Below are positions 1-64,000 of a stretch of 64,000 bases of DNA, piece after piece (positions within the stretch are counted from its first letter, which is position 1; every line of letters starts with the position of its first letter). Source of the DNA: Raja brachyura (Eukaryota); NCBI GenBank assembly GCA_963514005.1, contig OY740813.1, positions 16,120,001 through 16,184,000 on the forward strand, in the 5' to 3' direction. The notes below the pieces were generated by a model. It ran no database searches and was not told where the DNA came from. It was given only the letters and a program-made list of their open reading frames with translations. Both the position numbers and the translations under genes were made by a program.

Positions 1-1181
1 ACATACCAATCTACTCCCCACATGACCTGTACTAAACATACAGACCAATCTCAGTTTGCAAACAGTTCCCTATTAAATTGCTGTTTGTTATTTTCAAACC
101 ATAGAGTGACTCCTAAGTTATTGCATCATTGAAAATATGCTCTGGTAAATCTTATCACCTCAGAGTCATTCCACAATAGCTAATATTCTCAATTCTCAAT
201 ATAATCCATATCACACTGTTCCAAGGAATACATGTCATATTATTTATTTGTAAACCATAAGGAATCATATTGAGTAATTTTCTTGTACCAGAGGAACAAG
301 GAAATGGAGAAAGGGAATCGGCAATTATGAACGCAAAAAATGGTTCTGTTTCAAAATATCAGATCAAAGATATAATGCACCCAACAACCTAACCCTATCA
401 TTGTTATACCACCCCTCCTCCATCTAATATACATACACATAAAAAATAAACAGTTTGAATATAAAATCAGTTGAAAGTCACAGGAGGTGATTCCAAGGCG
501 TAGCTTAATCTCAGGACTTCAGGGACCAGAGGCAGCTGAACCTGCTGCCTCATCATTTATGTTATCTAAACCCCTTGCCTTGAATCAGTCCTATTATAAA
601 GTCATTTTAAATCAGCTTAACAACAACATTCAATGGAGTAAAGGTATCAAATGTTTTAAGCCATGTTTCTAATGAACACAACTAGAAGAACTGAAGAGAT
701 AAATAGATGTTTACATTAAGAGAACTTCTCATTTCAAACATCTCAGCACTTGATACAATGAATTATTTCTGAAAGGTTATTTTAATTTATTCATGGTTTT
801 GGGGATCTGGGCATCACTGGCAAAGCCGTGCTGATTGCTGGAGAAGGTGGGGATGAGCTGCCTTCTTGCATCGCTGTTGCTCATCCGGTGAGGGTATTCC
901 CTGAGTACTCTTGTTAAGAAAGTTCCCAGATTTAGATTTGCACCCATAAATTGAACAACAATTTAGTGTATTGAATGTTGCTGCATGAGAAGAACATTGT
1001 ATATAATGTTATACACCATCATCAGATGGAGCATAACTCTTGTGCTCCATAAAATGGGTGGACAATGGATGTAAAATACAGTGAGGTTTTTTTCATTAGT
1101 TTTGGAAGTATCCTGATTCCAACGTTTTTTCCTCAGAGTTACGCAAAAAAAATCAATTGATCTTGCACAATTTTTTCATAG

Positions 1182-1287
1182 GCCTTCAACCCCTATGTTT
1201 GACCTACTAGAACATAAGTTTCAGCACCAGTGGATAGAGGAGCAGAAAACAATAGACGAAATGAAGAAGAGAAAAAAGACTCATCAG
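1182..1287 (+). CDS. cfap77: Cilia- and flagella-associated protein 77, internal coding exon (third from last)
   Basis: ttttttcatag acceptor and cag|gtttgt donor. The 106 nt translate to (R)PSTPMFDLLEHKFQHQWIEEQKTIDEMKKRKKTHQ, matching recalled human CFAP77 [23 protein letters not shown]. Ends in phase 0. Confidence 0.88.
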
Positions 1288-1504
1288 GTTTGTTTGCAGG
1301 CTTGCAGTAGAGGTACATAATTGAAATGACATATCTCATCGAAAGCGGGGATGATATACAGTTAAAGAAAGAAAATGTCAGGCATGTGAAATTATATTAT
1401 GCCTTTTGTACAAACTAGTTTTCATTGCTTGACATACCACACATCAGGGGGAAAATGTAAATAAATAAAACCAAATCTGTACTTTGTAATTTTTGATAAC
1501 AATC

Positions 1505-2170
1505 TTCACAGTTCAGCTCGCAAGTCCTGACAACATCCTTGTAAATCCTCTCTGCATTCTTTCCAGCTTAGTAAAATTCTTCCTATGGGGGGGGGGGGAT
1601 GTCTCGATCTGAACACAGTCTCCCAATGTGGCCTCATCAACGTCTTGTATAACTGTAACATAACAAACCAACTGCTTTGCTCGGCACCCTGACTGATGAA
1701 GGCAAATATACCTAAAGCCTTCTTTACCACTTTATCTACCTGTGATGCCTCTTTCAGGGGACTAGATCCCTCTGCTTTACACACTCCCCAGGACCATACC
1801 ATTCACAGTGAAGGTCATGCCCAGGTTTAACTTCCAAAATGCAATGGTATCTCTTTGGATTTTCCTTTAGCTTATCTGCCAGAGCTACCTCGTGCCCCCT
1901 TTTTTGCCATCCTGATCTTAAGTATGCTTCTAAATCTTATAATTCTCCAGGGATACACAATCGCAGCTGACTATAACTCACCCATGCCTCCTTTTTTTCC
2001 CTGACTAGAGCCTCAATTTCTCCCATCATCCAGCATTCCTTATTCCTACTTGCCTCGTCCTTCACTCTCACTTGAATTCCCACTATGATCAATTTAAAAG
2101 ATTCCCATTTTCTGTATGTCCCTTTGCCCACAAATAACCTACTTCAATAAATCTTTGCAAGTTCTTGTCT
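1505..2170 (-). mobile_element. Degenerate CR1 LINE ORF2 fragments
   Basis: Minus ORFs QVDKVVKKALGIFAFISQG...LQLYKTLMRPHWE and WMMGEIEALVREKKEAW, typical of CR1 ORF2 C-terminal and linker regions. Confidence 0.75.
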
Positions 2171-2171
2171 A

Positions 2172-3030
2172 ACGCTGCATGGTAAGCAGCTGTGGAAGGT
2201 TAAATCGCATGAAATCCAGAGATACAGGATTGGCATCATGGAAGGAAGCCGAGCATTGTGGCGGAGTATGTTTTTTGGACTGGTGGACAGTGACTGGTGA
2301 TATGGCTCAGGGATCAATGCTGGGCCCATTGTTGTTTGGGGTTCATATCAACAATTTAGATGCGAATGTACAAGGCATGATTAGTAAGTTTGCAGATGAC
2401 ATTAAAGTAGGAGTGCACATAGTGAAGATAGTTATCAGAAATTACAACAGGATCTGGATCAGCTTGGCAAGTGGGCTGAGGAATGGCTAAGGGAGTATAA
2501 TACGAGGTGTTGCATATTAGGATGTCAAACCAGGGCAGGACTTTCAATGGTTCCACAGTACTTTATTGTCACATATACCTAGGTACAGTGAAATTCCTTT
2601 TTTGCAAACAGTTCAGTAAGTAAGTTCAGTACAATTGGGTAAGCTAGGTCTTTACTCATTGGAGTGCAAGAGGCTGAGGGATGATCTTATAGAGGTGTAG
2701 AAAATCATGAGGGAAATTGGTATGGTGAAAACGGGAGGGGAATCAAGAACTATAAGTTTTAGGTGTAAGGTAAGAGGGGAAAGATTTAATAAGAACCTGA
2801 GGGGTAGCATTTTCACTCAGATGGTGGTGGGTATATGGAATGAACTAGTTGGAGGTAGTTGAGGCAAAAACTATAATAGCATTTGAAAGACACATGGACA
2901 GTACATGAATAGGAAAGGTTTAGAGGGATATGGACCAAACATGGGCAAATAGGCAAAGCTTAGATTTGGCATCTTGGTCAGCATGAACGAATTACGCCAA
3001 AGGGCCTGTTTTAATGCGGCATGACTATGA
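2172..3030 (+). mobile_element. Degenerate CR1 LINE (RT domain and 3' end), interrupted near 2545-2630
   Basis: QGSMLGPLLFGVHINNLD...ISKFADDIKVG RT motifs, then a CR1 3' region ending in aagggcctgttt...gactatga. Confidence 0.8.
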
Positions 3031-3749
3031 TTTTACCATTAAATGTAAAAATAAAATCTATAGATGTTGCTTTATACCAAAACATAGGCACAAAATGCTG
3101 GGGTAACTCAGCGGGTCAGGAATCATTAGAACTTTAACTTGTGGACCAGCCTTGTCTTTATCCATAACTGTTTTAAAGCTAATAGAACTGTGAACGCTGG
3201 TCCCAAAAGACTCCCCATTGACATTTCAGTTCTGGTCACACTTTGTTCTCTCCCTTGTAGGCCCCTTTATATATTGCCTACAGAAACTTTCCTGAAAACT
3301 CTTAACAAATTCCTCCCCATCTACACCCTTGGCACTACAGTATGTCCCATTCTCAATCTGTATTCGGAAAAGTTCTTAGTCTTGCAGCTGTCTATAATCA
3401 TCCATCATATTTGTTCCTTTAATTCACATTAACTAATTCTGGGTCTATAGTACAATTTTAACAAGGTGATCGCCTCCTTTAATTCTCAGCTTCATCCATA
3501 TAGCTCACTGAACAATTCTTCAGTAATGTAATCTCAAACTACTGTCTTGATTTTCTGCTTAATCAATAAAGCAACCCCCCCTCCACTTTGACCCGCAATT
3601 CAATCTCATCTGTAGCATCTGCACTCTGGGACATTAAGCTGCCAGTCCTGTCCCTCCCTTATCGAGGTTCCAAAATGGCTATAATGTCCCAGTTACATGT
3701 ACCTATCCACACCATGTTGCTTTCACATGTCTTGGTTTTGTGTTTGTAG

Positions 3750-3851
3750 GCCCACTTTGTGAAGAATTATCAAACCCGTGCAGCATTCTTGAGCAAAGCT
3801 GTGCCACATGTGGATCCTCCACCAATAGTGCACCCTCTACACTATCAAAAG
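3750..3851 (+). CDS. cfap77: CFAP77 penultimate coding exon
   Basis: tgtttgtag acceptor and aag|gtaaga donor. 102 nt, phase 0/0, AHFVKNYQTRAAFLSKAVPHVDPPPIVHPLHYQK aligns without gaps (34 aa) to recalled human [34 protein letters not shown]. Confidence 0.82.
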
Positions 3852-4183
3852 GTAAGATGTTCATTTGTGTATTTGTGTTTAAAATTGTTCTGCATGTGGC
3901 TCAGTCTCTCTTCGCTGAAGCATTGGGCTAGAGAATGAACTCTAATTGATGTAACAACCTAGAAAAATGGGGTGATATCTCTGGTCCATGGGATCTATGT
4001 AAGATGCTCTGTAACAACCCAGTCCAGAGGATTCAGCTCCCCATATATGACCACTTAGTTATCATAGAAAGGTCTCAATTCTGACTAAAGGTCTTAAACC
4101 TGAAATGTAAAACTCTGTTTATTTTCTTGCGTAGGCCGTCTACCATTCTAAGTTTATCCAGCTGTTTCTTTTCTTACTTATGA

Positions 4184-4506
4184 GTAGCAGAGCAGTGTAA
4201 CGGGTAGAGCCACTGCCTCACAACGACAGAGACTCACGTTTGATCCTGACCTTAGGTGCTATCTGTCTGTAGTTTACACTTTCTCCCTGTGACCGTGTGG
4301 GGTTTCCTCCTGGTTGTCCACTTTCCTTCTACATCCCAAAGAAGTGTGGGTTTTGTAGGCTGATTGGCCTGTGTAAATTGCCCCAAGGATGTAGGGAGTG
4401 AATGAGAAAATTGGATGACGTAGAACCGATGTGAGTGCGTGGCCGATGGTTGGTGGGGACTTGGTGGGCTAAAGGGCCTGTTTCCATGTAGTATCTCTAA
4501 ACTAAA
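4184..4506 (+). mobile_element. tRNA-derived V-SINE (HE1-like)
   Basis: Degenerate tRNA head, V-domain-like ggggtttcctcctggttgtccactttcc, and CR1-like tail aagggcctgtttccatg...ctctaaactaaa. Confidence 0.75.
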
Positions 4507-4734
4507 GTTATCATGTTGAAATGAAGATGCTGTAAATTGATTCCTAAAACTAATCCATTATATATTATTGTGCTTTATATTGTCAATAGATTTGTTCTTA
4601 ACAGTCTACGAATGTGGGTATTTCATGCTCAATGTGCTGGATCCAGGATCTTCACCAAAGCTCTGGGTCTTGGGTAGGGGCTGATGACCAGGATAAAGCA
4701 TCATATTTTGAGCTCCATCAGGGTTCTATCAGGA

Positions 4735-5171
4735 TCAACTTAGGCCTGTATTCACTGGAGTTTAGAAGGATGAGGGGAGATCTTATAGAAACATATAAAA
4801 TTATAAAAGGACTGGACAAGCTAGATGCAGGAAAAATGTTCCCAATGTTGGGTGAGTCCAGAACCAGGGGCCACAGTTTTAGAATAAAGGGGAGGTCATT
4901 TAAGACTGAGCTGAGAAAAAACTTTTTTACCCAGAGAGTTGTGAATTTATGGAATTCACTGCCACAGTGGGCAGTGGAGGCCAAATCACTGGATGGATTT
5001 AAGAGAGAGTTGGATAGAGCTCTAGGGGCTAGTGGAGTCAAGGGATATGGGTAGAAGGCAGGCACGGGTTATTGATAGCGGACGATCGGCCATGATCACA
5101 ATGAATGGCGGTGCTGGCTCGAAGGGCCGAATGGCCTCCTCCTGCACCTATTTTCTATGTTTCTATGTTTC
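4735..5171 (+). mobile_element. 5'-truncated young CR1 LINE 3' end
   Basis: LGLYSLEFRRMRGDLIETYKII...RTRGHS...FFTQRVVNLWNSLP, with 3' tail (tctatgtt)n. Confidence 0.92.
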
Positions 5172-7999
5172 AATAGTTTAGGGGGCTTATGTTTTCTGAG
5201 TGATGTGAAGCAATCCGTGTAAATTCAATTTTCTCCCGCAGAATGCTGGGGAAAGAAGTATAACAATATTGTCCCTTATCTGCTATTTAAGCAGCTGATG
5301 AGAAATTATTTTACAAAGCTCTCAAGGTCATTGTATTAAATATTCAGCTAACCTTTAATATTAACAAATCTTATGGAATGTCTAAAAATATATCTGCAAC
5401 ATATTGCAGCAGAAGAATATGATGGCATCTGGTGATATCAACAGATCCTACGACATTAAAATTTTCGATCGTTTAAATACATTTCCCAAGTTAAATCAAG
5501 AAGTTAACACCAACCATTCTGAAAAACAACAATATTCATCACCTTTAAATTCAACTGCAAGAAATGTAAGAAATACATTTCTCCGAGGATTTTTCATCTG
5601 GTTTATAATGAATGCTCTGCATTTATTGATAGAGTGTGTGATGGGGACACAGCCATGTTGTGATTCTGGGAATCCTCTGCTTTATATTACAAAGCATCAA
5701 TTCATATAGGAGAAAAAAAAAAGTTTGTTGACTCTGTATAGTGCTGGAAGCACAGCGAGTGTTTATCTTATTGAGTGTTTAGATTACCATCCTTGCTTTT
5801 TGCTGGCAGAATGTAATCAAAGATAGAAAAAGGGATTTTGCAGTATTATAGTGTGTGCCTGATAATTGTATGGCCTCAGCCATTAAAATAGTGTGATCAT
5901 TATTGTGATTATATGTGAATATAAATCTCAGACCTATCTGGTAATATTATAAACAGAAAAAGCAATGCTTTAGAATAGTAAACTATAACCCAATATTAGA
6001 TTACAGCCATAAATTAATCCTTAGCACATAATGTTTTTTATATGTGTAGCTTTTCGGTCATTTACAATAAAAACTAATTTACATAAGAGAAAGAAAGAGT
6101 CCAGAATATCATAATGATATCAAACAGAGCCCAAGTAACACATGTAGGGCAGACTGAGGGGACAAAATTGATTTTCAGCCATATTAAGTTTTCTCAAGGT
6201 CTTGGTGCCTGCTACTTGAAAATACTTGGATTATTAATTTAAGTCATATTTGCTCATACTTAATGTCTTTAATAGAGTGAATTGATGGGGTGGGGAGGAA
6301 GAGGGCAGAAAGGTAGAGGGACAAATGGGACAAAATAGTTCACCTCATCATTCAAGGAGAACACTTGTAGTTCTGCCTATGAAAGCTCCTACACCTAATA
6401 CAATGACTTGCCTTACTACAAAATGCACAACATTGTGTCTTAAGTAGAATCATTACATTAATTTGGTGGCATTACTCCATAATATGAAACAAAAGCAGTT
6501 TGGAACCTTCAATAACACAATATATTACAGGCTGAATTTGTTAAAATCTGCTGCAAGTATTAGTTGTACACATTTAAATGCTTAGAATGGAAAGAAAATA
6601 GACAGGGGGGGACTCAGAAGTAAAAAGAATCTTCAAAATTGTTGTCATTGGAATATGCTTTGAAGGAAACAAGCTGTGGCTAAGCCCCATCCAAAATTTC
6701 TCTGCATATTACATTTTTCAATTCCTAGGACACCCTGTAAGTATGTGTCCCATTAGCATATGTCAGTAATCATTTTATAAGTTGCCTGTCAGCCCAAGGC
6801 TGTTCTACCAGGTAATGTCAAGGAAAGAACACGACCCTCCAGTGTTCAGCAGATTGTGTGAATCGCTGGAGATCTGAGGGGGCAGCGTACACACCGTACT
6901 CAATCCCTCAACCTCTCCATCGCTTCCTCTGCATTCCTGAAACTCAAACTGCTGGGATATAACCATCTGCCTGCCTTAACAATGGCATCCTAGGTCTATT
7001 CTGGAAATTAGGTGGATGATAACAATTCCAGACATAAACAAATGAAGAATGGATTTATATTCATTAGGTGCCTTTAAGAATCAGGGTTAAATGTGCTCAG
7101 TACAGTGGTGTGACTGCACTGTGTTGCAATGAAAATGACAATTTTTCAGCAATTACTGACCTTCTCTGCCAAACCCTTATCTCTTATTCACTTATACCTA
7201 TAAAAACTCTTACTCGCCTTCAGCTCGGCCATCCCCTGCTACAGCCCTCATTTTTGTTCTTGAGCTGAAGGGACAGAGTGTGAATATAACGAACCTGTAC
7301 ATTGCCAGATGTAGCTCGAGCACATAAAGCTGGTTAAGGCCATGCTGTCAACTGGTAAAACTGCTCACCTCGTGGGTATCACCTTGAAATGCAGAGTTAA
7401 TCCCAGTCTTAATATGGCTACTGTAGACTGTTATTTTAAACTCCTTTTCCTTAACCCACATGTCCAGTAAAAGAATGCAAAGCTTGGTAGATTTGGTCAA
7501 TAGGATTGAGATCCTACACCTTTCTTCTTTCTTTATATCCAAAGTGTTAATGTTCCATTTCCCCAACCTCTAAACATGCGCCTTTCTTTAGTTTCTCTCC
7601 CATCTACCCCCAGGAACTCCCAGCTTTATCTCTTCACCATTTTCACTGACCCTTCTGGAATCCTCCACTCTCTCCAGTTATCAGTGTTTGCCCAGCGTCC
7701 ATTGATAGATAGGCTGTAATTTCCTCCAACTAAATATTTGGAAAAACAAAACTTCATCTTCAACCTCATCATAAACTCCTGTTCCCTCGCTACAGGTTTC
7801 ATCTCTTCCCTTTCTAAAGCTGAATCAGTCTGTTCACAATCTTGGTATCTAATCTGGTCCTAAAGTGAGTTCTGAACTTCTGTATCTGGAAGTCCAACTT
7901 TGCCCTGGTCTCAGTTTATCTGCTGTTTAAACCTTTTTTTTTCTTCTTTTTAAAAAAAACAATTTTTTTAATTATTATTTTTTAATTATTATTGGCAAG

Positions 8000-8066
8000 A
8001 AACATTTCACTACACCAATTGGTGTATGTGACCAATAAACTAACCTTGAACCTTGAACCTTGAACA
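8000..8066 (+). mobile_element. Rex1/Babar-type 3' tail fragment
   Basis: Hairpin tacaccaattggtgta, then gtgaccaataaa and (ccttgaa)x3 tail. Confidence 0.5.
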
Positions 8067-8329
8067 ATCCATACCATCGTTGCTCTGGATTTGGCTCTTC
8101 CTGAATGTTCCTGGCCTGTCTTCCATATTCAACTCTTTGTAAATTTGAGATCCAAACCTCTGTTGAGTCTCTCCGAAGTAACACTTCCCATTAACTATCA
8201 GTTAATTGCTTGTTGAATAAAATTGCCCACACCTTGATTTTATGATTCGCTTCTTTTCAAATCTTTTCATAGTTTTGCTCACCTTTAACTCTGTAATCTA
8301 TACTAATTAATAGCCATCTTGGTGGTATA

Positions 8330-8580
8330 TCTAATTGGGCAACCCAGGTTCAATCCTGTCTTCACATTCTCCTCATAATTGCATGGGTTTCGTTTGGGTG
8401 CTCCAGTTTCCTCCCACAAGATGTGCACAATTGGAGGTCAATTGGTCCTAGTATGTAAGGGAGTGGCAGAATGGAGTTGATGAGAATAAATCACATTCTG
8501 AATTTAGGCTTTGTGTAAAATGGGTGGTTGATGATGTACATGAATTTGGTGTGTTGAAGGATCTGTTTCCATTTTGCTAT
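8330..8580 (+). mobile_element. Degenerate V-SINE
   Basis: ccaggttcaatcc B-box-like sequence and gggtgctccagtttcctcccaca V-domain. Confidence 0.55.
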
Positions 8581-8735
8581 GAATAACCTTCTGAGGTTTC
8601 TTCACTCCATATTTATGGTTTCTTGACCACCACTGAACTGCAATAGAAACTCAGATGCATCCGTACCACCATGAGATTACCACACATTCTTTGAAAGTAA
8701 ATTTACGCTAACAAATTAAACAATAACATTTGTAT

Positions 8736-9085
8736 GAACAAGGGGTCACAGTTCCAGAACAAGGGGCCACAGTTCCAGAACAAGGGGTCACAGTCTAAGG
8801 ATAAGGGGGAATTCCTTTAGGACCGAAATGAGGAAAACATTCTTTACACAGAGAGTGGTGAGTCTCTGGAATTCTCTGCCACAGAAGGTAGTTGAGGCCA
8901 GTTCATTGGTTATATTTAAGAGGGCGTTAGATGTGGCACTTGTGGCTAAAGGGATCAGGGGGTATGGAGAGAAGGCAGGTACGGGATACTGAGTTGGATG
9001 ATCAACCATGATCACATTGAATGGCGGTGCAGGCTCGAAGGGCCGAATGGCCTACTCCTGCACCTATTTTCTATGTTTCTATGTA
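8736..9085 (+). mobile_element. 5'-truncated CR1 3' end
   Basis: RTRGHS-encoding region, [14 protein letters not shown], tail ttctatgtttctatg. Confidence 0.9.
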
Positions 9086-9864
9086 TGGTATTTTTAGAGC
9101 ATTCTAACCTAGCATTTAAGTTATCCATTAAAACAAATAAACATGATTCTTTTTTAAAAATCTGCAGATGTTGGGAAATCAAAATTAAGAACAGTAAATG
9201 CTGGAAACACTCAGACAGTCAAGCAGCATATCTGGGAAGTGAAACATAGTTAACACCAGGTCGAACACCATTCATCAAAATTAATTTACTTTTTGTTGTT
9301 TTCCGAAGAAAAGCTTCATTTGAATATCTCAAAGCTATCGAAAAATTAATTGAATGTTCTCGTTACTACAGTTCTTATTCATCCTGAGTGTAAGACAAAC
9401 ATTACAAAATTAATCTACTTCCTTACCTGCGAGGCACCACTTCCTCTGTGTTGGTGTAATTAGCCTGTGATTTAGTTAATGGTGTTGCTGTTAAACAAAG
9501 CCAGAGATTTCTGCTAAAATCTTACACTCTCAATTCAGCAGGTCAACTACCACAGTTTACCCATAAATATGGTGAGAATTACTTATTTTTGTACATCGAT
9601 CTTGCAATTAATTATTTTTACAGGATTATTTTATTGCCTAATGACCTGAAATTAAATATATTTTGCTGAAATAATTAGATTCAATAAGAGAAGAGAAGAA
9701 CCTCATCTTTTTCATCACACTAGAACTTTTTACTGGTAGCTTAGTTAAAATCAAGATTTATCTCAGTAGGTAATCACTAAATCTCCCACTGAGATATGAT
9801 TATGATTTTCTAATGATTTAATTAATCCCACATCTTGCTTGGAGACAAAATATTTTCTTTAGGA

Positions 9865-10120
9865 TTTAGAGTCACAGAGACATACAGCATGGAAACAGGT
9901 CTTTTGGCTCAACTCGTCCATGCCCACTAGGTTTTATAGCTAAGCCATTTGCTCATGTTTGACCAATATCCCTCTAAACCTTTCCTATGTAAATGTCTTT
10001 TATATGTCACCATTGTATCCGCATCTGCAGCTTCCTCTGGCAACTTGTTCCATTTACACACCACCTCTACATGAAGAAATAACTCCTCAGGTCTCTTTTA
10101 AATCTTTCCTCTCTCAGCAT
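9865..10120 (-). mobile_element. Old CR1 3'-end fragment
   Basis: catacagcatggaaacagg...ccctctaaacctttcctat, reverse complement of an older CR1 tail. Confidence 0.55.
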
Positions 10121-11511
10121 AATTTGTGCTGCAGGTCAATAACATGACTGTGGGGCTAAAGCGAGTGGAGTGAAAATTAATTCAACAGGAAAATAATGGG
10201 GCGCCGTATAGGCTTTTGATCTTCACAGCAGCACATTAGAACAGTAGAGAAAGTTTAAATTAATCAGCTTGCTATTTAGTATGACGGAATGGAAAAATAT
10301 AAATTAGCACTATTTCCAGTGGAATAAAAACAAGGAAGGATGAATTGATAGAGATATTTAAAATTAAGAGATTCAGCATGTTGCATGGAAATGAATACTT
10401 AGAAGTTCATCCCCATTTGCTAGATATACTGTATAATAATGGCAGTTGAAGTTAATAGAATGTAATTTCATAAAAAAGTAAAATGCATTGATCAGCACTT
10501 GCCAAGGATAAATGCCTGACAAGAATATTTTCAATAAATGAGAGATCTGAAGCAAGGGACAGAGGTGTAAGGTTAAATCTAAAAAATATTCAAACAAAGA
10601 AAATAATTTACACAGAGAGTTGTAGCAGAGACCATGTCAACACAAGGTTAATGTGGGTAGCTTGAGGTAAAGGGAATAATGTTCTGTAAGGATGGTTGGA
10701 AATATAGGGATCATTGTTATCAATCAGTTGTAGGATTAGGTATTTTAGGTGTAACATAGAAACATATAGAAAATAGGTGCAGGAGTAGGCCATTCAGCCC
10801 TTCGAGCCTACACCACCATTCAATATGATCATGACTGATCATCCAACTCAGTATCCTGTACCTGCCTTCTCTCCATACCCCCTGATCCCTTTAGCCACAA
10901 GGGCCACATCTAACTCCCTCTTAAATATGGCCAATGAACTGGCCACAACTACCTTCGGTGGCAGAGAATTCCAGAGACTCACCACTCTCTGTGTGAAAAA
11001 TGTTTTCCTCATCTCGGTCCTAAAAGAAATCCCCCTTATCCTTAGACTGTGACCCCTTGTTCTGGACCTCCCCAACATCTGGAACAATCTTCCTGCATCT
11101 AGCCTATCCAATGCCTTAAGAATTTTGTAAGTTTCTACACGATCCCCCTCAGTCTTCTAAATTCTAGCGAGTACAAGCCAAGTCTATCCAGTCTTTCCTC
11201 ATATGAAGGTCCTGACATCCCAGGAATCAGTCTGGTGAACCTTCTATGTACCCCCTCTATGGCAAGAATGTCTTTTCTCAGATTTGGAGACCAAAACTGT
11301 ACGCAATACTCAGGGTGTGGTCTCACCAAAACCCTGTACAACTGCAGTAGAACCTCTCTGCTCCTATACTCAAATCCTTTCGCTATGAATGCTAACATAC
11401 CATTTGCTTTATTCACTGCCTGCTGCACCTGCATGCCTACTTTCAATGGTACACAAAAGGCTGGAGAAACTCAACGGGTGCAGCAGCATCTAAGGAGCGA
11501 AGGAGATAGGC

Positions 11512-11539
11512 GACGTTTCGGGCCGAAACCCTTCTTCAG
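11512..11539 (-). ncRNA. Minimal type I hammerhead ribozyme motif (mirror copy)
   Basis: Exact reverse complement of 11541-11568. Confidence 0.7.
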
Positions 11540-11540
11540 T

Positions 11541-11568
11541 CTGAAGAAGGGTTTCGGCCCGAAACGTC
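11541..11568 (+). ncRNA. Minimal type I hammerhead ribozyme motif
   Basis: CTGAAGA-A-GGG-tttcgg-CCC-GAAAC-GTC: CUGANGA core, helix II, GAAA, palindromic ACGT helix III and GUC triplet. Confidence 0.7.
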
Positions 11569-14055
11569 GCCTATCTTCTTCGCTCCTTAGATGCTGCTGC
11601 ACCCGCTGAGTTTCTCCAGCCATTTGTGTACCCTCGATTCGCCAGCATCTGCAGTTCCTTCTTTAACACTTTGCCTACTTTCAATGACTGGTGTTCCATG
11701 ACACCCAGGTCTCGTTGCATCTCCCCTTTTCCTAACTTGCCACCATTCAGATAATAGTCTACCCACCTGTTTTTGCCATCAAAGTGGATAACCTCACATT
11801 TATCCACATTATACTGCATCTGCCATGCATTTGCCCACTCACCCAGCCTATCCAAGTCACCTTGCAGCCTCCTAGCATCCTCCTCACACCTAACACTACC
11901 TCCCAGCTTAGTGTCATCCGCAAACTTGGAGATGTTGCATTCAATTCCCTCGTCCAAATCATTAATATATATTCTAAATAGCTGGGATCCCAGCACTGAG
12001 CCTTGTGTAATTCTTTGTAATTGCAACTTTTGCTCATGGACTTCCTTTAACATGGAAAAACTTTCCAAAGTACTTCCCAGAAGTGTTAAAAAACAGGCAA
12101 AACTGGCTATTCAAGTAAATTGGATCCAGCAGCTCATTCTTGGTTCTTAATGCCGTTTTTATATCCCAAATGCAAACTAGATACTTATGGGTTCATATGT
12201 GAAACTTGCATTATTCTTAAAATATTCCAGTTCAAAAAATATTCAAAAACAGATTAATTCTCCTAGACTTTAGCCCCTCAGTGCCTGAAAATTCTTTCTC
12301 ACTTAAAAGCTCTGACTCTGTTTTCAGGTTACGCCTCAGCTTGATATGTCTTTAGTACACATCGTGTACTGTTGAATTTTCTGAGAAAACCCTAAAAAAT
12401 GAATAATTAGCCTTGGTGGATTGAATGCTGATGCAGTCAAAACCTTACTAGATCTCTCAGTGTTAGGTTATGAGGAGAAATGAAGTCAGCTTATATTCCC
12501 AAACATATAAAAGATTACAACTGATGTTCGAAAATAATTGATGGAGTAGATACAAGGATTGATGGAGTAGATCCTGACAGTAGCGGTATCCAGGGCATTA
12601 AGATTTAACCTGGAGAATAGGTTGAAACTAGAAAACAATTCTTCAAGCATAACGTGGATGCATCTAACTTTTTCCCACAAAAAATACCAGCTGGTGACTC
12701 ATTTATCAATTCCAAATTGAGGGGTTCAGTACATTTTTGCTGTTCAAACGTTTTGTTATTAAAGGATGTCAATCAGGGATGGACAGATGGATTTAGGACA
12801 GGTGGGCCATGTTCCCTCTGAATTACAGTGTAGAGTTAAGGGATGAATGTCCTATACCATGTTCCTGTTTCTTTTCAAAGATGATTATTGAAAATAGAAT
12901 GGCATAGATTTTGCTCAGAATTTACTACTTTAAGCCAGAACTGCTGCAAAGGAAACTTCCTCAACAAATCTGGGTCTAGACCAGCAAGATCTCATGCAAC
13001 ACATAGATCGATTATTGATCGAATTACAATGCTTGGATACAAGTCACCCACAAGGCATAAGCAGCAGGTAAAATTGTCAAACAGCTCAAATATTTGTGAA
13101 TTACAACTCACAAATCTTCTGATCTCAGATTTTAAATTATTAATCAGTGTCAAAGAGTCATACAACACGGGAACAGGACCTTGGGCCCAACTTCCTCATG
13201 CCGACCAAGCAGCCCCACCTGCTCTAGTCCCACCTTCCCACCAGGCCCATATCCTTCCAAACCTTTGTGCTGCTTTTTGAGGGAGATATTTACATTCTTC
13301 CAACATATGCCTGAGAAATCTAATTTCTCACTTGGCCTTGGCTCTGTTTTTATTGTTATGACCCATGGTTATGTTCAAGATTTTTGGCAACTTCTAATAG
13401 CAGTCGATGTCTCTCTGCTTCCTTAATCAATTCCTTTCAAAATCCTAAAACCCAAGACTATAACTAGTGCAACCTTGTAAGATTTTCTCCATTCAAATAT
13501 TATGACAATTATGCTCATGGCAACATGGCCAAACCACAATCGAAAAGTAGCCCTAAAACATTTTGGAGTCAGTAGAAAGACAGCCTAAAATGACTTGTTT
13601 GAGGACAGTGGACTATATATAGGATAATTGGGAAGGTTATCCTTGTTCCCCTTCATTCAAAGCCAGGTAGCATTATTGCAACTTAATGTTTCCAAGGAAC
13701 AACATTTCATTGTTAAAATGTAGACAGAAATTGATATCATGTTAATTTATCCAGGCACAATGAGGAATTTGGTCTTTCCAGGTTACTCCTGTTTCTAAAC
13801 ATTAGGACTCCTCTTTTATATCTCTGTTTGGTATGCATGGAATCTCAGCAACAAACTTAAATTATCAAAGGATACTCTCTGTGCTTTTGAGACAATTAAC
13901 TACCTTTGCTTTTCTTCTCAGAAACAAGGCTAGACATGACATGGCATTTAAAAGCAGCCACTGCATTTACACAATTTCATACTTCCATCTTTAATAAATT
14001 CAAAATAGTATTAGTAGTCTCTAATGCTGAATGTTAAGTCTTCTGGTCACTCATA

Positions 14056-14248
14056 AGGGCCTGTCCCACTTATGAATTTTTTTCGGCGACTTGCCGGCAC
14101 CCGTCATTGTCGCAGCAGGCTGCTGAAAATGTTTAACATGTTGAAAATCCAGCGGCGACCAGAAAAAGATATGACTCTTTGGGCGACTACTAACGGACAT
14201 ACAGGCGACATGTCGCGGGGTGACGCCTGTATGGTTGTCCACCAGTGG
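14056..14248. mobile_element. Truncated PIF/Harbinger-type MITE (one TIR)
   Basis: Begins agggcctgtcccact, the same TIR start as the element at 31873. No matching right TIR seen. Confidence 0.6.
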
Positions 14249-14249
14249 T

Positions 14250-15478
14250 AAATTAAATTGATTTGGAAAGGCACAAACCTATTTATATAAGGTCCCACAG
14301 TTGACAGTACATGTCGGTGCAAAAACCAAGTCATGAAGACAGGATTGTGTCGAGACACAGATCTGGGGAAGGGTATAAAACAATTTCTGCAGCATTGCAG
14401 GTCCCGAAGAGCACAGTGGCATTTGTAAATGAAAGAACTTTGGAACCAGCAGGGCTCTTCATAGAGCTGGCTGCCCAGCCAAACTGAGCAATCGGGGGAG
14501 AAGGGCCTTGATCAGGGAGGTGACCAAGAACCCGATGGGCACTCTAACAGTGCTCCAGAGTTCCTCTGTGGATATGGGAGAACCTTCCAGAAGGACAACT
14601 ATATCTGCAGCACTCCACCAATCAGGCCTTTATGATAGAGTGGCCAGACGGAAGCCGAGGTAAAAGGCACATGGAGTTTGCCTAAAGGCACCTAAAGGAC
14701 CGTCAGACCATGAACTCTTTGGAATTGAACTCATTGGCCTGAATGCTTGCGTCACGTCTGGAGGAAACCAGGCACCACTCATCACCTGGCCAGTACCATA
14801 CCTACGGTGAAGCATGGTTGTGGCAGCATCATGCTGTGGGCATGTTTTTCAGCGGCAGGAACTGGGAGACTAGTCAGGATTGTGGAAAAGATGAACGGAG
14901 CAAAGTACAGAGAGATCCTTGATGAAAACCTGCCCCAGAGCGTTCTGGACCTCAGACTGGGGCGGAGGTTCACCTTCCAACAGGACAACGACCCTAAGGA
15001 CACAGTCAAGACAACACAGGAGTGGCTTTGTTACAAGTTTGTGAATGTCCTTGAGTGGCCCTGAGTTGAACCCGATCGAATATCTCTGGAGGGACCTAAC
15101 AATAGCTGTGCATTGACGCTCCCCATCCAACCTGATAGAGCTTGAGCGGATCTGCAGAGAAGAAATGGAGAATTTACCCAAATACAGGTGTGCCAAGCTA
15201 GTAGCGTCATACCCAAGAAGACTTGAGGCTGTAATCACTGCCAAAGGTGCCTCAACAAAGTACTGAGTAAAGGGTCTGAATACTTACATAAATGTGATAT
15301 TTCAGTTATTACTTTTTTATTTACGTTGCAAAATTTCTAAACACCTGTTTTTGCTTTTTTATTATGGGGTATTGTGTGTAGATTGATGATTTTTTTAAAA
15401 ATTTAATCCATTTTAGAATAAGGCTGTAACAATATGCGGAAAAAAGTGATGGGGTCTGAATATTTTCTGAATGCACTG
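14250..15478 (+). mobile_element. 5'-truncated Tc1/mariner DNA transposon (IR/DR type) with decayed transposase
   Basis: ATG at 14333. VWRKPG...TVKHGCGSIMLWACF...FQQDNDPK...WP...LNPIEYLW (DD34E family). TKY-TGA ends at 15266. Direct repeats ggtctgaata at about 15271 and 15451. Terminus aatgcactg followed by TA. Confidence 0.93.
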
Positions 15479-17431
15479 TAAGTCACTCCAACATCAAGTG
15501 TATAGTTCCTGATGTGTATTCTACAGACAATGTGATTGCCAGTGTAAAATCAATGCAAGATATCATAGACTTATAGATTCAGCATTGGAGCAGACCCATT
15601 CGTACACTGCATCTATGCCAACCATCATGCCTATCTATACCAATCCCATGCATTCATTTAATATCCCTCTGCCTTTTTCCTATCATTGATTAGGCTAAAG
15701 GTTTCTCTATGATAGATTATTTAAAAAATAATAGAAGTTTCCATGCCTTTAGAATAACAATGACGTGAAGAGTGTGTGGGATTTTCTTCTGGATATGATG
15801 AACATTTTAGTGATAGGATGAACAGGAACATATTTCACATAAAATAGATTGAGAATAAAGGGGACAAGATAGCGATTGACACAGAAAGGTTTATGAGCAC
15901 ATGTGGAGCATGATAAGAATATCAGGACCAGAACTGTCATTGGGTTCAAAGAACAAAGACTTTAAAACACTTTGCAGGGATAATGGAATAAGAACAGAAA
16001 GTACTGGAAACTCTCAGCAGGGCAGGCAGCAGCTGTGGAAAAACAAGCAGAGTTAAGTTTTGAGGCTGAGACCCTTCCTCAGAACTGGAAAAGTGAGTCC
16101 AGAACATTTTTACCTTTGAATCAGAATGTTACCTATTTTAGTACCACAAAGGAATCTCAACATATAATGTATGATCTGCTCCGGTTCAGTGTTATAGTGT
16201 TATCCTTCAGACAAGTTGTTAAAACAAACTCCTGCGTATCTGCTCACGCTAGCAAAAATGCATAATTCAACCCAAAGCTGTTGTGTCCCGATCAACATTC
16301 CTTCCTCAAAACTTCACCAGTGGCTGTTTTTGGCAATTTATTGTACATGATAGCTGCATTAGCTTCCACGTCATTACTGTAGATAATTCCTTGTATGTTT
16401 GGCACTTGAAAATATTTTGATGACTAAAAGGAAGATGTTTTACGAACTGATGAAAGAGAATGAAACTGTGACATCCCCTCTTTTGCACCAAGCTGACATG
16501 TAAATGCTTGTAAATAAAACGGTCTTTAAAATAATGGACAGAGAATGCCATGCAAATGCATTAAATGTTCAATTACTACCAGCAGTATTTTTTAGCCTTG
16601 GCTCTACTGGAAATAGAAGCAGTAATTATTAAACAATTAAAGTGCTCAGAACAAGGTTTGCAGCACCACAGTAGGGAGAGAAACATTCTGGTAGCATCGA
16701 GATCCAACTCCCTGTCAAAGTGTTTGTAACATCAAGAGCCAACTCCCTGTCAAAAGTATGGTGTTCGCAATCTATCGTGTGCTTATTAATTATCATTTTT
16801 ACCATTTGGAGTTCACGTCCTAGGCCATTCTAATAAAATATATATGATCTATCTTCCCAGGCATTGTGTGATAAAAATACAATCTGACCTCCAAGGTGAG
16901 TATGTAAACAAGCTAAGAACAGAGTATGGAAAACAAATAACTTCTCCAATATCCTCACAAAGAGTCCAGTAGTTTCTGCTTCACATTAAATAATGAAATC
17001 CCATAAAGAGAAATCCGAACATGATTTCTAATAATTTATATTGAATTAAATGAGAATGCTCAAGGAAAAGGTAATTGAAATCTTTCATGGCAGGAAGCAT
17101 CCTCTCCCTCTCACAGAAGAAATAAACTCAACCAGTTTCCAGGAGGTCCTAAGGTATAATATGGCTGGTTTGGATTGTGCCTGCCATCGGCCAGCTCTGC
17201 TGGTCTTGATCCATGTGCAGGACCATGATATATGACTGCCACTGCCTAGTTTTCTGCCAGGAGCTTGCACCATTCTTAAAAGGGAGGTCAGCCAAAAGAG
17301 CATAAAAGTGCACCTCAGTAGAAAGGACTGTAAATCTCACCTCTATAAGATTATCCTCAGCCTCCTGTGCTCCAAGGAATAACATTCTAGCCTGCCTAAG
17401 CTCTTCCTTTAACAATTCCTTTGAATCATGG

Positions 17432-18070
17432 CAGTGAAGAAAGCTAAAGGCATGTTGGCCTTCATAACGAGAGGATTTGAGTATAGGAGCAAAGAGGTCC
17501 TTCTGCAGTTGTACAGGGCCTGGAGTATTGTGTGTAGTTTTGGTCTCCTAATTTGAGGAAGGACATTCTTGCTATTGAGGGAGTGCAGCGTAGGTTCACA
17601 AGATTAATTCCTGGGATAGAGGGACTATCATATGATGAAAGAATGGAGCAACTGGGTTTGTATTCACTGCAATTTAGAAGGATGAGAGGGCATCTTATAG
17701 AAACATATCAAACTATTATGGGACTGGACATGCTAGATGCAGGAAACACGTTGCTGATATTGGGGGGACTCCAGAACCAGGGGCCACAGTTTAAGAATAA
17801 GGGGTAGGCCATTTATAACTGAGATGAGGAAAAGCTTTTTCACCCAGAGAGTTGTGAATTTGTGCAATTCTCTGCCTCAGAAGGCAGTGGACGCCGATTA
17901 ACTGGATGCGTTCAAAAGAGAGTTAGATAGAGCTCTTAGAGCTAGTGGAATCAAGGAATATGGGGAGAAGGTAGGAACGGGGCACTGATTGTGGATGATC
18001 AGCCATGATCGCATTGAATGGCTCGAAGGGCCAAATGGCCTACTCCTGCACTTATTTTCTATGTATTTAT
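17432..18070 (+). mobile_element. CR1 LINE 3' fragment
   Basis: RKDILAIEGVQRRFTRLIPG...LGLYSLQFRRMRG, tail ttctatgtatttatg. Confidence 0.9.
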
Positions 18071-18074
18071 GTAA

Positions 18075-18445
18075 ACATCTTCATAAATCTTCTCTGCATT
18101 CTTTCCAGCTTAATGCCATCTTTCTCAAAGCAGAATGTCCAAAACTGAACACAATACTCCAAGTGTTGCCTCATCAATATCTTGTATAACTGTAACATAA
18201 CGTTTCAACGTATATACTGAATTCACTGACCGATGAAAGCTAACATGCCAAAAGCCTTCTTCAATCCCTATTTATCTGAGATACCACCTTCAGGGAACTA
18301 TGCACTTGTATTCCCAGATCCCTCTGCCATTCACAGTAAAGGTCCTGCCCTGGTTTGACTTCCCAAAATGCCACTCTTCACATTTATCAGAATTAAACTC
18401 CCTAAGCCATTCCTCAGCTCACTGCCCAGTTGATCAAGATCCAGT
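18075..18445 (-). mobile_element. Degenerate CR1 fragment
   Basis: Homologous to 1540-1845 (ctctgcattctttccagctt...ttgtataactgtaacataac...aaagccttctt). Confidence 0.7.
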
Positions 18446-18569
18446 CATCGGGAGATACTGCACGAAAACAAGCCCTTCAACCCATCAACCATCAAAGACC
18501 TATTTATACTAATACTACATTTGTCCCTTTTCTCCACATATTCTCATTGATTTCCCTCAGGTTGTACCA

Positions 18570-18775
18570 CTGTATATGCTTTATAGTAGCCAATTAATCT
18601 ACCAACCTGCATACCTTTGGAATATGGGAGGAACTTATCAACTGTGGGAAATCCATATAGTCACAGGCAGACCTGCAAACTCCACATATACAGCACCCTG
18701 GGTACGGATCTCAATCTCTGGCATTGTGAAGTAGTGGTTCTAACAGCTGTGCGACTGTGCTACCCTCGCGCACTA
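18570..18775 (-). mobile_element. Degenerate V-SINE
   Basis: ccaattaatctaccaacctgcatacctttggaatatgggaggaa...tgcaaactccaca is the reverse complement of a V-SINE core. Confidence 0.55.
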
Positions 18776-21169
18776 GAACATTTCTATAAAATAAATGAAA
18801 TCAACTGAAGTTGCAGCTTTAGTTCTTGGAAATAAGTAATATAGATAGCTATAAAATAAAATTTAAAAAACTGTAAACTCAGCTTTGAGTGTTATTTCTC
18901 AACTTAACCAACCAACAGTGTTAAGAAAATAGCTGTGAATAATTCTGATTGAATCCTGTTAGAGCCTCCAGTTGAGGTGATTGGTTCCACTAACTTTCAT
19001 TCCTGCCCTATCAATAGCCTGGTCAGAATTTTATCCAATCAAACATGGCAGATGCTGGAAATCTGAAATAAAAACATAAATATTGGAGCTTCTCATCAGA
19101 TCAGTCAGCATTCAGAGAGAGAGAGAGGAAGAATGAATGAGCTGAAACTCTACTTATTCCATTTCCTGCCTCACAAATGAGCAAACAGACCTGCGGGTGG
19201 TCCCTGGCACTTTCTGATCGAAAATGCAACTTCCAATTTCATTGAAAACCTTAGTTTTCTTTGCACTCTCCTGGCAAGCCTCCAATGAGCATGGAACACC
19301 AGTTGCCAGCTTGAAATAATACAACAGAATGTGTGCAGCATAAACGTATTCCTCTACTGATCCAGCAACATTTCCAGCACCGCGTCCATTGTGCTTCACA
19401 GGGGTCACTATCATGGACTGTAAACAAACATCTTTACCACAGTCGTAAACATTAATGCTGTACACTGCTTAATGCAAGCTGCCTGTTGCTTGCTAGTTCT
19501 CCATTTGTACAATTTAAAAGCATGCTCCAGCCATAGCAGCTGGTGTCACAAGCATCTCATCTTTGGTGTCAAGATGTTTTCTGGTGTCAGTAAATCCGTT
19601 TAACTGCGTTTCGCATAATTTTCTCAAGATGTTAGCATGTTAACATACCTTTGAACCAAAATCACTAATTTATTTCCTATGGTGGCCAGCACTGGTCCAA
19701 TCAGCCCATGAGGAACTGAATGTAGGTGGAAGTGAACAAATGCCAGTCATCTCTCTGTCACAGAACCAGAACTATTCAATTTTCATCCCAAATATTTTGT
19801 TCCTTCTCAATAATTCCACTGGAATGTTAAGATCAGGAAATTGAACCTTTCAGAGGGAATGATACATTCCTCACTTATTTGACTCACAAGGAAAGCAATA
19901 AGTGTTGAGGAGCACGCCAACTAAAGAAACCTTCTACCCAAGGGCCCAGTTGTAGACTTAGGGTCAATTCAGTAATCCTCCTTTTGGCTCCCGAAACCTA
20001 CTATGGATTCAAACTGGCTCAGTGTGGTCTGCACACCTCAATAACACTGATCGGTTTTGAAGCCTAACAATTCTAGTCGTGGTATGAACATACAGATAGT
20101 TAATCAAGGCCTTGCAGGCTGTAGGAAAGAAATATAAATCACCTGCCAAGCTTTTTGTAGTCATATTGAAAACACTTTTCGGTGTGAGAAGAAAAAGCTT
20201 TCAATTTTGTCAGACAGATTTTGAAGTAAGCCATAATCATCAATAGGCCCAAAGAAAGTGATGAGGCTTCTCACCTGGGCTCCGAGCGCAAGCCTCCAAT
20301 TAAAGAAAAATTGTTTGTTTTTAATGGTCTTTTACACTGACAAGTGGGCAATCATTCCAGCACCGGTAGCTGTCAGGGATCCAGGAAAATCCTCAGTTGA
20401 TAATGCCCAATGCTTCCAATTAGGAGCAGAGCCGCTCCTGGAGCGCTAACGATTCCCCAGTCTCCACAGGCCCTCGATCAGACTTTTACTGCAAATTACT
20501 GACACAAAACAACTTGTATTGATGGCGGAACATGTCGTCCGTGGCTGCTGAGTTTAATGAGGCGATGGAAGTTTGGTTTTGCTGAATTTCTTTGTTTGAC
20601 AGCTGCTTGGGAAGAGGAGTGTTGACCTTATAAAAGATTTAGTGATTCTCATTATATTCTGTCAAGTAGTAGAGTGATGTGTTTCTAAGTAATTTGCATC
20701 CAGGCTCCTTGTGCATATTTTTGCAGAGCATTTCTATATCAAAAAAGTAACTGTTGCAGTCTCTCCATCAGTTTTTTTTAAAAGTGGTTGTCCGAAAGCT
20801 GCTTTCTCATGCGAGGGTGGAGGAGAGTGAAGTAAAGGAAACAAATATATCTGTGCCAGTGTCCACCTCGAAATGGAACTTAGAGTTTTAGTTTTTCGTG
20901 GATATATTATAAAACTAACAACACATAGTGGCAGATGGTGTACACAGCAGGGAATACTGGTGATAAGAGTGGCTCTGTATCTGTGACGTTTCCTGACACA
21001 AATCTAGACCACTTGCTGAACAAGACTGTAACTATAATAGGTTTTGTGGGTGTGATTATTTTTAACAAGTTGTCAGCAGCTCTTGAGAATTGTTGATAAT
21101 TTTTCCTTTTGTTGTTTTCCTGTATGATGGACCATGCTGGATTATCAGCGGTCTGTGACTGCACTCTTT

Positions 21170-21198
21170 GGTGGGTGGGTGGGTGGGTGGGTGGGTGG
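21170..21198. repeat. (GGGT)n microsatellite
   Basis: About 7 tandem GGGT units. Confidence 0.9.
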
Positions 21199-23109
21199 TG
21201 GGAACACAACAGAAGAATGCAATTAGCGATTGCAAACAAGGTGTAATTTCTTCTTGCTGGCTATTCAATCTGTCGGTCCTATTACTTGTTGCGGCCTGAA
21301 TAGCCGAGGACGATTGTTCTGGTGCCATCACTTGGGCAATGTCACACAAAACACCTGAAAATGAGGGAGAGCCAATTTGGAGTAACTCAGTAACTGGCGC
21401 CTATTTTTGTTGGATACATTATATTTCAGAAATATTGCCTCTTTCCATTTTATATGAACTCCAACATTACAAAAATGACTGGTTAAAAATAATGCTATTT
21501 TGGCTATAAATCAGCTTAGAGCATTCAGAGGTTGTGAAAAGCACTATATAAATACAGAAAATGCAGGAAAGAGTGAGCAGGTAAGGCAGTATCTATGGAA
21601 AGAGAAACCGAATTAATGATTCAGGTTGAAGAGTCTTTGTCAGTAAGTACAAATTCTGAATGTCCTTAACCCAAAACATCACTCCTGAGTATTCTCAGTA
21701 TTTTCTGCTTTATTTCATCATTTTTTAATTTTATTTTTCTGAATTTTTTTCACTGTGTAATGCATTTATCTCTTTGAGTTATCAATTTATGCACTATTTT
21801 TATTTTTAATTATCCACTGACATCTCTTGTGATAATTCCACTAAGACTCACTTCCCTTTTCTTCCCATTTTTTCCTATTGATTATACTGTAACAGGTGAA
21901 CGTTGCAGTGGTATGTTTTAGGAAATTTGGAATTTGGGAATTTATCATATGGAAGATGTCCGTTTATTCCATCTTTATCACGTGAGCCATAGACTAATCC
22001 TACCTCACAACCATTGGCCTGTAACGCTGGTGCCTGCAGCAATTCAAGAGCTTGGCCAACCATTCTTTAACATGACCAAGGTTTTTTTAACTTGCAAGGA
22101 TTAAAACACAAATTCCACATTTGTACATCTATAAACATCTAAACATTTTTCACAATAAACATCTAAAATGTTCTAAACTTCTGCTTATATTTTTATGGTT
22201 AGGTTGTGAATTGTCAGTGTAGATGTCAGTGTGGATGGATATTTATAGCTCTCTTTTGATCTTATTCGAATTGTGGATTCACTGGAATTGCAAACTAAAA
22301 GTTGGAAATAGCCAAATGATCAATTCTACACTTTGGAGATTGTAACTATTCAGATGTTCCTGATATTTACACAATTAAGACAAAGGTATATCAGAGATTG
22401 GGGGATAACAGTAACATCACCGCTCTGGTTATGTAAATATTGAAAGCTGTAAAATATTTGTCAACTGTTTACATATTATCGATCAATTCTAGATTGGTTA
22501 TAACCATCAGGCTTGAATAAAGTCATGCCCATTTTGGCTTCTTCCCAAAGTGAACCACAGTGACAAACTATATTATCCCGCTCTTTGTGACTGGGAGTAA
22601 CAACAGACCCCCTGTATACACACAAACTGTAGGTTATAGCAAAATGCTGCATTACAGAAGGATTGCGCAGCATCTTTATTACTTTGGGTTCTATGTGATC
22701 CATATTCAAAGCCGCCAAACATCTTCCCCAGCCATGTACTGATTTATAACCACATTAGGGAAAATGGTGTAGTAAGATTTTCCGTAAAGGATTCCAATCT
22801 CTGTTCGCCAAGGACATTCCGTAACTGGGTATGGTATCAACAGCATTGTTGCAGAGGACGTGAAAATAACTTCCTCTGGCCATGAAGGCATCGTGCATCA
22901 CACACCAGGGAACCACACAGTACTGGACCAATGGATGTGCGGGACTGTAGTAGAGTTGCCAGGGAAATAAGATAGTTGTGTTGTGAACATCCCAGGACTT
23001 GTTGCATTGGTTAGTTAGTTTAACACATTGGGTGCAATATTATATATAGTTTTGTTACTTTAAAATGATATCTTTTTTAAACATTGTAACATTATTCTTC
23101 AAGAAAATC

Positions 23110-23345
23110 CTCTGCAGCTCATTCTATGGATGTAACACCCTCTGTGTGAAAATGTCGCCCCTCAGATTCCTATTAAATCTTCCTTTCACCATAAACCTAT
23201 GTCCTCTAGTTCTTGATTTCCCTTTCCTGGCAAACAATCCCTGTGCATTCACCCTATCTATTCCCCTCATGATTTTATACAGCTCCGTAGGACCACCTAT
23301 CAACCTCCTGTGCTACTCGTCTGCCCAATCTCTCCCTATAGCTCA
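23110..23345 (-). mobile_element. Old CR1 3' fragment
   Basis: caccctctgtgtgaaaatgtcgcccctcagattcc...tgtcctctagttcttgat...cccctcatgattttatac. Confidence 0.65.
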
Positions 23346-24050
23346 GGCGCAGTTTGTACAGTTTTATTCATTTTTCTATTTGAATGCATTGCTGTTCTAG
23401 CCACTTCAGTCAAACAATGATGAACAATGGCAGCAATCTAACAAACCTCTTTGTTTACCTTTCTCTTCATTTCCTTGCAACATTACTTTTTGGTGAAATT
23501 TGCACCATTTCACTGAATTACTATCATTTGTTCTTATGAATGGAGAAATAGAAAACCTGAGAAACGTTCCTCAATTGGTAGCTTTAAAAACAGACGGAAA
23601 AATAACAGAGAATTCAAAGTCTCAAAGGGAAGAGTTGAACAACCTTTCAGTTAGCCTAAATGAAAGGGTATCAGGAAGCTAGAGAAAAAGCTATAAACCT
23701 TGTGATTGTCTTATCAAAATTAATGCTACAGAGAATTTATGTTAAAAAAGATACATTGGCTTGAAAATTTAAAAAGCAATCAAATGTTTAGATGATTTTA
23801 GAGATACAGCGTGGAAACAGGCCCTGCGGCCCACCGAGTCCGCAACGACCAACAATCACCGTTGTGAAATTATGAAACTTAAACTGTTTCTATAAATTGT
23901 TTAAACGGCTTTGTGTCTTTTCTTTTCAAGGGCTACAGGACATGGAAACTATTCTTTAATTATCAGACTGGATGTTGACGATCATTTCTTTAGGCAGGTT
24001 ACCTTTACAGACTGACCAATCATGGATGTAACTTTTGCTTGTTTTTGCAG

Positions 24051-24173
24051 ATTGGCCCTCACCTGGATACATTCCGGAGTGCTGAAGCTCGGCATGCAGC
24101 TTTTAGAGCAAACTGGCTGGATTCTGCAGCAAGGAGCGGTCCCAATGGCGAAGGTGTCTATGCCCTTAATTAA
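24051..24173 (+). CDS. cfap77: CFAP77 last coding exon
   Basis: ttttgcttgtttttgcag acceptor. IGPHLDTFRSAEARHAAFRANWLDSAARSGPNGEGVYALN-TAA matches recalled human C-terminus [40 protein letters not shown] in length (40 aa) and in the HLDTF motif. Phase is compatible with the previous exon. Confidence 0.88.
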   Translation: MGPHLDTFRSAEARHAAFRANWLDSAARSGPNGEGVYALN

Positions 24174-24276
24174 ATCCATCCCTAAACCAACTAATTTCTT
24201 CAACTTGCAAATTAATAGATTATAACTTGTGCGCATTGATACTTGAAATATGTAATGATTTTAATATGGAGTCAGC

Positions 24277-24282
24277 ATTAAA
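24277..24282 (+). terminator. Candidate cfap77 polyadenylation signal (ATTAAA)
   Basis: ATTAAA about 100 nt after the stop codon, followed by T/GT-rich sequence (tttggtttgtttgt). Confidence 0.4.
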
Positions 24283-26058
24283 TTCATTCTTCAGTTATCT
24301 GACTACATTTGGTTTGTTTGTAAGTTATACTGCCAGTGAGTTACAGAATGGGCTTTACTTCACAAAGCAGCAGTTGTTCACAAGGTTCGGCAGAATGTGA
24401 ATCAACCAGACGTTCTGCTTCAGTCTGCCTTGAAGAAACTCTGATCAACTTTACAGAAAAAACTCTATATTTACTAAATATTGATTACCTGATGAAAGAC
24501 AACATCTCCAAACCATATCGTAAAAACAAAAACTTCTGGTGAGTTTGGACCCAGGGACAGTATGGGATGGGAGGAGAAGTACAGAAAATTAATTCTTCTG
24601 CCTTAATGCGTCATGAGCATGAGCATGAGCCAAACCCAAAGCCATTCAATCAATGTCTGAACCTGGCCACGCTGCCAATGCAGTAATTTGTTGAATGGAA
24701 AAAAAGACAAAGTGCTGGCGTAATTCATCAGGTCAGGCGGTATCTGTGGAGGACATGGATAGATAATGTATCAGGTTGGGACCCTTCTTCAGATTCAGGA
24801 TTTCAGGTACCTACATTCTATCCGTCACTTCTCAGTGCACCAAACCCTTGTGCACACTTCCAGCTCATTAATAGGCATGCAGTCAAATCTAGTCACCAGT
24901 GGATCAACGGGGTAAGAAAAGAAACAGACCTCTTGCGAGGGAAATCTGATCCAGTGGAGTCCTTGACAAAATGTTTGAAGCATTTTCTTGCCATCAGAGA
25001 GAAAAGTACCAGATCCCATGGCAACACAACCACTTGGCATCTTGGTTGTCTTGGACAAGTTGGGCCGGAGGGCCTGTTACTGTGCTATACGAGTCTATCA
25101 CTCGATGACTAGTCAAGATTATTAATAAAATACTTCAAAGATGTCTGCATTGCCCACACCATGGTACCGATAGCAGCTGGATAGACCACCTCCTAATCTG
25201 TCATCTCCATCAATGTGATTCAAGAGTCAAGATTCAAGAGAGTTTATTGTCATGTGTCCCTGATAGGACAATGAAATTCTTGCTTTGCTTCAGCACAACA
25301 AAACATAGTTGGCATGACTACAGAACAGATCAGTGTGTCCATATACCATTATATAAATATATACACACATGAATAAATAAACTGATGAAGTGCAAATAAC
25401 AGATAATGGTCAATTAATGTTCAGAGTTTTGTCCGAGCCAAGTTTAAAAGCCTGATGGCTGTGGGAAGTAGCTATTCCTGAACCTGGTCGTTGCAGTCTT
25501 CAGGCTCCTGTACCTTCTACCTGAAGGTAGCAGGGAGATGAGTGTGGGGCCAGGGTGGTGTGGGTCCTTGATGATACTGCCAGCCTTTTTGAGGCTGAGA
25601 CTGCGATAGATCTCCTCAATGGAAGGGAGGTCAGAGCCGATGATGGACTAGGCAGTGTTTACTACTTTTTGTAGTTTTTTCCACTCCAGGGCGCTCACGT
25701 CGCTGAATCAAGCCATGATGCAACCGGTCAGCAAGCTCTCTGCTGTGCACCTGTAAGTCCACCTTGACAAACCGACTCTCCGTAATCTTCTCAGGAAGTA
25801 GAGGCGCTGATATGCTTTCTTAATAATTGCATCAGTGTTCTCGGACCAGGAAAGATCTTCAGAGATGTGCACGCCCAGGAATTTGAAGCTCTTGACCCTT
25901 GCAACCATCAACTCGTTGATATAAACGGGACTGTGGGTCCCCATCCTACTCCTTCCAAAGTCCACAATCAGTTCCTTGGTTTTGCTGGTGTTGAGGGCCA
26001 GGTTGTTGTGCTGGCACCATATGGACTGTCGCTCGATCTCTCTTCTATACTCTTACTC

Positions 26059-26965
26059 CGGAAGTGGCGGCGCTGCCTGGCAGCTGCGGCTCGCCTGCAG
26101 TCCGTCTGTTTTTTTCTTTTTTGTTGTTGTTTTCTTTTGTCTGTTTTAGTTTAGTTTAGTTTATTAGGTTGTGTAAGTGTGCGGGGGGTGGTGGGAGAAA
26201 CATGGTTTTAGTCTCTTCCTTCGGGGGGATGCTACTTTTTCTTGTCGTGTCCCCCGTCCCAATCTGTGCTGAGGCCTAATGGCGGAGCTGGCGGCCTCGG
26301 GGCTGTGGCGGCGTTCCGGCAGCGGCAGCGGCCCAATGTGACAGCGGGCCGACTTTGGAGCTGTGGCGGCGTTCTGGCGTTCCGGCAGCGGCAGTGGCTG
26401 CGGCCCGACTTGGAGCTGTGGGCCCACTTTGGAGCTGTGGCAGTGGCCCGACTTGCGGCAGCGGCCAGACTTGGAGCTGTGGGCCGACTTTGGAGCTGTG
26501 GCGGCGTTCCGGCGGTGGTGGTGGCGGTGGCGGCGCAGCTTCGGAGGCCCGGCCGTGGGCCCGGTGGACGACATCATCGGGAGCTCGCAGGTCACAGGTT
26601 GGTGACCTGTTTTTCCAGAGCTCTCGCAACAACAGCTTCGTCCACTGGACTGGAGGGCGGCAGCTTCGGCAGCTTCAACCACCCTGGTCCGCAGAGTTTG
26701 AATCGGCCCGGGACTGACTTACTTACCATCACCCGGCGGGGTCACAACATCGGAGACCTGGATCGCCTCAGCACAGAGGGAGAACAAGGAGGGAAGAGAC
26801 AAAGACTTTCAGACTTTTGCCTTCCATCACAGTGAGGAGGTGCCTGGTGACTTGTGTGTTTTTGTTATTTTTATTATATGTATGACTGCAGGCACGAAAT
26901 TTTGTTCAGACCAAAAGGTCTGAATGACAATAAAGGTAGCATTTCATTTTTCTTTTTCTTTTTTT
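26059..26965 (+). mobile_element. GC-rich non-autonomous retroelement with internal minisatellite
   Basis: Cleanly interrupts the Rex1 RT (3-bp ctc overlap at the junctions). Ends with hairpin ttcagacc-aaaa-ggtctgaa, AATAAA (26929) and a T/C-rich tail. Confidence 0.75.
26280..26550. repeat. GC-rich compound minisatellite
   Basis: Recurrent gact(t)tggagctgtgg and gcggcgttccggcagcggcag units. Confidence 0.85.
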
Positions 26966-28749
26966 CTCATCCCTATCAGTGATACGTCCCACAATGGTGG
27001 TGTCATCAGCGAACTTGATGATGGAGTTTGCACTATGACCGGCTACGCAGTCATGAATATAGAGTGAGTACAGCAGGGGGCTGAGAACGCAGCATTGAGG
27101 TGTTCCTCTGCTGATTGTTATCGAGGCTGACATATTTCCACCAATACGAACAGACTGTGGTCTGTGAATGAGGAAGTCGAGGATCCAATTACAGAGGGAT
27201 ATGCAGAGACCCAGTTCTGCAAGTTTGGTAACCAGCTTGGAGGGGATGATTGTGTTAAATGCCGAGCTGTAATCAATGAATAACAGCCTGACATATGAGT
27301 TTTTGTTGCCCAAGTGGTCCAGAGCAGAATGGAGGGCCAGCGTGATCGCATCCACCGTTGATATGTTGTGGCGGTATGCGAACTGCAGTGGGTCCAGGTT
27401 TTTGTCGAGGTAGGAGTTGATTTACGCCATGATCAACCTCCCAAAGCACTTCATCACCACAGGCGTTAGTGCCACTGATCGATAGTCATTGAGGCACGTC
27501 ACCTTACTCTTCTTGGGCACTGGTATAATTGATGCCCTTTTAAAGCAGGTGGGTACCTTAGACCTCAGGAGTGAGGGGTTGAAAATGTCCGTAAATACTC
27601 CAGTCAGTTGGTCCGCACAGGTTTTTACAACATGACCGGGTATACCATCAGGTCCAGGCGCTTTACGAGGGTTCACCCCTCTGAAGGATTTCCTGACTTC
27701 GGCCTCTGTGACTCTGTGGCTCCACCAATGTAGCATTAACAGGAATGTTGTCACAAGAAAAGCAAAGCAGAATGATGTGTACCCACTACCCTGTTCTGGG
27801 CTGCCCTAAACCAACTATTATTAGTACATGTGAACAGACTCTTGGTTTCTTTCCCAACAATAATTAGGTTGATGATTAGGTTTAGCATTATTATTGTCAT
27901 GAGTTCCAAGGTACAGTGAAAGGTATCCAAACAGATCAGATATACCACACATAAATTAAGTCAGACTCAAGTACAATAGATGGAGCAAATGGGAGGATAC
28001 AGAGTGAAGAATATAGTTCTCAACATTCTGGCGCATCAGTTCTATAGACAAAGTCCAATGTCCACAATGGTGCACAAGTTAATTGGACAGTACCCTCGCT
28101 TATCGAAGGACCATTTAGAACATGGAAATGGTGTAATCATGACCATCTTCACGAAAGGAAACAAATCAACAGCGGTAGTGAGAGAGGACTTACTGCCGAT
28201 ACCACTCAGGTCCAAGGCAAAAATCAGATACGTTAATAAACCTCAAACTAATTCAAACACATTGTATGATTGACTTTCTCCAGGCAAATTAGGTGTATAC
28301 TGTTCCCTGGCTGTTACTTGAGGTTGATGCAGAGGCATAGAATAGAGGACGGCCAGCACTCCAAGTTCAATTCAATAAACCAGGAACAGGGGCGGTGAAA
28401 GATAACACTGTTTAAAGAAACAGTTAGATAAGCCAACTGCATATTGCCATGGTCAATAGATGTGTCATAAAACCTTGGTGTGCAGCCCAGTGAAAATTAT
28501 CTGCTGAGCAGTGTCAAATGTTCATGCAATCTAACAGCATTTTTATCATAGCCACATGTACCCATGAGAAATGCATTGTAGGTGTAATTTACAATGACAA
28601 GCATAAGAATCTACTGATATCTTTAAAGAGATTGCACAGAGAAATAGTACATTGATGATAGTCACTTAATAACTTAATGAATAGACTGTGGGCAGCTTCA
28701 CCACACTGTGACATTAACCCTTCAAATTGCCAATATGTGCAGATTACCT

Positions 28750-29515
28750 GTGAGGAAGGAACTGCAGGTGTTGGTTTACACCAAAGATAGACACAAAATG
28801 CTGGAGTAATTCAGCGGGACAGGCAACATCTCTGGTTAGAGGGAATGAGTGAGATTTCGGGTCGAGACCCGTCTTCAGACTGAGAGTCAAGGGAGTGGGA
28901 GACACAGAGAGATGGAAGGGTAAGGTGTGAAAATGAGACATTAAAGGGGACGAGGGTCAAAGAAAATGTATAATAGATCATTGTTAGCGAGGGGAAGGTG
29001 ACAATGAAGCATCCAACGATGAGGTTAAATCAGGAGAATGGTCAGACTGGTCAGAGAACTAGGATGGGGGAGGGATGGAGAGAGAGGGAAAGCAAGGGTT
29101 AATTGAAGTTAGAGAAGTCAATATTCATAACGCTGGGTTGTAAGCTGCCCAAGCAAAATATGAGGTGCTGTCCCTCCATTTTGCGTTGATACGCACACAG
29201 ACAATGGAGGAGGCCCAGGACAGAAAGGTCAGTATGGGAGTGGGTGTTAAAGTATTCAGCAACCAGAAATCATGTAAGTTTAGGTGGTGTGAGCAGAGGT
29301 GTTCAGCGAAACGATCGCCGAGGCTGCTGTTGGTCTCGCCGATATAGAGGGGTCCACACCTGGAACAGTGGATACCATAGATGAGGTTGGAGGAGGGGCA
29401 AATGAACCTCTGCCTCACCTAACTGTCAGGGTCCTTGGACAGAGTCGAGGGAGGAGGTATAGGGACAGGCGTTGCATCTCCTTCGGTTGCATGAGAAAGT
29501 ACCTGGGGAGGAGTG
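28750..29515 (-). mobile_element. Penelope-like element 3' part with decayed GIY-YIG endonuclease
   Basis: PGTFSCNRRRCNACPY...RQRFICPSSNLIYGIHCSRCGPLYIGETNSSLGDRFAEHL (LIY/YIG motifs with Cys knuckle). The 3' UTR ends with a degenerate hammerhead (28851-28878) and the gatgctgg/gaactgc terminus. Confidence 0.9.
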
Positions 29516-29676
29516 GATTGTCTCCATTTTGTCTTGTGCTATCACCATAATGTCTGCCACATGCAGCAAGATGTGGACAATACCTAGATTTGGGGTGAGA
29601 AGTGGAGAGTGATATTTGGCCAGGCTCGCACCCAGCAAAGTAGAGTTCAATTACGTTTTATGTTCCCAATACAATT

Positions 29677-30020
29677 ATGTTCCCAATGTTGGGTGAGTCC
29701 AGAACCAGGGGCCACAGTCTTGGAATAAAGGGGAGGTCATTTAAGACTGAGGTGAGAAAAAAACTTTTTCACCCAGAGAGTTGTGAATTTATGGAATTCC
29801 CTGCCACAGAGGGCAGTGGAGGCCAAGTCACTGGATGGATTTAAGAGAGAGTTAGATAGAGCTCTAGGGGCTAGTGGAGTCAAGGGATATAGGGAGAAGG
29901 CAGGCACGGGTTATTGATAGGGGACGATCAGCCATGATCACAATGAATGGTGGTGCTGGCTCGAAGGGCCGAATGGCCTCCTCCTGCACCTATGTTCATA
30001 TGTTTCTATGCTTCTATATG
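29677..30020 (+). mobile_element. 5'-truncated young CR1 3' end
   Basis: Nearly identical to 4837-5171. Its tail is interrupted by a Penelope-derived piece and resumes at 30115-30133. Confidence 0.92.
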
Positions 30021-30114
30021 TCTGAAGAAGGGTCTCAACCCGAAACGTCGCCTATCTCATTCGCTCCTTAGATGCTGCTGCACCCTCTGAGTTTCTCCAG
30101 CCTTTTATGTACCT
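30021..30114 (+). mobile_element. Short Penelope-derived insertion carrying an intact hammerhead core (30022-30049)
   Basis: CTGAAGA-A-GGG-tctcaa-CCC-GAAAC-GTC followed by gcctatctcattcgctccttagatgctgctgcac, the same family as 11541-11632. Confidence 0.8.
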
Positions 30115-30349
30115 TCTATGTTTCTATGTTTCTTTAATATTCAATAAATTATCCTCACACATAGCAAGCAGCACAAAAGACCACAAGCCACTCCACTGAT
30201 ACATCAATCACTAACCTGAACATCCTCCTTCTCCCCAACCAGTGCTCCGTGATGCAGTCTACACTGAAAGATATATTGTGCAATGATTCACCAGGACTAA
30301 GCAGGACCTCCCAAACCATGAATTCCATCATCAGGAAAGGACACAGGGG

Positions 30350-30443
30350 ATAGACACAAAATGCTGGAGTAACTCAGCGGGACAGGCAGCATCTCTGGAG
30401 AAAAGGAATGGGTGACGTTTCGGGTCAAGACCCTTCTTCAGAC
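30350..30443 (-). mobile_element. Penelope-derived end with intact hammerhead core (30414-30441)
   Basis: Reverse complement reads CTGAAGA-A-GGG-tcttga-CCC-GAAAC-GTC-acccattcc. Confidence 0.8.
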
Positions 30444-31300
30444 ACTTGGGAACCTTTTCACTATCTGGGGCCTTTACAACTCACACGTCACCTGACTTGG
30501 ACATACATAGCAGTTCAATTATAATTCTATATTAGATCTTAGATCTCCTGTAAACAGCACCGTTAACACAGTGACCACACGGACAGAACATTAAAACGGT
30601 TTCTGCTAGGTCTTCAGAGCTTCGTGGGACAGGCAGTAACCACAGGCATCCTTGCAAAGCCCACAAGAATGTATAACTAAACAAATGTTGCCTCTGATTC
30701 TGTGGGACTCTGGGGAGTAATTGATTTTTCTGGTGAACTGACAATGAAAATATACCCAGCAAATCCTGTGATATAATAAAATGCGCATCCACTCAGATAG
30801 GAACAGTCTGGTTCAGCTAAAATTCTTTTACAATGGCTCCTGGGATAATTGCTAACAACAGCCATGAAAAGTCAGAATACATTTATAGTAATTGCTGATG
30901 GTGAGGGAGATTAGAATTTGTCTTAACATTTGGAATGATTTGAATTGTAACGTCAGCACATTTTTTTTAACAAAAGATCTGCGATTACACGAATATTCAT
31001 TTAATTACACATTTGCCTTCACAGCTACATAACCTGCAATGAGATGCTAAAGAAATTTCCACCCATGACCCACCGTGGACACTGAATTTTAACATGGCTG
31101 TAACAGCAATACCACTGTGACAGCAATTATTAGTTCAATACATGGAATGGTTTCTGACCTCATTTGTACCATGACAGAAATACTCAGCACCAGCCTAGAA
31201 TATGTATTGGCAGTTGTTGGAAAGTTACCCTGGGCCATTTGTGGTTTCCAAACAGTGACACAGCCTTATAGTGGTACTGTAGGAGCCAGGGAGCAAGTAA

Positions 31301-32299
31301 AGGGGCTGTCCCACTTGGGCGATGGTGGAGACGCCCCTCAAAATAAGGGAAGGTATCCCATGCCGGGGGGCCACATGAGTGGCACGGGTGGGGGATTAAT
31401 TAGTAAAATTTGAAAAATGTATATAGACTGCATGGAAGAATTTGTATAGCCTCCGAAAATGTCGGATGGATTTTTCGCACGGTTGATGTATTGTAAATAT
31501 TTATTACCTAAGCTGCGAGTTCTGGCAAATTTGCCCTCGACTCATACTCGCAGCATGGTCGACACAAGGTCACATGAGGTCTTTGTAACTCTCCTTCATG
31601 CTCGAGAGTATTCCCCGTGTACCCGAGGCCTCAGCTAGGTCGTGGCGTATTTTTCAATATGTTGAAAAATGCCCGCGAGTAAAAAAAGGTGGCCATGGAA
31701 AAAATTGATACTTTTTTTACTCGTAGGTTTAGTCATAGTAGGTCAGCATGTTATTCATTGGTAATCGAGGGTGGTCGAAGGTAGCCGTAGACAGTCTTCA
31801 TCATAGTCGAAGGGAGGTCGAAGGAGGTCGTCTTCACCCTCCACTATTTGGTGTCCAATTTTCCCGAAGTTAAGGGCCTGTCCCACTGTACAAGGTAATT
31901 CAAGAGCTCTCCCAAGTCTAAAAAAATCAAACTCATGCTAAGTACGTAGAATGTATGTAGCGACTATGTCGGAGCTCGTGGATGTCTCGTAGCTACTTGC
32001 AATGCTAACAGCAGGTACTCAGGAAACGCGGTAACTCATGAAGTTCTTTCAGCTCTGTGAAAAATGTCCACGAGTGCCCCGAGTACCTACGAACGGCTGT
32101 TACTGTAATTCTCCGAGTTCAAATCAGGGTAAACTCGGGAGAACTCTTGAATTACCTCGTACAGTGGGACAGGCCCTTTAGTCGTAGCTAGTCATAGCTA
32201 GTCAAAGCTAAACATAGTTGAAGGAGGTCGAAGGAGGTCTTCAACATGACAATACTCTTCTAAACTCGCCAATTAGGTCGCCCAAGTGGGACAGCCCCT
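31301..32299. mobile_element. PIF/Harbinger-type non-autonomous element (outer)
   Basis: Perfect 22-bp TIRs aggggctgtcccacttgggcga / tcgcccaagtgggacagcccct, flanked by TAA and TTA. Confidence 0.85.
31873..32177. mobile_element. PIF/Harbinger-type MITE nested in the outer element
   Basis: 41-bp TIRs with 2 mismatches starting agggcctgtcccactgtac. Perfect TTA TSD at 31870-31872 and 32178-32180. Confidence 0.9.
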
Positions 32300-32416
32300 T
32301 TACCTTCCTAACATTGCATGAGAGAGATCGAGGCTACAATATGATAAGAAATGTTCGTGAAAAGTAATATGGCACAGATTTTCCTTTGGTGACTTTCATT
32401 CAAGCTCCGCAATGGA

Positions 32417-32585
32417 ATTTAGTTTAGTTTAATTTAGAGATACAACATGGAAGCAGACCCTTTGGCCCATCGAATCCACGCTGACTATAATAACCCATTC
32501 ACACAAATTCTATGTTATCCCACCTTTTCATCCACTCCCTACACACTAGGGGCAATTTACAGAAGCTAAGTAAACCTACAAACCG
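32417..32585 (-). mobile_element. V-SINE 3' half
   Basis: tttagtttagtttaatttagagatacaacatggaagcag...ggcaatttacag, reverse complement of the tail of the SINE at 4184-4506. Confidence 0.65.
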
Positions 32586-32944
32586 ATTAAAAACATGTGA
32601 GATTAAAATATTTTATAAATTATCTGTATGACCTTCAACACCAAAGACACCACTTGTGATGCACGACAATGTTTCAATACAACAGAAAACTAATGTCAAT
32701 TTCAGGTCAAATTAATTTTCACTGTTGACAACCAGGCTCATACCCAGATCAGTGATCTGGATTCAGTTGCTAACATTAAAAGGGAGGGAAATTATTTGAA
32801 AAAGTTTGATTTGTGCTCTTCTTCCATCACAACATAGCTAGGGTCTTGCCAACTGTCCAACATCTCAATGTAGCAAATTTCTCAAAGTTCACTCCCCCTT
32901 GATCCCTTTATGCTTTCTTCCGATGAAGTAACACCCACTTATGG

Positions 32945-33152
32945 TGTAGACACAAAATGCTGAACTCAGCGGGAGAGGCAACATGTCTGGATAGAAGGAA
33001 TGAGTGACGTTTCACGTTGAGTCCATTCTTCAGACTGTCTTGTCCCAAAATGTCACCCATTCCTTCTATCCAGAGATGCTGCTGGTCCTGCTGAGTTACT
33101 CCAGCATTTTGTGTCTATCTTCAGTGTAAACCAGCATCTGCAGTTCCTTCTT
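32945..33152. mobile_element. Older palindromic Penelope-derived element
   Basis: tagacacaaaatgctg...gacgtttc...ttcttcag followed by its inverted copy gtcacccattcc...cagcattttgtgtcta and the terminus ccagcatctgcagttccttc. Confidence 0.75.
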
Positions 33153-33190
33153 ACCCACATCTTCTGAGAGTGTTCGGGACATCCTTTTAG

Positions 33191-33392
33191 AGGGCGACAT
33201 GGTGGCTCAGCAGTAGAGTTGTTTCTTTACAGCGCTTGTTGCGCCAGAGACCCAGGTTCGACCCGACTGCCGGTGCTGTCTGTAAGGAGTTTTTACATTC
33301 TCCCCATGACCACATGGGTCTTCTCTGAGGTCTTCGGTTTCCTCCCACACTCCAAAGACATACATGTTTGTAGGTTAATTGGCTTGGTGTAA
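33191..33392 (+). mobile_element. V-SINE 5' half (tRNA head and V domain)
   Basis: A box tggctcagcagt, B box ggttcgaccc, and cggtttcctcccacactccaaagac. Confidence 0.8.
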
Positions 33393-33467
33393 GCGTCAAG
33401 GACGGTGCAGTCGTCATTCCAATGCTGTCGTAGTCAGAGTTTATCTACCACAGGATTCAATCAAGTA

Positions 33468-34440
33468 AGGTCATAAGGTCATACGTGATAGGAATAAAAT
33501 TAGGCCATTCGGCCCATTCAATCATGGCTGATCTAACTCTCCTTCCTAATCCCGTTCTCCTGCCTTCTCCCCATAACCTCTGACACCTGTACTAATCAAG
33601 AATCTATCTATCTCTGCCTGAAAAATATCCACTGATGGTCTCCACAGCCTTCTATGGCCAAGAATTCCACAGATTCACCACCCTCTGACTAAATAAATTT
33701 GTCCTCATCAGCTTCGTAAAATAACATATTTTCATTCTGAGGCTATGAACTCCTGTCCTAGACTCCCAAACTAGTGGAAACATTCTCTCCACATCCATTC
33801 TCTCCAAGCCTTTCACTATTCTGACTTTCAGTGAGGTCCCCCTCATTCTTCTAAACCCCAGCGAGTACAGGCCCAGTGCCGACAAATGTTCATCATAGGT
33901 TACCCTACTCATTCCTGGGATCATTCTTGTAAACTACCTCTGGACCCTCTCCAGAGCCAGCACATCCTTTCTCAGATATGGTGCCCACAATATTCTCACA
34001 ATATTCCAAATGTGGCCTTACCAGGACCTTATTGTCAGCATTACATCCATGTTTTTGTATACAGCCCTCTTGAAATATAGTTTGCTTTCATTACTACCGA
34101 TTCGACTTGCACATTAACTATTTGGGAATCCCGCACCAGCACTTCCAAGTCCCTTTGCAACTCCGATTTCTGGATTCTCTCCCCATTTAGAAAATAGTCT
34201 ATGCCTTTATTCCTACGACCAAAATGCATGACTCCACTCTTTACCACACTATATTCTCTGCCCACTCACCCAACCTGTTCAAGTCGTTCTGCAGAGTCCC
34301 TGCTTTCTAAAAACTACCTGCTCTTCCACCTATTTTTGTATCATCTGCAAATTTGGCCACAAAGCCTTCAATCCCCTCGTCCAAATCATTAATATACAAT
34401 GTGAAGGATAGTGGCCCCAGCACCGACCCCTATGGAACTT
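33468..34440 (-). mobile_element. CR1 LINE fragment
   Basis: ALGLYSLGFRRMRG...FSQRVVNLWNSWP and KSGVMHFGRRN...QRDLEVLV. Confidence 0.88.
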
Positions 34441-34529
34441 CTTTCTTCACTCAGTTCTCTAATCACCCAGGACCAACATAAAACAAAACATTCTCTAATC
34501 ACCCATCAAAACAATTACAGCAGAATTTT

Positions 34530-35332
34530 CATCCGCTTGGCAAGTGGGCTGAAGAATGGCTAATGGAGATTAATGCAAATAATTGCAGGATGTTGCATTC
34601 GGGAAGTCAAACCAGGGCTCTGGGGAATATTGTTGGACCCTGGGGAATATTGTAGACCAGAGGGATCCAGGAGTGCAGGTATGTAATTTCCTGAAGGTGG
34701 TATCACAGGAAGACATCCTGGTCGAGAAACCTCTTGGCCTTCATCAATCATGGGATTGAGTATAAACTAGGGATGTTATATTACAGTAAAATAACATGTT
34801 GGTGAGACCACACTTGGAGAGTTGTGTTCAGTTTTGGTCACCCTACTATAGGAAGGATGCCATTAGGGTGGAAAGAGCACAAAAAAGATATACAAGGATA
34901 TTACCTTGACTTGGGGGCTGAGCCACAGGGAGAGGTTGAGCAGGCTAGAACATGGAGTGCAGGAGGCTGAGGGTTGATCACATACACATATATAAAATTA
35001 TGAGGGGAATAGAAACGTTGAATGCCCAGGGTCTTTTACCCAGGGAAGGGGAATCAGGACCCAGAGGACATTTGTTTTAAGTTGAGAGGGAAGTATTTAA
35101 TTGTCACCTGAGGGGCATTTTTTTTACACAGTGGGTATACGGAACAAGCTGCCAGAGAAGGTAGTTGAGGCAGGTATTATAACAGCATTTAAAATACATT
35201 CAGAGGTAAATGGATAAGAAAGATTTAGAGGGATGTGGGCCAACCACGAGCAGATGGGATCAGTGAAGAAGGGGATCTTGGTTGGCATGGACAAGTTGGG
35301 CCGAAGGGCCTGTTTCCATGTTGCATGACTCC
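34530..35332 (+). mobile_element. Older CR1 LINE 3' fragment
   Basis: Homologous to 2460-3030. Ends gggccgaagggcctgtttccatgttgcatgactc. Confidence 0.8.
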
Positions 35333-36017
35333 CCCAGTACCAGGCCACCTCAGTCAATGGCAAGAATATCCAACCATTGTTGGTGATAAACAAGAACATT
35401 AGATTGCCAACCTCTGCTCCTTCTGAGTTGCACTGAACATGGCAAAATACTAAATTAATGAATGAGGGAGAGGCTTTATTATTTAATTTCACACCATGAT
35501 ATTCCGAGCACATGTTGAGTCCCAAGATCCCTCCCTGAACTGTAGACCACTGCTGTGTCTGCAGGTCGGTCTTGTCGTGTGAGTGGTGGGCTTCAAGGGA
35601 CCGGGGTGAAGAAGTCTGAGTCCTGCTCGGTGGCTCTGAATGTATATATGACTAATATCCACAATTGTTTGACTCGTCCCTATGCCAACTCTCATTTTTG
35701 TCACCAGTTCCCAATGTAAAAGTGGAGGATATTGTAATATTGACGAGGTTTTTCTTGTCCCCGGCCTTGTCCTCGTGTCTCCATTACAGTCAGGTCTTGC
35801 ATTTTGTCCTGTGTTGAATTCAACTTCGCAAAAGATCATATGGGTTTGAACTCCACTCTCTGATTATTGTTTGTAAGTCCAGACCTTTAAATAACTAATT
35901 CAAACCCACATTATGCTCTACGAATCACCGCAAAGTATATTTAAGATCTTCTACACATGTTGATGGATTGAATTCCAGTGAAACAGATGATGCGGCGTCA
36001 TCGTAGAATGTAGATTG

Positions 36018-36135
36018 AAGGAAGGGCAGATGCTGGTTTACAAAACCAAAGACACAAAGTGCTGGAGCATCTCAGCGGGTCGGGCAGCATCTCTGGACTA
36101 TATGGAAAGGTGACGTTGCGGATCGGGACCCTTCA
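36018..36135 (-). mobile_element. Penelope-derived end with degenerate hammerhead
   Basis: cagatgctggttta...gacacaaagtgctggagc...ggtgacgttgcggatcgggacccttc. Confidence 0.7.
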
Positions 36136-37454
36136 AACGAGAATGTTTGCAGCAGAGACAGAAGCTCTTTGGTCCATTACTGCCTTGCACTGTCCACAGT
36201 CCCGCGTCTCTGAACGTACACATCCAATAACGTTATAAATATGAGGAAGATATTTCCTCCGCCACGCATTCAGACACAGTTACCCTCTGAGTATTTTTTA
36301 TTTCTTCATCTACTCTCTAATCCTATAATTACTTTTAATTTACATCCCCTTGATTTTTGATTCCTATTATAAAGAAATTGGGTCCCTATTTGTGCCCTCT
36401 GGGGCCTTTACCCGGCCCGTTGTACCCAGTTCTTACTCGCCCTAGTTTATCCAATCCTTCCTCTCCTCTCGAGGTGTCCTGGCGGCTTTTCCAGTGCAAC
36501 CTCGCCTTCCCTGCCGAGTGGCCACAGCATTCCTCAAGCTGGGCTCGATCTTGTATTGCGGTGTCCCACTGCAACCGCTCCAATATTCCATGGCTCGGGT
36601 CATGGCTCGACACATAAAGGAAACTGCTCAGTGTGCCCTTTTAATCACCTAATTCACAGATCTTTAAGAAAACTATGGACGTACATTCTGTATACTTTCT
36701 CCGACACAACTCAGTATCCTTCCAATGATCCGCGTCCCACGGTCTTATTCCACCTCCTGCTGCAATCCTCACGTGTCCAGGTTAGATTTAATTTGGCTTC
36801 TTTCCTGCCCAACTGGACAAGCCTCTGCAACTTCAAGGTTTCCTTCCCTCTGTTGACAGGGCAGCGATTTTTGCATCATCGCAAAATTATTGATCTCCAA
36901 TGTTTTAACAGTGCATATTGTGCTATAATGTCGACGAGATGCAGACCATGGGAAACGTTACAATCGAGGATCGTTTCGGAGGATAATTATGTTGTTTTCA
37001 CAGTTAGTGGAAGTCTGGGATGAAATTTCAAAATGCAGAGAAGACTTAGCTGCCCAGTCAGCGTCTGAGGAAAGAGATACAGGGATCCAAGAGTCTACAT
37101 CAGACCTGTCGAGTACTTCCAGCATTCTCTGATTCAATTTAAAAAGACAATTCTCCTGGCAGGAAGTAGCTGTTCGGTGTGTTCCACCCGATGCGCTTCC
37201 ATTTAAAAAATAAGGTATAAAATTATTGTTTATTTCACTCACTATATTGCAACTCGTATAAACAGGGCCGACGGCATCTGCTGTACACTAGATCCGGGTT
37301 TAGCATTAACCCGACGATAGATTCCATCAGGTGAGGCTTTCTCCCAGCATAAATTAAAGGCTCCAAATTTGTACCATACGCCTTAAAAATGTAATCCCGG
37401 CTCTTGCTCGAACCCATTCCCCAAGAGCAGGCACCAAAGATAAAATAGGCTAAA

Positions 37455-38770
37455 ACGAAGATAGACACAAAATGCTGGAGTAACTCAGAGGGACAGGCAG
37501 CATCTCAGGAGAGAAGGAATGGGTGATGTTTCGGGTCGAGACCCTTCTTCAGACTGGTTAGGGATCAGGGAAACGAGAGAGATAGATGGTGATGTGGGGA
37601 GATAAAGAACAATGAATGAAAGATAAGCAAAAAAGTATCGATGATAAAGGAAACAGGCCATTGTAAGCTGTTTGTAGTGTGAAAATGAGAAGCCAGTGCG
37701 ACTTGGGTGGGGTTAGAGATAGAGAGAGAAGGAATGCCAGGGCCCGAGGGCTGAGGGAGAGGTGGGAAGGGGAGGAGACAGCAAGGATTAACAGAATTGA
37801 GAAAAATCAATGTTTAAGCCCAGAGGATGCAGACTCCCCAAGCGGAATATGAGGTGCTGTTCCTCCAGCTTGCGGTGTTGCTCACTCTGGCCGTGGAGGA
37901 AGCCCAGGACCGAGAGGTCGGATACGGAATGGGAGGGGGAGTTGAAGTGCTTGTTATCGGGGGAGATGGAGATACAGAGATAAGGAAGTGTAAGGTGTGA
38001 AAACAGGACAATGGGAATCGAGATTTAGGAAAATGCAGAATAGATCATTGTTGTCTGGGAGAAGGCAACAACAAAGCAAACTGAGATAAACTAGCCGGAG
38101 GCGGTAGGACCGATCGGAGAACTGGGAGGGGGAGGGATGAACAGAAAGGGAAAGCAATGGTTACCTGAAGTTAGAGAAGTCAATGCCCATACCGCTGGGG
38201 TGTAAACTGCCCAAGCGAAATATAATTTGCGCTGGGCCTCACTGTGTCAGATTTCGCTTGGGCATCTTACACCCCAGCGGTATGAACATTGATTTCTCGA
38301 ACTTCAAGTAACCCTTGCTTTCCCTCTCTCTCCATCCCTCCCATTTCCCATTTATGTAGTTGGAGTCAGCCCTACTGTCTCCGACTACAGTTCTACATCT
38401 CTGTTTGCTGTGTTGTTACATTCTCCCAGCTAACTGTTCTACATTTTCTGTTAAAGAAGGAACTGCAGATGCTGGAGAATCGAGGGTTACACAAAAGCTG
38501 GATAAACTCAGCGGGTGCAGCAGCATCTAAGGATTGAAGGAGATAGGCGACGTTTCGGGTCGAGACCCTTCTTCATCTCGATTCCTTTGTCCTGTTTTTC
38601 ACACCTGACACTTCCTCATCTCAGTATCTCCCTCTGCCCTGACATCAGCCCGAAGAAGGGGCTCGACCTGTCACCCATTGCTTCATCCCAGAGATGCTGC
38701 CGGTCTCGCTGAGACACTCCATCATTTTGTGTCTATCTTCGGTTAAAAACCAGCATCTGCAGTTCCTTCA
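37455..38770. mobile_element. Composite Penelope-like cluster (tandem and inverted 3' ends)
   Basis: Minus 37803-37952 encodes KHFNSPSHSVSDLSVLGFLHGQSEQHRKLEEQHLIFRLGSLHPLGLNIDF (C-terminus of the PLE GIY-YIG domain). Inversion centred near 38235. Hammerhead-like cores at about 37525-37552, 38549-38576 and 38650-38675. Confidence 0.85.
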
Positions 38771-39569
38771 TAAACGTAAAATAGTTTAATTGTTTTCAAA
38801 TAAACCTGTTCCAAGTCTATTTTAACGCGAATACTTGATATTTCCGTCCGTTAAAATGGGTATTTGCTGGTGCCGGCGATAGAGAGCCGCCGGATAAGCG
38901 AGGACCCCATGAAATAAAAAAATTATCCTCAACTCCACACTGACAATATCTCCGTTACAATAACCATCCCCAGACGATTACGAAGCAATTCAACATAGAA
39001 CAATAACTACAGCACAGGAAGAGGCCTTTTGAACTCGTCTCCCTGTCTGCACATCTTCCATATATTCTCAGCCAAAAATGATCATTCCCGCTCAAGGTGG
39101 CCAAGATCCAACAATGTGACAATTGGAAGTTGAGTGGGGTTTTTTTTCCAATTGAAAAATGCAACTAATCTGTGATGTTTGTCCCTTTCCCCGGGATCCA
39201 CGGTAGGCGGAGTAAGCGCCAGGAAGATTCTGCTGATGTGAGTGGTCGGTATTGACTCGGCCACCACAGTCATGAAGAACGGGAACAAGGCCTTCGGCCC
39301 AAAACGGAGTCTTATCACAGAAATGTCATCACTTCACCGGCATCGCGTCCATTACCAGTCCCGACCTCTTCAGCCCTGGCCAGATGCTCGGGATGAGTTT
39401 TTCTGAAGCCAGTCCAGCGCCCATTTACTCCGCTCTCCCGTTTATCTCTCACACCCTGTCCCGGCCTCTCCATCTGGGTTTTATATCTCTGCCTAGCCGT
39501 GTGGCATAACTCGGGCCAGCGATCAATGGCCCAACTTAACCTTCTCGCTTCCCGCCAGGCATTAAAGTT

Positions 39570-39665
39570 TGGGAGGTAGACAAAGGTGCTGGAGAAACTC
39601 AGCGGGTGCAGCAGCATCTATGGAGCGAAGGAGATGGGCAACGTTTCAGGCTGAAACCCTTCCTC
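39570..39665 (-). mobile_element. Short Penelope-derived end
   Basis: gtagacaaaggtgctggagaaactcagcgggtgcagcagcatctatggagcgaaggagatgggcaacgtttcaggctgaaaccctt, flanked by repeated gcattaaagtttg (39559 and 39667), a likely TSD. Confidence 0.78.
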
Positions 39666-40399
39666 TGCATTAAAGTTTGACCATCTCACCCAAAGATCTC
39701 TAGTATCTTTGATCTCACCCAGCGATGTCAGACGATTCCGTTTCCGACCTGTTCCCCGCAACAGTCAGGAAGTCGCTTAAAGTTCGCAATCTGAGTGGAG
39801 TTTCGGGCCGGATTCGTCCAGTGGTGCCCGACGCTGATAACCTCACCGGCGACCCTGCGTGACATCTTTCATCATGAATGTTCAGCCCGATTGAGGCAAG
39901 TTAGTATTGACTGACATCCCTAATATAGCGAGGATGCCATCCATACAGCTGCCGCTGCGGAGGCATTTTCTTTCCTCGCCATAGTTAACACCCCCTCTCT
40001 GTCCCGCTCAGGGCGAAGATTGCAACAATACAACTCAAACATATTCAAAGCCCCGGCCCGGGCCTTCAGACCCCAAGAATCCTTCCAGCCGTTCGGCCCA
40101 TCGAGTGAGCCCCGTTCCGGCAACAAGGGGATCCGCGTTGGCGGTGGCGGGAGGACAGGAGAGGGAGACTTTGATTCCGGTCGTAGACAACACAAACTTT
40201 TTGTTCACTTCACAGAAACATTTTCTGTTTTACCGCTGGTATCAGTTAACTGCATTTTGCCTTCCTAATTTGCAATTAAAATCATTCAATGACAGAGCCG
40301 GGGAGACATACAGAGCGGAAACAATCGTTAGGTCCATTTCGTCCGGACTGACCAAGTTGTCTGACTAACCCTGTACCTGGCCGATATCCAGCTACATTT

Positions 40400-40760
40400 T
40401 TTCTATCCATGTATCAGTCGAAATATCTTTTGAATGCTGTTTTTGTACCCGCCTCAATCACTTCCCATGGCAGCTCGTTCCACAAATGCACCATAATTGT
40501 GAAAAAGTTGTCTCTAGGGTCCCTTTTAAATCTTTCTCCTCTGACCTTGAACCTGTGCCCTCTAGTTTTAGATTCCTCTACTCTGGGGAAAGAGGCTGTG
40601 GCCTTTCATCTTATCTTTGTCTCTTACGATCGCGGAAACCTCTGTAAGGTTATCCCTCAGCCTCCAACCCCCTAAGGAAACAAAGTCCCATCCTACCCAG
40701 CCGCTCTCTATAACTCAAACCCTCCGATCCGTTAACATCCTCGTGAATCTTTCTGTGACC
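40400..40760 (-). mobile_element. Old CR1 3' fragment
   Basis: gtacccgcctcaatcacttcccatggcagctcgttccac...ctgtgccctctagttttagattcc. Confidence 0.7.
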
Positions 40761-41061
40761 TTAGCCTGACCCTGGCCCGACTCCCCGGGTGTGATCAGTG
40801 GGGGTGAATGTCAACATCTTGAGATCGAGGTTTTATCAGAATTGTGCGTTCTGGTGGCTTTTTAGAAACTGTTCACTGGGAGAATGCTTGCAAACACCCG
40901 ATGTCACAGCGTAAAGTTTTAACAGAACTGAAATGTCCCGTCGTCCAACCTGTGAAGACAGTGTGAAACCTGGCGGTGAAATTCCGGTCCACAGGATTGC
41001 TTTATCATAAAAGTGATTTTAAAAAAGTCACGAAAAACTTTTGTTAAAGTGACACCTCCCT

Positions 41062-41064
41062 TCC

Positions 41065-41095
<31 letters not shown>

Positions 41096-41146
41096 ACAGA
41101 GCCCCCCACACACACACACACAGACACACACACAGACACACAGACA
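41062..41146. repeat. Poly-C tract followed by (CA)n microsatellite
   Basis: About 19 C followed by interrupted CA repeats. Confidence 0.9.
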
Positions 41147-44100
41147 CCACATCCTCCGCAAGGTGGAGGGAGAAGCCCCCTTTCCATTTCCCACAGACCG
41201 CCGCACAGACACCCTCCTCCCGAAGGGAGACCCCTGCAAGGATAGAGCGGATGGAGAGGAGGGAACGCTGCTGCAGACAGGATGAATAATCTAGTTCAGT
41301 TTATAAGTTTCGGAACATCCCCTCCCCCGCCACCGTTCTCACCCTGAGCTCCAGCCCCAGTAAGTACAGCGATTATTAAAAGCGCGCTCTTGGCCACTTA
41401 CCGGAATCTCAATGAGAGGACATTGCATTGGATCAATATGTTTCAAAGTAACGATTACTTTCATAAATGACGGGTGCGATTCGCTCAATAATTCCTCGGG
41501 ACATTCATTATGCGGCCTCTTGTTCCGCGTTGTCCGTGATATTTATCCAAGTCCGTCACTGCTACATGTCAATGTGACTCATTCGGATCAAACTTAAATC
41601 CGCTTAAATCGGTTCTTCAATAAACTCTTAAGAAACTGCCTGTGTATTCCCGGCTTTAAAATTGAAAATCAGATTGGATAAAATTATTATTTTCTCTGGC
41701 GAAATAGGGCTCTCGGGAGGACGGGAGAACTGCCCCTAAAGTAACGAGATTGCTCGTTGATAGGGCTGGCATAATTACAATGGGCCGAGCAGCCTCCTGT
41801 TGGATTCTCAGATTAGTCCAGCATTTCTGCAGCGCACCTGCGCCGGAGTTTGTACACTGGCTCCCTCTTGTATTTTTCTTACGAGGCTTTTATTCTGCAT
41901 TAAGTAAACTTTCCTGGGATGGAATCGGGTTGCGCCCGGGTCGCGCTTTCCGGTCAGCCCCTGTGGATCTACATCTTTGAGGCTTTCAGGCATTTTTTGT
42001 TCACCGACTTGTGACACTTCCTTTAAGTTTGAGGAACCTTGATAATCTGCTGTCTCCATTGTGACACTTTGGCGAAACTCTGATTATTTTTTTACGGGTA
42101 TGGCCACAAATTAGCCCATAAAGAAACTAATAAACACCTACAAACAGTTGAAATGATTAGGGTGAATCCCAATGGTTGACCTTTATTAAGCGGTTTTTTC
42201 GAGCTCCCCGCCCCGCCCTCACCTCCACCTCAATGCATCGTGGCCGCGGTTTAACGCGGATAAGGAGAGGCTGAGACTGCGCTCGGCAGGGCTGGGAATG
42301 AATATTCTGAGGTGCTGCCTAACCCGCTGAGTGATCACAGCACTTTCCCCCCCAAAAAATGTGTCACTTGTCTACAAGCGTGTTTAGGCAGAAATGTACA
42401 TTTAATACCAGAGAATAATACTCCGTGAATAAATTGTTGTACTCGATTATCTATTATGCACCAATATCATTAAACTGGAATAAACTGATTTATTTTATTT
42501 AATCATACAACCACTCAACTGTTCGAGCTCCCTGTTCCCTGGAGGTGAGTACAATCCTGGGACTTCCCACTCGCTGACAGTCCAGGGAAACGTCTCGCCC
42601 GGGGGGTGAGGTGTAAATGTCATCCTTGCCCAGCTAGAAGTCTCCGCCCCCCCGGGCCTGACTCCCGAGCCCTTCACTTTCACCACGGAACTGCCCGGGT
42701 CAGGGGTGGCGCGATGTAAAATGATTTAGGAATATCACGAATTAGAATCGTGCAGCACGGAGGTGGCCATTCGGTCTATTCCTGCTGGTTGTTTAACTCT
42801 CCGCCGCTCTGCACTTTTGGCTCCTTCATGCTGCCATATCTTTGCGGAGTTGCCGTGAAATTCACTTCTATCCCCTTTCGGGCAGTCCAGCAAAATGCTG
42901 CAAAACCTTTCCACTTATTTCCCCTCGGTGACCCATCGCAACACCACGAACTCTGCTCACCGAGTGGCGGGGGATGATCGCCTCCGTTTGTCTGGGTTTT
43001 TTTAAAACCCAGGTTAAGATTCGCTCCCTGGCATGAAGTTCACGTTGTTGTAGACGACGACTCGAAGCTTCCGACGGGCGAACCGCCGGCTACAGCAGCG
43101 TGAACTTCCCGGCGCTAGCAAAATGTAATCTTGATAGTTCCTCATTCAGAACAGTTTACTCGTTGAAACATAACATGTTCTCAGTCACCCCGGTTCCCCA
43201 AAATGCTTCCAACACATTAAGAGACACTAAATAAAGAGTGAGCGAGAAGCAGCTGTCAAAGTAAATGACGTGAGTGGGGTAGAGAGATAATTCACTCAGA
43301 ATTCAAAGCTGACGAGTTCTCGATGTACCGGAGACCACCTTACAGGCTGGAAACTGGCATGAGCCGACACTTGTTTTTCTGGCCAGCACGAACGGAAAGG
43401 GCCGAGTGGCCACCTCCAAGTGGCACAGCGGTTCCACGAGTTGACTTTAAATAACTTATTTAGGCAAAGGCTGTTACCATGGAAAGGTTAAAAGCCGCTT
43501 CTTGCAGATCACTTGTTTGACAGGCAAAGCCGATTCTAAATTCAATCCGGAAAAATAAAAATATTTTTTTAATTTCTGCAAGTTGAACATTTATTTTTTT
43601 CTGCGTTTGGGGAAGGAGTGGCGAGGGTATTCAGTCCGGCCGCTCGTTGCTCATGGAGGTTCGCTTAGAATTGAGGCAAATGATAAATATTTCTGTAATC
43701 GAGTCAGAGCGCTCACCCTTATCCCTGGCCTCCCAACCCTTGACATCAGTGATATCTGTGCTCACGGCAACTGTGAGTTTGTTTTAACCGATAACAGTCC
43801 CATCACAACTTGTACCAAACGAATTAGATGCGAGGGTGCATATTGACCGCTAACACCGTGAATGCTATTAACCAATGTACAATGTAAGGGAGATGAAGGT
43901 TCTGTAATTTGTAATTCCCCGATACAGTAACGCATTCGCATACATGATACATATACTCAATATTCAGGATCATTTGTCTAGGCGTACAGTGAGTAGGGGA
44001 ACACATTGTCTGAGCGACAGTGAGTAAAATGGATATGGAGTAAATATTAAAGAATTATGAAAAGGCTGCGAGTTCCTGGAGAATTCTGCAATACTTTGCT

Positions 44101-45859
44101 TCTGAATGCAGCAGGAACGCAGACAGATTTTAGCCAGTTGAGTTGTAGCTCTCTGGTGATGGACCGGTTGACAGCATCGTTCCAGAACATTCGCCGCACA
44201 GACCGTGGGCTTTCCACCGAGATGAATGTGCGCCGTGCCCATACTCACACCGATCAAACTGATTTCCCTGGGACTGCACCCATGTCTGACTGCGCACAAT
44301 TTTGGCTCCCTGGGTATGAGCGATCTCAGGTAAGGTCGCTGAGAATGTCCCAGGTATCATTATTTCATTTGGGGAGTGTGGTTGGTATGAAATAACCTCG
44401 TGAATGCAGCTGGTACGAGCTAACCGGCCTAGTTAATGTAGCTGATGCCAGCTACCCCCCCCCCCCCCCCCACCCCCCCACCCCCCCCCCGGTTAATATA
44501 CTGTGAACCAGCTCGGCCCCCAGGTGAGTCCGCGTCTAGCAGTCAATTCCCCAGGTTCCATTACCTGCTGCCAGCATTCTCCCTGGTGAATGCAGGAGGC
44601 ACCGTTTATGTCCCCCTGGTAAAACTATGTGCAACTTTATGGGTCGTAGGAAGTTTCTAAAACAAAAGAGAACGACTTCAGTGATTGCTGCAAGACAGCA
44701 ACATAACTTAGAAATGAGACAGTAAACGAGATACATTGAAGAAAACACAACAGAACCTCTGGATAGAGAGGGGAACAGATTCAAAGCAACGGGATTTGCA
44801 ATCGGCCTCGGGCAAGAAGACTGTGGGACAGCAAAAGGTTTTACTGAAAGTAGTAGCGGTTGCACTCGTAGCTGAAGGCCGCCAGAATGAAGCGATTTAA
44901 AGAGTTGGTCTGCCTATAACTAGTGTGATAATGTTACATGTGGTGCGATGTACCTCAAGTGGCGTGTCTGAGAACAAGTTCATCCGTGATTAATGACAAT
45001 TAGTGGAAGTGAAACAGCGAATGTAGAGCCGCCAGCACGATATTGAAGACACATTTCAGAGTCTCTCATGCACTTGTCCGCGTGTTTCTCGGTGCAACAG
45101 GCAGCGAGCGAAAGTTGAGCCGCCAAGATGCCACAATCTCAAGGACAATCCCATCCCATCCCCCCCCCCCCCCCCCCCCCCCATCTACCCCTGCCCCCCA
45201 ACTCCCTCCCCAAACCAATGCGAGCCGAAGCTTAGAAGCATCGGGAACATTGGGTTCATGTGGATATTAACTGGGCACACTGACTTTGCCTCGCTTATGG
45301 TTGTGAATAATGTATCGTATTAAAATATCTGCTTGCGTTATTAATGTGTCGAGTGTCCTGTACCTTTTCCTGGTTTTACTTTATTTCCCGATTAAAAGGT
45401 TAATTTCTCTTGGTCAATGAGCGAAAATAATGACATCATGAATTACACCAAGTCAGGTCAACTCTTACAATGTATGCGGCCTTTGAACTGGAGTGACTCG
45501 CTGGAATGGTCTGGAAAATGTAACCCGTGATGTCAGCAGAAGACTCGCTATTTCACCCTGTGAACCCCTGCCCGCGGACAACCACAATAATGTTTGAGAT
45601 ATTGAGACTGCTGGACGTCGCTTTAAGACGCAGAATTCCCAGAAATTCGGCCGCAGACTGTAGTTGGGCAACTTTATGGCAAGTCCTTCCCTCCATAAAA
45701 TTCCGGGGAAATGAAGCAGAATGTTGCTGAGGTTAAGTGCCTCTGCATCAGCAACACCCCTCCTCCCCGCCACCCCGATCCACAATTGCTTTATCTACAC
45801 AAACTGCGGAAAGTGCCGGCGTTCCTGGCGTCATCCACTCCAGTTCCTCTCATTTCGAC

Positions 45860-46284
45860 TAACAGGGTCGGTTCGCAGTCACTGTGATGTCAGGCAGAAG
45901 CCCCAATCAGAAACGCTTTTGCTCGGGCACGTGTTACGGACACATTAAAAAAAAAGAGAGGAAAAAAATCCCTTGCAAAGTGACAGAAGTGCATTTTAGT
46001 CCAAAAGTGTCGCGGGGAGGGCGGGAATCTGGTGCGCGGAGAACGATCCTTGGAGGAGCGGTCTGCCTCTGTCCACGGTTCTGAAACGCATTCGCCGTCC
46101 AAACGACATCAGAACTAGAATCTAGACCCTGTTTCAAGCCACAAAGAGATTCAGATTTTGCACCAACTTTCTTTTGGAGATTGAAGTCAAGAGTTTCATT
46201 GCCCGGGATCGCTGTTTGGAAGCGGAAGGATTTCGCCGCCGAGTTCCAGCCAACTTTGTTCCAAATGACCATTTAAGGTGAGGC
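45860..46284 (+). promoter_or_regulatory. barhl1 proximal promoter / 5' UTR
   Basis: CpG-rich sequence directly upstream of the ATG, with CCAAT (ccccaatcag near 45903) and a GC box (gggagggcggga near 46015). The TSS cannot be determined. Confidence 0.5.
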
Positions 46285-46735
46285 ATGGAAGGCTCCAGTT
46301 TCGGGATTGACTCGATCTTATCCCACAGGCCAGTTAGCCCGGTCCTGGCCAAAGGAGATTCGTTGATAGGCGACTGCAGATCGCCGCCAGAGATGAAAGG
46401 CGCTCTGAGCCCTGTGTCGGACGTGGGCAGCGACCACGATTCCCAGTCCTCGCCCGGGACCGAGTGCGGCGAGATGCCACCGCCGCTGCCGGGCGCTGCT
46501 GGCGGGCTGGAGTCGCGGCCGCACCCGGGGCAGCTGTGTGCCGTGCCCCAGGCGAGGACTGCCACTTCATCCTTCCTCATCAGAGACATTCTGGGCGAGT
46601 GCAAACCTTTGGCGGCCTGCGCCCCGTATTCCAGCAGCGGCCAAACTCCCCAGGAAACGACGCACAAACAGGGAGAGGAATTCAGAGAGAAACTGGACAA
46701 AAGAGAGAATTCTTCCTCGGACACGGAATATAAAG
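46285..46735 (+). CDS. barhl1: BarH-like homeobox 1, coding exon 1 (two FIL/Eh1-like motifs)
   Basis: ATG in good context (ggcATGg). MEGSSFGIDSILSHR...SSFLIRDILGECKPLAACAPYSSSG...SSDTEYK. Donor aaag|gtaag at 46735/46736, phase 1. Confidence 0.97.
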
Positions 46736-47642
46736 GTAAGCCAACAGCTGGTCAGACTCCACAATTAAGAAATAATTCAAACTCGATGAGAGAGGATTTC
46801 TGCTCATATTAGGCATATAGTTAGAATAAGTAGGCACAAATGCTGCGGGTGGGGAAAACTCCACATATAATATTCCTTTCTATATATTAAAGCGACCACA
46901 GTTTAGTGGATGGCAGCGGCCTGGGTTTGGATATCGTCCAGTGAGCGTGTTTGCTTTTTATTTCTCGGGCAATCTATCCGTGTTAAAATGGGATCGTTTT
47001 GGGGTTTTTTTGCACACAATCCGAGTGGTTTGGACGGGGGTTGTAACGCAACGGCCGCCGTTCACACTAAAGTAGCATTGAGAGTGGATTCCGCAATTGC
47101 CGAATCTTTTGTTCCCTTTCCGCCACTAACTTTCAGGTCAAAGTCAGCAGGGCAGAGTCAACCCGCCGATGACCGCGGTGCAGTCTGACCCCACGTGTGA
47201 CTATCGGGGGATAACTACGGCACTAGGTTCCATCGGAATTATTTAGCAAAAGCATAATAGAACGAAAATAGTTGACGATCTCCCTCGCGTCGTTTTAACA
47301 AGGAAATATTCCTAAATAGACCGTCTATGCTGGGCGGTTCCTCTGTCACTGAGCAAGTACCGTGACATCTCTTGAATAACATGTTAATAATGCCATAACT
47401 AACTTTATTTTATTTATAGTTTATTTGTCAGAAAATCTAAACAGTTACTTTCAGGAAACAGTATTTAAATATAGTATATTCATCAAGGCGCCGTTTCCCG
47501 AAGAATGTAAAATGAGGGTGGCAGATTTTAATATATCGGGAAGATTTTAAACGTGTCCTTAAAATGTCGCAGTTAGTTGCATTTCTGCGAGATTGTACTA
47601 ACGAAGTTAATCTTCGCCTATTTGTTTTCAACTGAATCAACT

Positions 47643-47735
47643 GTCTGAAGAAGGGTCTCGACCCGAAACTTCACCCATTCCTTCTCTCCAGAGGTGCTGC
47701 CGGACCCGCTGAGTTACTCCAGCGTTTTGTATCCA
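47643..47735 (+). mobile_element. Penelope-derived end in barhl1 intron 1 with variant hammerhead core (47645-47672)
   Basis: CTGAAGA-A-GGG-tctcga-CCC-GAAAC-TTC-acccattcc...gctgagttactccagc. Confidence 0.8.
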
Positions 47736-50700
47736 TTGTCAGTCAAAGAAACGTGTCAAAGAAACGACAAATTCCATTGCCCGACTCTGTGTGTTCGGGG
47801 TCCCGTGACCACTAAGGGGAGGCCAGGGACCCAAAAGTTTAAAATACATACCTTGTTTTTTTTAACATGAGAGCGGTTCTAAATGTGGATATTGGCCTTT
47901 GCGTACTTCGGATTTTTTTTTTAAAACAATATTTCCAATGTTAAAATCTTACGAGTGGGACGTGAGCAGATGTAGTGCAAAGCGGAAAAGGGGATAAGGT
48001 CAGAAGGAGTGAGACAGACTGGTGTCTGCGAGGTGTGTGGTACGAGGGGGCTTGAGAGATAGCTGGCACAGTCAGAACTCATTCATCAGGGCTGAGATGA
48101 ATGAGTTTCTTGCAAACCCGGCATCAATAAATAAAAACGTGCCCGTGTGTGCGAGAGAGTTATTAAAAGTACAGATGGTAGCAAACTTCAAAAAATAGTG
48201 GATATTGAGCCTCACGCTCCCAGCGCGGGAGACGTTAAACTGCATCAGTGGCTTTCAATCAGCTGAGAGTCTAGAATAAACGAATGTCGGACTGAAACGA
48301 TAACCTGTCAACGCTGGCGCAGCTTAACATGAATCAAAAGAATCATTCCAGACCAGTGAGCTACACTGGACCAGGGCTCATTGTGATATGATTCAAACAG
48401 AACGACGAGGAAACGGAAAACTTCCCAAGGCCAGCCTCAACAACAGGGGGGAAATGTGGCTGTTCTCGAGAGAATATAACTTCGTTTCAGCGGCTGCAGA
48501 TTTAGTTTCGAGCCCTGCTTCCAAATGTGAGCCTATTTTCTATCATCGATCTTTAAAGTTGGGGAGCTCCAATCTAAACTTTGATCGAAGTTTGTTGCCC
48601 TTTTAAAAAAAAATCAGAAATTCAGGCATTAAACCTTCAAATTGTAGTATTACATTTATATTTATTTAGACCAAAACTTAAAACATTTCACCTGGTTTCC
48701 AGGTTTTTTTTCTGTTTTAAAAAAATGTATTTTTAAAAGATGAAAAAATGTTAATAATAATCCAGGTATTTTGAAAACTTCTAAAAAAAAGGGGGGACTC
48801 TTTGGACTCAAATAAATGTAAACCCCAATTGTTTGTCCGTCGCTGCCGCGCCACGCTGAAACGAAATGTTTCTTGTGGAGCGGTTCCCGGCGCCTGGCTC
48901 GGGGTAACTTGCAGTTTTCACCGAGCTGACGGCGGCTGCAGTGGCGCCCACACATAGTCATTCACTCGCCGTGTTGGTACCAGCGCGAGGGCTGAAGCAT
49001 TGGAAAGAAAAAAAATGAATGGGAGTGTAATTTTATTTTTCAATAATTGAACAAAAAACCTTTTATTTTGCAGTTCTGGTACATTAATAAAATAAATGCA
49101 ATGATTTATTTGGCACCTGAACATATTTGCATGTTCACAGACAATAAAACTTTTATTTTTCTGGAAGATAATCAGCGGTCTGTCTCCTTGTTATTCATGG
49201 TCACGAAACGAAATATTGCAACTAATCCGGTAACTGGAACCTTCAGATTCAGGCGCTGGAGCGGCGCTTGCTTTGGTGAAATCAATAGAAGTTATTTGAA
49301 GTTTTAAGAGGCTGTTACTTTAACCCCATTTTTTTTTTTTTGCCTGAGGTGGTCTGGCATTTGTACCACGGAAAGTGTTCTTCCCACGTGCGTTTAACCG
49401 ACTGAAAACACGTTGACTGATGATCATTGCACCGGTTCACCTCTTTCTGTGCACCGGGGTTAGATCGCCTTGTGTGTGTGTGTGAGTGAGTGAGTGCGTG
49501 GAACTTTGGCTGTTAGAACTGTGCGCAGTTAGTGCAGGGAGCGTGTTGTGCCGGGCTGCATGCTCAGTTGAAGGGGAGAAATATTTGCTTCAGTCTGTGT
49601 TTGTATATTTGTCGGCAGCTAAAGTCTAAGTACGCCATGTAAACGTAGAGTCTGTGAAGAACGAAGCGGCGGCAAATCGCTGCAGAAATCACCGCTCGCT
49701 GTCAGCTGAAAACCCGAGCTGGGTTCAGGCGGAATATGTAGCAGTTCAGATGGCCCCTGTCCACCGCCCTTCACATTATTGTGGTCGCCTCGCCGACACG
49801 TTTAGGTTTCACTTTAATTTGCGAGATAATCCTATGATCAGTTTTATTTCGAAGGATTCTGGCGTTAATCGGCTTTGTTAGTTTCTGAAGGGACGGGTGC
49901 GATTTAATTTGTAAAACACGAGTTAAATGTACGGGATCCCCCACTTTCCTATGGCTAATCGACGCAGTCAGCTTCAAGCGATCGGTGTAAAGTCGCTAGG
50001 TAATCCTGTGATCAGTTCTTTTTTTTTTAAGGGTAGTTCAAAGAATGAGTCTCTAATCGGCCGACTTGCTGTTTGAGTCTCCCCTGGTGATTCAATTAAA
50101 TGGATTATTTCCTTCCTGGTCCGTGGAATTAGATCTCGGAATGTCTCTCCTTTCTGCCCTCTCCTCTCTTCTCACTGAACAACAACAACCACCACACGGT
50201 AAATGCAAACAAAGACCGACTGGATGTGTCCTTCACATCCTACCTGCCGGCACACCACAACCTCAGCTTCCTCAATGGCCAGCGTCAGCGGCCGAGTGGC
50301 GCTTAACCCAGACAGCCTTATAATGAATGTGAAAGTCTCATAATAGCAGACGGAAAAATAGCTACTAACGGGAGTTGCAACTTACTGGGGCGAGTGGGGG
50401 AGAGATTGAGACACAGTCAGATAGCGGGCATGAGATGGCGAGAAGTGTCCAGTAATTATAAGCTAGGTTGGGGATAATGGGAGCAAGTCCACGCCACCGC
50501 TGGGAGTGGGGATGGAATAGAGTGCCGGCCTGGTGCCCGTGTTCCGAGAATTTACCAGATTCCCCGCTGTGAATCCAGAACTGACCGTGTAACCCTGGGC
50601 TTCTCAATGAATGCGCAGTGGCCAAGGATGTACACTCACTTTAAGGGAAGCTGACAATCTTCAGCTTCCGACCAAGAGTTATTATTGTTGCTGGCGATGA

Positions 50701-50865
50701 TCAACGCTTGAGAACATCACCATGTGTAGATTGTGTGTGAGCTGAGTCCCCGAGGAGAGGCGAAACTTTCCCAAGTTCTCCCGATCACAAGCGGGGAGTT
50801 TGCAATGGCAAGAGGCAAGAGCCGGTGGCGGGGGGCACCGGTGGCAATGTTAGCGCTGGGTCTGA

Positions 50866-51129
<264 letters not shown>

Positions 51130-51395
51130 TGAGACACACAGAACCACAACTATCGCGCACAAAGCCCGTGAATAGGAAGCTATCACACACCGGGAGGTAT
51201 TTAATTGGGATGCCGCTGTTATAGGGTTGAAAATGTGAAATGGGACTAGTGCTGGTCCCAACCATTCGCCGACCCTCGGATCAGGCAGATCACAACAATA
51301 CAATCTGGGCATGGGGAACGACCCTCAAAGAGAAAGTCAAAAACTAGTCAAAAAGTTGCAGGTGCGAGTATGAATCGCAGCAGCTTCAATGAGAG

Positions 51396-51527
51396 TTTAA
51401 GAAGGAAATGCAGATGCTGGAAAATCGAAGGTAGACAAAAATGCTGGAGAACCTTCGCGGTTGAGGCAGCATCTATGGAGCAAAGGAAATAGGCAACGTT
51501 TCGGGCCGAAACCCGTCTTCAGTCTGA
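51396..51527 (-). mobile_element. Penelope-derived end in barhl1 intron 2
   Basis: ttaagaaggaaatgcagatgctgg...ggcaacgtttcgggccgaaacccgtcttcag. Minus strand reads CTGAAGA-C-GGG-tttcgg-CCC-GAAAC-GTT. Confidence 0.8.
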
Positions 51528-53517
51528 TCAACAAGTCGGACTCAGGGTTGGCAACTTAGTGTCTCAGGACTAGAGAGAAAGTGGGAGGGAAGAAAGGGGG
51601 CGGGGGGCGGGGGGGCGTCTTGACGGTGCCATAAGGTTGCCATTTATTATGAGGTGGGGCGAGGAAAGTGTGAACCATTTCTTGGGCACCGGCGGCTGTT
51701 AAGGACTTTATCTGAGGGCCATTGGATGACCAATCCCACCCGCGCAGTGATAGTTCTAACACCTGGGGCCAGTTACTGGATGCAACCGCATTCAAAACCC
51801 TGAGCATGAACCAAACCACACACCTGGAACACAAACTGAACCGAAATAATCTAATTCGTATGAACTCTGGGTTTAACAAGGTGAACACTCTGTCTCTATG
51901 CAAGCGCTCACTGGAGGTTTGTACGGTCAGAATCAATAGAATAGTGAGCTACCCTTAACTGTATACAACGAACAAGGTCAATATTGCTGTCTCGAGGTAG
52001 ATGCCGAGCGAGAACATTTGCAGAAGGCGCCGCACACTACTTCACCTGGAACCCGCTGCATATATGTGCGATGTTGCAGTTGCCCCGTGGGTAGTACGTG
52101 GGGGAGGAATCTGCCAAAAATAAATGTAAATAAATAATCCGGAAATAATGTTGCTTTAAAGTCCAAACTAACAATCCGCTCAATCCAAAGTATCTGGAAA
52201 ACTGGTCCTAAGGGGGGGGGGGGGGGGGGGCACCAAACCGAACGAGTACCTCAACTCAACCTGCCCTCATCCCGTCAACATCTGCATCATCCCGCAACAT
52301 CTGCATGCACAAGCACTGGGCGGGTTCCTCTCTCCCAGCAGCGTAGCCTTGCAATCAACCCCAATGCAGAGGAGAATTCGTTGGATTGTATGTGGTGCGA
52401 TGTTTATCGCGCAAGTTTCTGGAAGCGTGGCCCGTCCCTGCGCTATCTGCCTGCGTTCACCTGAGTTAAGTTTCCTCAATTTGATCCAAATATAAGGTAG
52501 TCTTCCTGAGATGAAAGAATAATCAATGATTGAACTGCCGGGTCTTAGTATAGGTACAGCACGTTGCAATATCCAATTTCTTATCATCCTGTTAACACCT
52601 ACACAGTTCAGAAAATAATTAGAAATAGCAGCTTTTTTAATCACGCGAGTTTGCTTTAGGATTAGCAGACACCTGTCACTAAGACGCCCCCACACGGCCC
52701 CCGCTTCCCTCCCTCCGCCCAGAGTGCGTAGCACGTATGCACCTAAACAGGGAACCTACACTTAAGCAACAATTATCAAGACGAATTTGTCGTCCAGTTT
52801 GGGTATTAAAGACTTAGTCAGGATTCACAGACCACGTTACTTAAACAATCACTTTGGTTTAGTCCCATAGGAAAGGGCGCATGGATTCAGGCAAGGTTGT
52901 TAGTCCGGGGGTTATCCACACTAGGAGCTGCAATTACTAATGCACATCATTCAAACTACTCTCGAAACTCTGGCCAGCAGAGGAGATGGCGAACCCCGTC
53001 TGCTGATAAGATATAACGCAAAGATAAGCCATTATCTCGGAGCAACCTGAGGCGAAGTTACATAAAGCTGTCAGACTAACCGAGGCAGAGAATTCTGCCA
53101 GGGGTGGGCCCCACTTCAGACAGAGTTTACACAGTAGTCCCTGTGCTATTTATAACTCAGACGGGCAAATGCCAACGTGTGTGCGGCTGATCTTATGTGT
53201 GTGTTGTGTACACACATCACAACATACGCACGCATAATTACAGGTTCATAAGAAATAAAACCAGAACAATTAAGGAAAGACAAGGAACTAAAGATGCTGG
53301 GATCTTGAGCAAAACATAAAATGCTGGAGGAACTAAGCGGAATGCTCAAGGCTGAGTTACTGCAGAATTTGTGCTTTGTACACACATTAAGCCTAGATTG
53401 TGATGTAACTCTCCCTATTCACAGCGTTTCATTAATGTCTTCGCCACATTCAGATGCTTTGTGGTTCTCTCGGATTGTCTAAAATCAACAATTGCAAGAT
53501 AAATGTCGTAATCATCC

Positions 53518-54170
53518 ATAGCGAATGGCACGTTGGCCTTCATAACAAGAGGAGTCGAGTATGGGAGCAAGGAGGTCCTTGTGCAGTTGTACAGGGCCCC
53601 AGTGAGACCACACCTGGAGTATTGTGTGCAGTTTTGATCCCCTAATTTGAGGGAGGACATTCTTGCTATTGAGGGAGTGAGGGAGTGCAGCGTAGGTTTG
53701 CAAGGTTAATTCCCGTGATGGCGGGACTGTCATCTGCTGAGATAATGGAGCGGCTGGGCTTGTACACTCTGGAGTTTAGAAGGATGAGAGGAGATCTTAT
53801 TGAAACATATACGATTGTTAAGGGTTTGGACACGCTAAAGGCAGGAAACATGTTCCCGATGTTGGGGGAGGCCAGAACCAGGGGCCACAGTTTAATAATA
53901 AGGGGTAAGCCATTTAGAACAGAGACGAGGAAACACTTTTTCTCACAGAGCGCCGTGAGTCTGTGAAATGCTCTGCCTCAGAGGGCGGTGGAGGCCGGTT
54001 CTCTGGATACTTTCGAGAGAGCTAGATAGCGCTCTTAAACATGGATATGGGGAGAAGACAGGAACGGGGTACTGATTGGGGATGATCAGCCATGATCATA
54101 TTGAATGGCGCTGATGGCTCGAAGGGCCGAATGGCCTACTCCTGCACCTATCGTCTGTTGTCTATTGTCT
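53518..54170 (+). mobile_element. CR1 LINE 3' fragment in barhl1 intron 2
   Basis: QRRFARLIPVMAGLS...LGLYTLEFRRMRGDLIETY...RTRGHSL, tail (tctattg)n. Confidence 0.92.
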
Positions 54171-56228
54171 ATAGCCAAAGTTAAAAACCGTAGTTTATGG
54201 AGATATAACCTGCAAAAATTTGATGTGATCACAAAACCTTCTCCCCGCCCCGAACCTTCACGCTCAGATCAGTTTTGTGGGACTCTGGGTGTGAATTCGA
54301 ATTGCAGTATTGCATAAAGTTCCTAATTCTACATTATTGCAGAGGTCAGCTCTTGCACTAATCCCCAGGTCTCACTGGTTCCATTTGCAGTGGATGAACG
54401 GCCCGTTACAGTAATCAGATTCGAGACTTTGCAATTTGATGGAACAGATTTGGTCCAGGGAAAAGCGGCGATCTCTGATCCCGCTAACTTAATCGATCTC
54501 TGTTACCCCCCACCCCCCCCACACACACACACACTATCCTTAAAGAGGGCTCTTTGGGGGATTGTTCGATGCAAAGAGTGCCTCGAATATCTTGACCCTC
54601 GCTCTCCTCGCCTGTAATTTTGGCGGCAACTGCTCCAAACACCTTTTAGGGCCGTTCTCCCTAGACTCGTTCGGTGACCACTGGTCTCGGGCAGTGGGCA
54701 CAGTTGAGTTGAGGGTCCGGCGCGCAATACTAACCTCAAACTTTCTGGTGACACCGAGATAAATTGAAAGCGAGCTTTTCTCATACTTTTTTCTAGTCTC
54801 GTGGGAGAAGGAGAAAGGTTCGGTACAAATTCTGTCCCTTTCAGCTCCCTGGCCCGATATTCACCCTCGGAGCCGCTATCCTGGGTTGTAGAAGAGTGTG
54901 AAGCGGAACATAATTAAAAGATAATGAAAAGATAATTGGTGACGGGTGGTAAATGCTCTGTCGGACGTCCATTCTGGCACAGAATGGCACATTCTGTTCT
55001 ATCCCGCCTTTAAACAGAACATCTCTCTTTCTGGGGCATTACAGCACATTACAAGGAATAAAACCAAACGTTTATCAAGTAAACATCCCCCCCCTCCCTC
55101 CCCTAACCCCCCCCCCCCCCCCCTTCCTTAAACACACCCTAGAAGGTTTTGAGTGTTTCCCTCAAAGCAACCCTTTCGGGAAGAAATACAAGTCACCCTG
55201 GTAGTCGAGTTGGAGCGACCAGGAGCATTAATCGAAGAAGGACTTGGAGGCCCTGGAGAAAATGGGACATGTTTGGGTTTTTGGGAAGGACGGTACTAAT
55301 CGACCCCGGGCAGCTAATGTGACAGAGGTATTCCAAATCTCAGAACAGGACACAAAACGTGTTGTGGATAATCCGAGATTGCAGCGATGAGAAATGTAAC
55401 GAATGTTCTGCGGATGATAGAAAGCAGTGGGTGAATGAGAGCAATCTCCAGGCGGGCCCCGCTCTCTGCATCGCCCGATGGACTTGTCAATCGTGAAGTT
55501 CACTCTTCCATTTCATTATGATTCTGGACTGAATAGAAATACAACTTCCGCTATGCCATCAAGCCATCACCCTGACCTGAAATTAAGAAACTGAAATAAA
55601 TTAAAGAAAATAGTTAACCAACAGTAAAGGTGAGAGAGACCTTCATCTCAAGGGACAGAATCCTCCTTCTGGAGGATGGGGTTTGTTAAAGTTGGGCTTG
55701 ATGTCTCTTTCCCGTCTCCTGTTCCTGGATCCCACTCATCCCACGACTAGAAGTTTGTGGGAATGAGTTCAGTCAGTATTGTCAAAGTTTATGGAGTCAC
55801 TTCCCAGTCTCTGTCCAAAAATGCGAGACTCTGGAGTTAAAATGCAGCTGTTTCTGATTCTAATTGAGACATAACACGCACACATCGAGCTTTCATTCAC
55901 CCCTTGAGCAAGATGTTTTAATGCACAATGTTTACAAATACTCACAAGTTGTACGGTCGCGGTTTCACGACACAAGCGCAAAGATGAGGCTCATTAGTTA
56001 CCTCCTGAACCGTGTCCGGAGCGGCCGGACCCAGTGCCCGCTGCCGGGTGTCCAGCAATGTTGACCTGTTTGTGATCCAGGCCGCCTCACCCGGCCGAGG
56101 CCGGACAAACTGTAGAGCGAGCCTGGAGATCTATCTAGAGTTTGGTTCTTAGCCTTGTTAAGAATACACAAGTGTTAAGCCCGATTCAGCCAAGCTTGTA
56201 GAATTAACGCTGTTCCCCTCCCCAACAG

Positions 56229-56520
56229 GACGAAGTGGAAGAGGCAAACGGCGGTGGGGCTGGAACTCTTGGCCGAGGCCGGCAACTACTCAGCTTTGCA
56301 GCGCATGTTCCCATCACCTTATTTCTACCACCCCAACGTCGTGTCGAACCTGGACCCGACTGCCATGTACATGTACCGGGGTCCCGCCGCCCCGCACCCC
56401 GTCATCCAGCGGCCCATCGTCCCCCGAGTGCTCATCCACGGACTGGCAGCGGGAGGCGAACAACCTCCGCCCCTGCCCGGCCTCGCAGGCGTCCTTCCCC
56501 GGCCGCCGCAGCCTCGGTGA
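56229..56520 (+). CDS. barhl1: BARHL1 coding exon 3 (end of homeodomain and C-terminus)
   Basis: Acceptor ttcccctccccaacag. (R)TKWKRQTAVGLELLAEAGNYSALQRMFPSPYFY...GVLPRPPQPR-TGA. Spliced CDS 451+223+292=966 nt, 321 aa plus stop. Confidence 0.97.
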
Positions 56521-57980
56521 GGCGCTCCGGCCCCCGCTCGGACTTACGTGGAAGCGACGACTGGAAATCAAACTAATTTAAAAAAAAAGCTTCAGTATTT
56601 AAAACAAAGTAAAACAATTTTTAAGAAAGATTGTATCTACTGTATTTATGGTCTTTATCTTCAAACTTTTTTGTGTAAAAAGTGAGAGGTTTTTAACTGT
56701 GAAACATAGTCTTAATTTAAAAAAAATGTTTTAATTCATCCTCGACATCTATAGTTTATTATTTTTCATTTAAAAATTTATAGTTTTTTACAAAACGGAA
56801 ATCAACTTCATGGTATGAAAACAGTAACTGGTGACGTTGCACTATTTAAAATACTTTTTGTTGCTATTAAGCATTTAAATTGTACAATTTATTTATTTTG
56901 AACGTAAGTTATGACGATCGACAAATGCTCTGTACTATAGTGTATATATATACCACGTGAGTGTATTGTTCCATCAGTGGCACATTTTGTAGTTTCATGT
57001 GTTGTGTTTTTTTGATTTTCTGCGGGTGTGGATTGAAGACGGGGAGATGACCAGCCCCCCGTTTCCCAGCGCTACCCCCCCCCCCCCCCCCCAACCCCCA
57101 ACACCTCGCCGAGTTGTACAGATATGATTATTTATTGAAGGCAGCGAGCGCTGAGGCTGGAGCGGCAGCTGTTACGGCGGCAGCCGGGGAGCGGCGCCCC
57201 GGATTCGGGAGCCTGACAGATGGAGAGCGGATCCTGGCGTCCCCGGCGCCCTCAGCGGGAAACAAAGAAATAAAGGATCTACATTCGGACAGAGAGAGAG
57301 AGAGAGAAAAAAAAAACCCCAATCCAGAACCCGTTCGGTTTCTTCTACCTAAACTCAACAAGTCATCATTGCGAGGTTTATACGAATAAGTGCGTGGACC
57401 GATTCTCAAACTCAATCCATTTCTATCTACACCCCTAACTGCTACGTGTCTCAGGACTTATATTTTTTAAATTCCTATTTAGTGACACTCCTCCATTTCA
57501 ATGACAGATTTTAAAAATATTTACCGCTCTAATTGTATCATTTTACAGCACGTCTCGCAACAGGCTGTACAATAATTGTTACAAAAAAGTTTGATTGCTG
57601 TTTAAATGAAACGACTGTCCTTTAGAGCGGTGTGCTTAAATGTGAATTCCTGTAGCTGTCAGCTCTGCGTCAGTCACGTCAGTATTCCATTTAATCGGAA
57701 CTGAATGCAGCATCAATGGAAGAATGAGAGGCCGAGATTCAATGTCTGATATTCTGTTTCAAGAGTTTGGAAGCGTTATTTTTTTATACCGATAGTTTGT
57801 CAATGGAGAATTTCAACGTCGATACATTTCCTTTCGAGCAATTCCACAATAGCTGTTTAAATATCTTCTATTTATGTTTGCATCTGCCATTTGTAATATA
57901 TTCAAAGAATGCTCAACATGGCTCCATTTTTTTAAAATTATATTTCAGTCAATAAAGGATTCGCTCTTATTTATTAAAAA
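56521..57980 (+). other. Probable barhl1 3' UTR
   Basis: AT-rich sequence after the stop. AATAAA at 57269-57274 and 57951-57956. TGTATATA (Pumilio-type) at 56941 and several TATTTAT elements. Confidence 0.5.
57951..57956 (+). terminator. Candidate barhl1 polyadenylation signal (AATAAA)
   Basis: Canonical AATAAA in T-rich context about 1.4 kb after the stop. Confidence 0.45.
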
Positions 57981-58989
57981 AAAGTTTACTTGCAGAACTT
58001 AAACGTTTAAAAAAAAATCTAGAAACCTTTAAATTGTCGGTTTCCAGGGTTGAAAATTCAGATGTTGAAGAATAAAGTGTGAGATGGATAATAGGTCGCA
58101 GCTCGGGGGCACGTATCCTGTTTCACGAGCCCCCAAAATGGGTGTCTGACCAACTCTTACACTTTCATCCCATGGCAGGCAACTTGTTCGCCACGTTTTG
58201 GCCTTTCTGTACAGCAAGATGAGCAGATCATCTTTTTGCTGCCAACACTCAGTTAATCGTGAGCGGACACGGGCAATGGGGTTGTGAGGAGATTTGTCTT
58301 AACCCCCGGGTTGGGATTTAACTGGGGAAAGGAAAGAGTTCTGGATACATCAGAACAACCACACCACCACAACCACAAGTGATATCACAATTTCCCCTCC
58401 TCATTTGTATTCCAGGTTTGCAAGGCCAACAACCTGAATCACATTAAGGCAGTCAAGTGCGAATGTGTGGGACAACATTTGATCGCTGGACGAATACTAT
58501 TATCCCGCCTTTCATTTAAACATTACATTATTATCAGACGGTGTTCGTTGTTAATGTTGATTATGAGGTTTGGTCCATTTCCGACAATGAATCGTTGGAT
58601 TTTGCCTGTTGATTTATAGACAACTCAATTTGAGAGAAGGCGCGATCTTCACTTAGACTGGAGGTTGTCTTTATGTAAAGGTTTTCGCTGCTCCGGAGGT
58701 CAGACGGAAACAACGGTGGGAAGCAGAGGGAATATTTGTGGCAAGTCGAGATCAGCAGTAATGGTGGTAAAACTCGATGGGATCATCCGAGTCACAAAGC
58801 GAATGATGTGTGGTAAATCACCCAGGCAGAATGCGCCGGAAGAAACAGATTGCTTTTGGGACAATTTGAGAGTTACTGATCATCTCATTCAAATAAACTT
58901 TCTTTTTTTTGGTGTAAGTAATTTCGACACAGGCTCCATCGATATTACTTGCCACCGGATTTATTGAGCCCAGTGGACTATGTTTAATT

Positions 58990-59215
58990 NNNNNNNNNNN
59001 NNNNNNNNNNNNNNNNNNNNNNNNNNNNNNNNNNNNNNNNNNNNNNNNNNNNNNNNNNNNNNNNNNNNNNNNNNNNNNNNNNNNNNNNNNNNNNNNNNNN
59101 NNNNNNNNNNNNNNNNNNNNNNNNNNNNNNNNNNNNNNNNNNNNNNNNNNNNNNNNNNNNNNNNNNNNNNNNNNNNNNNNNNNNNNNNNNNNNNNNNNNN
59201 NNNNNNNNNNNNNNN
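58990..59215. other. Assembly gap (226 N)
   Basis: Run of n characters. Confidence 1.
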
Positions 59216-59565
59216 TCTACATGTGAGTGAGTATGTGTCGGTATTTGCGTTAGTGTGTGTGTTATGTGTGTGTGTGTGTGCGTGTATTTGTGTGTTAGTG
59301 TGTGCGTCTACGTGTGGGTGAGTATGTGTCGGTATTTGCGTTAGTGTGTGTGTTAAGTGTGTGTGTTATGTGTGTGTGTGTGTGTGTGTGTGTGTATCTG
59401 TGTGTGTGTGTGTGTCTGTGTGTGTCTGTATTTGTGTGTTAGTACGTGTGTTTATGTATGTGTGTATTTTTGTGTGTGCCTCTGTGTGTCTGTGTGTGTC
59501 TCTGCGTGGTTCTCTGTGTCTGTGAGTCTGTGGGCGCGTGTGTCTGTCTGTGTGTCTGTCTGTAC
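59216..59565. repeat. Degenerate (TG)n low-complexity repeat
   Basis: Long interrupted TG repeat with a duplicated unit gtgagtatgtgtcggtatttgcgttagtgtgtgt. Confidence 0.95.
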
Positions 59566-61794
59566 CTAATGTCCATGCCGCCTTTATTTGATATTTTTTA
59601 GATCAGCAAAAGTCTATAAAATTGTGGTTCGGTGTTTTTTAAATCGCACATTAACAAAGATCAGGACACTACTTGCAATTTGTCACCAAAATACTATAGA
59701 AGGTGTGGAATGTATCACAGAACCACGAACATGCCCAATGTAGATACAGAATGTGACAGGAAATTCCATTTAATTTTAACATAATAATCTAGTTGATGAA
59801 CTGCTTCGCTATCGAACCTGAAACATGCCCCGAAATAGTTTTTTACATTTCAAACGATAAATTAACAGACTGGAAATTCAGAATTTTACAAAGGGCAATC
59901 ATTTCTTTCCAAATAGTTACAATTATGGGGGAAACGTGTTTGGTAAACCAATAACATCATTGACGTTTCTCCAATGTACCCACTGTACATCAGTATAGAC
60001 GAGGCGTTTGACATCCTGCCTTTTCCACTGGTGGGTTTGACGGGCATATTGAACCAAAAAACCATAATTAAGACGATATCTTCCAAGCCTTGATTTGTCG
60101 CCAAATTAAGAAGGTTCGGTGTAAAAAAAAATCAGCACGTACTGTATTTTATATCTGGAAATTTCGAAGGATTTGGTTTACCAGTGGCAGAGGCAGAATA
60201 AGTTTATAAACCCACCAGAACGTTGATCTTTTCAACGGAATACTTCAGAGTTTAATTGACGTGTCACAGGCTGCTCCTCAACTTCCTCCCCTCACGGCAC
60301 ATTTTAGCGACTCTGGCTTTTGTACGAAATTTATGTAAAGGCAGTAAACTGGTTCTTATTCTACAGTAAATAATATAGAGTTCAATATAATGGACCAGAT
60401 AGGGGGGACTTGTTGGTCCCTGCACACGAGCCCTGGTGTCATCACAGACGTTGGGGAAATTAATTTTAATTAATTAAATCATTTGGCTTAAAAACCTAAT
60501 ATCAATGATAGTGAACATGGAACTACTTAATTTTCTTACGAACACATTCACCGATGTCCTTCAGGGTAGACTAACGTGGTCTGGTCTGGGCGTGATACCC
60601 CAATGCCCTGTAAAAGTGACCCAGCGACATCGCCGTTCAGTGGCCAATTGGACAATAAGTGGCGGTTTGTGCAGCGACTGACTTATCCCGCGAACGAATA
60701 AATTGCATCTGATCACTCGGTTAAAACATATTTCTGTGCATTATGCGATGGGATTGCGGCTCTCAGCTGTGAACGTCAGCGGGTATAAAATCCAGACTGG
60801 TGTGATTTCGGATTTTTCAGACTTTAAGCGCAGTTTGTGTAGAAACGTATCCAGTAAATGTCACTCAGGAACTAGAGCACCAATTTCTGTCACCGATATG
60901 AACGAGCCCGTGAGGTGTACCTGCATCGTGTTTGTTTACAGTGGATGTAATAGAACCGCCTGTGACCCGATACAAAGCGGAGGCTCACATTTGAACTAAT
61001 GTGACTAAAATTACGGCAGACTGGAACGACTCAATTATACCTTCAGTCGACCGAAATTCCCATCCTTCGCCCCATTACAATGATTAAGTCGACACCATCA
61101 CTAAAGCGAGAGAGACACAGGGAGGGTTTTTTTGACGGACATCCTTATTTAAGAGCATAATCCCGTTTCATAATCACAGCTTCTAGATTTCTCATTTTAA
61201 AATCGTGGAGGGATAGAATGTGTAAAATAAACACAATTCTAAAAGTTGCAGCTCCAATATTTTTTAACTTCAGATTTTTTTTTAAACGACCGACCTCTTT
61301 GATTTCTGCTCCAGATGCAAATTACTGATATGAAAATCCCCCTTTCTGATGAACGTCAGAAGACATTAAGCATTAAAATGAACCTCGGTTCTTCAAATCC
61401 ATACTTTAAAATAATATGCCTTTTTTTAGTTAGGTGGCTTGATCATCGCTGATGAGCAATAAGATTATACAAACACCATTAACAGTAGAATGTGTAGGAC
61501 AATAGGAAGCTACTAATCCGAACGTGTCAGTGCCGAATGCATCTCAGCACCGATGGGCCAGTAACGACAAGAATGACATATCAGGAGTGAGAATCAATTT
61601 TTGAATATTGCCGTAGAGAGGATGCAACATCGTGGACTTACTGCTACTTGGAGCTGATGTTTAAGGAACAACTCTCCCTAATCCACCTATTCACAATTTA
61701 ATTATTTATTTAAACGGTGGAGATATGTTTAACTTTGACCAGGCATGGAATTAGTCACCCCACCCCCCCCCCCCCCCAAAAAAAAAAGAGTAGA

Positions 61795-61920
61795 AACAAG
61801 GAACTACATATGCTGGTTTCCACACAACGATACAAAATGCCGAAAGAACTCAGCTCGTCAGGCAGCATCTCTGGAGAACGTGGATGCGTGACTTTACGGG
61901 CCTGGACCCTTCTTCAGTCT
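61795..61920 (-). mobile_element. Degenerate Penelope-derived end
   Basis: aaggaactacatatgctgg...caggcagcatctctggag...ggacccttcttcagtct. Confidence 0.65.
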
Positions 61921-61923
61921 CCC

Positions 61924-62438
61924 ATAGACATATACGTGGAAAATAGGTGCAGGAGGAGGCCATTCGGCCCTTCGAGCCAGCACTACCATTCATTGTGATC
62001 ATGGCTGATCGTCCTCTATCAATAACCCGTGCCTGCCTTCTCCCCATATCCCTTGACTCCACTAGCCCCTAGAGCTCTATCTGACTCTCTCTTAAATCCA
62101 TCCAGTGACTTGGCCTCCACTGCCCTCTGTGGCAGGGAATTCCATAAATTCACAACTCTCTGGGTGAAAAAGCTTTTTTCTCACCTCAGTCTAAAATGGC
62201 CTCCCCTTTATTCTAAGACTGTGGCCCCTGGTTTCTGGACTCACCCAACATTGGGAACATTTTTCCTGCATCTAGCTTGTCCAGTCCATTTATAATTGTA
62301 TATGTTTCTATAAGATCCCCCCCTCATCCTTCTAAACTCCAGTGAATACAAGCCTAGCCTTTTCAATCTTTCCTCATATGACAGTCCCGCCATCCCAGGG
62401 ATCAATCTCGTGAACCTACGCTGCACTGCCTCAATCAC
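61924..62438 (-). mobile_element. Young CR1 3' end
   Basis: IEAVQRRFTRLIPGMAGLSYEERLKRLGLYSLEFRRMRG. Near-identical to 4735-5171 in reverse. Confidence 0.92.
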
Positions 62439-62555
62439 AATCTCAATCTCCTCCCACTCTCACAGATACCGAGCCCGCATATGCAGCAATGGTGGCTCCT
62501 AAGTACTTATTCCGCAGATACTTAAAGTTCACACCCAGTTTGGTGGTCTGGACAC

Positions 62556-62680
62556 ATCAGTCTGAAGAAGGGTCCTGCCGCCGTTGTTCATTCCCTCCAC
62601 AGATGCTGCCTGACCTGCTGAGGTTCTCCCGCACTTTGTTTTTTGCTCAGGATTCCAGCGTCTGCAGTTTCTTATGTCTC
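62556..62680 (+). mobile_element. Degenerate Penelope-derived end
   Basis: catcagtctgaagaagggtcc...cagatgctgcctgacctgctgag...ccagcgtctgcagtt. Confidence 0.65.
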
Positions 62681-63127
62681 CAGTGACGAAGCGAGGCTGA
62701 ACCACACACACGTGTCGTTTGAGAAGGGCAAACTAGGCTTGGGACATTAAATACTCGTCGGGATACTGAGAAATATCGAGAGTGCGACTCTCCATATCTC
62801 TTCAGATAGTGGGGGGAACGGAGTGGGTTGGTTAAAATTGAGCTTCCTGGCCGATGTAGAGAGAATTGGACAAGGTGGAATCACAGAGAAAGCGCCCGCT
62901 CACTTCAGGTTACTGTAACTGGAAGGTTGTAATCGCAACAAAGAGGAGATTTAGGAGGATGTCAGGTGCGGAGAAATGTAGTTAATGATAACGTACTTGT
63001 TGGAACACCTGCTCGGTCCAAGATCAGGCACTGGGGTTAAGAAACTGCTCCTTCATTGGCAGACATGGATACAGTGGGCCGAAGGGTCTCCTGCGTTATC
63101 CCGGGTGGTGCTGTACATCTTTGTGAA

Positions 63128-63560
63128 TGAAGGAACTGTTGATGCTGGCTTAAACCGAAGATAGGCACAAAATGCTGGAGTAACTCAGCGGGTCAGGCAG
63201 CATCTCTGGAGAAAAGGGATAGGTGACGTTTCGGGTCGAGACCCTTCTTCAGGCCGAGTGTCAGGGGAGAGGGAACACAGAGATATAGACGGTACATAGG
63301 AATGAAGGATATGCAAAAAAGTGATCTTTGTTAGGCCGGTGGAATGTCAGTTGTGGCCCAGAAAAAGTTACCGTTTCCTGGAACTGAGAGAATTGGGACT
63401 GGGAGGAAAGCAACTGTGTTTCAAAAAGGTCATTGGTATGAAGAAATATCCGCCGTGGGGAGGAGGCGCGGAGACACGTTCTGCTGAATGGGGGACGTCC
63501 TCAATGGTCAACTCCCTCGGTCTCGCTTCACTCGCGGCGTGGCCTTGTTGGGCCTGTTTC
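63128..63560 (-). mobile_element. Penelope-like 3' end with intact hammerhead core (63225-63252)
   Basis: Minus strand reads CTGAAGA-A-GGG-tctcga-CCC-GAAAC-GTC-acctatccc. Continues into a purine-rich PLE 3' UTR similar to 37553-37700. Confidence 0.78.
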
Positions 63561-63899
63561 TGTGTTGTTTGACCCAATAGTTCTATGACTCCCATACTCA
63601 CGGCCCTTTCCCATCGAAGACTGAAGCATTTGCCCAGTGTCACCTATTCACATCTAGTTTGCTTCATTCAACCCCGTGTGGTGGGAAGTTTCTGCCCATT
63701 ACATTCGCCCTACAAACCTCAAAACATTTCATTGTCTCTGCCAATAAGAACTTTCAGAGAAGGCAATGATCTGGACAGGAGGCTGGATGACTGAGAATTG
63801 CTCCCGCATTGGCCTTGGGATTTCATTGGCAGTACCCCCCTCATACCCCACTCTGTCCCAGACAGGAGCTTCAAGTTGGCGATAAGAGCACAACATCTA

Positions 63900-64000
63900 T
63901 CTGAAGAATCAGTCTGAAGAAAGTTCTCGACCCTAACGTCACTATCCCTTTTCTCCAGAGATGCTGTGGACCCGCTGAGTTACTCCAGCATTTTGTGTCT
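63900..64000 (+). mobile_element. Penelope-derived end running off the window edge
   Basis: ctgaagaatcagtctgaagaaagttctcgaccctaacgtcac...gctgagttactccagcattttgtgtct. Confidence 0.75.

Follow-up and report, generated by a model that had tools for sequence, protein, structure and literature searches.

A hammerhead-bearing palindromic insert in Raja brachyura is probably the shortest form of a Penelope-like element insertion

The closest described systems are the EN+ Penelope-like elements (PLEs), the hammerhead ribozymes found in metazoan PLEs and the non-LTR retrozymes; PMC3846280, PMC8557442, PMC11167929, PMC4209133 and the retrozyme preprint are cited here for the available portions of their texts. 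A typical EN+ PLE unit consists of a pseudo-LTR (pLTR), an adjacent inverted and 5´-truncated copy, a tail of 30–40 bp at one end and a target site duplication (TSD) of variable length (PMC3846280; Craig et al. 2021, PMC8557442), the one-ended tail being a PLE trait (PMC8557442). In the Poseidon element PAc of Anolis carolinensis, the tail corresponds in vitro to the stretch between two internal start sites of the reverse transcriptase (RT), both nicked strands are extended, a dimer is predicted and the element ends do not mark the cut site (Frangieh et al. 2024, PMC11167929). The PAc hammerhead, inside which the ORF starts, requires the PAc protein for cleavage and is not needed for insertion in vitro (PMC11167929). 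The available text of the PAc study leaves the formation of inverted PLE ends and the completion of integration as unvalidated steps and is silent on the 5´ junction and the palindrome centre (PMC11167929).

The minimal hammerheads of metazoan PLEs share a conserved core, an extra nucleotide lying between residues 9 and 10.1, a G10.1–C11.1 pair and a palindromic 15.2–16.2 stretch, with a helix I that is normally 4–5 bp long; opposite-strand hammerhead pairs 100–700 bp apart were already noted in 2014 (Cervera and de la Pena 2014, PMC4209133). Non-LTR retrozymes are short and non-coding, carry type I hammerheads, are kin to PLE pLTRs and form direct tandem repeats in which every unit has its own hammerhead (Li et al. 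2026, bioRxiv 10.64898/2026.07.22.740005).

The locus described here lies in a window of 64,000 nucleotides of Raja brachyura contig OY740813.1 (Table 1). The insert of 223 bp was real on re-check. As the preliminary description had stated, it is flanked by a 15-bp TSD (100% identity) and contains 92-bp inverted arms around a single T (base 11540), all of which repeat search and arm alignment confirmed; the arms are identical at 89 of 92 positions, and the repeat search stretched them to 97 nt at 95% identity. The insert is predicted to fold into one hairpin (−180.1 kcal/mol, z −26 against 200 shuffles). In the numbering of the unit used below, +1 is the C of CUGA. The partial match of the target at 11672 to post-tail element sequence suggests a priming microhomology on an RNA extending past the tail.

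Table 1. Features of the insert and of its surroundings, in positions of the window
Feature	Position	Strand	Basis or remark
Host CR1-type LINE fragment broken by the insertion	10848–11990 (approximate bounds)	−	RT-like frames on both sides
Left TSD copy, 15 bp, CR1 sequence	11434–11448	+	Repeat search, sequence, interrupted RT frame
Inverted pLTR arm, unit positions 1–92, without tail	11448–11539	−	Arm alignment; outer end presumably the upstream RT start site (compare PMC11167929, available text)
Minimal type I hammerhead motif, inverted arm	11512–11539	−	Arm alignment
Head-to-head junction CAG-T-CTG	11537–11543	.	Quasi-palindrome pre-existing in the parent element just upstream of CUGA
Minimal type I hammerhead motif: CUGAAGA, extra A, 4-bp helix II with tetraloop, GAAAC-GUC	11541–11568	+	Helix I limited to 2 bp; cleavage predicted after 11568
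Direct pLTR arm, unit positions 1–92	11541–11632	+	Contains conserved AGAUGCUG stem strand and inner hairpin
PLE tail (~36 bp, one arm only) and first few bases after the tail in tandem elements	11633–11671	+	Outer end presumably the downstream RT start site (compare PMC8557442 and PMC11167929, available text)
Right TSD copy	11672–11686	+	7 of first 8 bases match element sequence continuing past the insert end
Terminal coding exon, cfap77	24051–24173	+	Match to CFAP77 C-terminus; puts the insert in an intron

The arm is the pLTR of a young and abundant PLE with RT and GIY-YIG domains. It occurs 17 more times within the window, and some copies share a common upstream sequence; followed further upstream in non-truncated arms, it runs into a 3´ UTR and then a GIY-YIG endonuclease. 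At the protein level, a genome-wide search for this element yielded 125,350 first-look candidates; 150 of them were scored, and these were 95–100% identical. One copy holds a stop-free frame of 920 amino acids with matches to RVT_1 (E 3.5e-6) and GIY-YIG (E 0.001), both slightly under the Pfam cut-offs. The Penelope-like origin first proposed from the insert alone is thereby upheld, with the arm found behind an RT plus GIY-YIG frame in long copies. The commonest young form of the arm, taken as a 70-base sequence, has 16,713 exact copies genome-wide, and the arm variant of the window is also present on the ORF-bearing copy L120. Mini-palindromes in L124 and L120 were considered as 5´ ends of full-length elements and ruled out; they are separate insertions, the one in L124 with its own TSD.

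Upstream of the GIY-YIG domain the element has a CX4CxxC linker (CNRKRCYTC), which Penelope and Poseidon lack. A CX2-5CxxC motif in the RT–EN linker is a Neptune/Nematis trait (PMC8557442), so that the Raja element is likely to be of Neptune type. Tandem copies with a period of ~4 kb occur at two loci (L115 and L122), where a short leader and then a candidate ATG, at about +164, come after the tail, unlike the ORF start of PAc within the hammerhead (PMC11167929, available text).

All the hallmarks of an EN+ PLE insertion are found here: RT with a C-terminal GIY-YIG and internal cysteines, an inverted 5´-truncated copy, head-to-head pLTRs with a palindromic junction, a tail of 30–40 bp at one end, partial tandems and a TSD of variable length. 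A TSD of 13–20 bp was present in 51 of 55 palindromes, in a search that allowed one mismatch and ran without a shuffled control. In contrast to the units in the available descriptions, the insertion here consists of two pLTR arms alone, is present at an order of 10^5 loci (a rough extrapolation) and has both arms stopping at one hot spot upstream of the hammerhead.

Copies were counted in a census of 864 kb of unselected DNA, comprising the 64-kb window, a 200-kb neighbour and three other 200-kb stretches. It contained 224 arms, and adjacent pairs were head-to-head in 36 cases, tail-to-tail in 1 and direct in 2, which bears out the inverted-terminus architecture claimed for the insert. Extrapolated roughly from these 864 kb, head-to-head pairs would number in the order of 10^5 genome-wide.

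The 3´ ends of the 224 arms are bimodal, falling at about 84–98 and 122–131, with peaks at ~93 and ~129. A short and a long arm are combined in 33 of the 36 unselected head-to-head pairs, and the tail is present on exactly one arm in 52 of 54 distinct palindromes (a set that was partly selected). The same two ends are used by the kilobase-long inverted insertions L053, L114, L117, L122 and L126, in which either arm may be the longer, and solo arms end at either site. The positions of the two outer ends appear to match the pair of RT start sites on either side of the tail in the anole PLE, a comparison between in vitro data from a Poseidon element and an element that is here of Neptune type (PMC11167929, available text). 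At the upstream start site, one subfamily only has a telomere-like TAACCC, which was treated as chance. The insert is most probably the shortest form of a PLE insertion, in which two hammerhead-bearing terminal repeats came to lie head to head in one landing through two target-primed reverse transcriptions.

The 5´ ends of the arms cluster 1–6 nt upstream of CUGA. Among the 16,713 perfect arms, the parental upstream bases are kept over 2 nt in 13,909, over 4 nt in 8,484 and over 6 nt in 6,328, a drop from 13,909 to 6,328 that may partly reflect point variants or other 3´ UTR subfamilies, such variants having been seen. Half of 30 young arms taken in order of position start at −8 to +1, and the other 15 run from 149 to more than 1,400 bases upstream. 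In 30 copies with the 5´ region of the element, 5 start at −2 to −5, 1 at the hammerhead cut site, 4 elsewhere inside or just after the pLTR and 19 further upstream, with 1 unresolved. These 19 reach beyond the pLTR, so some templates must have exceeded one unit in length, through tandem read-through or as circles. Hammerhead cleavage was rejected as the source of the 5´ ends: starts at the predicted cut site (+29) account for 3 of 224 census arms and for 1 of the 30 copies with the 5´ region, and form no peak. A splice model, with an acceptor just before CUGA, a donor-like site near +165 and tandem hammerhead exons, was also rejected for integrated copies; the joined form was seen only twice, with one mismatch and at one locus, and solo arms adjoin the TSD directly. 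A pairing between the 5´ end and the tail is predicted; without covariation, it was not used as evidence.

The two arms of one insertion are alike. They share 46 non-reference variants, against 11.6 expected (maximum 25 in 1000 shuffles), and at one dimorphic site 50 of 53 arm pairs are concordant for the two common states. Both cDNAs probably derive from the same source and the same RNA molecule; the shared variants could also reflect one dominant source locus, subfamily timing or later conversion between arms.

Exact symmetric centres number 1,449 genome-wide, against the order of 10^5 head-to-head pairs roughly extrapolated above. Relative to the tail, the centre base of the first 30 by position is T in 13, A in 12 and unassigned in 5, and 12 T and 10 A remain after duplicated loci are collapsed. 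At other centres there are deletions or short templated inserts, and the centre of L055 contains part of the ORF start. The parent element itself carries CAG-T-CTG across the inner end.

An internal promoter is known in the Penelope element of D. virilis (PMC2377424). In the mechanism proposed here, staggered nicks ~15 bp apart would produce the TSD, and each nick would prime one cDNA, one at ~93 and the other at ~129, with RNA of common source, probably a single molecule, as template. Both cDNAs would run off at the 5´ end of the RNA, which probably marks where an internal promoter starts transcription, at about −3; alternatively, the site near −3 may be a hot spot of cleavage, pausing or repair. 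The run-off products from the first pLTR would be about 95 and 130 bases long and would resemble retroviral strong-stop DNA, a short run-off product primed near the RNA 5´ end. Microhomology would then join the cDNA 3´ ends, the simplest case being annealing at the self-complementary CAG-A-CTG, which is predicted to be weak (about −5.5 kcal/mol for an end that extends to −4). This annealing would leave a central mismatch to be fixed as T or A at random, and hence an even split of centres. In L1 twin priming, both target ends likewise prime cDNA; there each cDNA copies a different part of the RNA, whereas here both would copy the same part and so give a palindrome.

That the ~10^5 mini-palindromes record in this way a missing step of PLE integration, with one dimeric RNP, two primings on a single RNA, run-off at a fixed 5´ end and CAG-A-CTG annealing, is put forward tentatively, at somewhat below an even chance. 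If true, head-to-head inversions would be explained without antisense self-priming, and the 5´ boundary of the pLTR would be a transcription start, with a downstream promoter element overlapping helix III of the hammerhead. The genome would also have been left with hundreds of thousands of hammerhead cores and with intronic 90-bp hairpins.

The alternative that survives best, unlikely as it is, keeps the same two primings and changes the template to a non-coding RNA of ~130–170 nt, transcribed from solo pLTRs or palindrome centres by an internal, possibly bidirectional promoter and mobilised in trans. The unit, rather than the palindrome, would then be a SINE-like non-autonomous derivative of the PLE. 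Arms with the pLTR only do far exceed those with element body, and in ~62% of the perfect arms the match to the parent ends within the first 6 nt upstream. The 24 sequencing runs listed all consisted of assembled contigs, with RNA status mostly guessed; all four runs compared had far greater contig depth over the pLTR than over the element body, and the contigs showed no RNA starts. Precedents also exist: the internal promoter of D. virilis Penelope (PMC2377424), pLTR sequences that suffice in trans in a rotifer (PMC3846280, available text) and known non-autonomous PLEs (PMC8557442, available text). Against this stand the copy of the window and L203, L216 and L021, which include post-tail bases specific to tandem or full elements and so point to a long RNA template, as does the ORF-start fragment at the centre of L055. 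In addition, the arm variant of the window sits on the ORF-bearing L120, and a non-exhaustive search saw no pLTR-only subfamily with private diagnostic changes.

It is more doubtful still, and quite improbable, that a single cDNA, or an antisense template (Arkhipova et al. 2013), folds back and primes itself at a small palindrome to yield the inverted arm. Self-priming on an antisense template has been proposed for PLEs (PMC3846280, available text), the centre coincides with a pre-existing CAG-N-CTG quasi-palindrome, and the arms share variants. Yet fold-back from a tail-primed cDNA yields a T centre only, whereas A is equally common, and fold-back from a tail-less cDNA cannot produce the tail. 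The long insertions also speak against it. In L053 and L059 the tail-less arm extends further 5´ than the tailed arm and holds sequence absent from it, so it was not copied from that arm; of the two arms of L114 and L117, the longer lacks the tail.

Highly improbable, finally, is the view of the preliminary description that the 223-bp palindrome is itself a replicating, retrozyme-like element whose RNA is processed by its hammerheads: at least 40 loci match almost the entire insert at 89–100%, with shared outer ends and their own TSDs, and the 1,449 symmetric centres might suggest a family, but those loci were selected by similarity to the palindrome, and unselected pairs have different centres. 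The expected sharing of outer ends and independent TSDs among copies was thus found, and that of the centre was not; varying centres were the very outcome that the preliminary description had named as speaking against its family. Only 1 of the 36 head-to-head pairs of the census has an exact symmetric centre, and this is the locus of the window itself. When 30 loci were picked by the 3´ 69 bases only, about half lacked an inverted arm and the others had varied centres, and the odd centres that recur in the whole-insert set stem from duplicated loci with the same flanks. A copied master palindrome would fix the polarity of the centre, and the near-even T/A split therefore argues that there was none; no fixed centre and polarity are seen at independent loci. 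The use of the same two outer ends by solo arms and kilobase-long inverted insertions, and the arm variant on ORF-bearing elements, also oppose a replicating family, as do the 2-bp helix I and the rarity of starts at the cut site. Like the retrozymes in the available account (bioRxiv 10.64898/2026.07.22.740005), the insert is short and non-coding, has a type I hammerhead and is kin to PLE pLTRs. Retrozymes, however, are direct tandems with a hammerhead in every unit; here the pair is inverted, only one hammerhead per strand is in sense orientation and nothing indicates that the whole is copied as a unit, and just 2 adjacent direct pairs occur among the 224 arms.

The hammerhead motif is perfect and minimal in its core on each arm. 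The preliminary description was right about the minimal type I motif; its GGG/CCC drawing of helix II is better replaced by 4 bp with a UUCG/CUCG tetraloop, and it did not include the short helix I. The conserved core, the extra nucleotide 9/10.1, the G10.1–C11.1 pair and the palindromic helix III agree with the metazoan PLE hammerheads, whereas helix I falls short of their usual 4–5 bp, being 2 bp as in the D. virilis variant (PMC4209133, available text). Only two pairs are possible before mismatches follow, and the context of the parent element cannot lengthen this helix either. The pairs of helix II are retained in 33–36 of 37 full arms, from which it follows that the motif was under constraint in the source elements. 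An Rfam search of the insert returned no hammerhead match and only sub-threshold microRNA hairpin models, and the predicted folds of naked RNA hide CUGA in other helices. Each strand of the palindrome has one sense hammerhead with an antisense arm before it; judged from the sequence, the palindrome offers no dimer partner in cis, since there is a single sense hammerhead per strand. It was likely dead on arrival, and the predicted 92-bp hairpin in the cfap77 pre-mRNA would block hammerhead folding.

The architecture is already known for PLEs, and its value lies in a mechanistic read-out of PLE integration. With 16,713 perfect arms and 1,449 symmetric centres, the family is young and numerous enough for models to be tested by counting, and tail asymmetry, centre polarity, arm concordance and the 5´ hot spot can all be counted from the genome. 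A literature search, with Repbase, Dfam and most subscription papers outside its scope, found no description of such palindromes in cartilaginous fish, and supplementary figure S2 of PMC11167929, a map of genomic ends, may already show the 5´ hot spot. Stumps of this kind will be taken by transposable element pipelines and readers for MITEs, microRNA hairpins or retrozymes. The many long intronic hairpins of the genome could also be dsRNA substrates.

The insertion breaks an RT frame of CR1 type on the minus strand, in which the TSD residues occur twice, in keeping with the CR1 host originally named; the LINE is presumably a CR1, judged from features of CR1 RT C-termini. A query of ESM Atlas with the cfap77 exon yielded no useful result. 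The position inside the cfap77 pre-mRNA, also claimed at the outset, holds. One CFAP77 (PF14825) exon lies on the + strand ~30 kb upstream of the window and another, at 24051–24170, matches the CFAP77 C-terminus (E 4.4e-5), so that the insert, flanked by both, is intronic in cfap77.

The Penelope-like element (PLE) family that supplied the terminal repeats (pLTRs) of the focal palindrome includes copies with long reading frames. A stop-free frame of 920 aa, comprising reverse transcriptase and GIY-YIG endonuclease, was found at one genomic locus (L113), where the copy is accompanied by an inverted 5´ part, and a second long frame of 867 aa was found at another match. The family may have been active recently. 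Two further loci (L115 and L122) carry tandem PLE copies that are 99% identical and repeat about every 4.0 kb. In these, a splice-donor-like site directly precedes the candidate ATG, and a pyrimidine tract resembling a splice acceptor directly precedes the hammerhead CUGA.

The start of one near-perfect copy that includes the element 5´ region (L178) coincides exactly with the site of predicted hammerhead cleavage (+29, the C of CUGA being +1); this is a single case. The rule that only one arm of a palindrome bears the tail has two exceptions, L021 and L024, in which both arms bear tail-like sequence; the former runs on into the element body. At five C19 loci and three C1 loci, one palindromic insertion recurs with identical flanks, at periods of ~3.8 kb and ~3.5 kb, respectively. 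These repeats are tandem arrays, within which the element was a passive passenger.

Within the window, a minus-strand PLE 3´ fragment joins the end of the endonuclease and the 3´ UTR, both of the young family's type, to a pLTR from a different subfamily, and terminates without a tail. Its composition suggests that pLTR variants are exchanged among similar PLE bodies. A second mini-palindrome, also head-to-head, is older and derives from a different pLTR subfamily; its arms are 91 (short) and 124 (long).

The CR1 sequence duplicated as the target site of the focal insert matches the candidate start-codon region of the PLE at ~12 of 14 bases, and the bases directly past the PLE tail are also similar to it. 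This likeness may reflect homology-guided target choice, or chance. The cfap77 intron holding the focal insert also contains fragments recognised by their motifs as Tc1/mariner-like transposase, and a further CR1-type 3´ fragment lies near the host CR1.

Coordinates of the PLE copies and neighbouring features
Feature	Location	Strand
920-aa frame (L113)	G000:C16:2931501-2941500, 3931-6693	minus
867-aa frame	G000:C6:48708781	
Copy starting at +29 (L178)	G000:C7:34912089-34915344	
Array palindromes L008, L009, L014, L015, L019	G000:C19, about 45.98-46.06 Mb	
Array palindromes L238-L240	C1, about 3.05 Mb	
PLE 3´ fragment	window 37465-37951	minus
Second mini-palindrome	window 32947-33152	
CR1 target of focal insert	window 11434-11448	
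PLE candidate start-codon region	L115, about 3514-3500	minus
Tc1/mariner-like transposase fragments	window about 14430-15280	
CR1-type 3´ fragment	window 8738-9051	plus

Follow-up and report, generated by a model that had tools for sequence, protein, structure and literature searches.

Dispersed hammerhead motifs of Raja brachyura as probable pLTR stubs of a Neptune-type Penelope-like retroelement

The hammerhead motifs scattered through the window, a 64-kb stretch of Raja brachyura DNA analysed at its full length, are, with a probability of about 0.92, minimal type I hammerheads in the pLTR of a Neptune-type Penelope-like retroelement (PLE), most copies being dead, decaying short stubs. Minimal hammerheads (min-HHRs) were described in the pLTRs of the metazoan PLEs Xena, Poseidon and Neptune by Cervera and De la Peña 2014 (PMC4209133), whose available text names no cartilaginous fish. 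Because the carrier is a PLE, the motifs are of an already described kind, and the finding is correct but not new in kind. An earlier note had read them as a ribozyme family: the anatomy and abundance it proposed stand, its reading of loop variants as a structured RNA does not, and the carrier PLE was missed.

A profile built from 10 window copies, which themselves match by construction, gave 29 matches in the window at E<=0.5 (23 at E<1e-4), among them all 17 places named in the earlier note. When sequences were screened for structure, requiring CUGANGA, one extra base or none, at least 3 bp in helix II, GAAA, paired 15.2-16.2 and UH, 7 window copies passed, against 0 in each of 5 shuffled windows. 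These seven comprise the five cores previously called intact, the core at 51495-51522(-), which had been listed as near-intact or variant (as 51496-51522) and is in fact intact, and the core at 33006-33033(-), which passes though its helix II has decayed, giving 6 intact cores in total. Of the other near-intact or variant cores, two have G16.2 changed and the third lacks C3 (Table 1). An Rfam scan of the window at E<=5 returned 5 matches, none to a hammerhead family. The suggestion that the genome is rich in the motif was borne out: the proposed pattern, searched exactly, had 43,441 and 43,497 matches on the two strands, which are thus balanced, and the reversed pattern 0 and 0. The resulting 86,938 cores compare with ~9,000 in X. 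tropicalis and ~4,000 in coelacanth (PMC4209133), counted with different descriptors.

The core positions C3-U4-G5-A6-N7-G8-A9, G12-A13-A14, A15.1-U16.1 and H17 are fixed in 5/5 subfamily majorities, N7 varying; between subfamilies, 0/11 catalytic versus 18/63 downstream columns vary (Fisher p=0.056). Like min-HHRs (PMC4209133), the window copies combine CUGANGA and GAAA-UH with an extra base between 9 and 10.1 (A, twice C, in agreement with the earlier note), a G10.1-C11.1 pair and a loopless palindromic 15.2-16.2; the two downstream subfamilies noted before are also present. Helix II, formerly drawn as 3 bp with a 6-nt loop, is GGGU/ACCC or GGGU/GCCC, that is, 4 bp with a 4-nt loop; helix I has 2 bp in the young families, compared with 7-8 and 4-5 bp for the two helices in Schistosoma (PMC4209133). 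Changes in helix II and helix I keep pairing through one-sided U-A to U.G substitutions. A clean two-sided substitution was not found among the families compared, and where the old family seemed to covary on both sides of 10.1-11.1, the pattern was indistinguishable from CpG decay. Counting positions from C3 = 0, the 14 old-family copies have T in 9, T in 12, G in 6 and A in 7 cases at positions -1 to -4, facing AACT; this makes a helix I of 4 bp, whose upstream side was outside the search pattern.

That the motif only mimics a hammerhead, its count being owed to repeat copy number, is barely credible. Mimicry does have a precedent here, as a second hammerhead-like pattern with 512 matches (control 0) is a LINE coding region in antisense; it was rejected as a ribozyme family when its other strand translated to the LINE region of window 11201-11445. 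The present motif, however, is found in the pLTR in sense orientation, the place known for PLE hammerheads. It also shows the additional base, G10.1 paired with C11.1 and a palindromic 15.2-16.2, and in the older family helix I is one pair longer, on each of its two strands.

The carrier was identified from full 4-kb copies in the genome, organised as pLTR, RT and GIY-YIG ORF, pLTR, with one core per pLTR in L072 and L073, as in min-HHR elements (PMC4209133). A single open frame of 1203 codons in L071-L073 matches RVT_1 at 687-855 (E 3e-4) and GIY-YIG at 1107-1140 (E 1.5e-3), both below the Pfam cut-off, and the core lies ~235 nt behind the stop codon. The pLTRs are direct in L072 and L073 and inverted in L078. 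A CX4CX2C linker is present in the L071 translation and at window 29426-29650; a CX2-5CxxC linker before GIY-YIG marks Neptune and Nematis PLEs (PMC8557442), between which we infer Neptune because the host is a vertebrate. Among 24 GIY-YIG loci, 19 have a same-strand unit within 600 nt downstream, whereas the controls gave 2 opposite-strand units downstream and 2 same-strand units upstream; in the window, two copies still trail a GIY-YIG remnant. The elements thus combine the traits of EN+ PLEs: a single RT and C-terminal GIY-YIG ORF, direct or inverted pLTRs, which in this class derive from partial tandems and may have a 30-40 bp tail, target duplications and frequent 5' truncation.

Table 1 Motif copies and associated features in the window
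Feature	Position	Strand	Core	Remarks
Old-family fragment	3082-3126	-		
Old-family copy	9191-9273	-		
Target duplication of pair 11450-11668, left	11434..11448	+		15 bp; target a decayed LINE RT
pLTR stub, short arm of head-to-head pair	11450..11543	-	11512-11539, intact	Ends +89
Hinge of pair 11450-11668	11540			One base
pLTR stub, long arm of same pair	11537..11668	+	11541-11568, intact	Ends +128 (tail)
Target duplication, right	11672-11686			15 bp
Much older family	15992..16083	-		4-bp helix I
Old-family copy	21552-21628	-		
Decayed stub	24700..24793	-		
Older truncated PLE, 3' end	28776..29650	-	28851-28878, helix III changed	Cys linker, broken GIY-YIG (29105-29509), 3' UTR
Solo stub	30020..30111	+	30022-30049, intact	Start -2; in another repeat's tail
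Solo stub	30341..30443	-	30414-30441, intact	Start -2; second subfamily
Older head-to-head pair	32944..33152		33006-33033(-), decayed	Arms 32944-33036(-) and 33037-33152(+); (+) arm without first 10 core bases
Decayed stub	36017..36134	-		Starts within core
5'-truncated PLE, 3' end	37465..37961	-	37525-37552, G16.2 changed	GIY-YIG C-terminus (37791-37961, 91% aa to full-length PLE protein), 3' UTR
Young stub, long tail	38449..38575	-		Start +1 (C3 missing; earlier called 38549-38576); inside older remnant ending 38775
Truncated PLE, decayed pLTR end	38629..38775	+	Partly deleted	Absent from earlier note
Stub	39571..39666	-	Start damaged	12-bp target duplication
Old-family fragment	42305-42346	+		
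Solo stub	47643..47746	+	47645-47672, G16.2 changed	Start -2; sense, between homeobox-gene exons
Long-tail stub	51395..51530	-	51495-51522, intact	Extra base C, GUU triplet; antisense, between homeobox-gene exons
Old-family fragment	53312-53373			
Decayed stub	61828..61920	-		
Decayed stub	62558..62673	+		
pLTR piece	63122..63293	-	63225-63252, intact	~40 nt upstream pLTR; long tail
Decayed stub	63910..63999	+		At window edge

The 5' ends of the stubs lie at -7 to +1 and their 3' ends at +89 to +95 or at +128, and target duplications accompany them; the earlier observation that short copies start or stop at the ribozyme therefore holds for starts, at the 5' edge of the core, and fails for stops. 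Of the 104 copies with a similarity to L073 of 90% or more, 68 start at -7 to +1. Genome-wide there are 35,267 exact young cores, 9,216 of them with 11 native upstream bases, and 4,464 break at -3 and 7,033 at -2 (11,497/35,267). A target duplication of at least 10 nt flanks 27/118 solos and 0/587 mismatched pairs. Under 1% of starts fall at the ribozyme cut site. Cleavage-defined 5' ends were rejected, as a +28 probe (311 matches, core still present in 10/20 inspected, ~155 true starts) gave only ~1.8 times the +30 control (213 matches, core present in 12/20, ~85 true starts; 20 loci each) and no clear peak, although there may be a small cleavage footprint at +28. Cleavage at the GUC at -2 to 0 was likewise discarded, with only 2/104 copies starting at +1.

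The arrangement resembles that of the Anolis carolinensis Poseidon element PAc as described by Frangieh et al. 2024 (PMC11167929), with a hammerhead at the pLTR-ORF junction, the same GAAACGUC end and two 3' ends ~35 nt apart (the tail). By analogy with this anole element, the two 3' ends very probably correspond to its two internal RT start sites. Unlike PAc, the element here has a Cys linker that points to the Neptune type, and its long frame begins behind the tail and not in helix II. The available text on PAc (PMC11167929) does not report a fixed start immediately ahead of the core such as the one observed here. Judged from these breakpoints, the RNA would, somewhat more probably than otherwise, begin 2-3 bases before C3 at an initiator-like sequence of the upstream pLTR, reverse transcription from the first pLTR giving stubs and from the downstream pLTR longer 5'-truncated copies. 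With an RNA start at this place, reverse transcription begun in the first pLTR would run off after 95-135 nt and leave a stub, and stubs would likely be reverse transcripts of the uncut front end of the element RNA; initiation in the downstream pLTR would yield the longer truncated copies.

It is possible, if doubtful, that the pile-up at -4 to 0 marks instead a splice acceptor or a strong RT stop after the core is copied. The upstream pLTR is a pyrimidine tract ending in CAG just before -1, and the intron of D. virilis Penelope ends at helix I (PMC4209133), both as a splice acceptor would have it; yet the target duplications are either directly adjacent to the unit or separated from it by 1-21 bases of variable sequence, and a common upstream exon is absent. 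An extra G precedes the start in 54/100 loci at -4 and 63/100 at -3. As proof of a transcription start this was rejected and kept as a hint only, because 7/30 loci breaking at -2 are inverted joints and several carry helix II-like bases; a template switch to helix II accounts for several extra-G junctions. Loose ends also fall at these -4 to -2 positions in the contigs of two sequencing runs, which come from two further organisms. In all, 24 runs were listed, all as contigs, 2 being recorded as RNA with small shares, and the contigs of the four runs compared show the presence of the unit, not its transcription, start or cut.

Another reading treats the unit of 95-135 nt as a non-autonomous family in its own right (SINE- or retrozyme-like), transcribed from solos, self-excising and mobilised by the PLE protein; this appears unlikely. 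Such an element would account for the 55/113 well-scoring units that start at the core with unique flanks, only 15 continuing upstream, in a sample drawn from 400 kb of evenly spaced genome stretches after 168/538 matches had been dropped (those scoring below 55, not reaching the 3' part or lying close to the edge of a locus). These class counts err both ways: some apparent solos may belong to old families of which the sample holds no second member, and the copy at 30020 was misclassed as continuing upstream because it lies inside another repeat. Solos also have target duplications, and an internal promoter could fire from them as well. PLE-derived retrozymes are described, and like these non-LTR retrozymes (bioRxiv 10.64898/2026.07.22.740005) the stubs are pLTR-derived, dispersed monomers with a type I hammerhead; the available text of that survey has one chondrichthyan genome positive. 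Retrozymes, however, are by definition tandem arrays running from cut site to cut site (bioRxiv 10.64898/2026.07.22.740005), whereas the window copies are single or head-to-head, with no head-to-tail tandem units among them, and stubs begin before the core and not at the cut site. Moreover, the commonest young solos are letter-for-letter the pLTR of full-length elements, and the 5 largest clusters contain no solo-only subfamily bar one of 6 copies. Stubs of the PLE itself fit the min-HHR pattern (PMC4209133), in which motifs are mostly single and tied to truncated elements, with opposite-strand pairs close together.

In 26/26 head-to-head pairs one long-tail arm is joined to one short arm (p ~1e-9 if arms were independent), which points to two separate priming events; 21/26 have a duplication of at least 9 nt, and in 11/26 each arm holds sequence absent from the other, although loss of the palindrome centre after insertion could mimic such non-copy arms. 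We therefore favour, with moderate confidence, a reading of pairs such as 11450-11668 as one insertion each, the two target strands having primed separate cDNAs, one per start site, whose ends were then joined at the palindrome around -1 or another short match. Inverted pLTRs, a one-arm tail, junction palindromes, target duplications, solo pLTRs and initiator-like pLTR sequence are shared with Adineta vaga Penelope (Arkhipova et al. 2013, PMC3846280); a difference is that here entire insertions are made up of nothing but the two short arms.

For the rotifer element, those authors favour self-priming on an antisense template, a reading based on its inverted-junction palindromes (PMC3846280), and the tail has been read as EN resolution (PMC8557442). 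Fold-back self-priming of one cDNA at the palindrome, followed by endonuclease trimming of one arm at +93, would likewise predict a long and a short arm here, and the arms of 11450-11668 share 3 differences from L073. We nevertheless regard it as rather improbable, the 26 pairs fitting two primings better: the short arm holds 5' sequence missing from the long arm in 11/26 pairs and the reverse occurs in only 2. Six pairs have a one-base hinge, which is too tight for a hairpin loop. Both ends are, in addition, RT start sites in vitro in the anole element, for which uncut RNA served as template and both target strands were extended (PMC11167929). A more speculative version of two primings, to which we give a low probability, has both target strands priming at once on two RNA molecules, one per start site, with the palindromic helix III acting mainly as a clasp rather than a cutter, pairing the capped front ends of the two RNAs on a dimeric RT-endonuclease. 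If that were true, the tens of thousands of near-identical stubs in the genome would preserve a fossil record of where the RNA starts, of both priming sites and of the order of the strands.

The loop variants once taken as a sign of structured RNA go back to one difference between subfamilies and, beyond that, to CpG decay of a single sequence. The general base G12 is changed in 28/111 copies compared with 58/287 at downstream CpG sites (p=0.28); since it decays as fast as these, selection does not maintain the dispersed copies as ribozymes. Changes at non-CpG positions are fewer in the core (31/885) than downstream (498/6073), which taken alone suggests selection but is confounded by the first-11-base filter and unresolved subfamilies. 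That the host retains the dispersed copies as working ribozymes, for example to cut pre-mRNA in introns, is accordingly very improbable, even with six intact window cores, little varying non-CpG core positions and a near-intact sense copy between homeobox-gene exons: G16.2 too decays as an ordinary CpG, solos keep just 2-4 bases of the helix I 5' strand, strands are balanced genome-wide, and single metazoan minimal hammerheads were uncleaved in vitro (PMC4209133).

With a helix I of only 2 bp, monomers are predicted inactive, and the monomer hammerhead fold scored -4.2 against -5.3 kcal/mol for an alternative. In a bare double-hammerhead model the dimer fold reached -6.7 kcal/mol and the best cofold -19.7 kcal/mol, which leaves even the dimer unfavoured unless it is assisted; dimer cleavage has reportedly been studied by Lünse et al. 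Single-strand folding of five stretches gave z of -1.69 to 0.79, none significant. On these models the ribozyme probably cannot cut as a monomer, and source elements would cut only as dimers via the ACGU palindrome with protein help, cut RNA not being the usual template.

The value of the finding lies in scale and regularity, the count being ~10x the largest per genome in the 2014 survey, which used another descriptor, and in a young family with intact, near-identical full-length copies. In such genomes, hammerhead counts would mostly reflect dead retroelement ends, and the antisense strand of a LINE can satisfy a hammerhead descriptor. Cut RNA would, from the stub starts, rarely be the template, in agreement with the anole experiments. 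Stub starts and pairing likely record how these elements copy themselves, and scale together with a young intact family opens several questions about PLE transposition to tests on the genome alone and in vitro: the position of the RNA start, the reason for the one-arm tail of inverted pLTRs, and whether the hammerhead cuts during transposition.

A profile built from ten window copies of the hammerhead motif gave 29 matches in the window (23 at E<1e-4), among them all 17 places that the earlier note had named, while a structure descriptor was passed by seven window copies, six of them with fully intact cores, and by none in each of five shuffles. The Rfam scan of the window did not recognise the hammerhead motif. 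That note had also proposed that the genome holds very many such motifs, which was borne out as its pattern matched exactly 86,938 times across 2.70 Gb and the reversed pattern not once. Forty 10-kb stretches, set at round-number positions across 25 contigs, contained 170 profile matches, 19 exact cores (12.9 expected from the genome-wide exact count) and 31 descriptor matches (0-1 in shuffles), two of which lay outside the hammerhead-carrying family of Penelope-like retroelements (PLEs). Extrapolated roughly, this amounts to about a million units (short pieces of the PLE terminal repeat, or pLTR, with a minimal type I core) and about 200,000 descriptor-passing cores. A LINE coding region, read on its antisense strand, also fits the minimal hammerhead descriptor, a source of false positives for ribozyme surveys, and this pattern has 512 genome matches (L196:1381-1620 and other loci in L189-L203; the same LINE region is at window 11201-11445).

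Pieces of the GIY-YIG endonuclease C-terminus lie upstream, on the same strand, of the window cores at 37552(-) and 28878(-). A genome search with one such piece identified 24 other loci, 19 with a same-strand unit at most 600 nt downstream; the three other arrangements numbered 2, 2 and 7. Searching with a reverse transcriptase (RT) piece from locus L038 returned many near-identical genome copies, three with a 1203-codon frame. Among eight copies examined, L072 and L073 have the full organization pLTR-ORF-pLTR, both repeats carrying a core, and their unit measures ~3.97 kb; L078 has an inverted pLTR. Pfam matched RVT_1 and GIY-YIG on the frame, both weakly, and the protein contains a CX4CX2C linker, a type described in the available text of PMC8557442 as a mark of Neptune or Nematis. 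Identity of the window copies to L073 ranges from 70 to 97%.

Dozens of RT copies with identical scores were spread over many contigs, several with frames >1000 codons, which marks this as a young and possibly active family. Several other organisms (coded contig sets X1-X24) share the pLTR, with as much as 0.9 of the words sampled; the family therefore either predates the species or crosses between them. In the 1203-codon frame (L073:3271-6882), some 300 residues rich in Pro, Ser and Thr (roughly 170-470) precede the conserved part, a splice-donor-like site adjoins the first in-frame ATG, and a short upstream frame begins at +50 of the pLTR (C3 of the core being 0); there may be an intron. Window 38131-38775 holds nested PLE pieces, with a young unit at 38449-38575(-) inside an older + strand remnant and two more GIY-YIG tail pieces adjoining it.

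Among LINE remnants, the window also contains exons of a homeobox gene, which we take to be BarH-like, with units at 47643(+) and 51530(-) between the exon-like stretches. The LINE 3' ends include inverted copies, 94-97% identical and 1.7 to 57 kb apart, and a GC-rich short-repeat stretch (26164-26835) adjoins the second LINE remnant.

Other features of the window
Feature	Position	Strand	Remark
Homeobox exon-like stretches	46282-46812, 50953-51129, 56152-56520	+	three stretches of one gene; Homeodomain E 7.6e-22 at 50953-51129
LINE-family 3' ends	4743-5160, 8771-9074, 10766-11408, 17523-18069, 29698-29998, 53520-54156, 61934-62440	both orientations	
Second, different LINE RT remnant	26906-27805	-	RVT_1 E 2e-17

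Ends were mapped on 104 copies that resemble L073 at the 90% level or above; they came from 97 loci plus the window. Of their 5' ends, 68 fell at -7 to +1, 19 further upstream and 17 inside the unit; 57 of the 97 loci had been chosen for an intact core, which conceals inner starts and not upstream ones. In 400 kb of unselected sequence, 113 good units comprised 55 solos starting at the core and 27 members of inverted pairs, with 16 beginning inside the unit and 15 extending upstream. Only 9,216 of 35,267 exact young cores genome-wide had the 11 native upstream bases, and breaks fell at -3 (4,464) and -2 (7,033); contigs of two other organisms showed loose ends at -4 to -2. A probe at +28, for the predicted cut between +27 and +28, gave 311 matches, half of 20 inspected being point mutants, and a control two bases further on gave 213 (12 of 20 mutants). 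Set against the young cores, this count and mutant share put cut RNA below 1% of templates. The 3' ends form two groups, one between +89 and +95 and the other at +128. Their spacing corresponds to the tail, both ends of which serve in the anole element as sites of RT initiation (PMC11167929, in part). Target duplications flanked 27 of 118 solos and 0 of 587 controls, identifying solos as insertions and ruling out recombination products.

The bases around -3 match the initiator consensus YYANWYY. G was in excess directly before the start, with G at -4 in 54 and at -3 in 63, counting the first 100 in each case (p<1e-7), as expected from a copied cap, which leaves an extra G as with L1; part of this signal is accounted for by template switches onto helix II. 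The accessible portions of earlier reports describe an internal promoter in Penelope (PMC2377424) and place the start of PLE transcripts in the upstream pLTR (PMC6765202). If the RNA began at -3/-2 and RT started internally, 95-130 bases beyond, the product would be exactly the short unit. A splice acceptor or an RT stop at the same place is a possible alternative source of the pile-up.

At window 11450-11668, the inverted pair is a single insertion, flanked by a 15-bp duplication and with one base as its hinge. The loci collected, which our searches had enriched without selecting which arm is complete, contained 26 distinct young pairs, each with one long and one short arm and 21 with a duplication of at least 9 nt; only one tail-to-tail case was found. 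The short arm of 11 pairs includes 5' sequence absent from the long arm, which in turn has the tail, and hence neither arm copies the other; in two pairs truncation goes further in the short arm. Fold-back followed by trimming or deletion (see PMC3846280, in part) is the rival explanation. Judged from the arms, pairs would be best explained by two primings, one on each target strand, and the anole protein, a predicted dimer, extends both strands according to the available text of PMC11167929.

The fold found by the descriptor consists of CUGANGA, one extra base, a 4-bp helix II with tetraloop, GAAA, CG and UH; helix III is a loop-less palindrome, ACGU, and helix I has two pairs. PLE minimal hammerheads are listed with these same marks in PMC4209133 (in part). 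A comparison of the five largest clusters among 302 copies showed variation at no catalytic position, as against 18 of the 63 columns downstream (p=0.056), and changes inside the motif were helix II U-A to U.G, a loop base, GUC to GUU and helix I U-A to U.G. An older family (126 genome matches, control 0) has different N7 bases, a loop of greater length and a helix I extended by one pair on both strands. Fourteen of 30 loci examined had the longer spacing, and in these the upstream bases at -1 to -4 were T 9, T 12, G 6 and A 7, this side of helix I lying outside the search pattern. The fixed catalytic positions and longer helix I thus suggest that source elements retain the fold, the changes seen including no clean two-sided substitution. 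By predicted energy, neither the monomer nor the dimer hammerhead is the minimum-energy fold. Published single minimal hammerheads showed no cutting (PMC4209133) and the anole hammerhead cut only in the presence of its protein (PMC11167929), as far as the sections available describe. In the unit at L073:7115-7243 (window 11541-11668), the part behind the hammerhead (+42 to +88) shows between-subfamily fixation close to that of the core, a 9-base motif is present twice, at +71 and +98, one ahead of each 3' end, and the stretch is predicted to form a long stem with the tail; region and stem are a candidate RT-binding element.

Across 111 dispersed copies, G12 was changed in 28; for CpG sites the changes numbered 58 of 287 downstream (p=0.28) and 46 of 222 in the loop. 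The loop variants, previously read as a sign of structured RNA, reflect one subfamily difference and CpG decay. As counter-evidence, non-CpG core sites were changed less than downstream sites (3.5% vs 8.2%), a low value towards which the copy filter, favouring intact first bases, is biased; unfiltered A13, A14, A15.1 and U16.1 were kept in 103-108 of 111, and fixed downstream A and T columns in 102-106. These substitutions suggest that inserted copies, unlike source elements, do not keep the hammerhead fold.

The occurrence of hammerheads in PLE pLTRs has been published before, as have inverted pLTRs, tails and solos. In the freely accessible literature searched, no report of PLE-pLTR hammerheads in cartilaginous fish was found, and one supplement file of PMC4209133 has no shark or skate entry; twin priming together with pLTR likewise appeared in no paper found in that literature. 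The accessible part of a preprint (bioRxiv 10.64898/2026.07.22.740005) describes PLE-linked retrozymes in one chondrichthyan genome, which may be the same family. Overall, the motif is real, the element belongs to a described kind and its copies are mostly dead; the value of the finding lies in its scale and in the insertion record.
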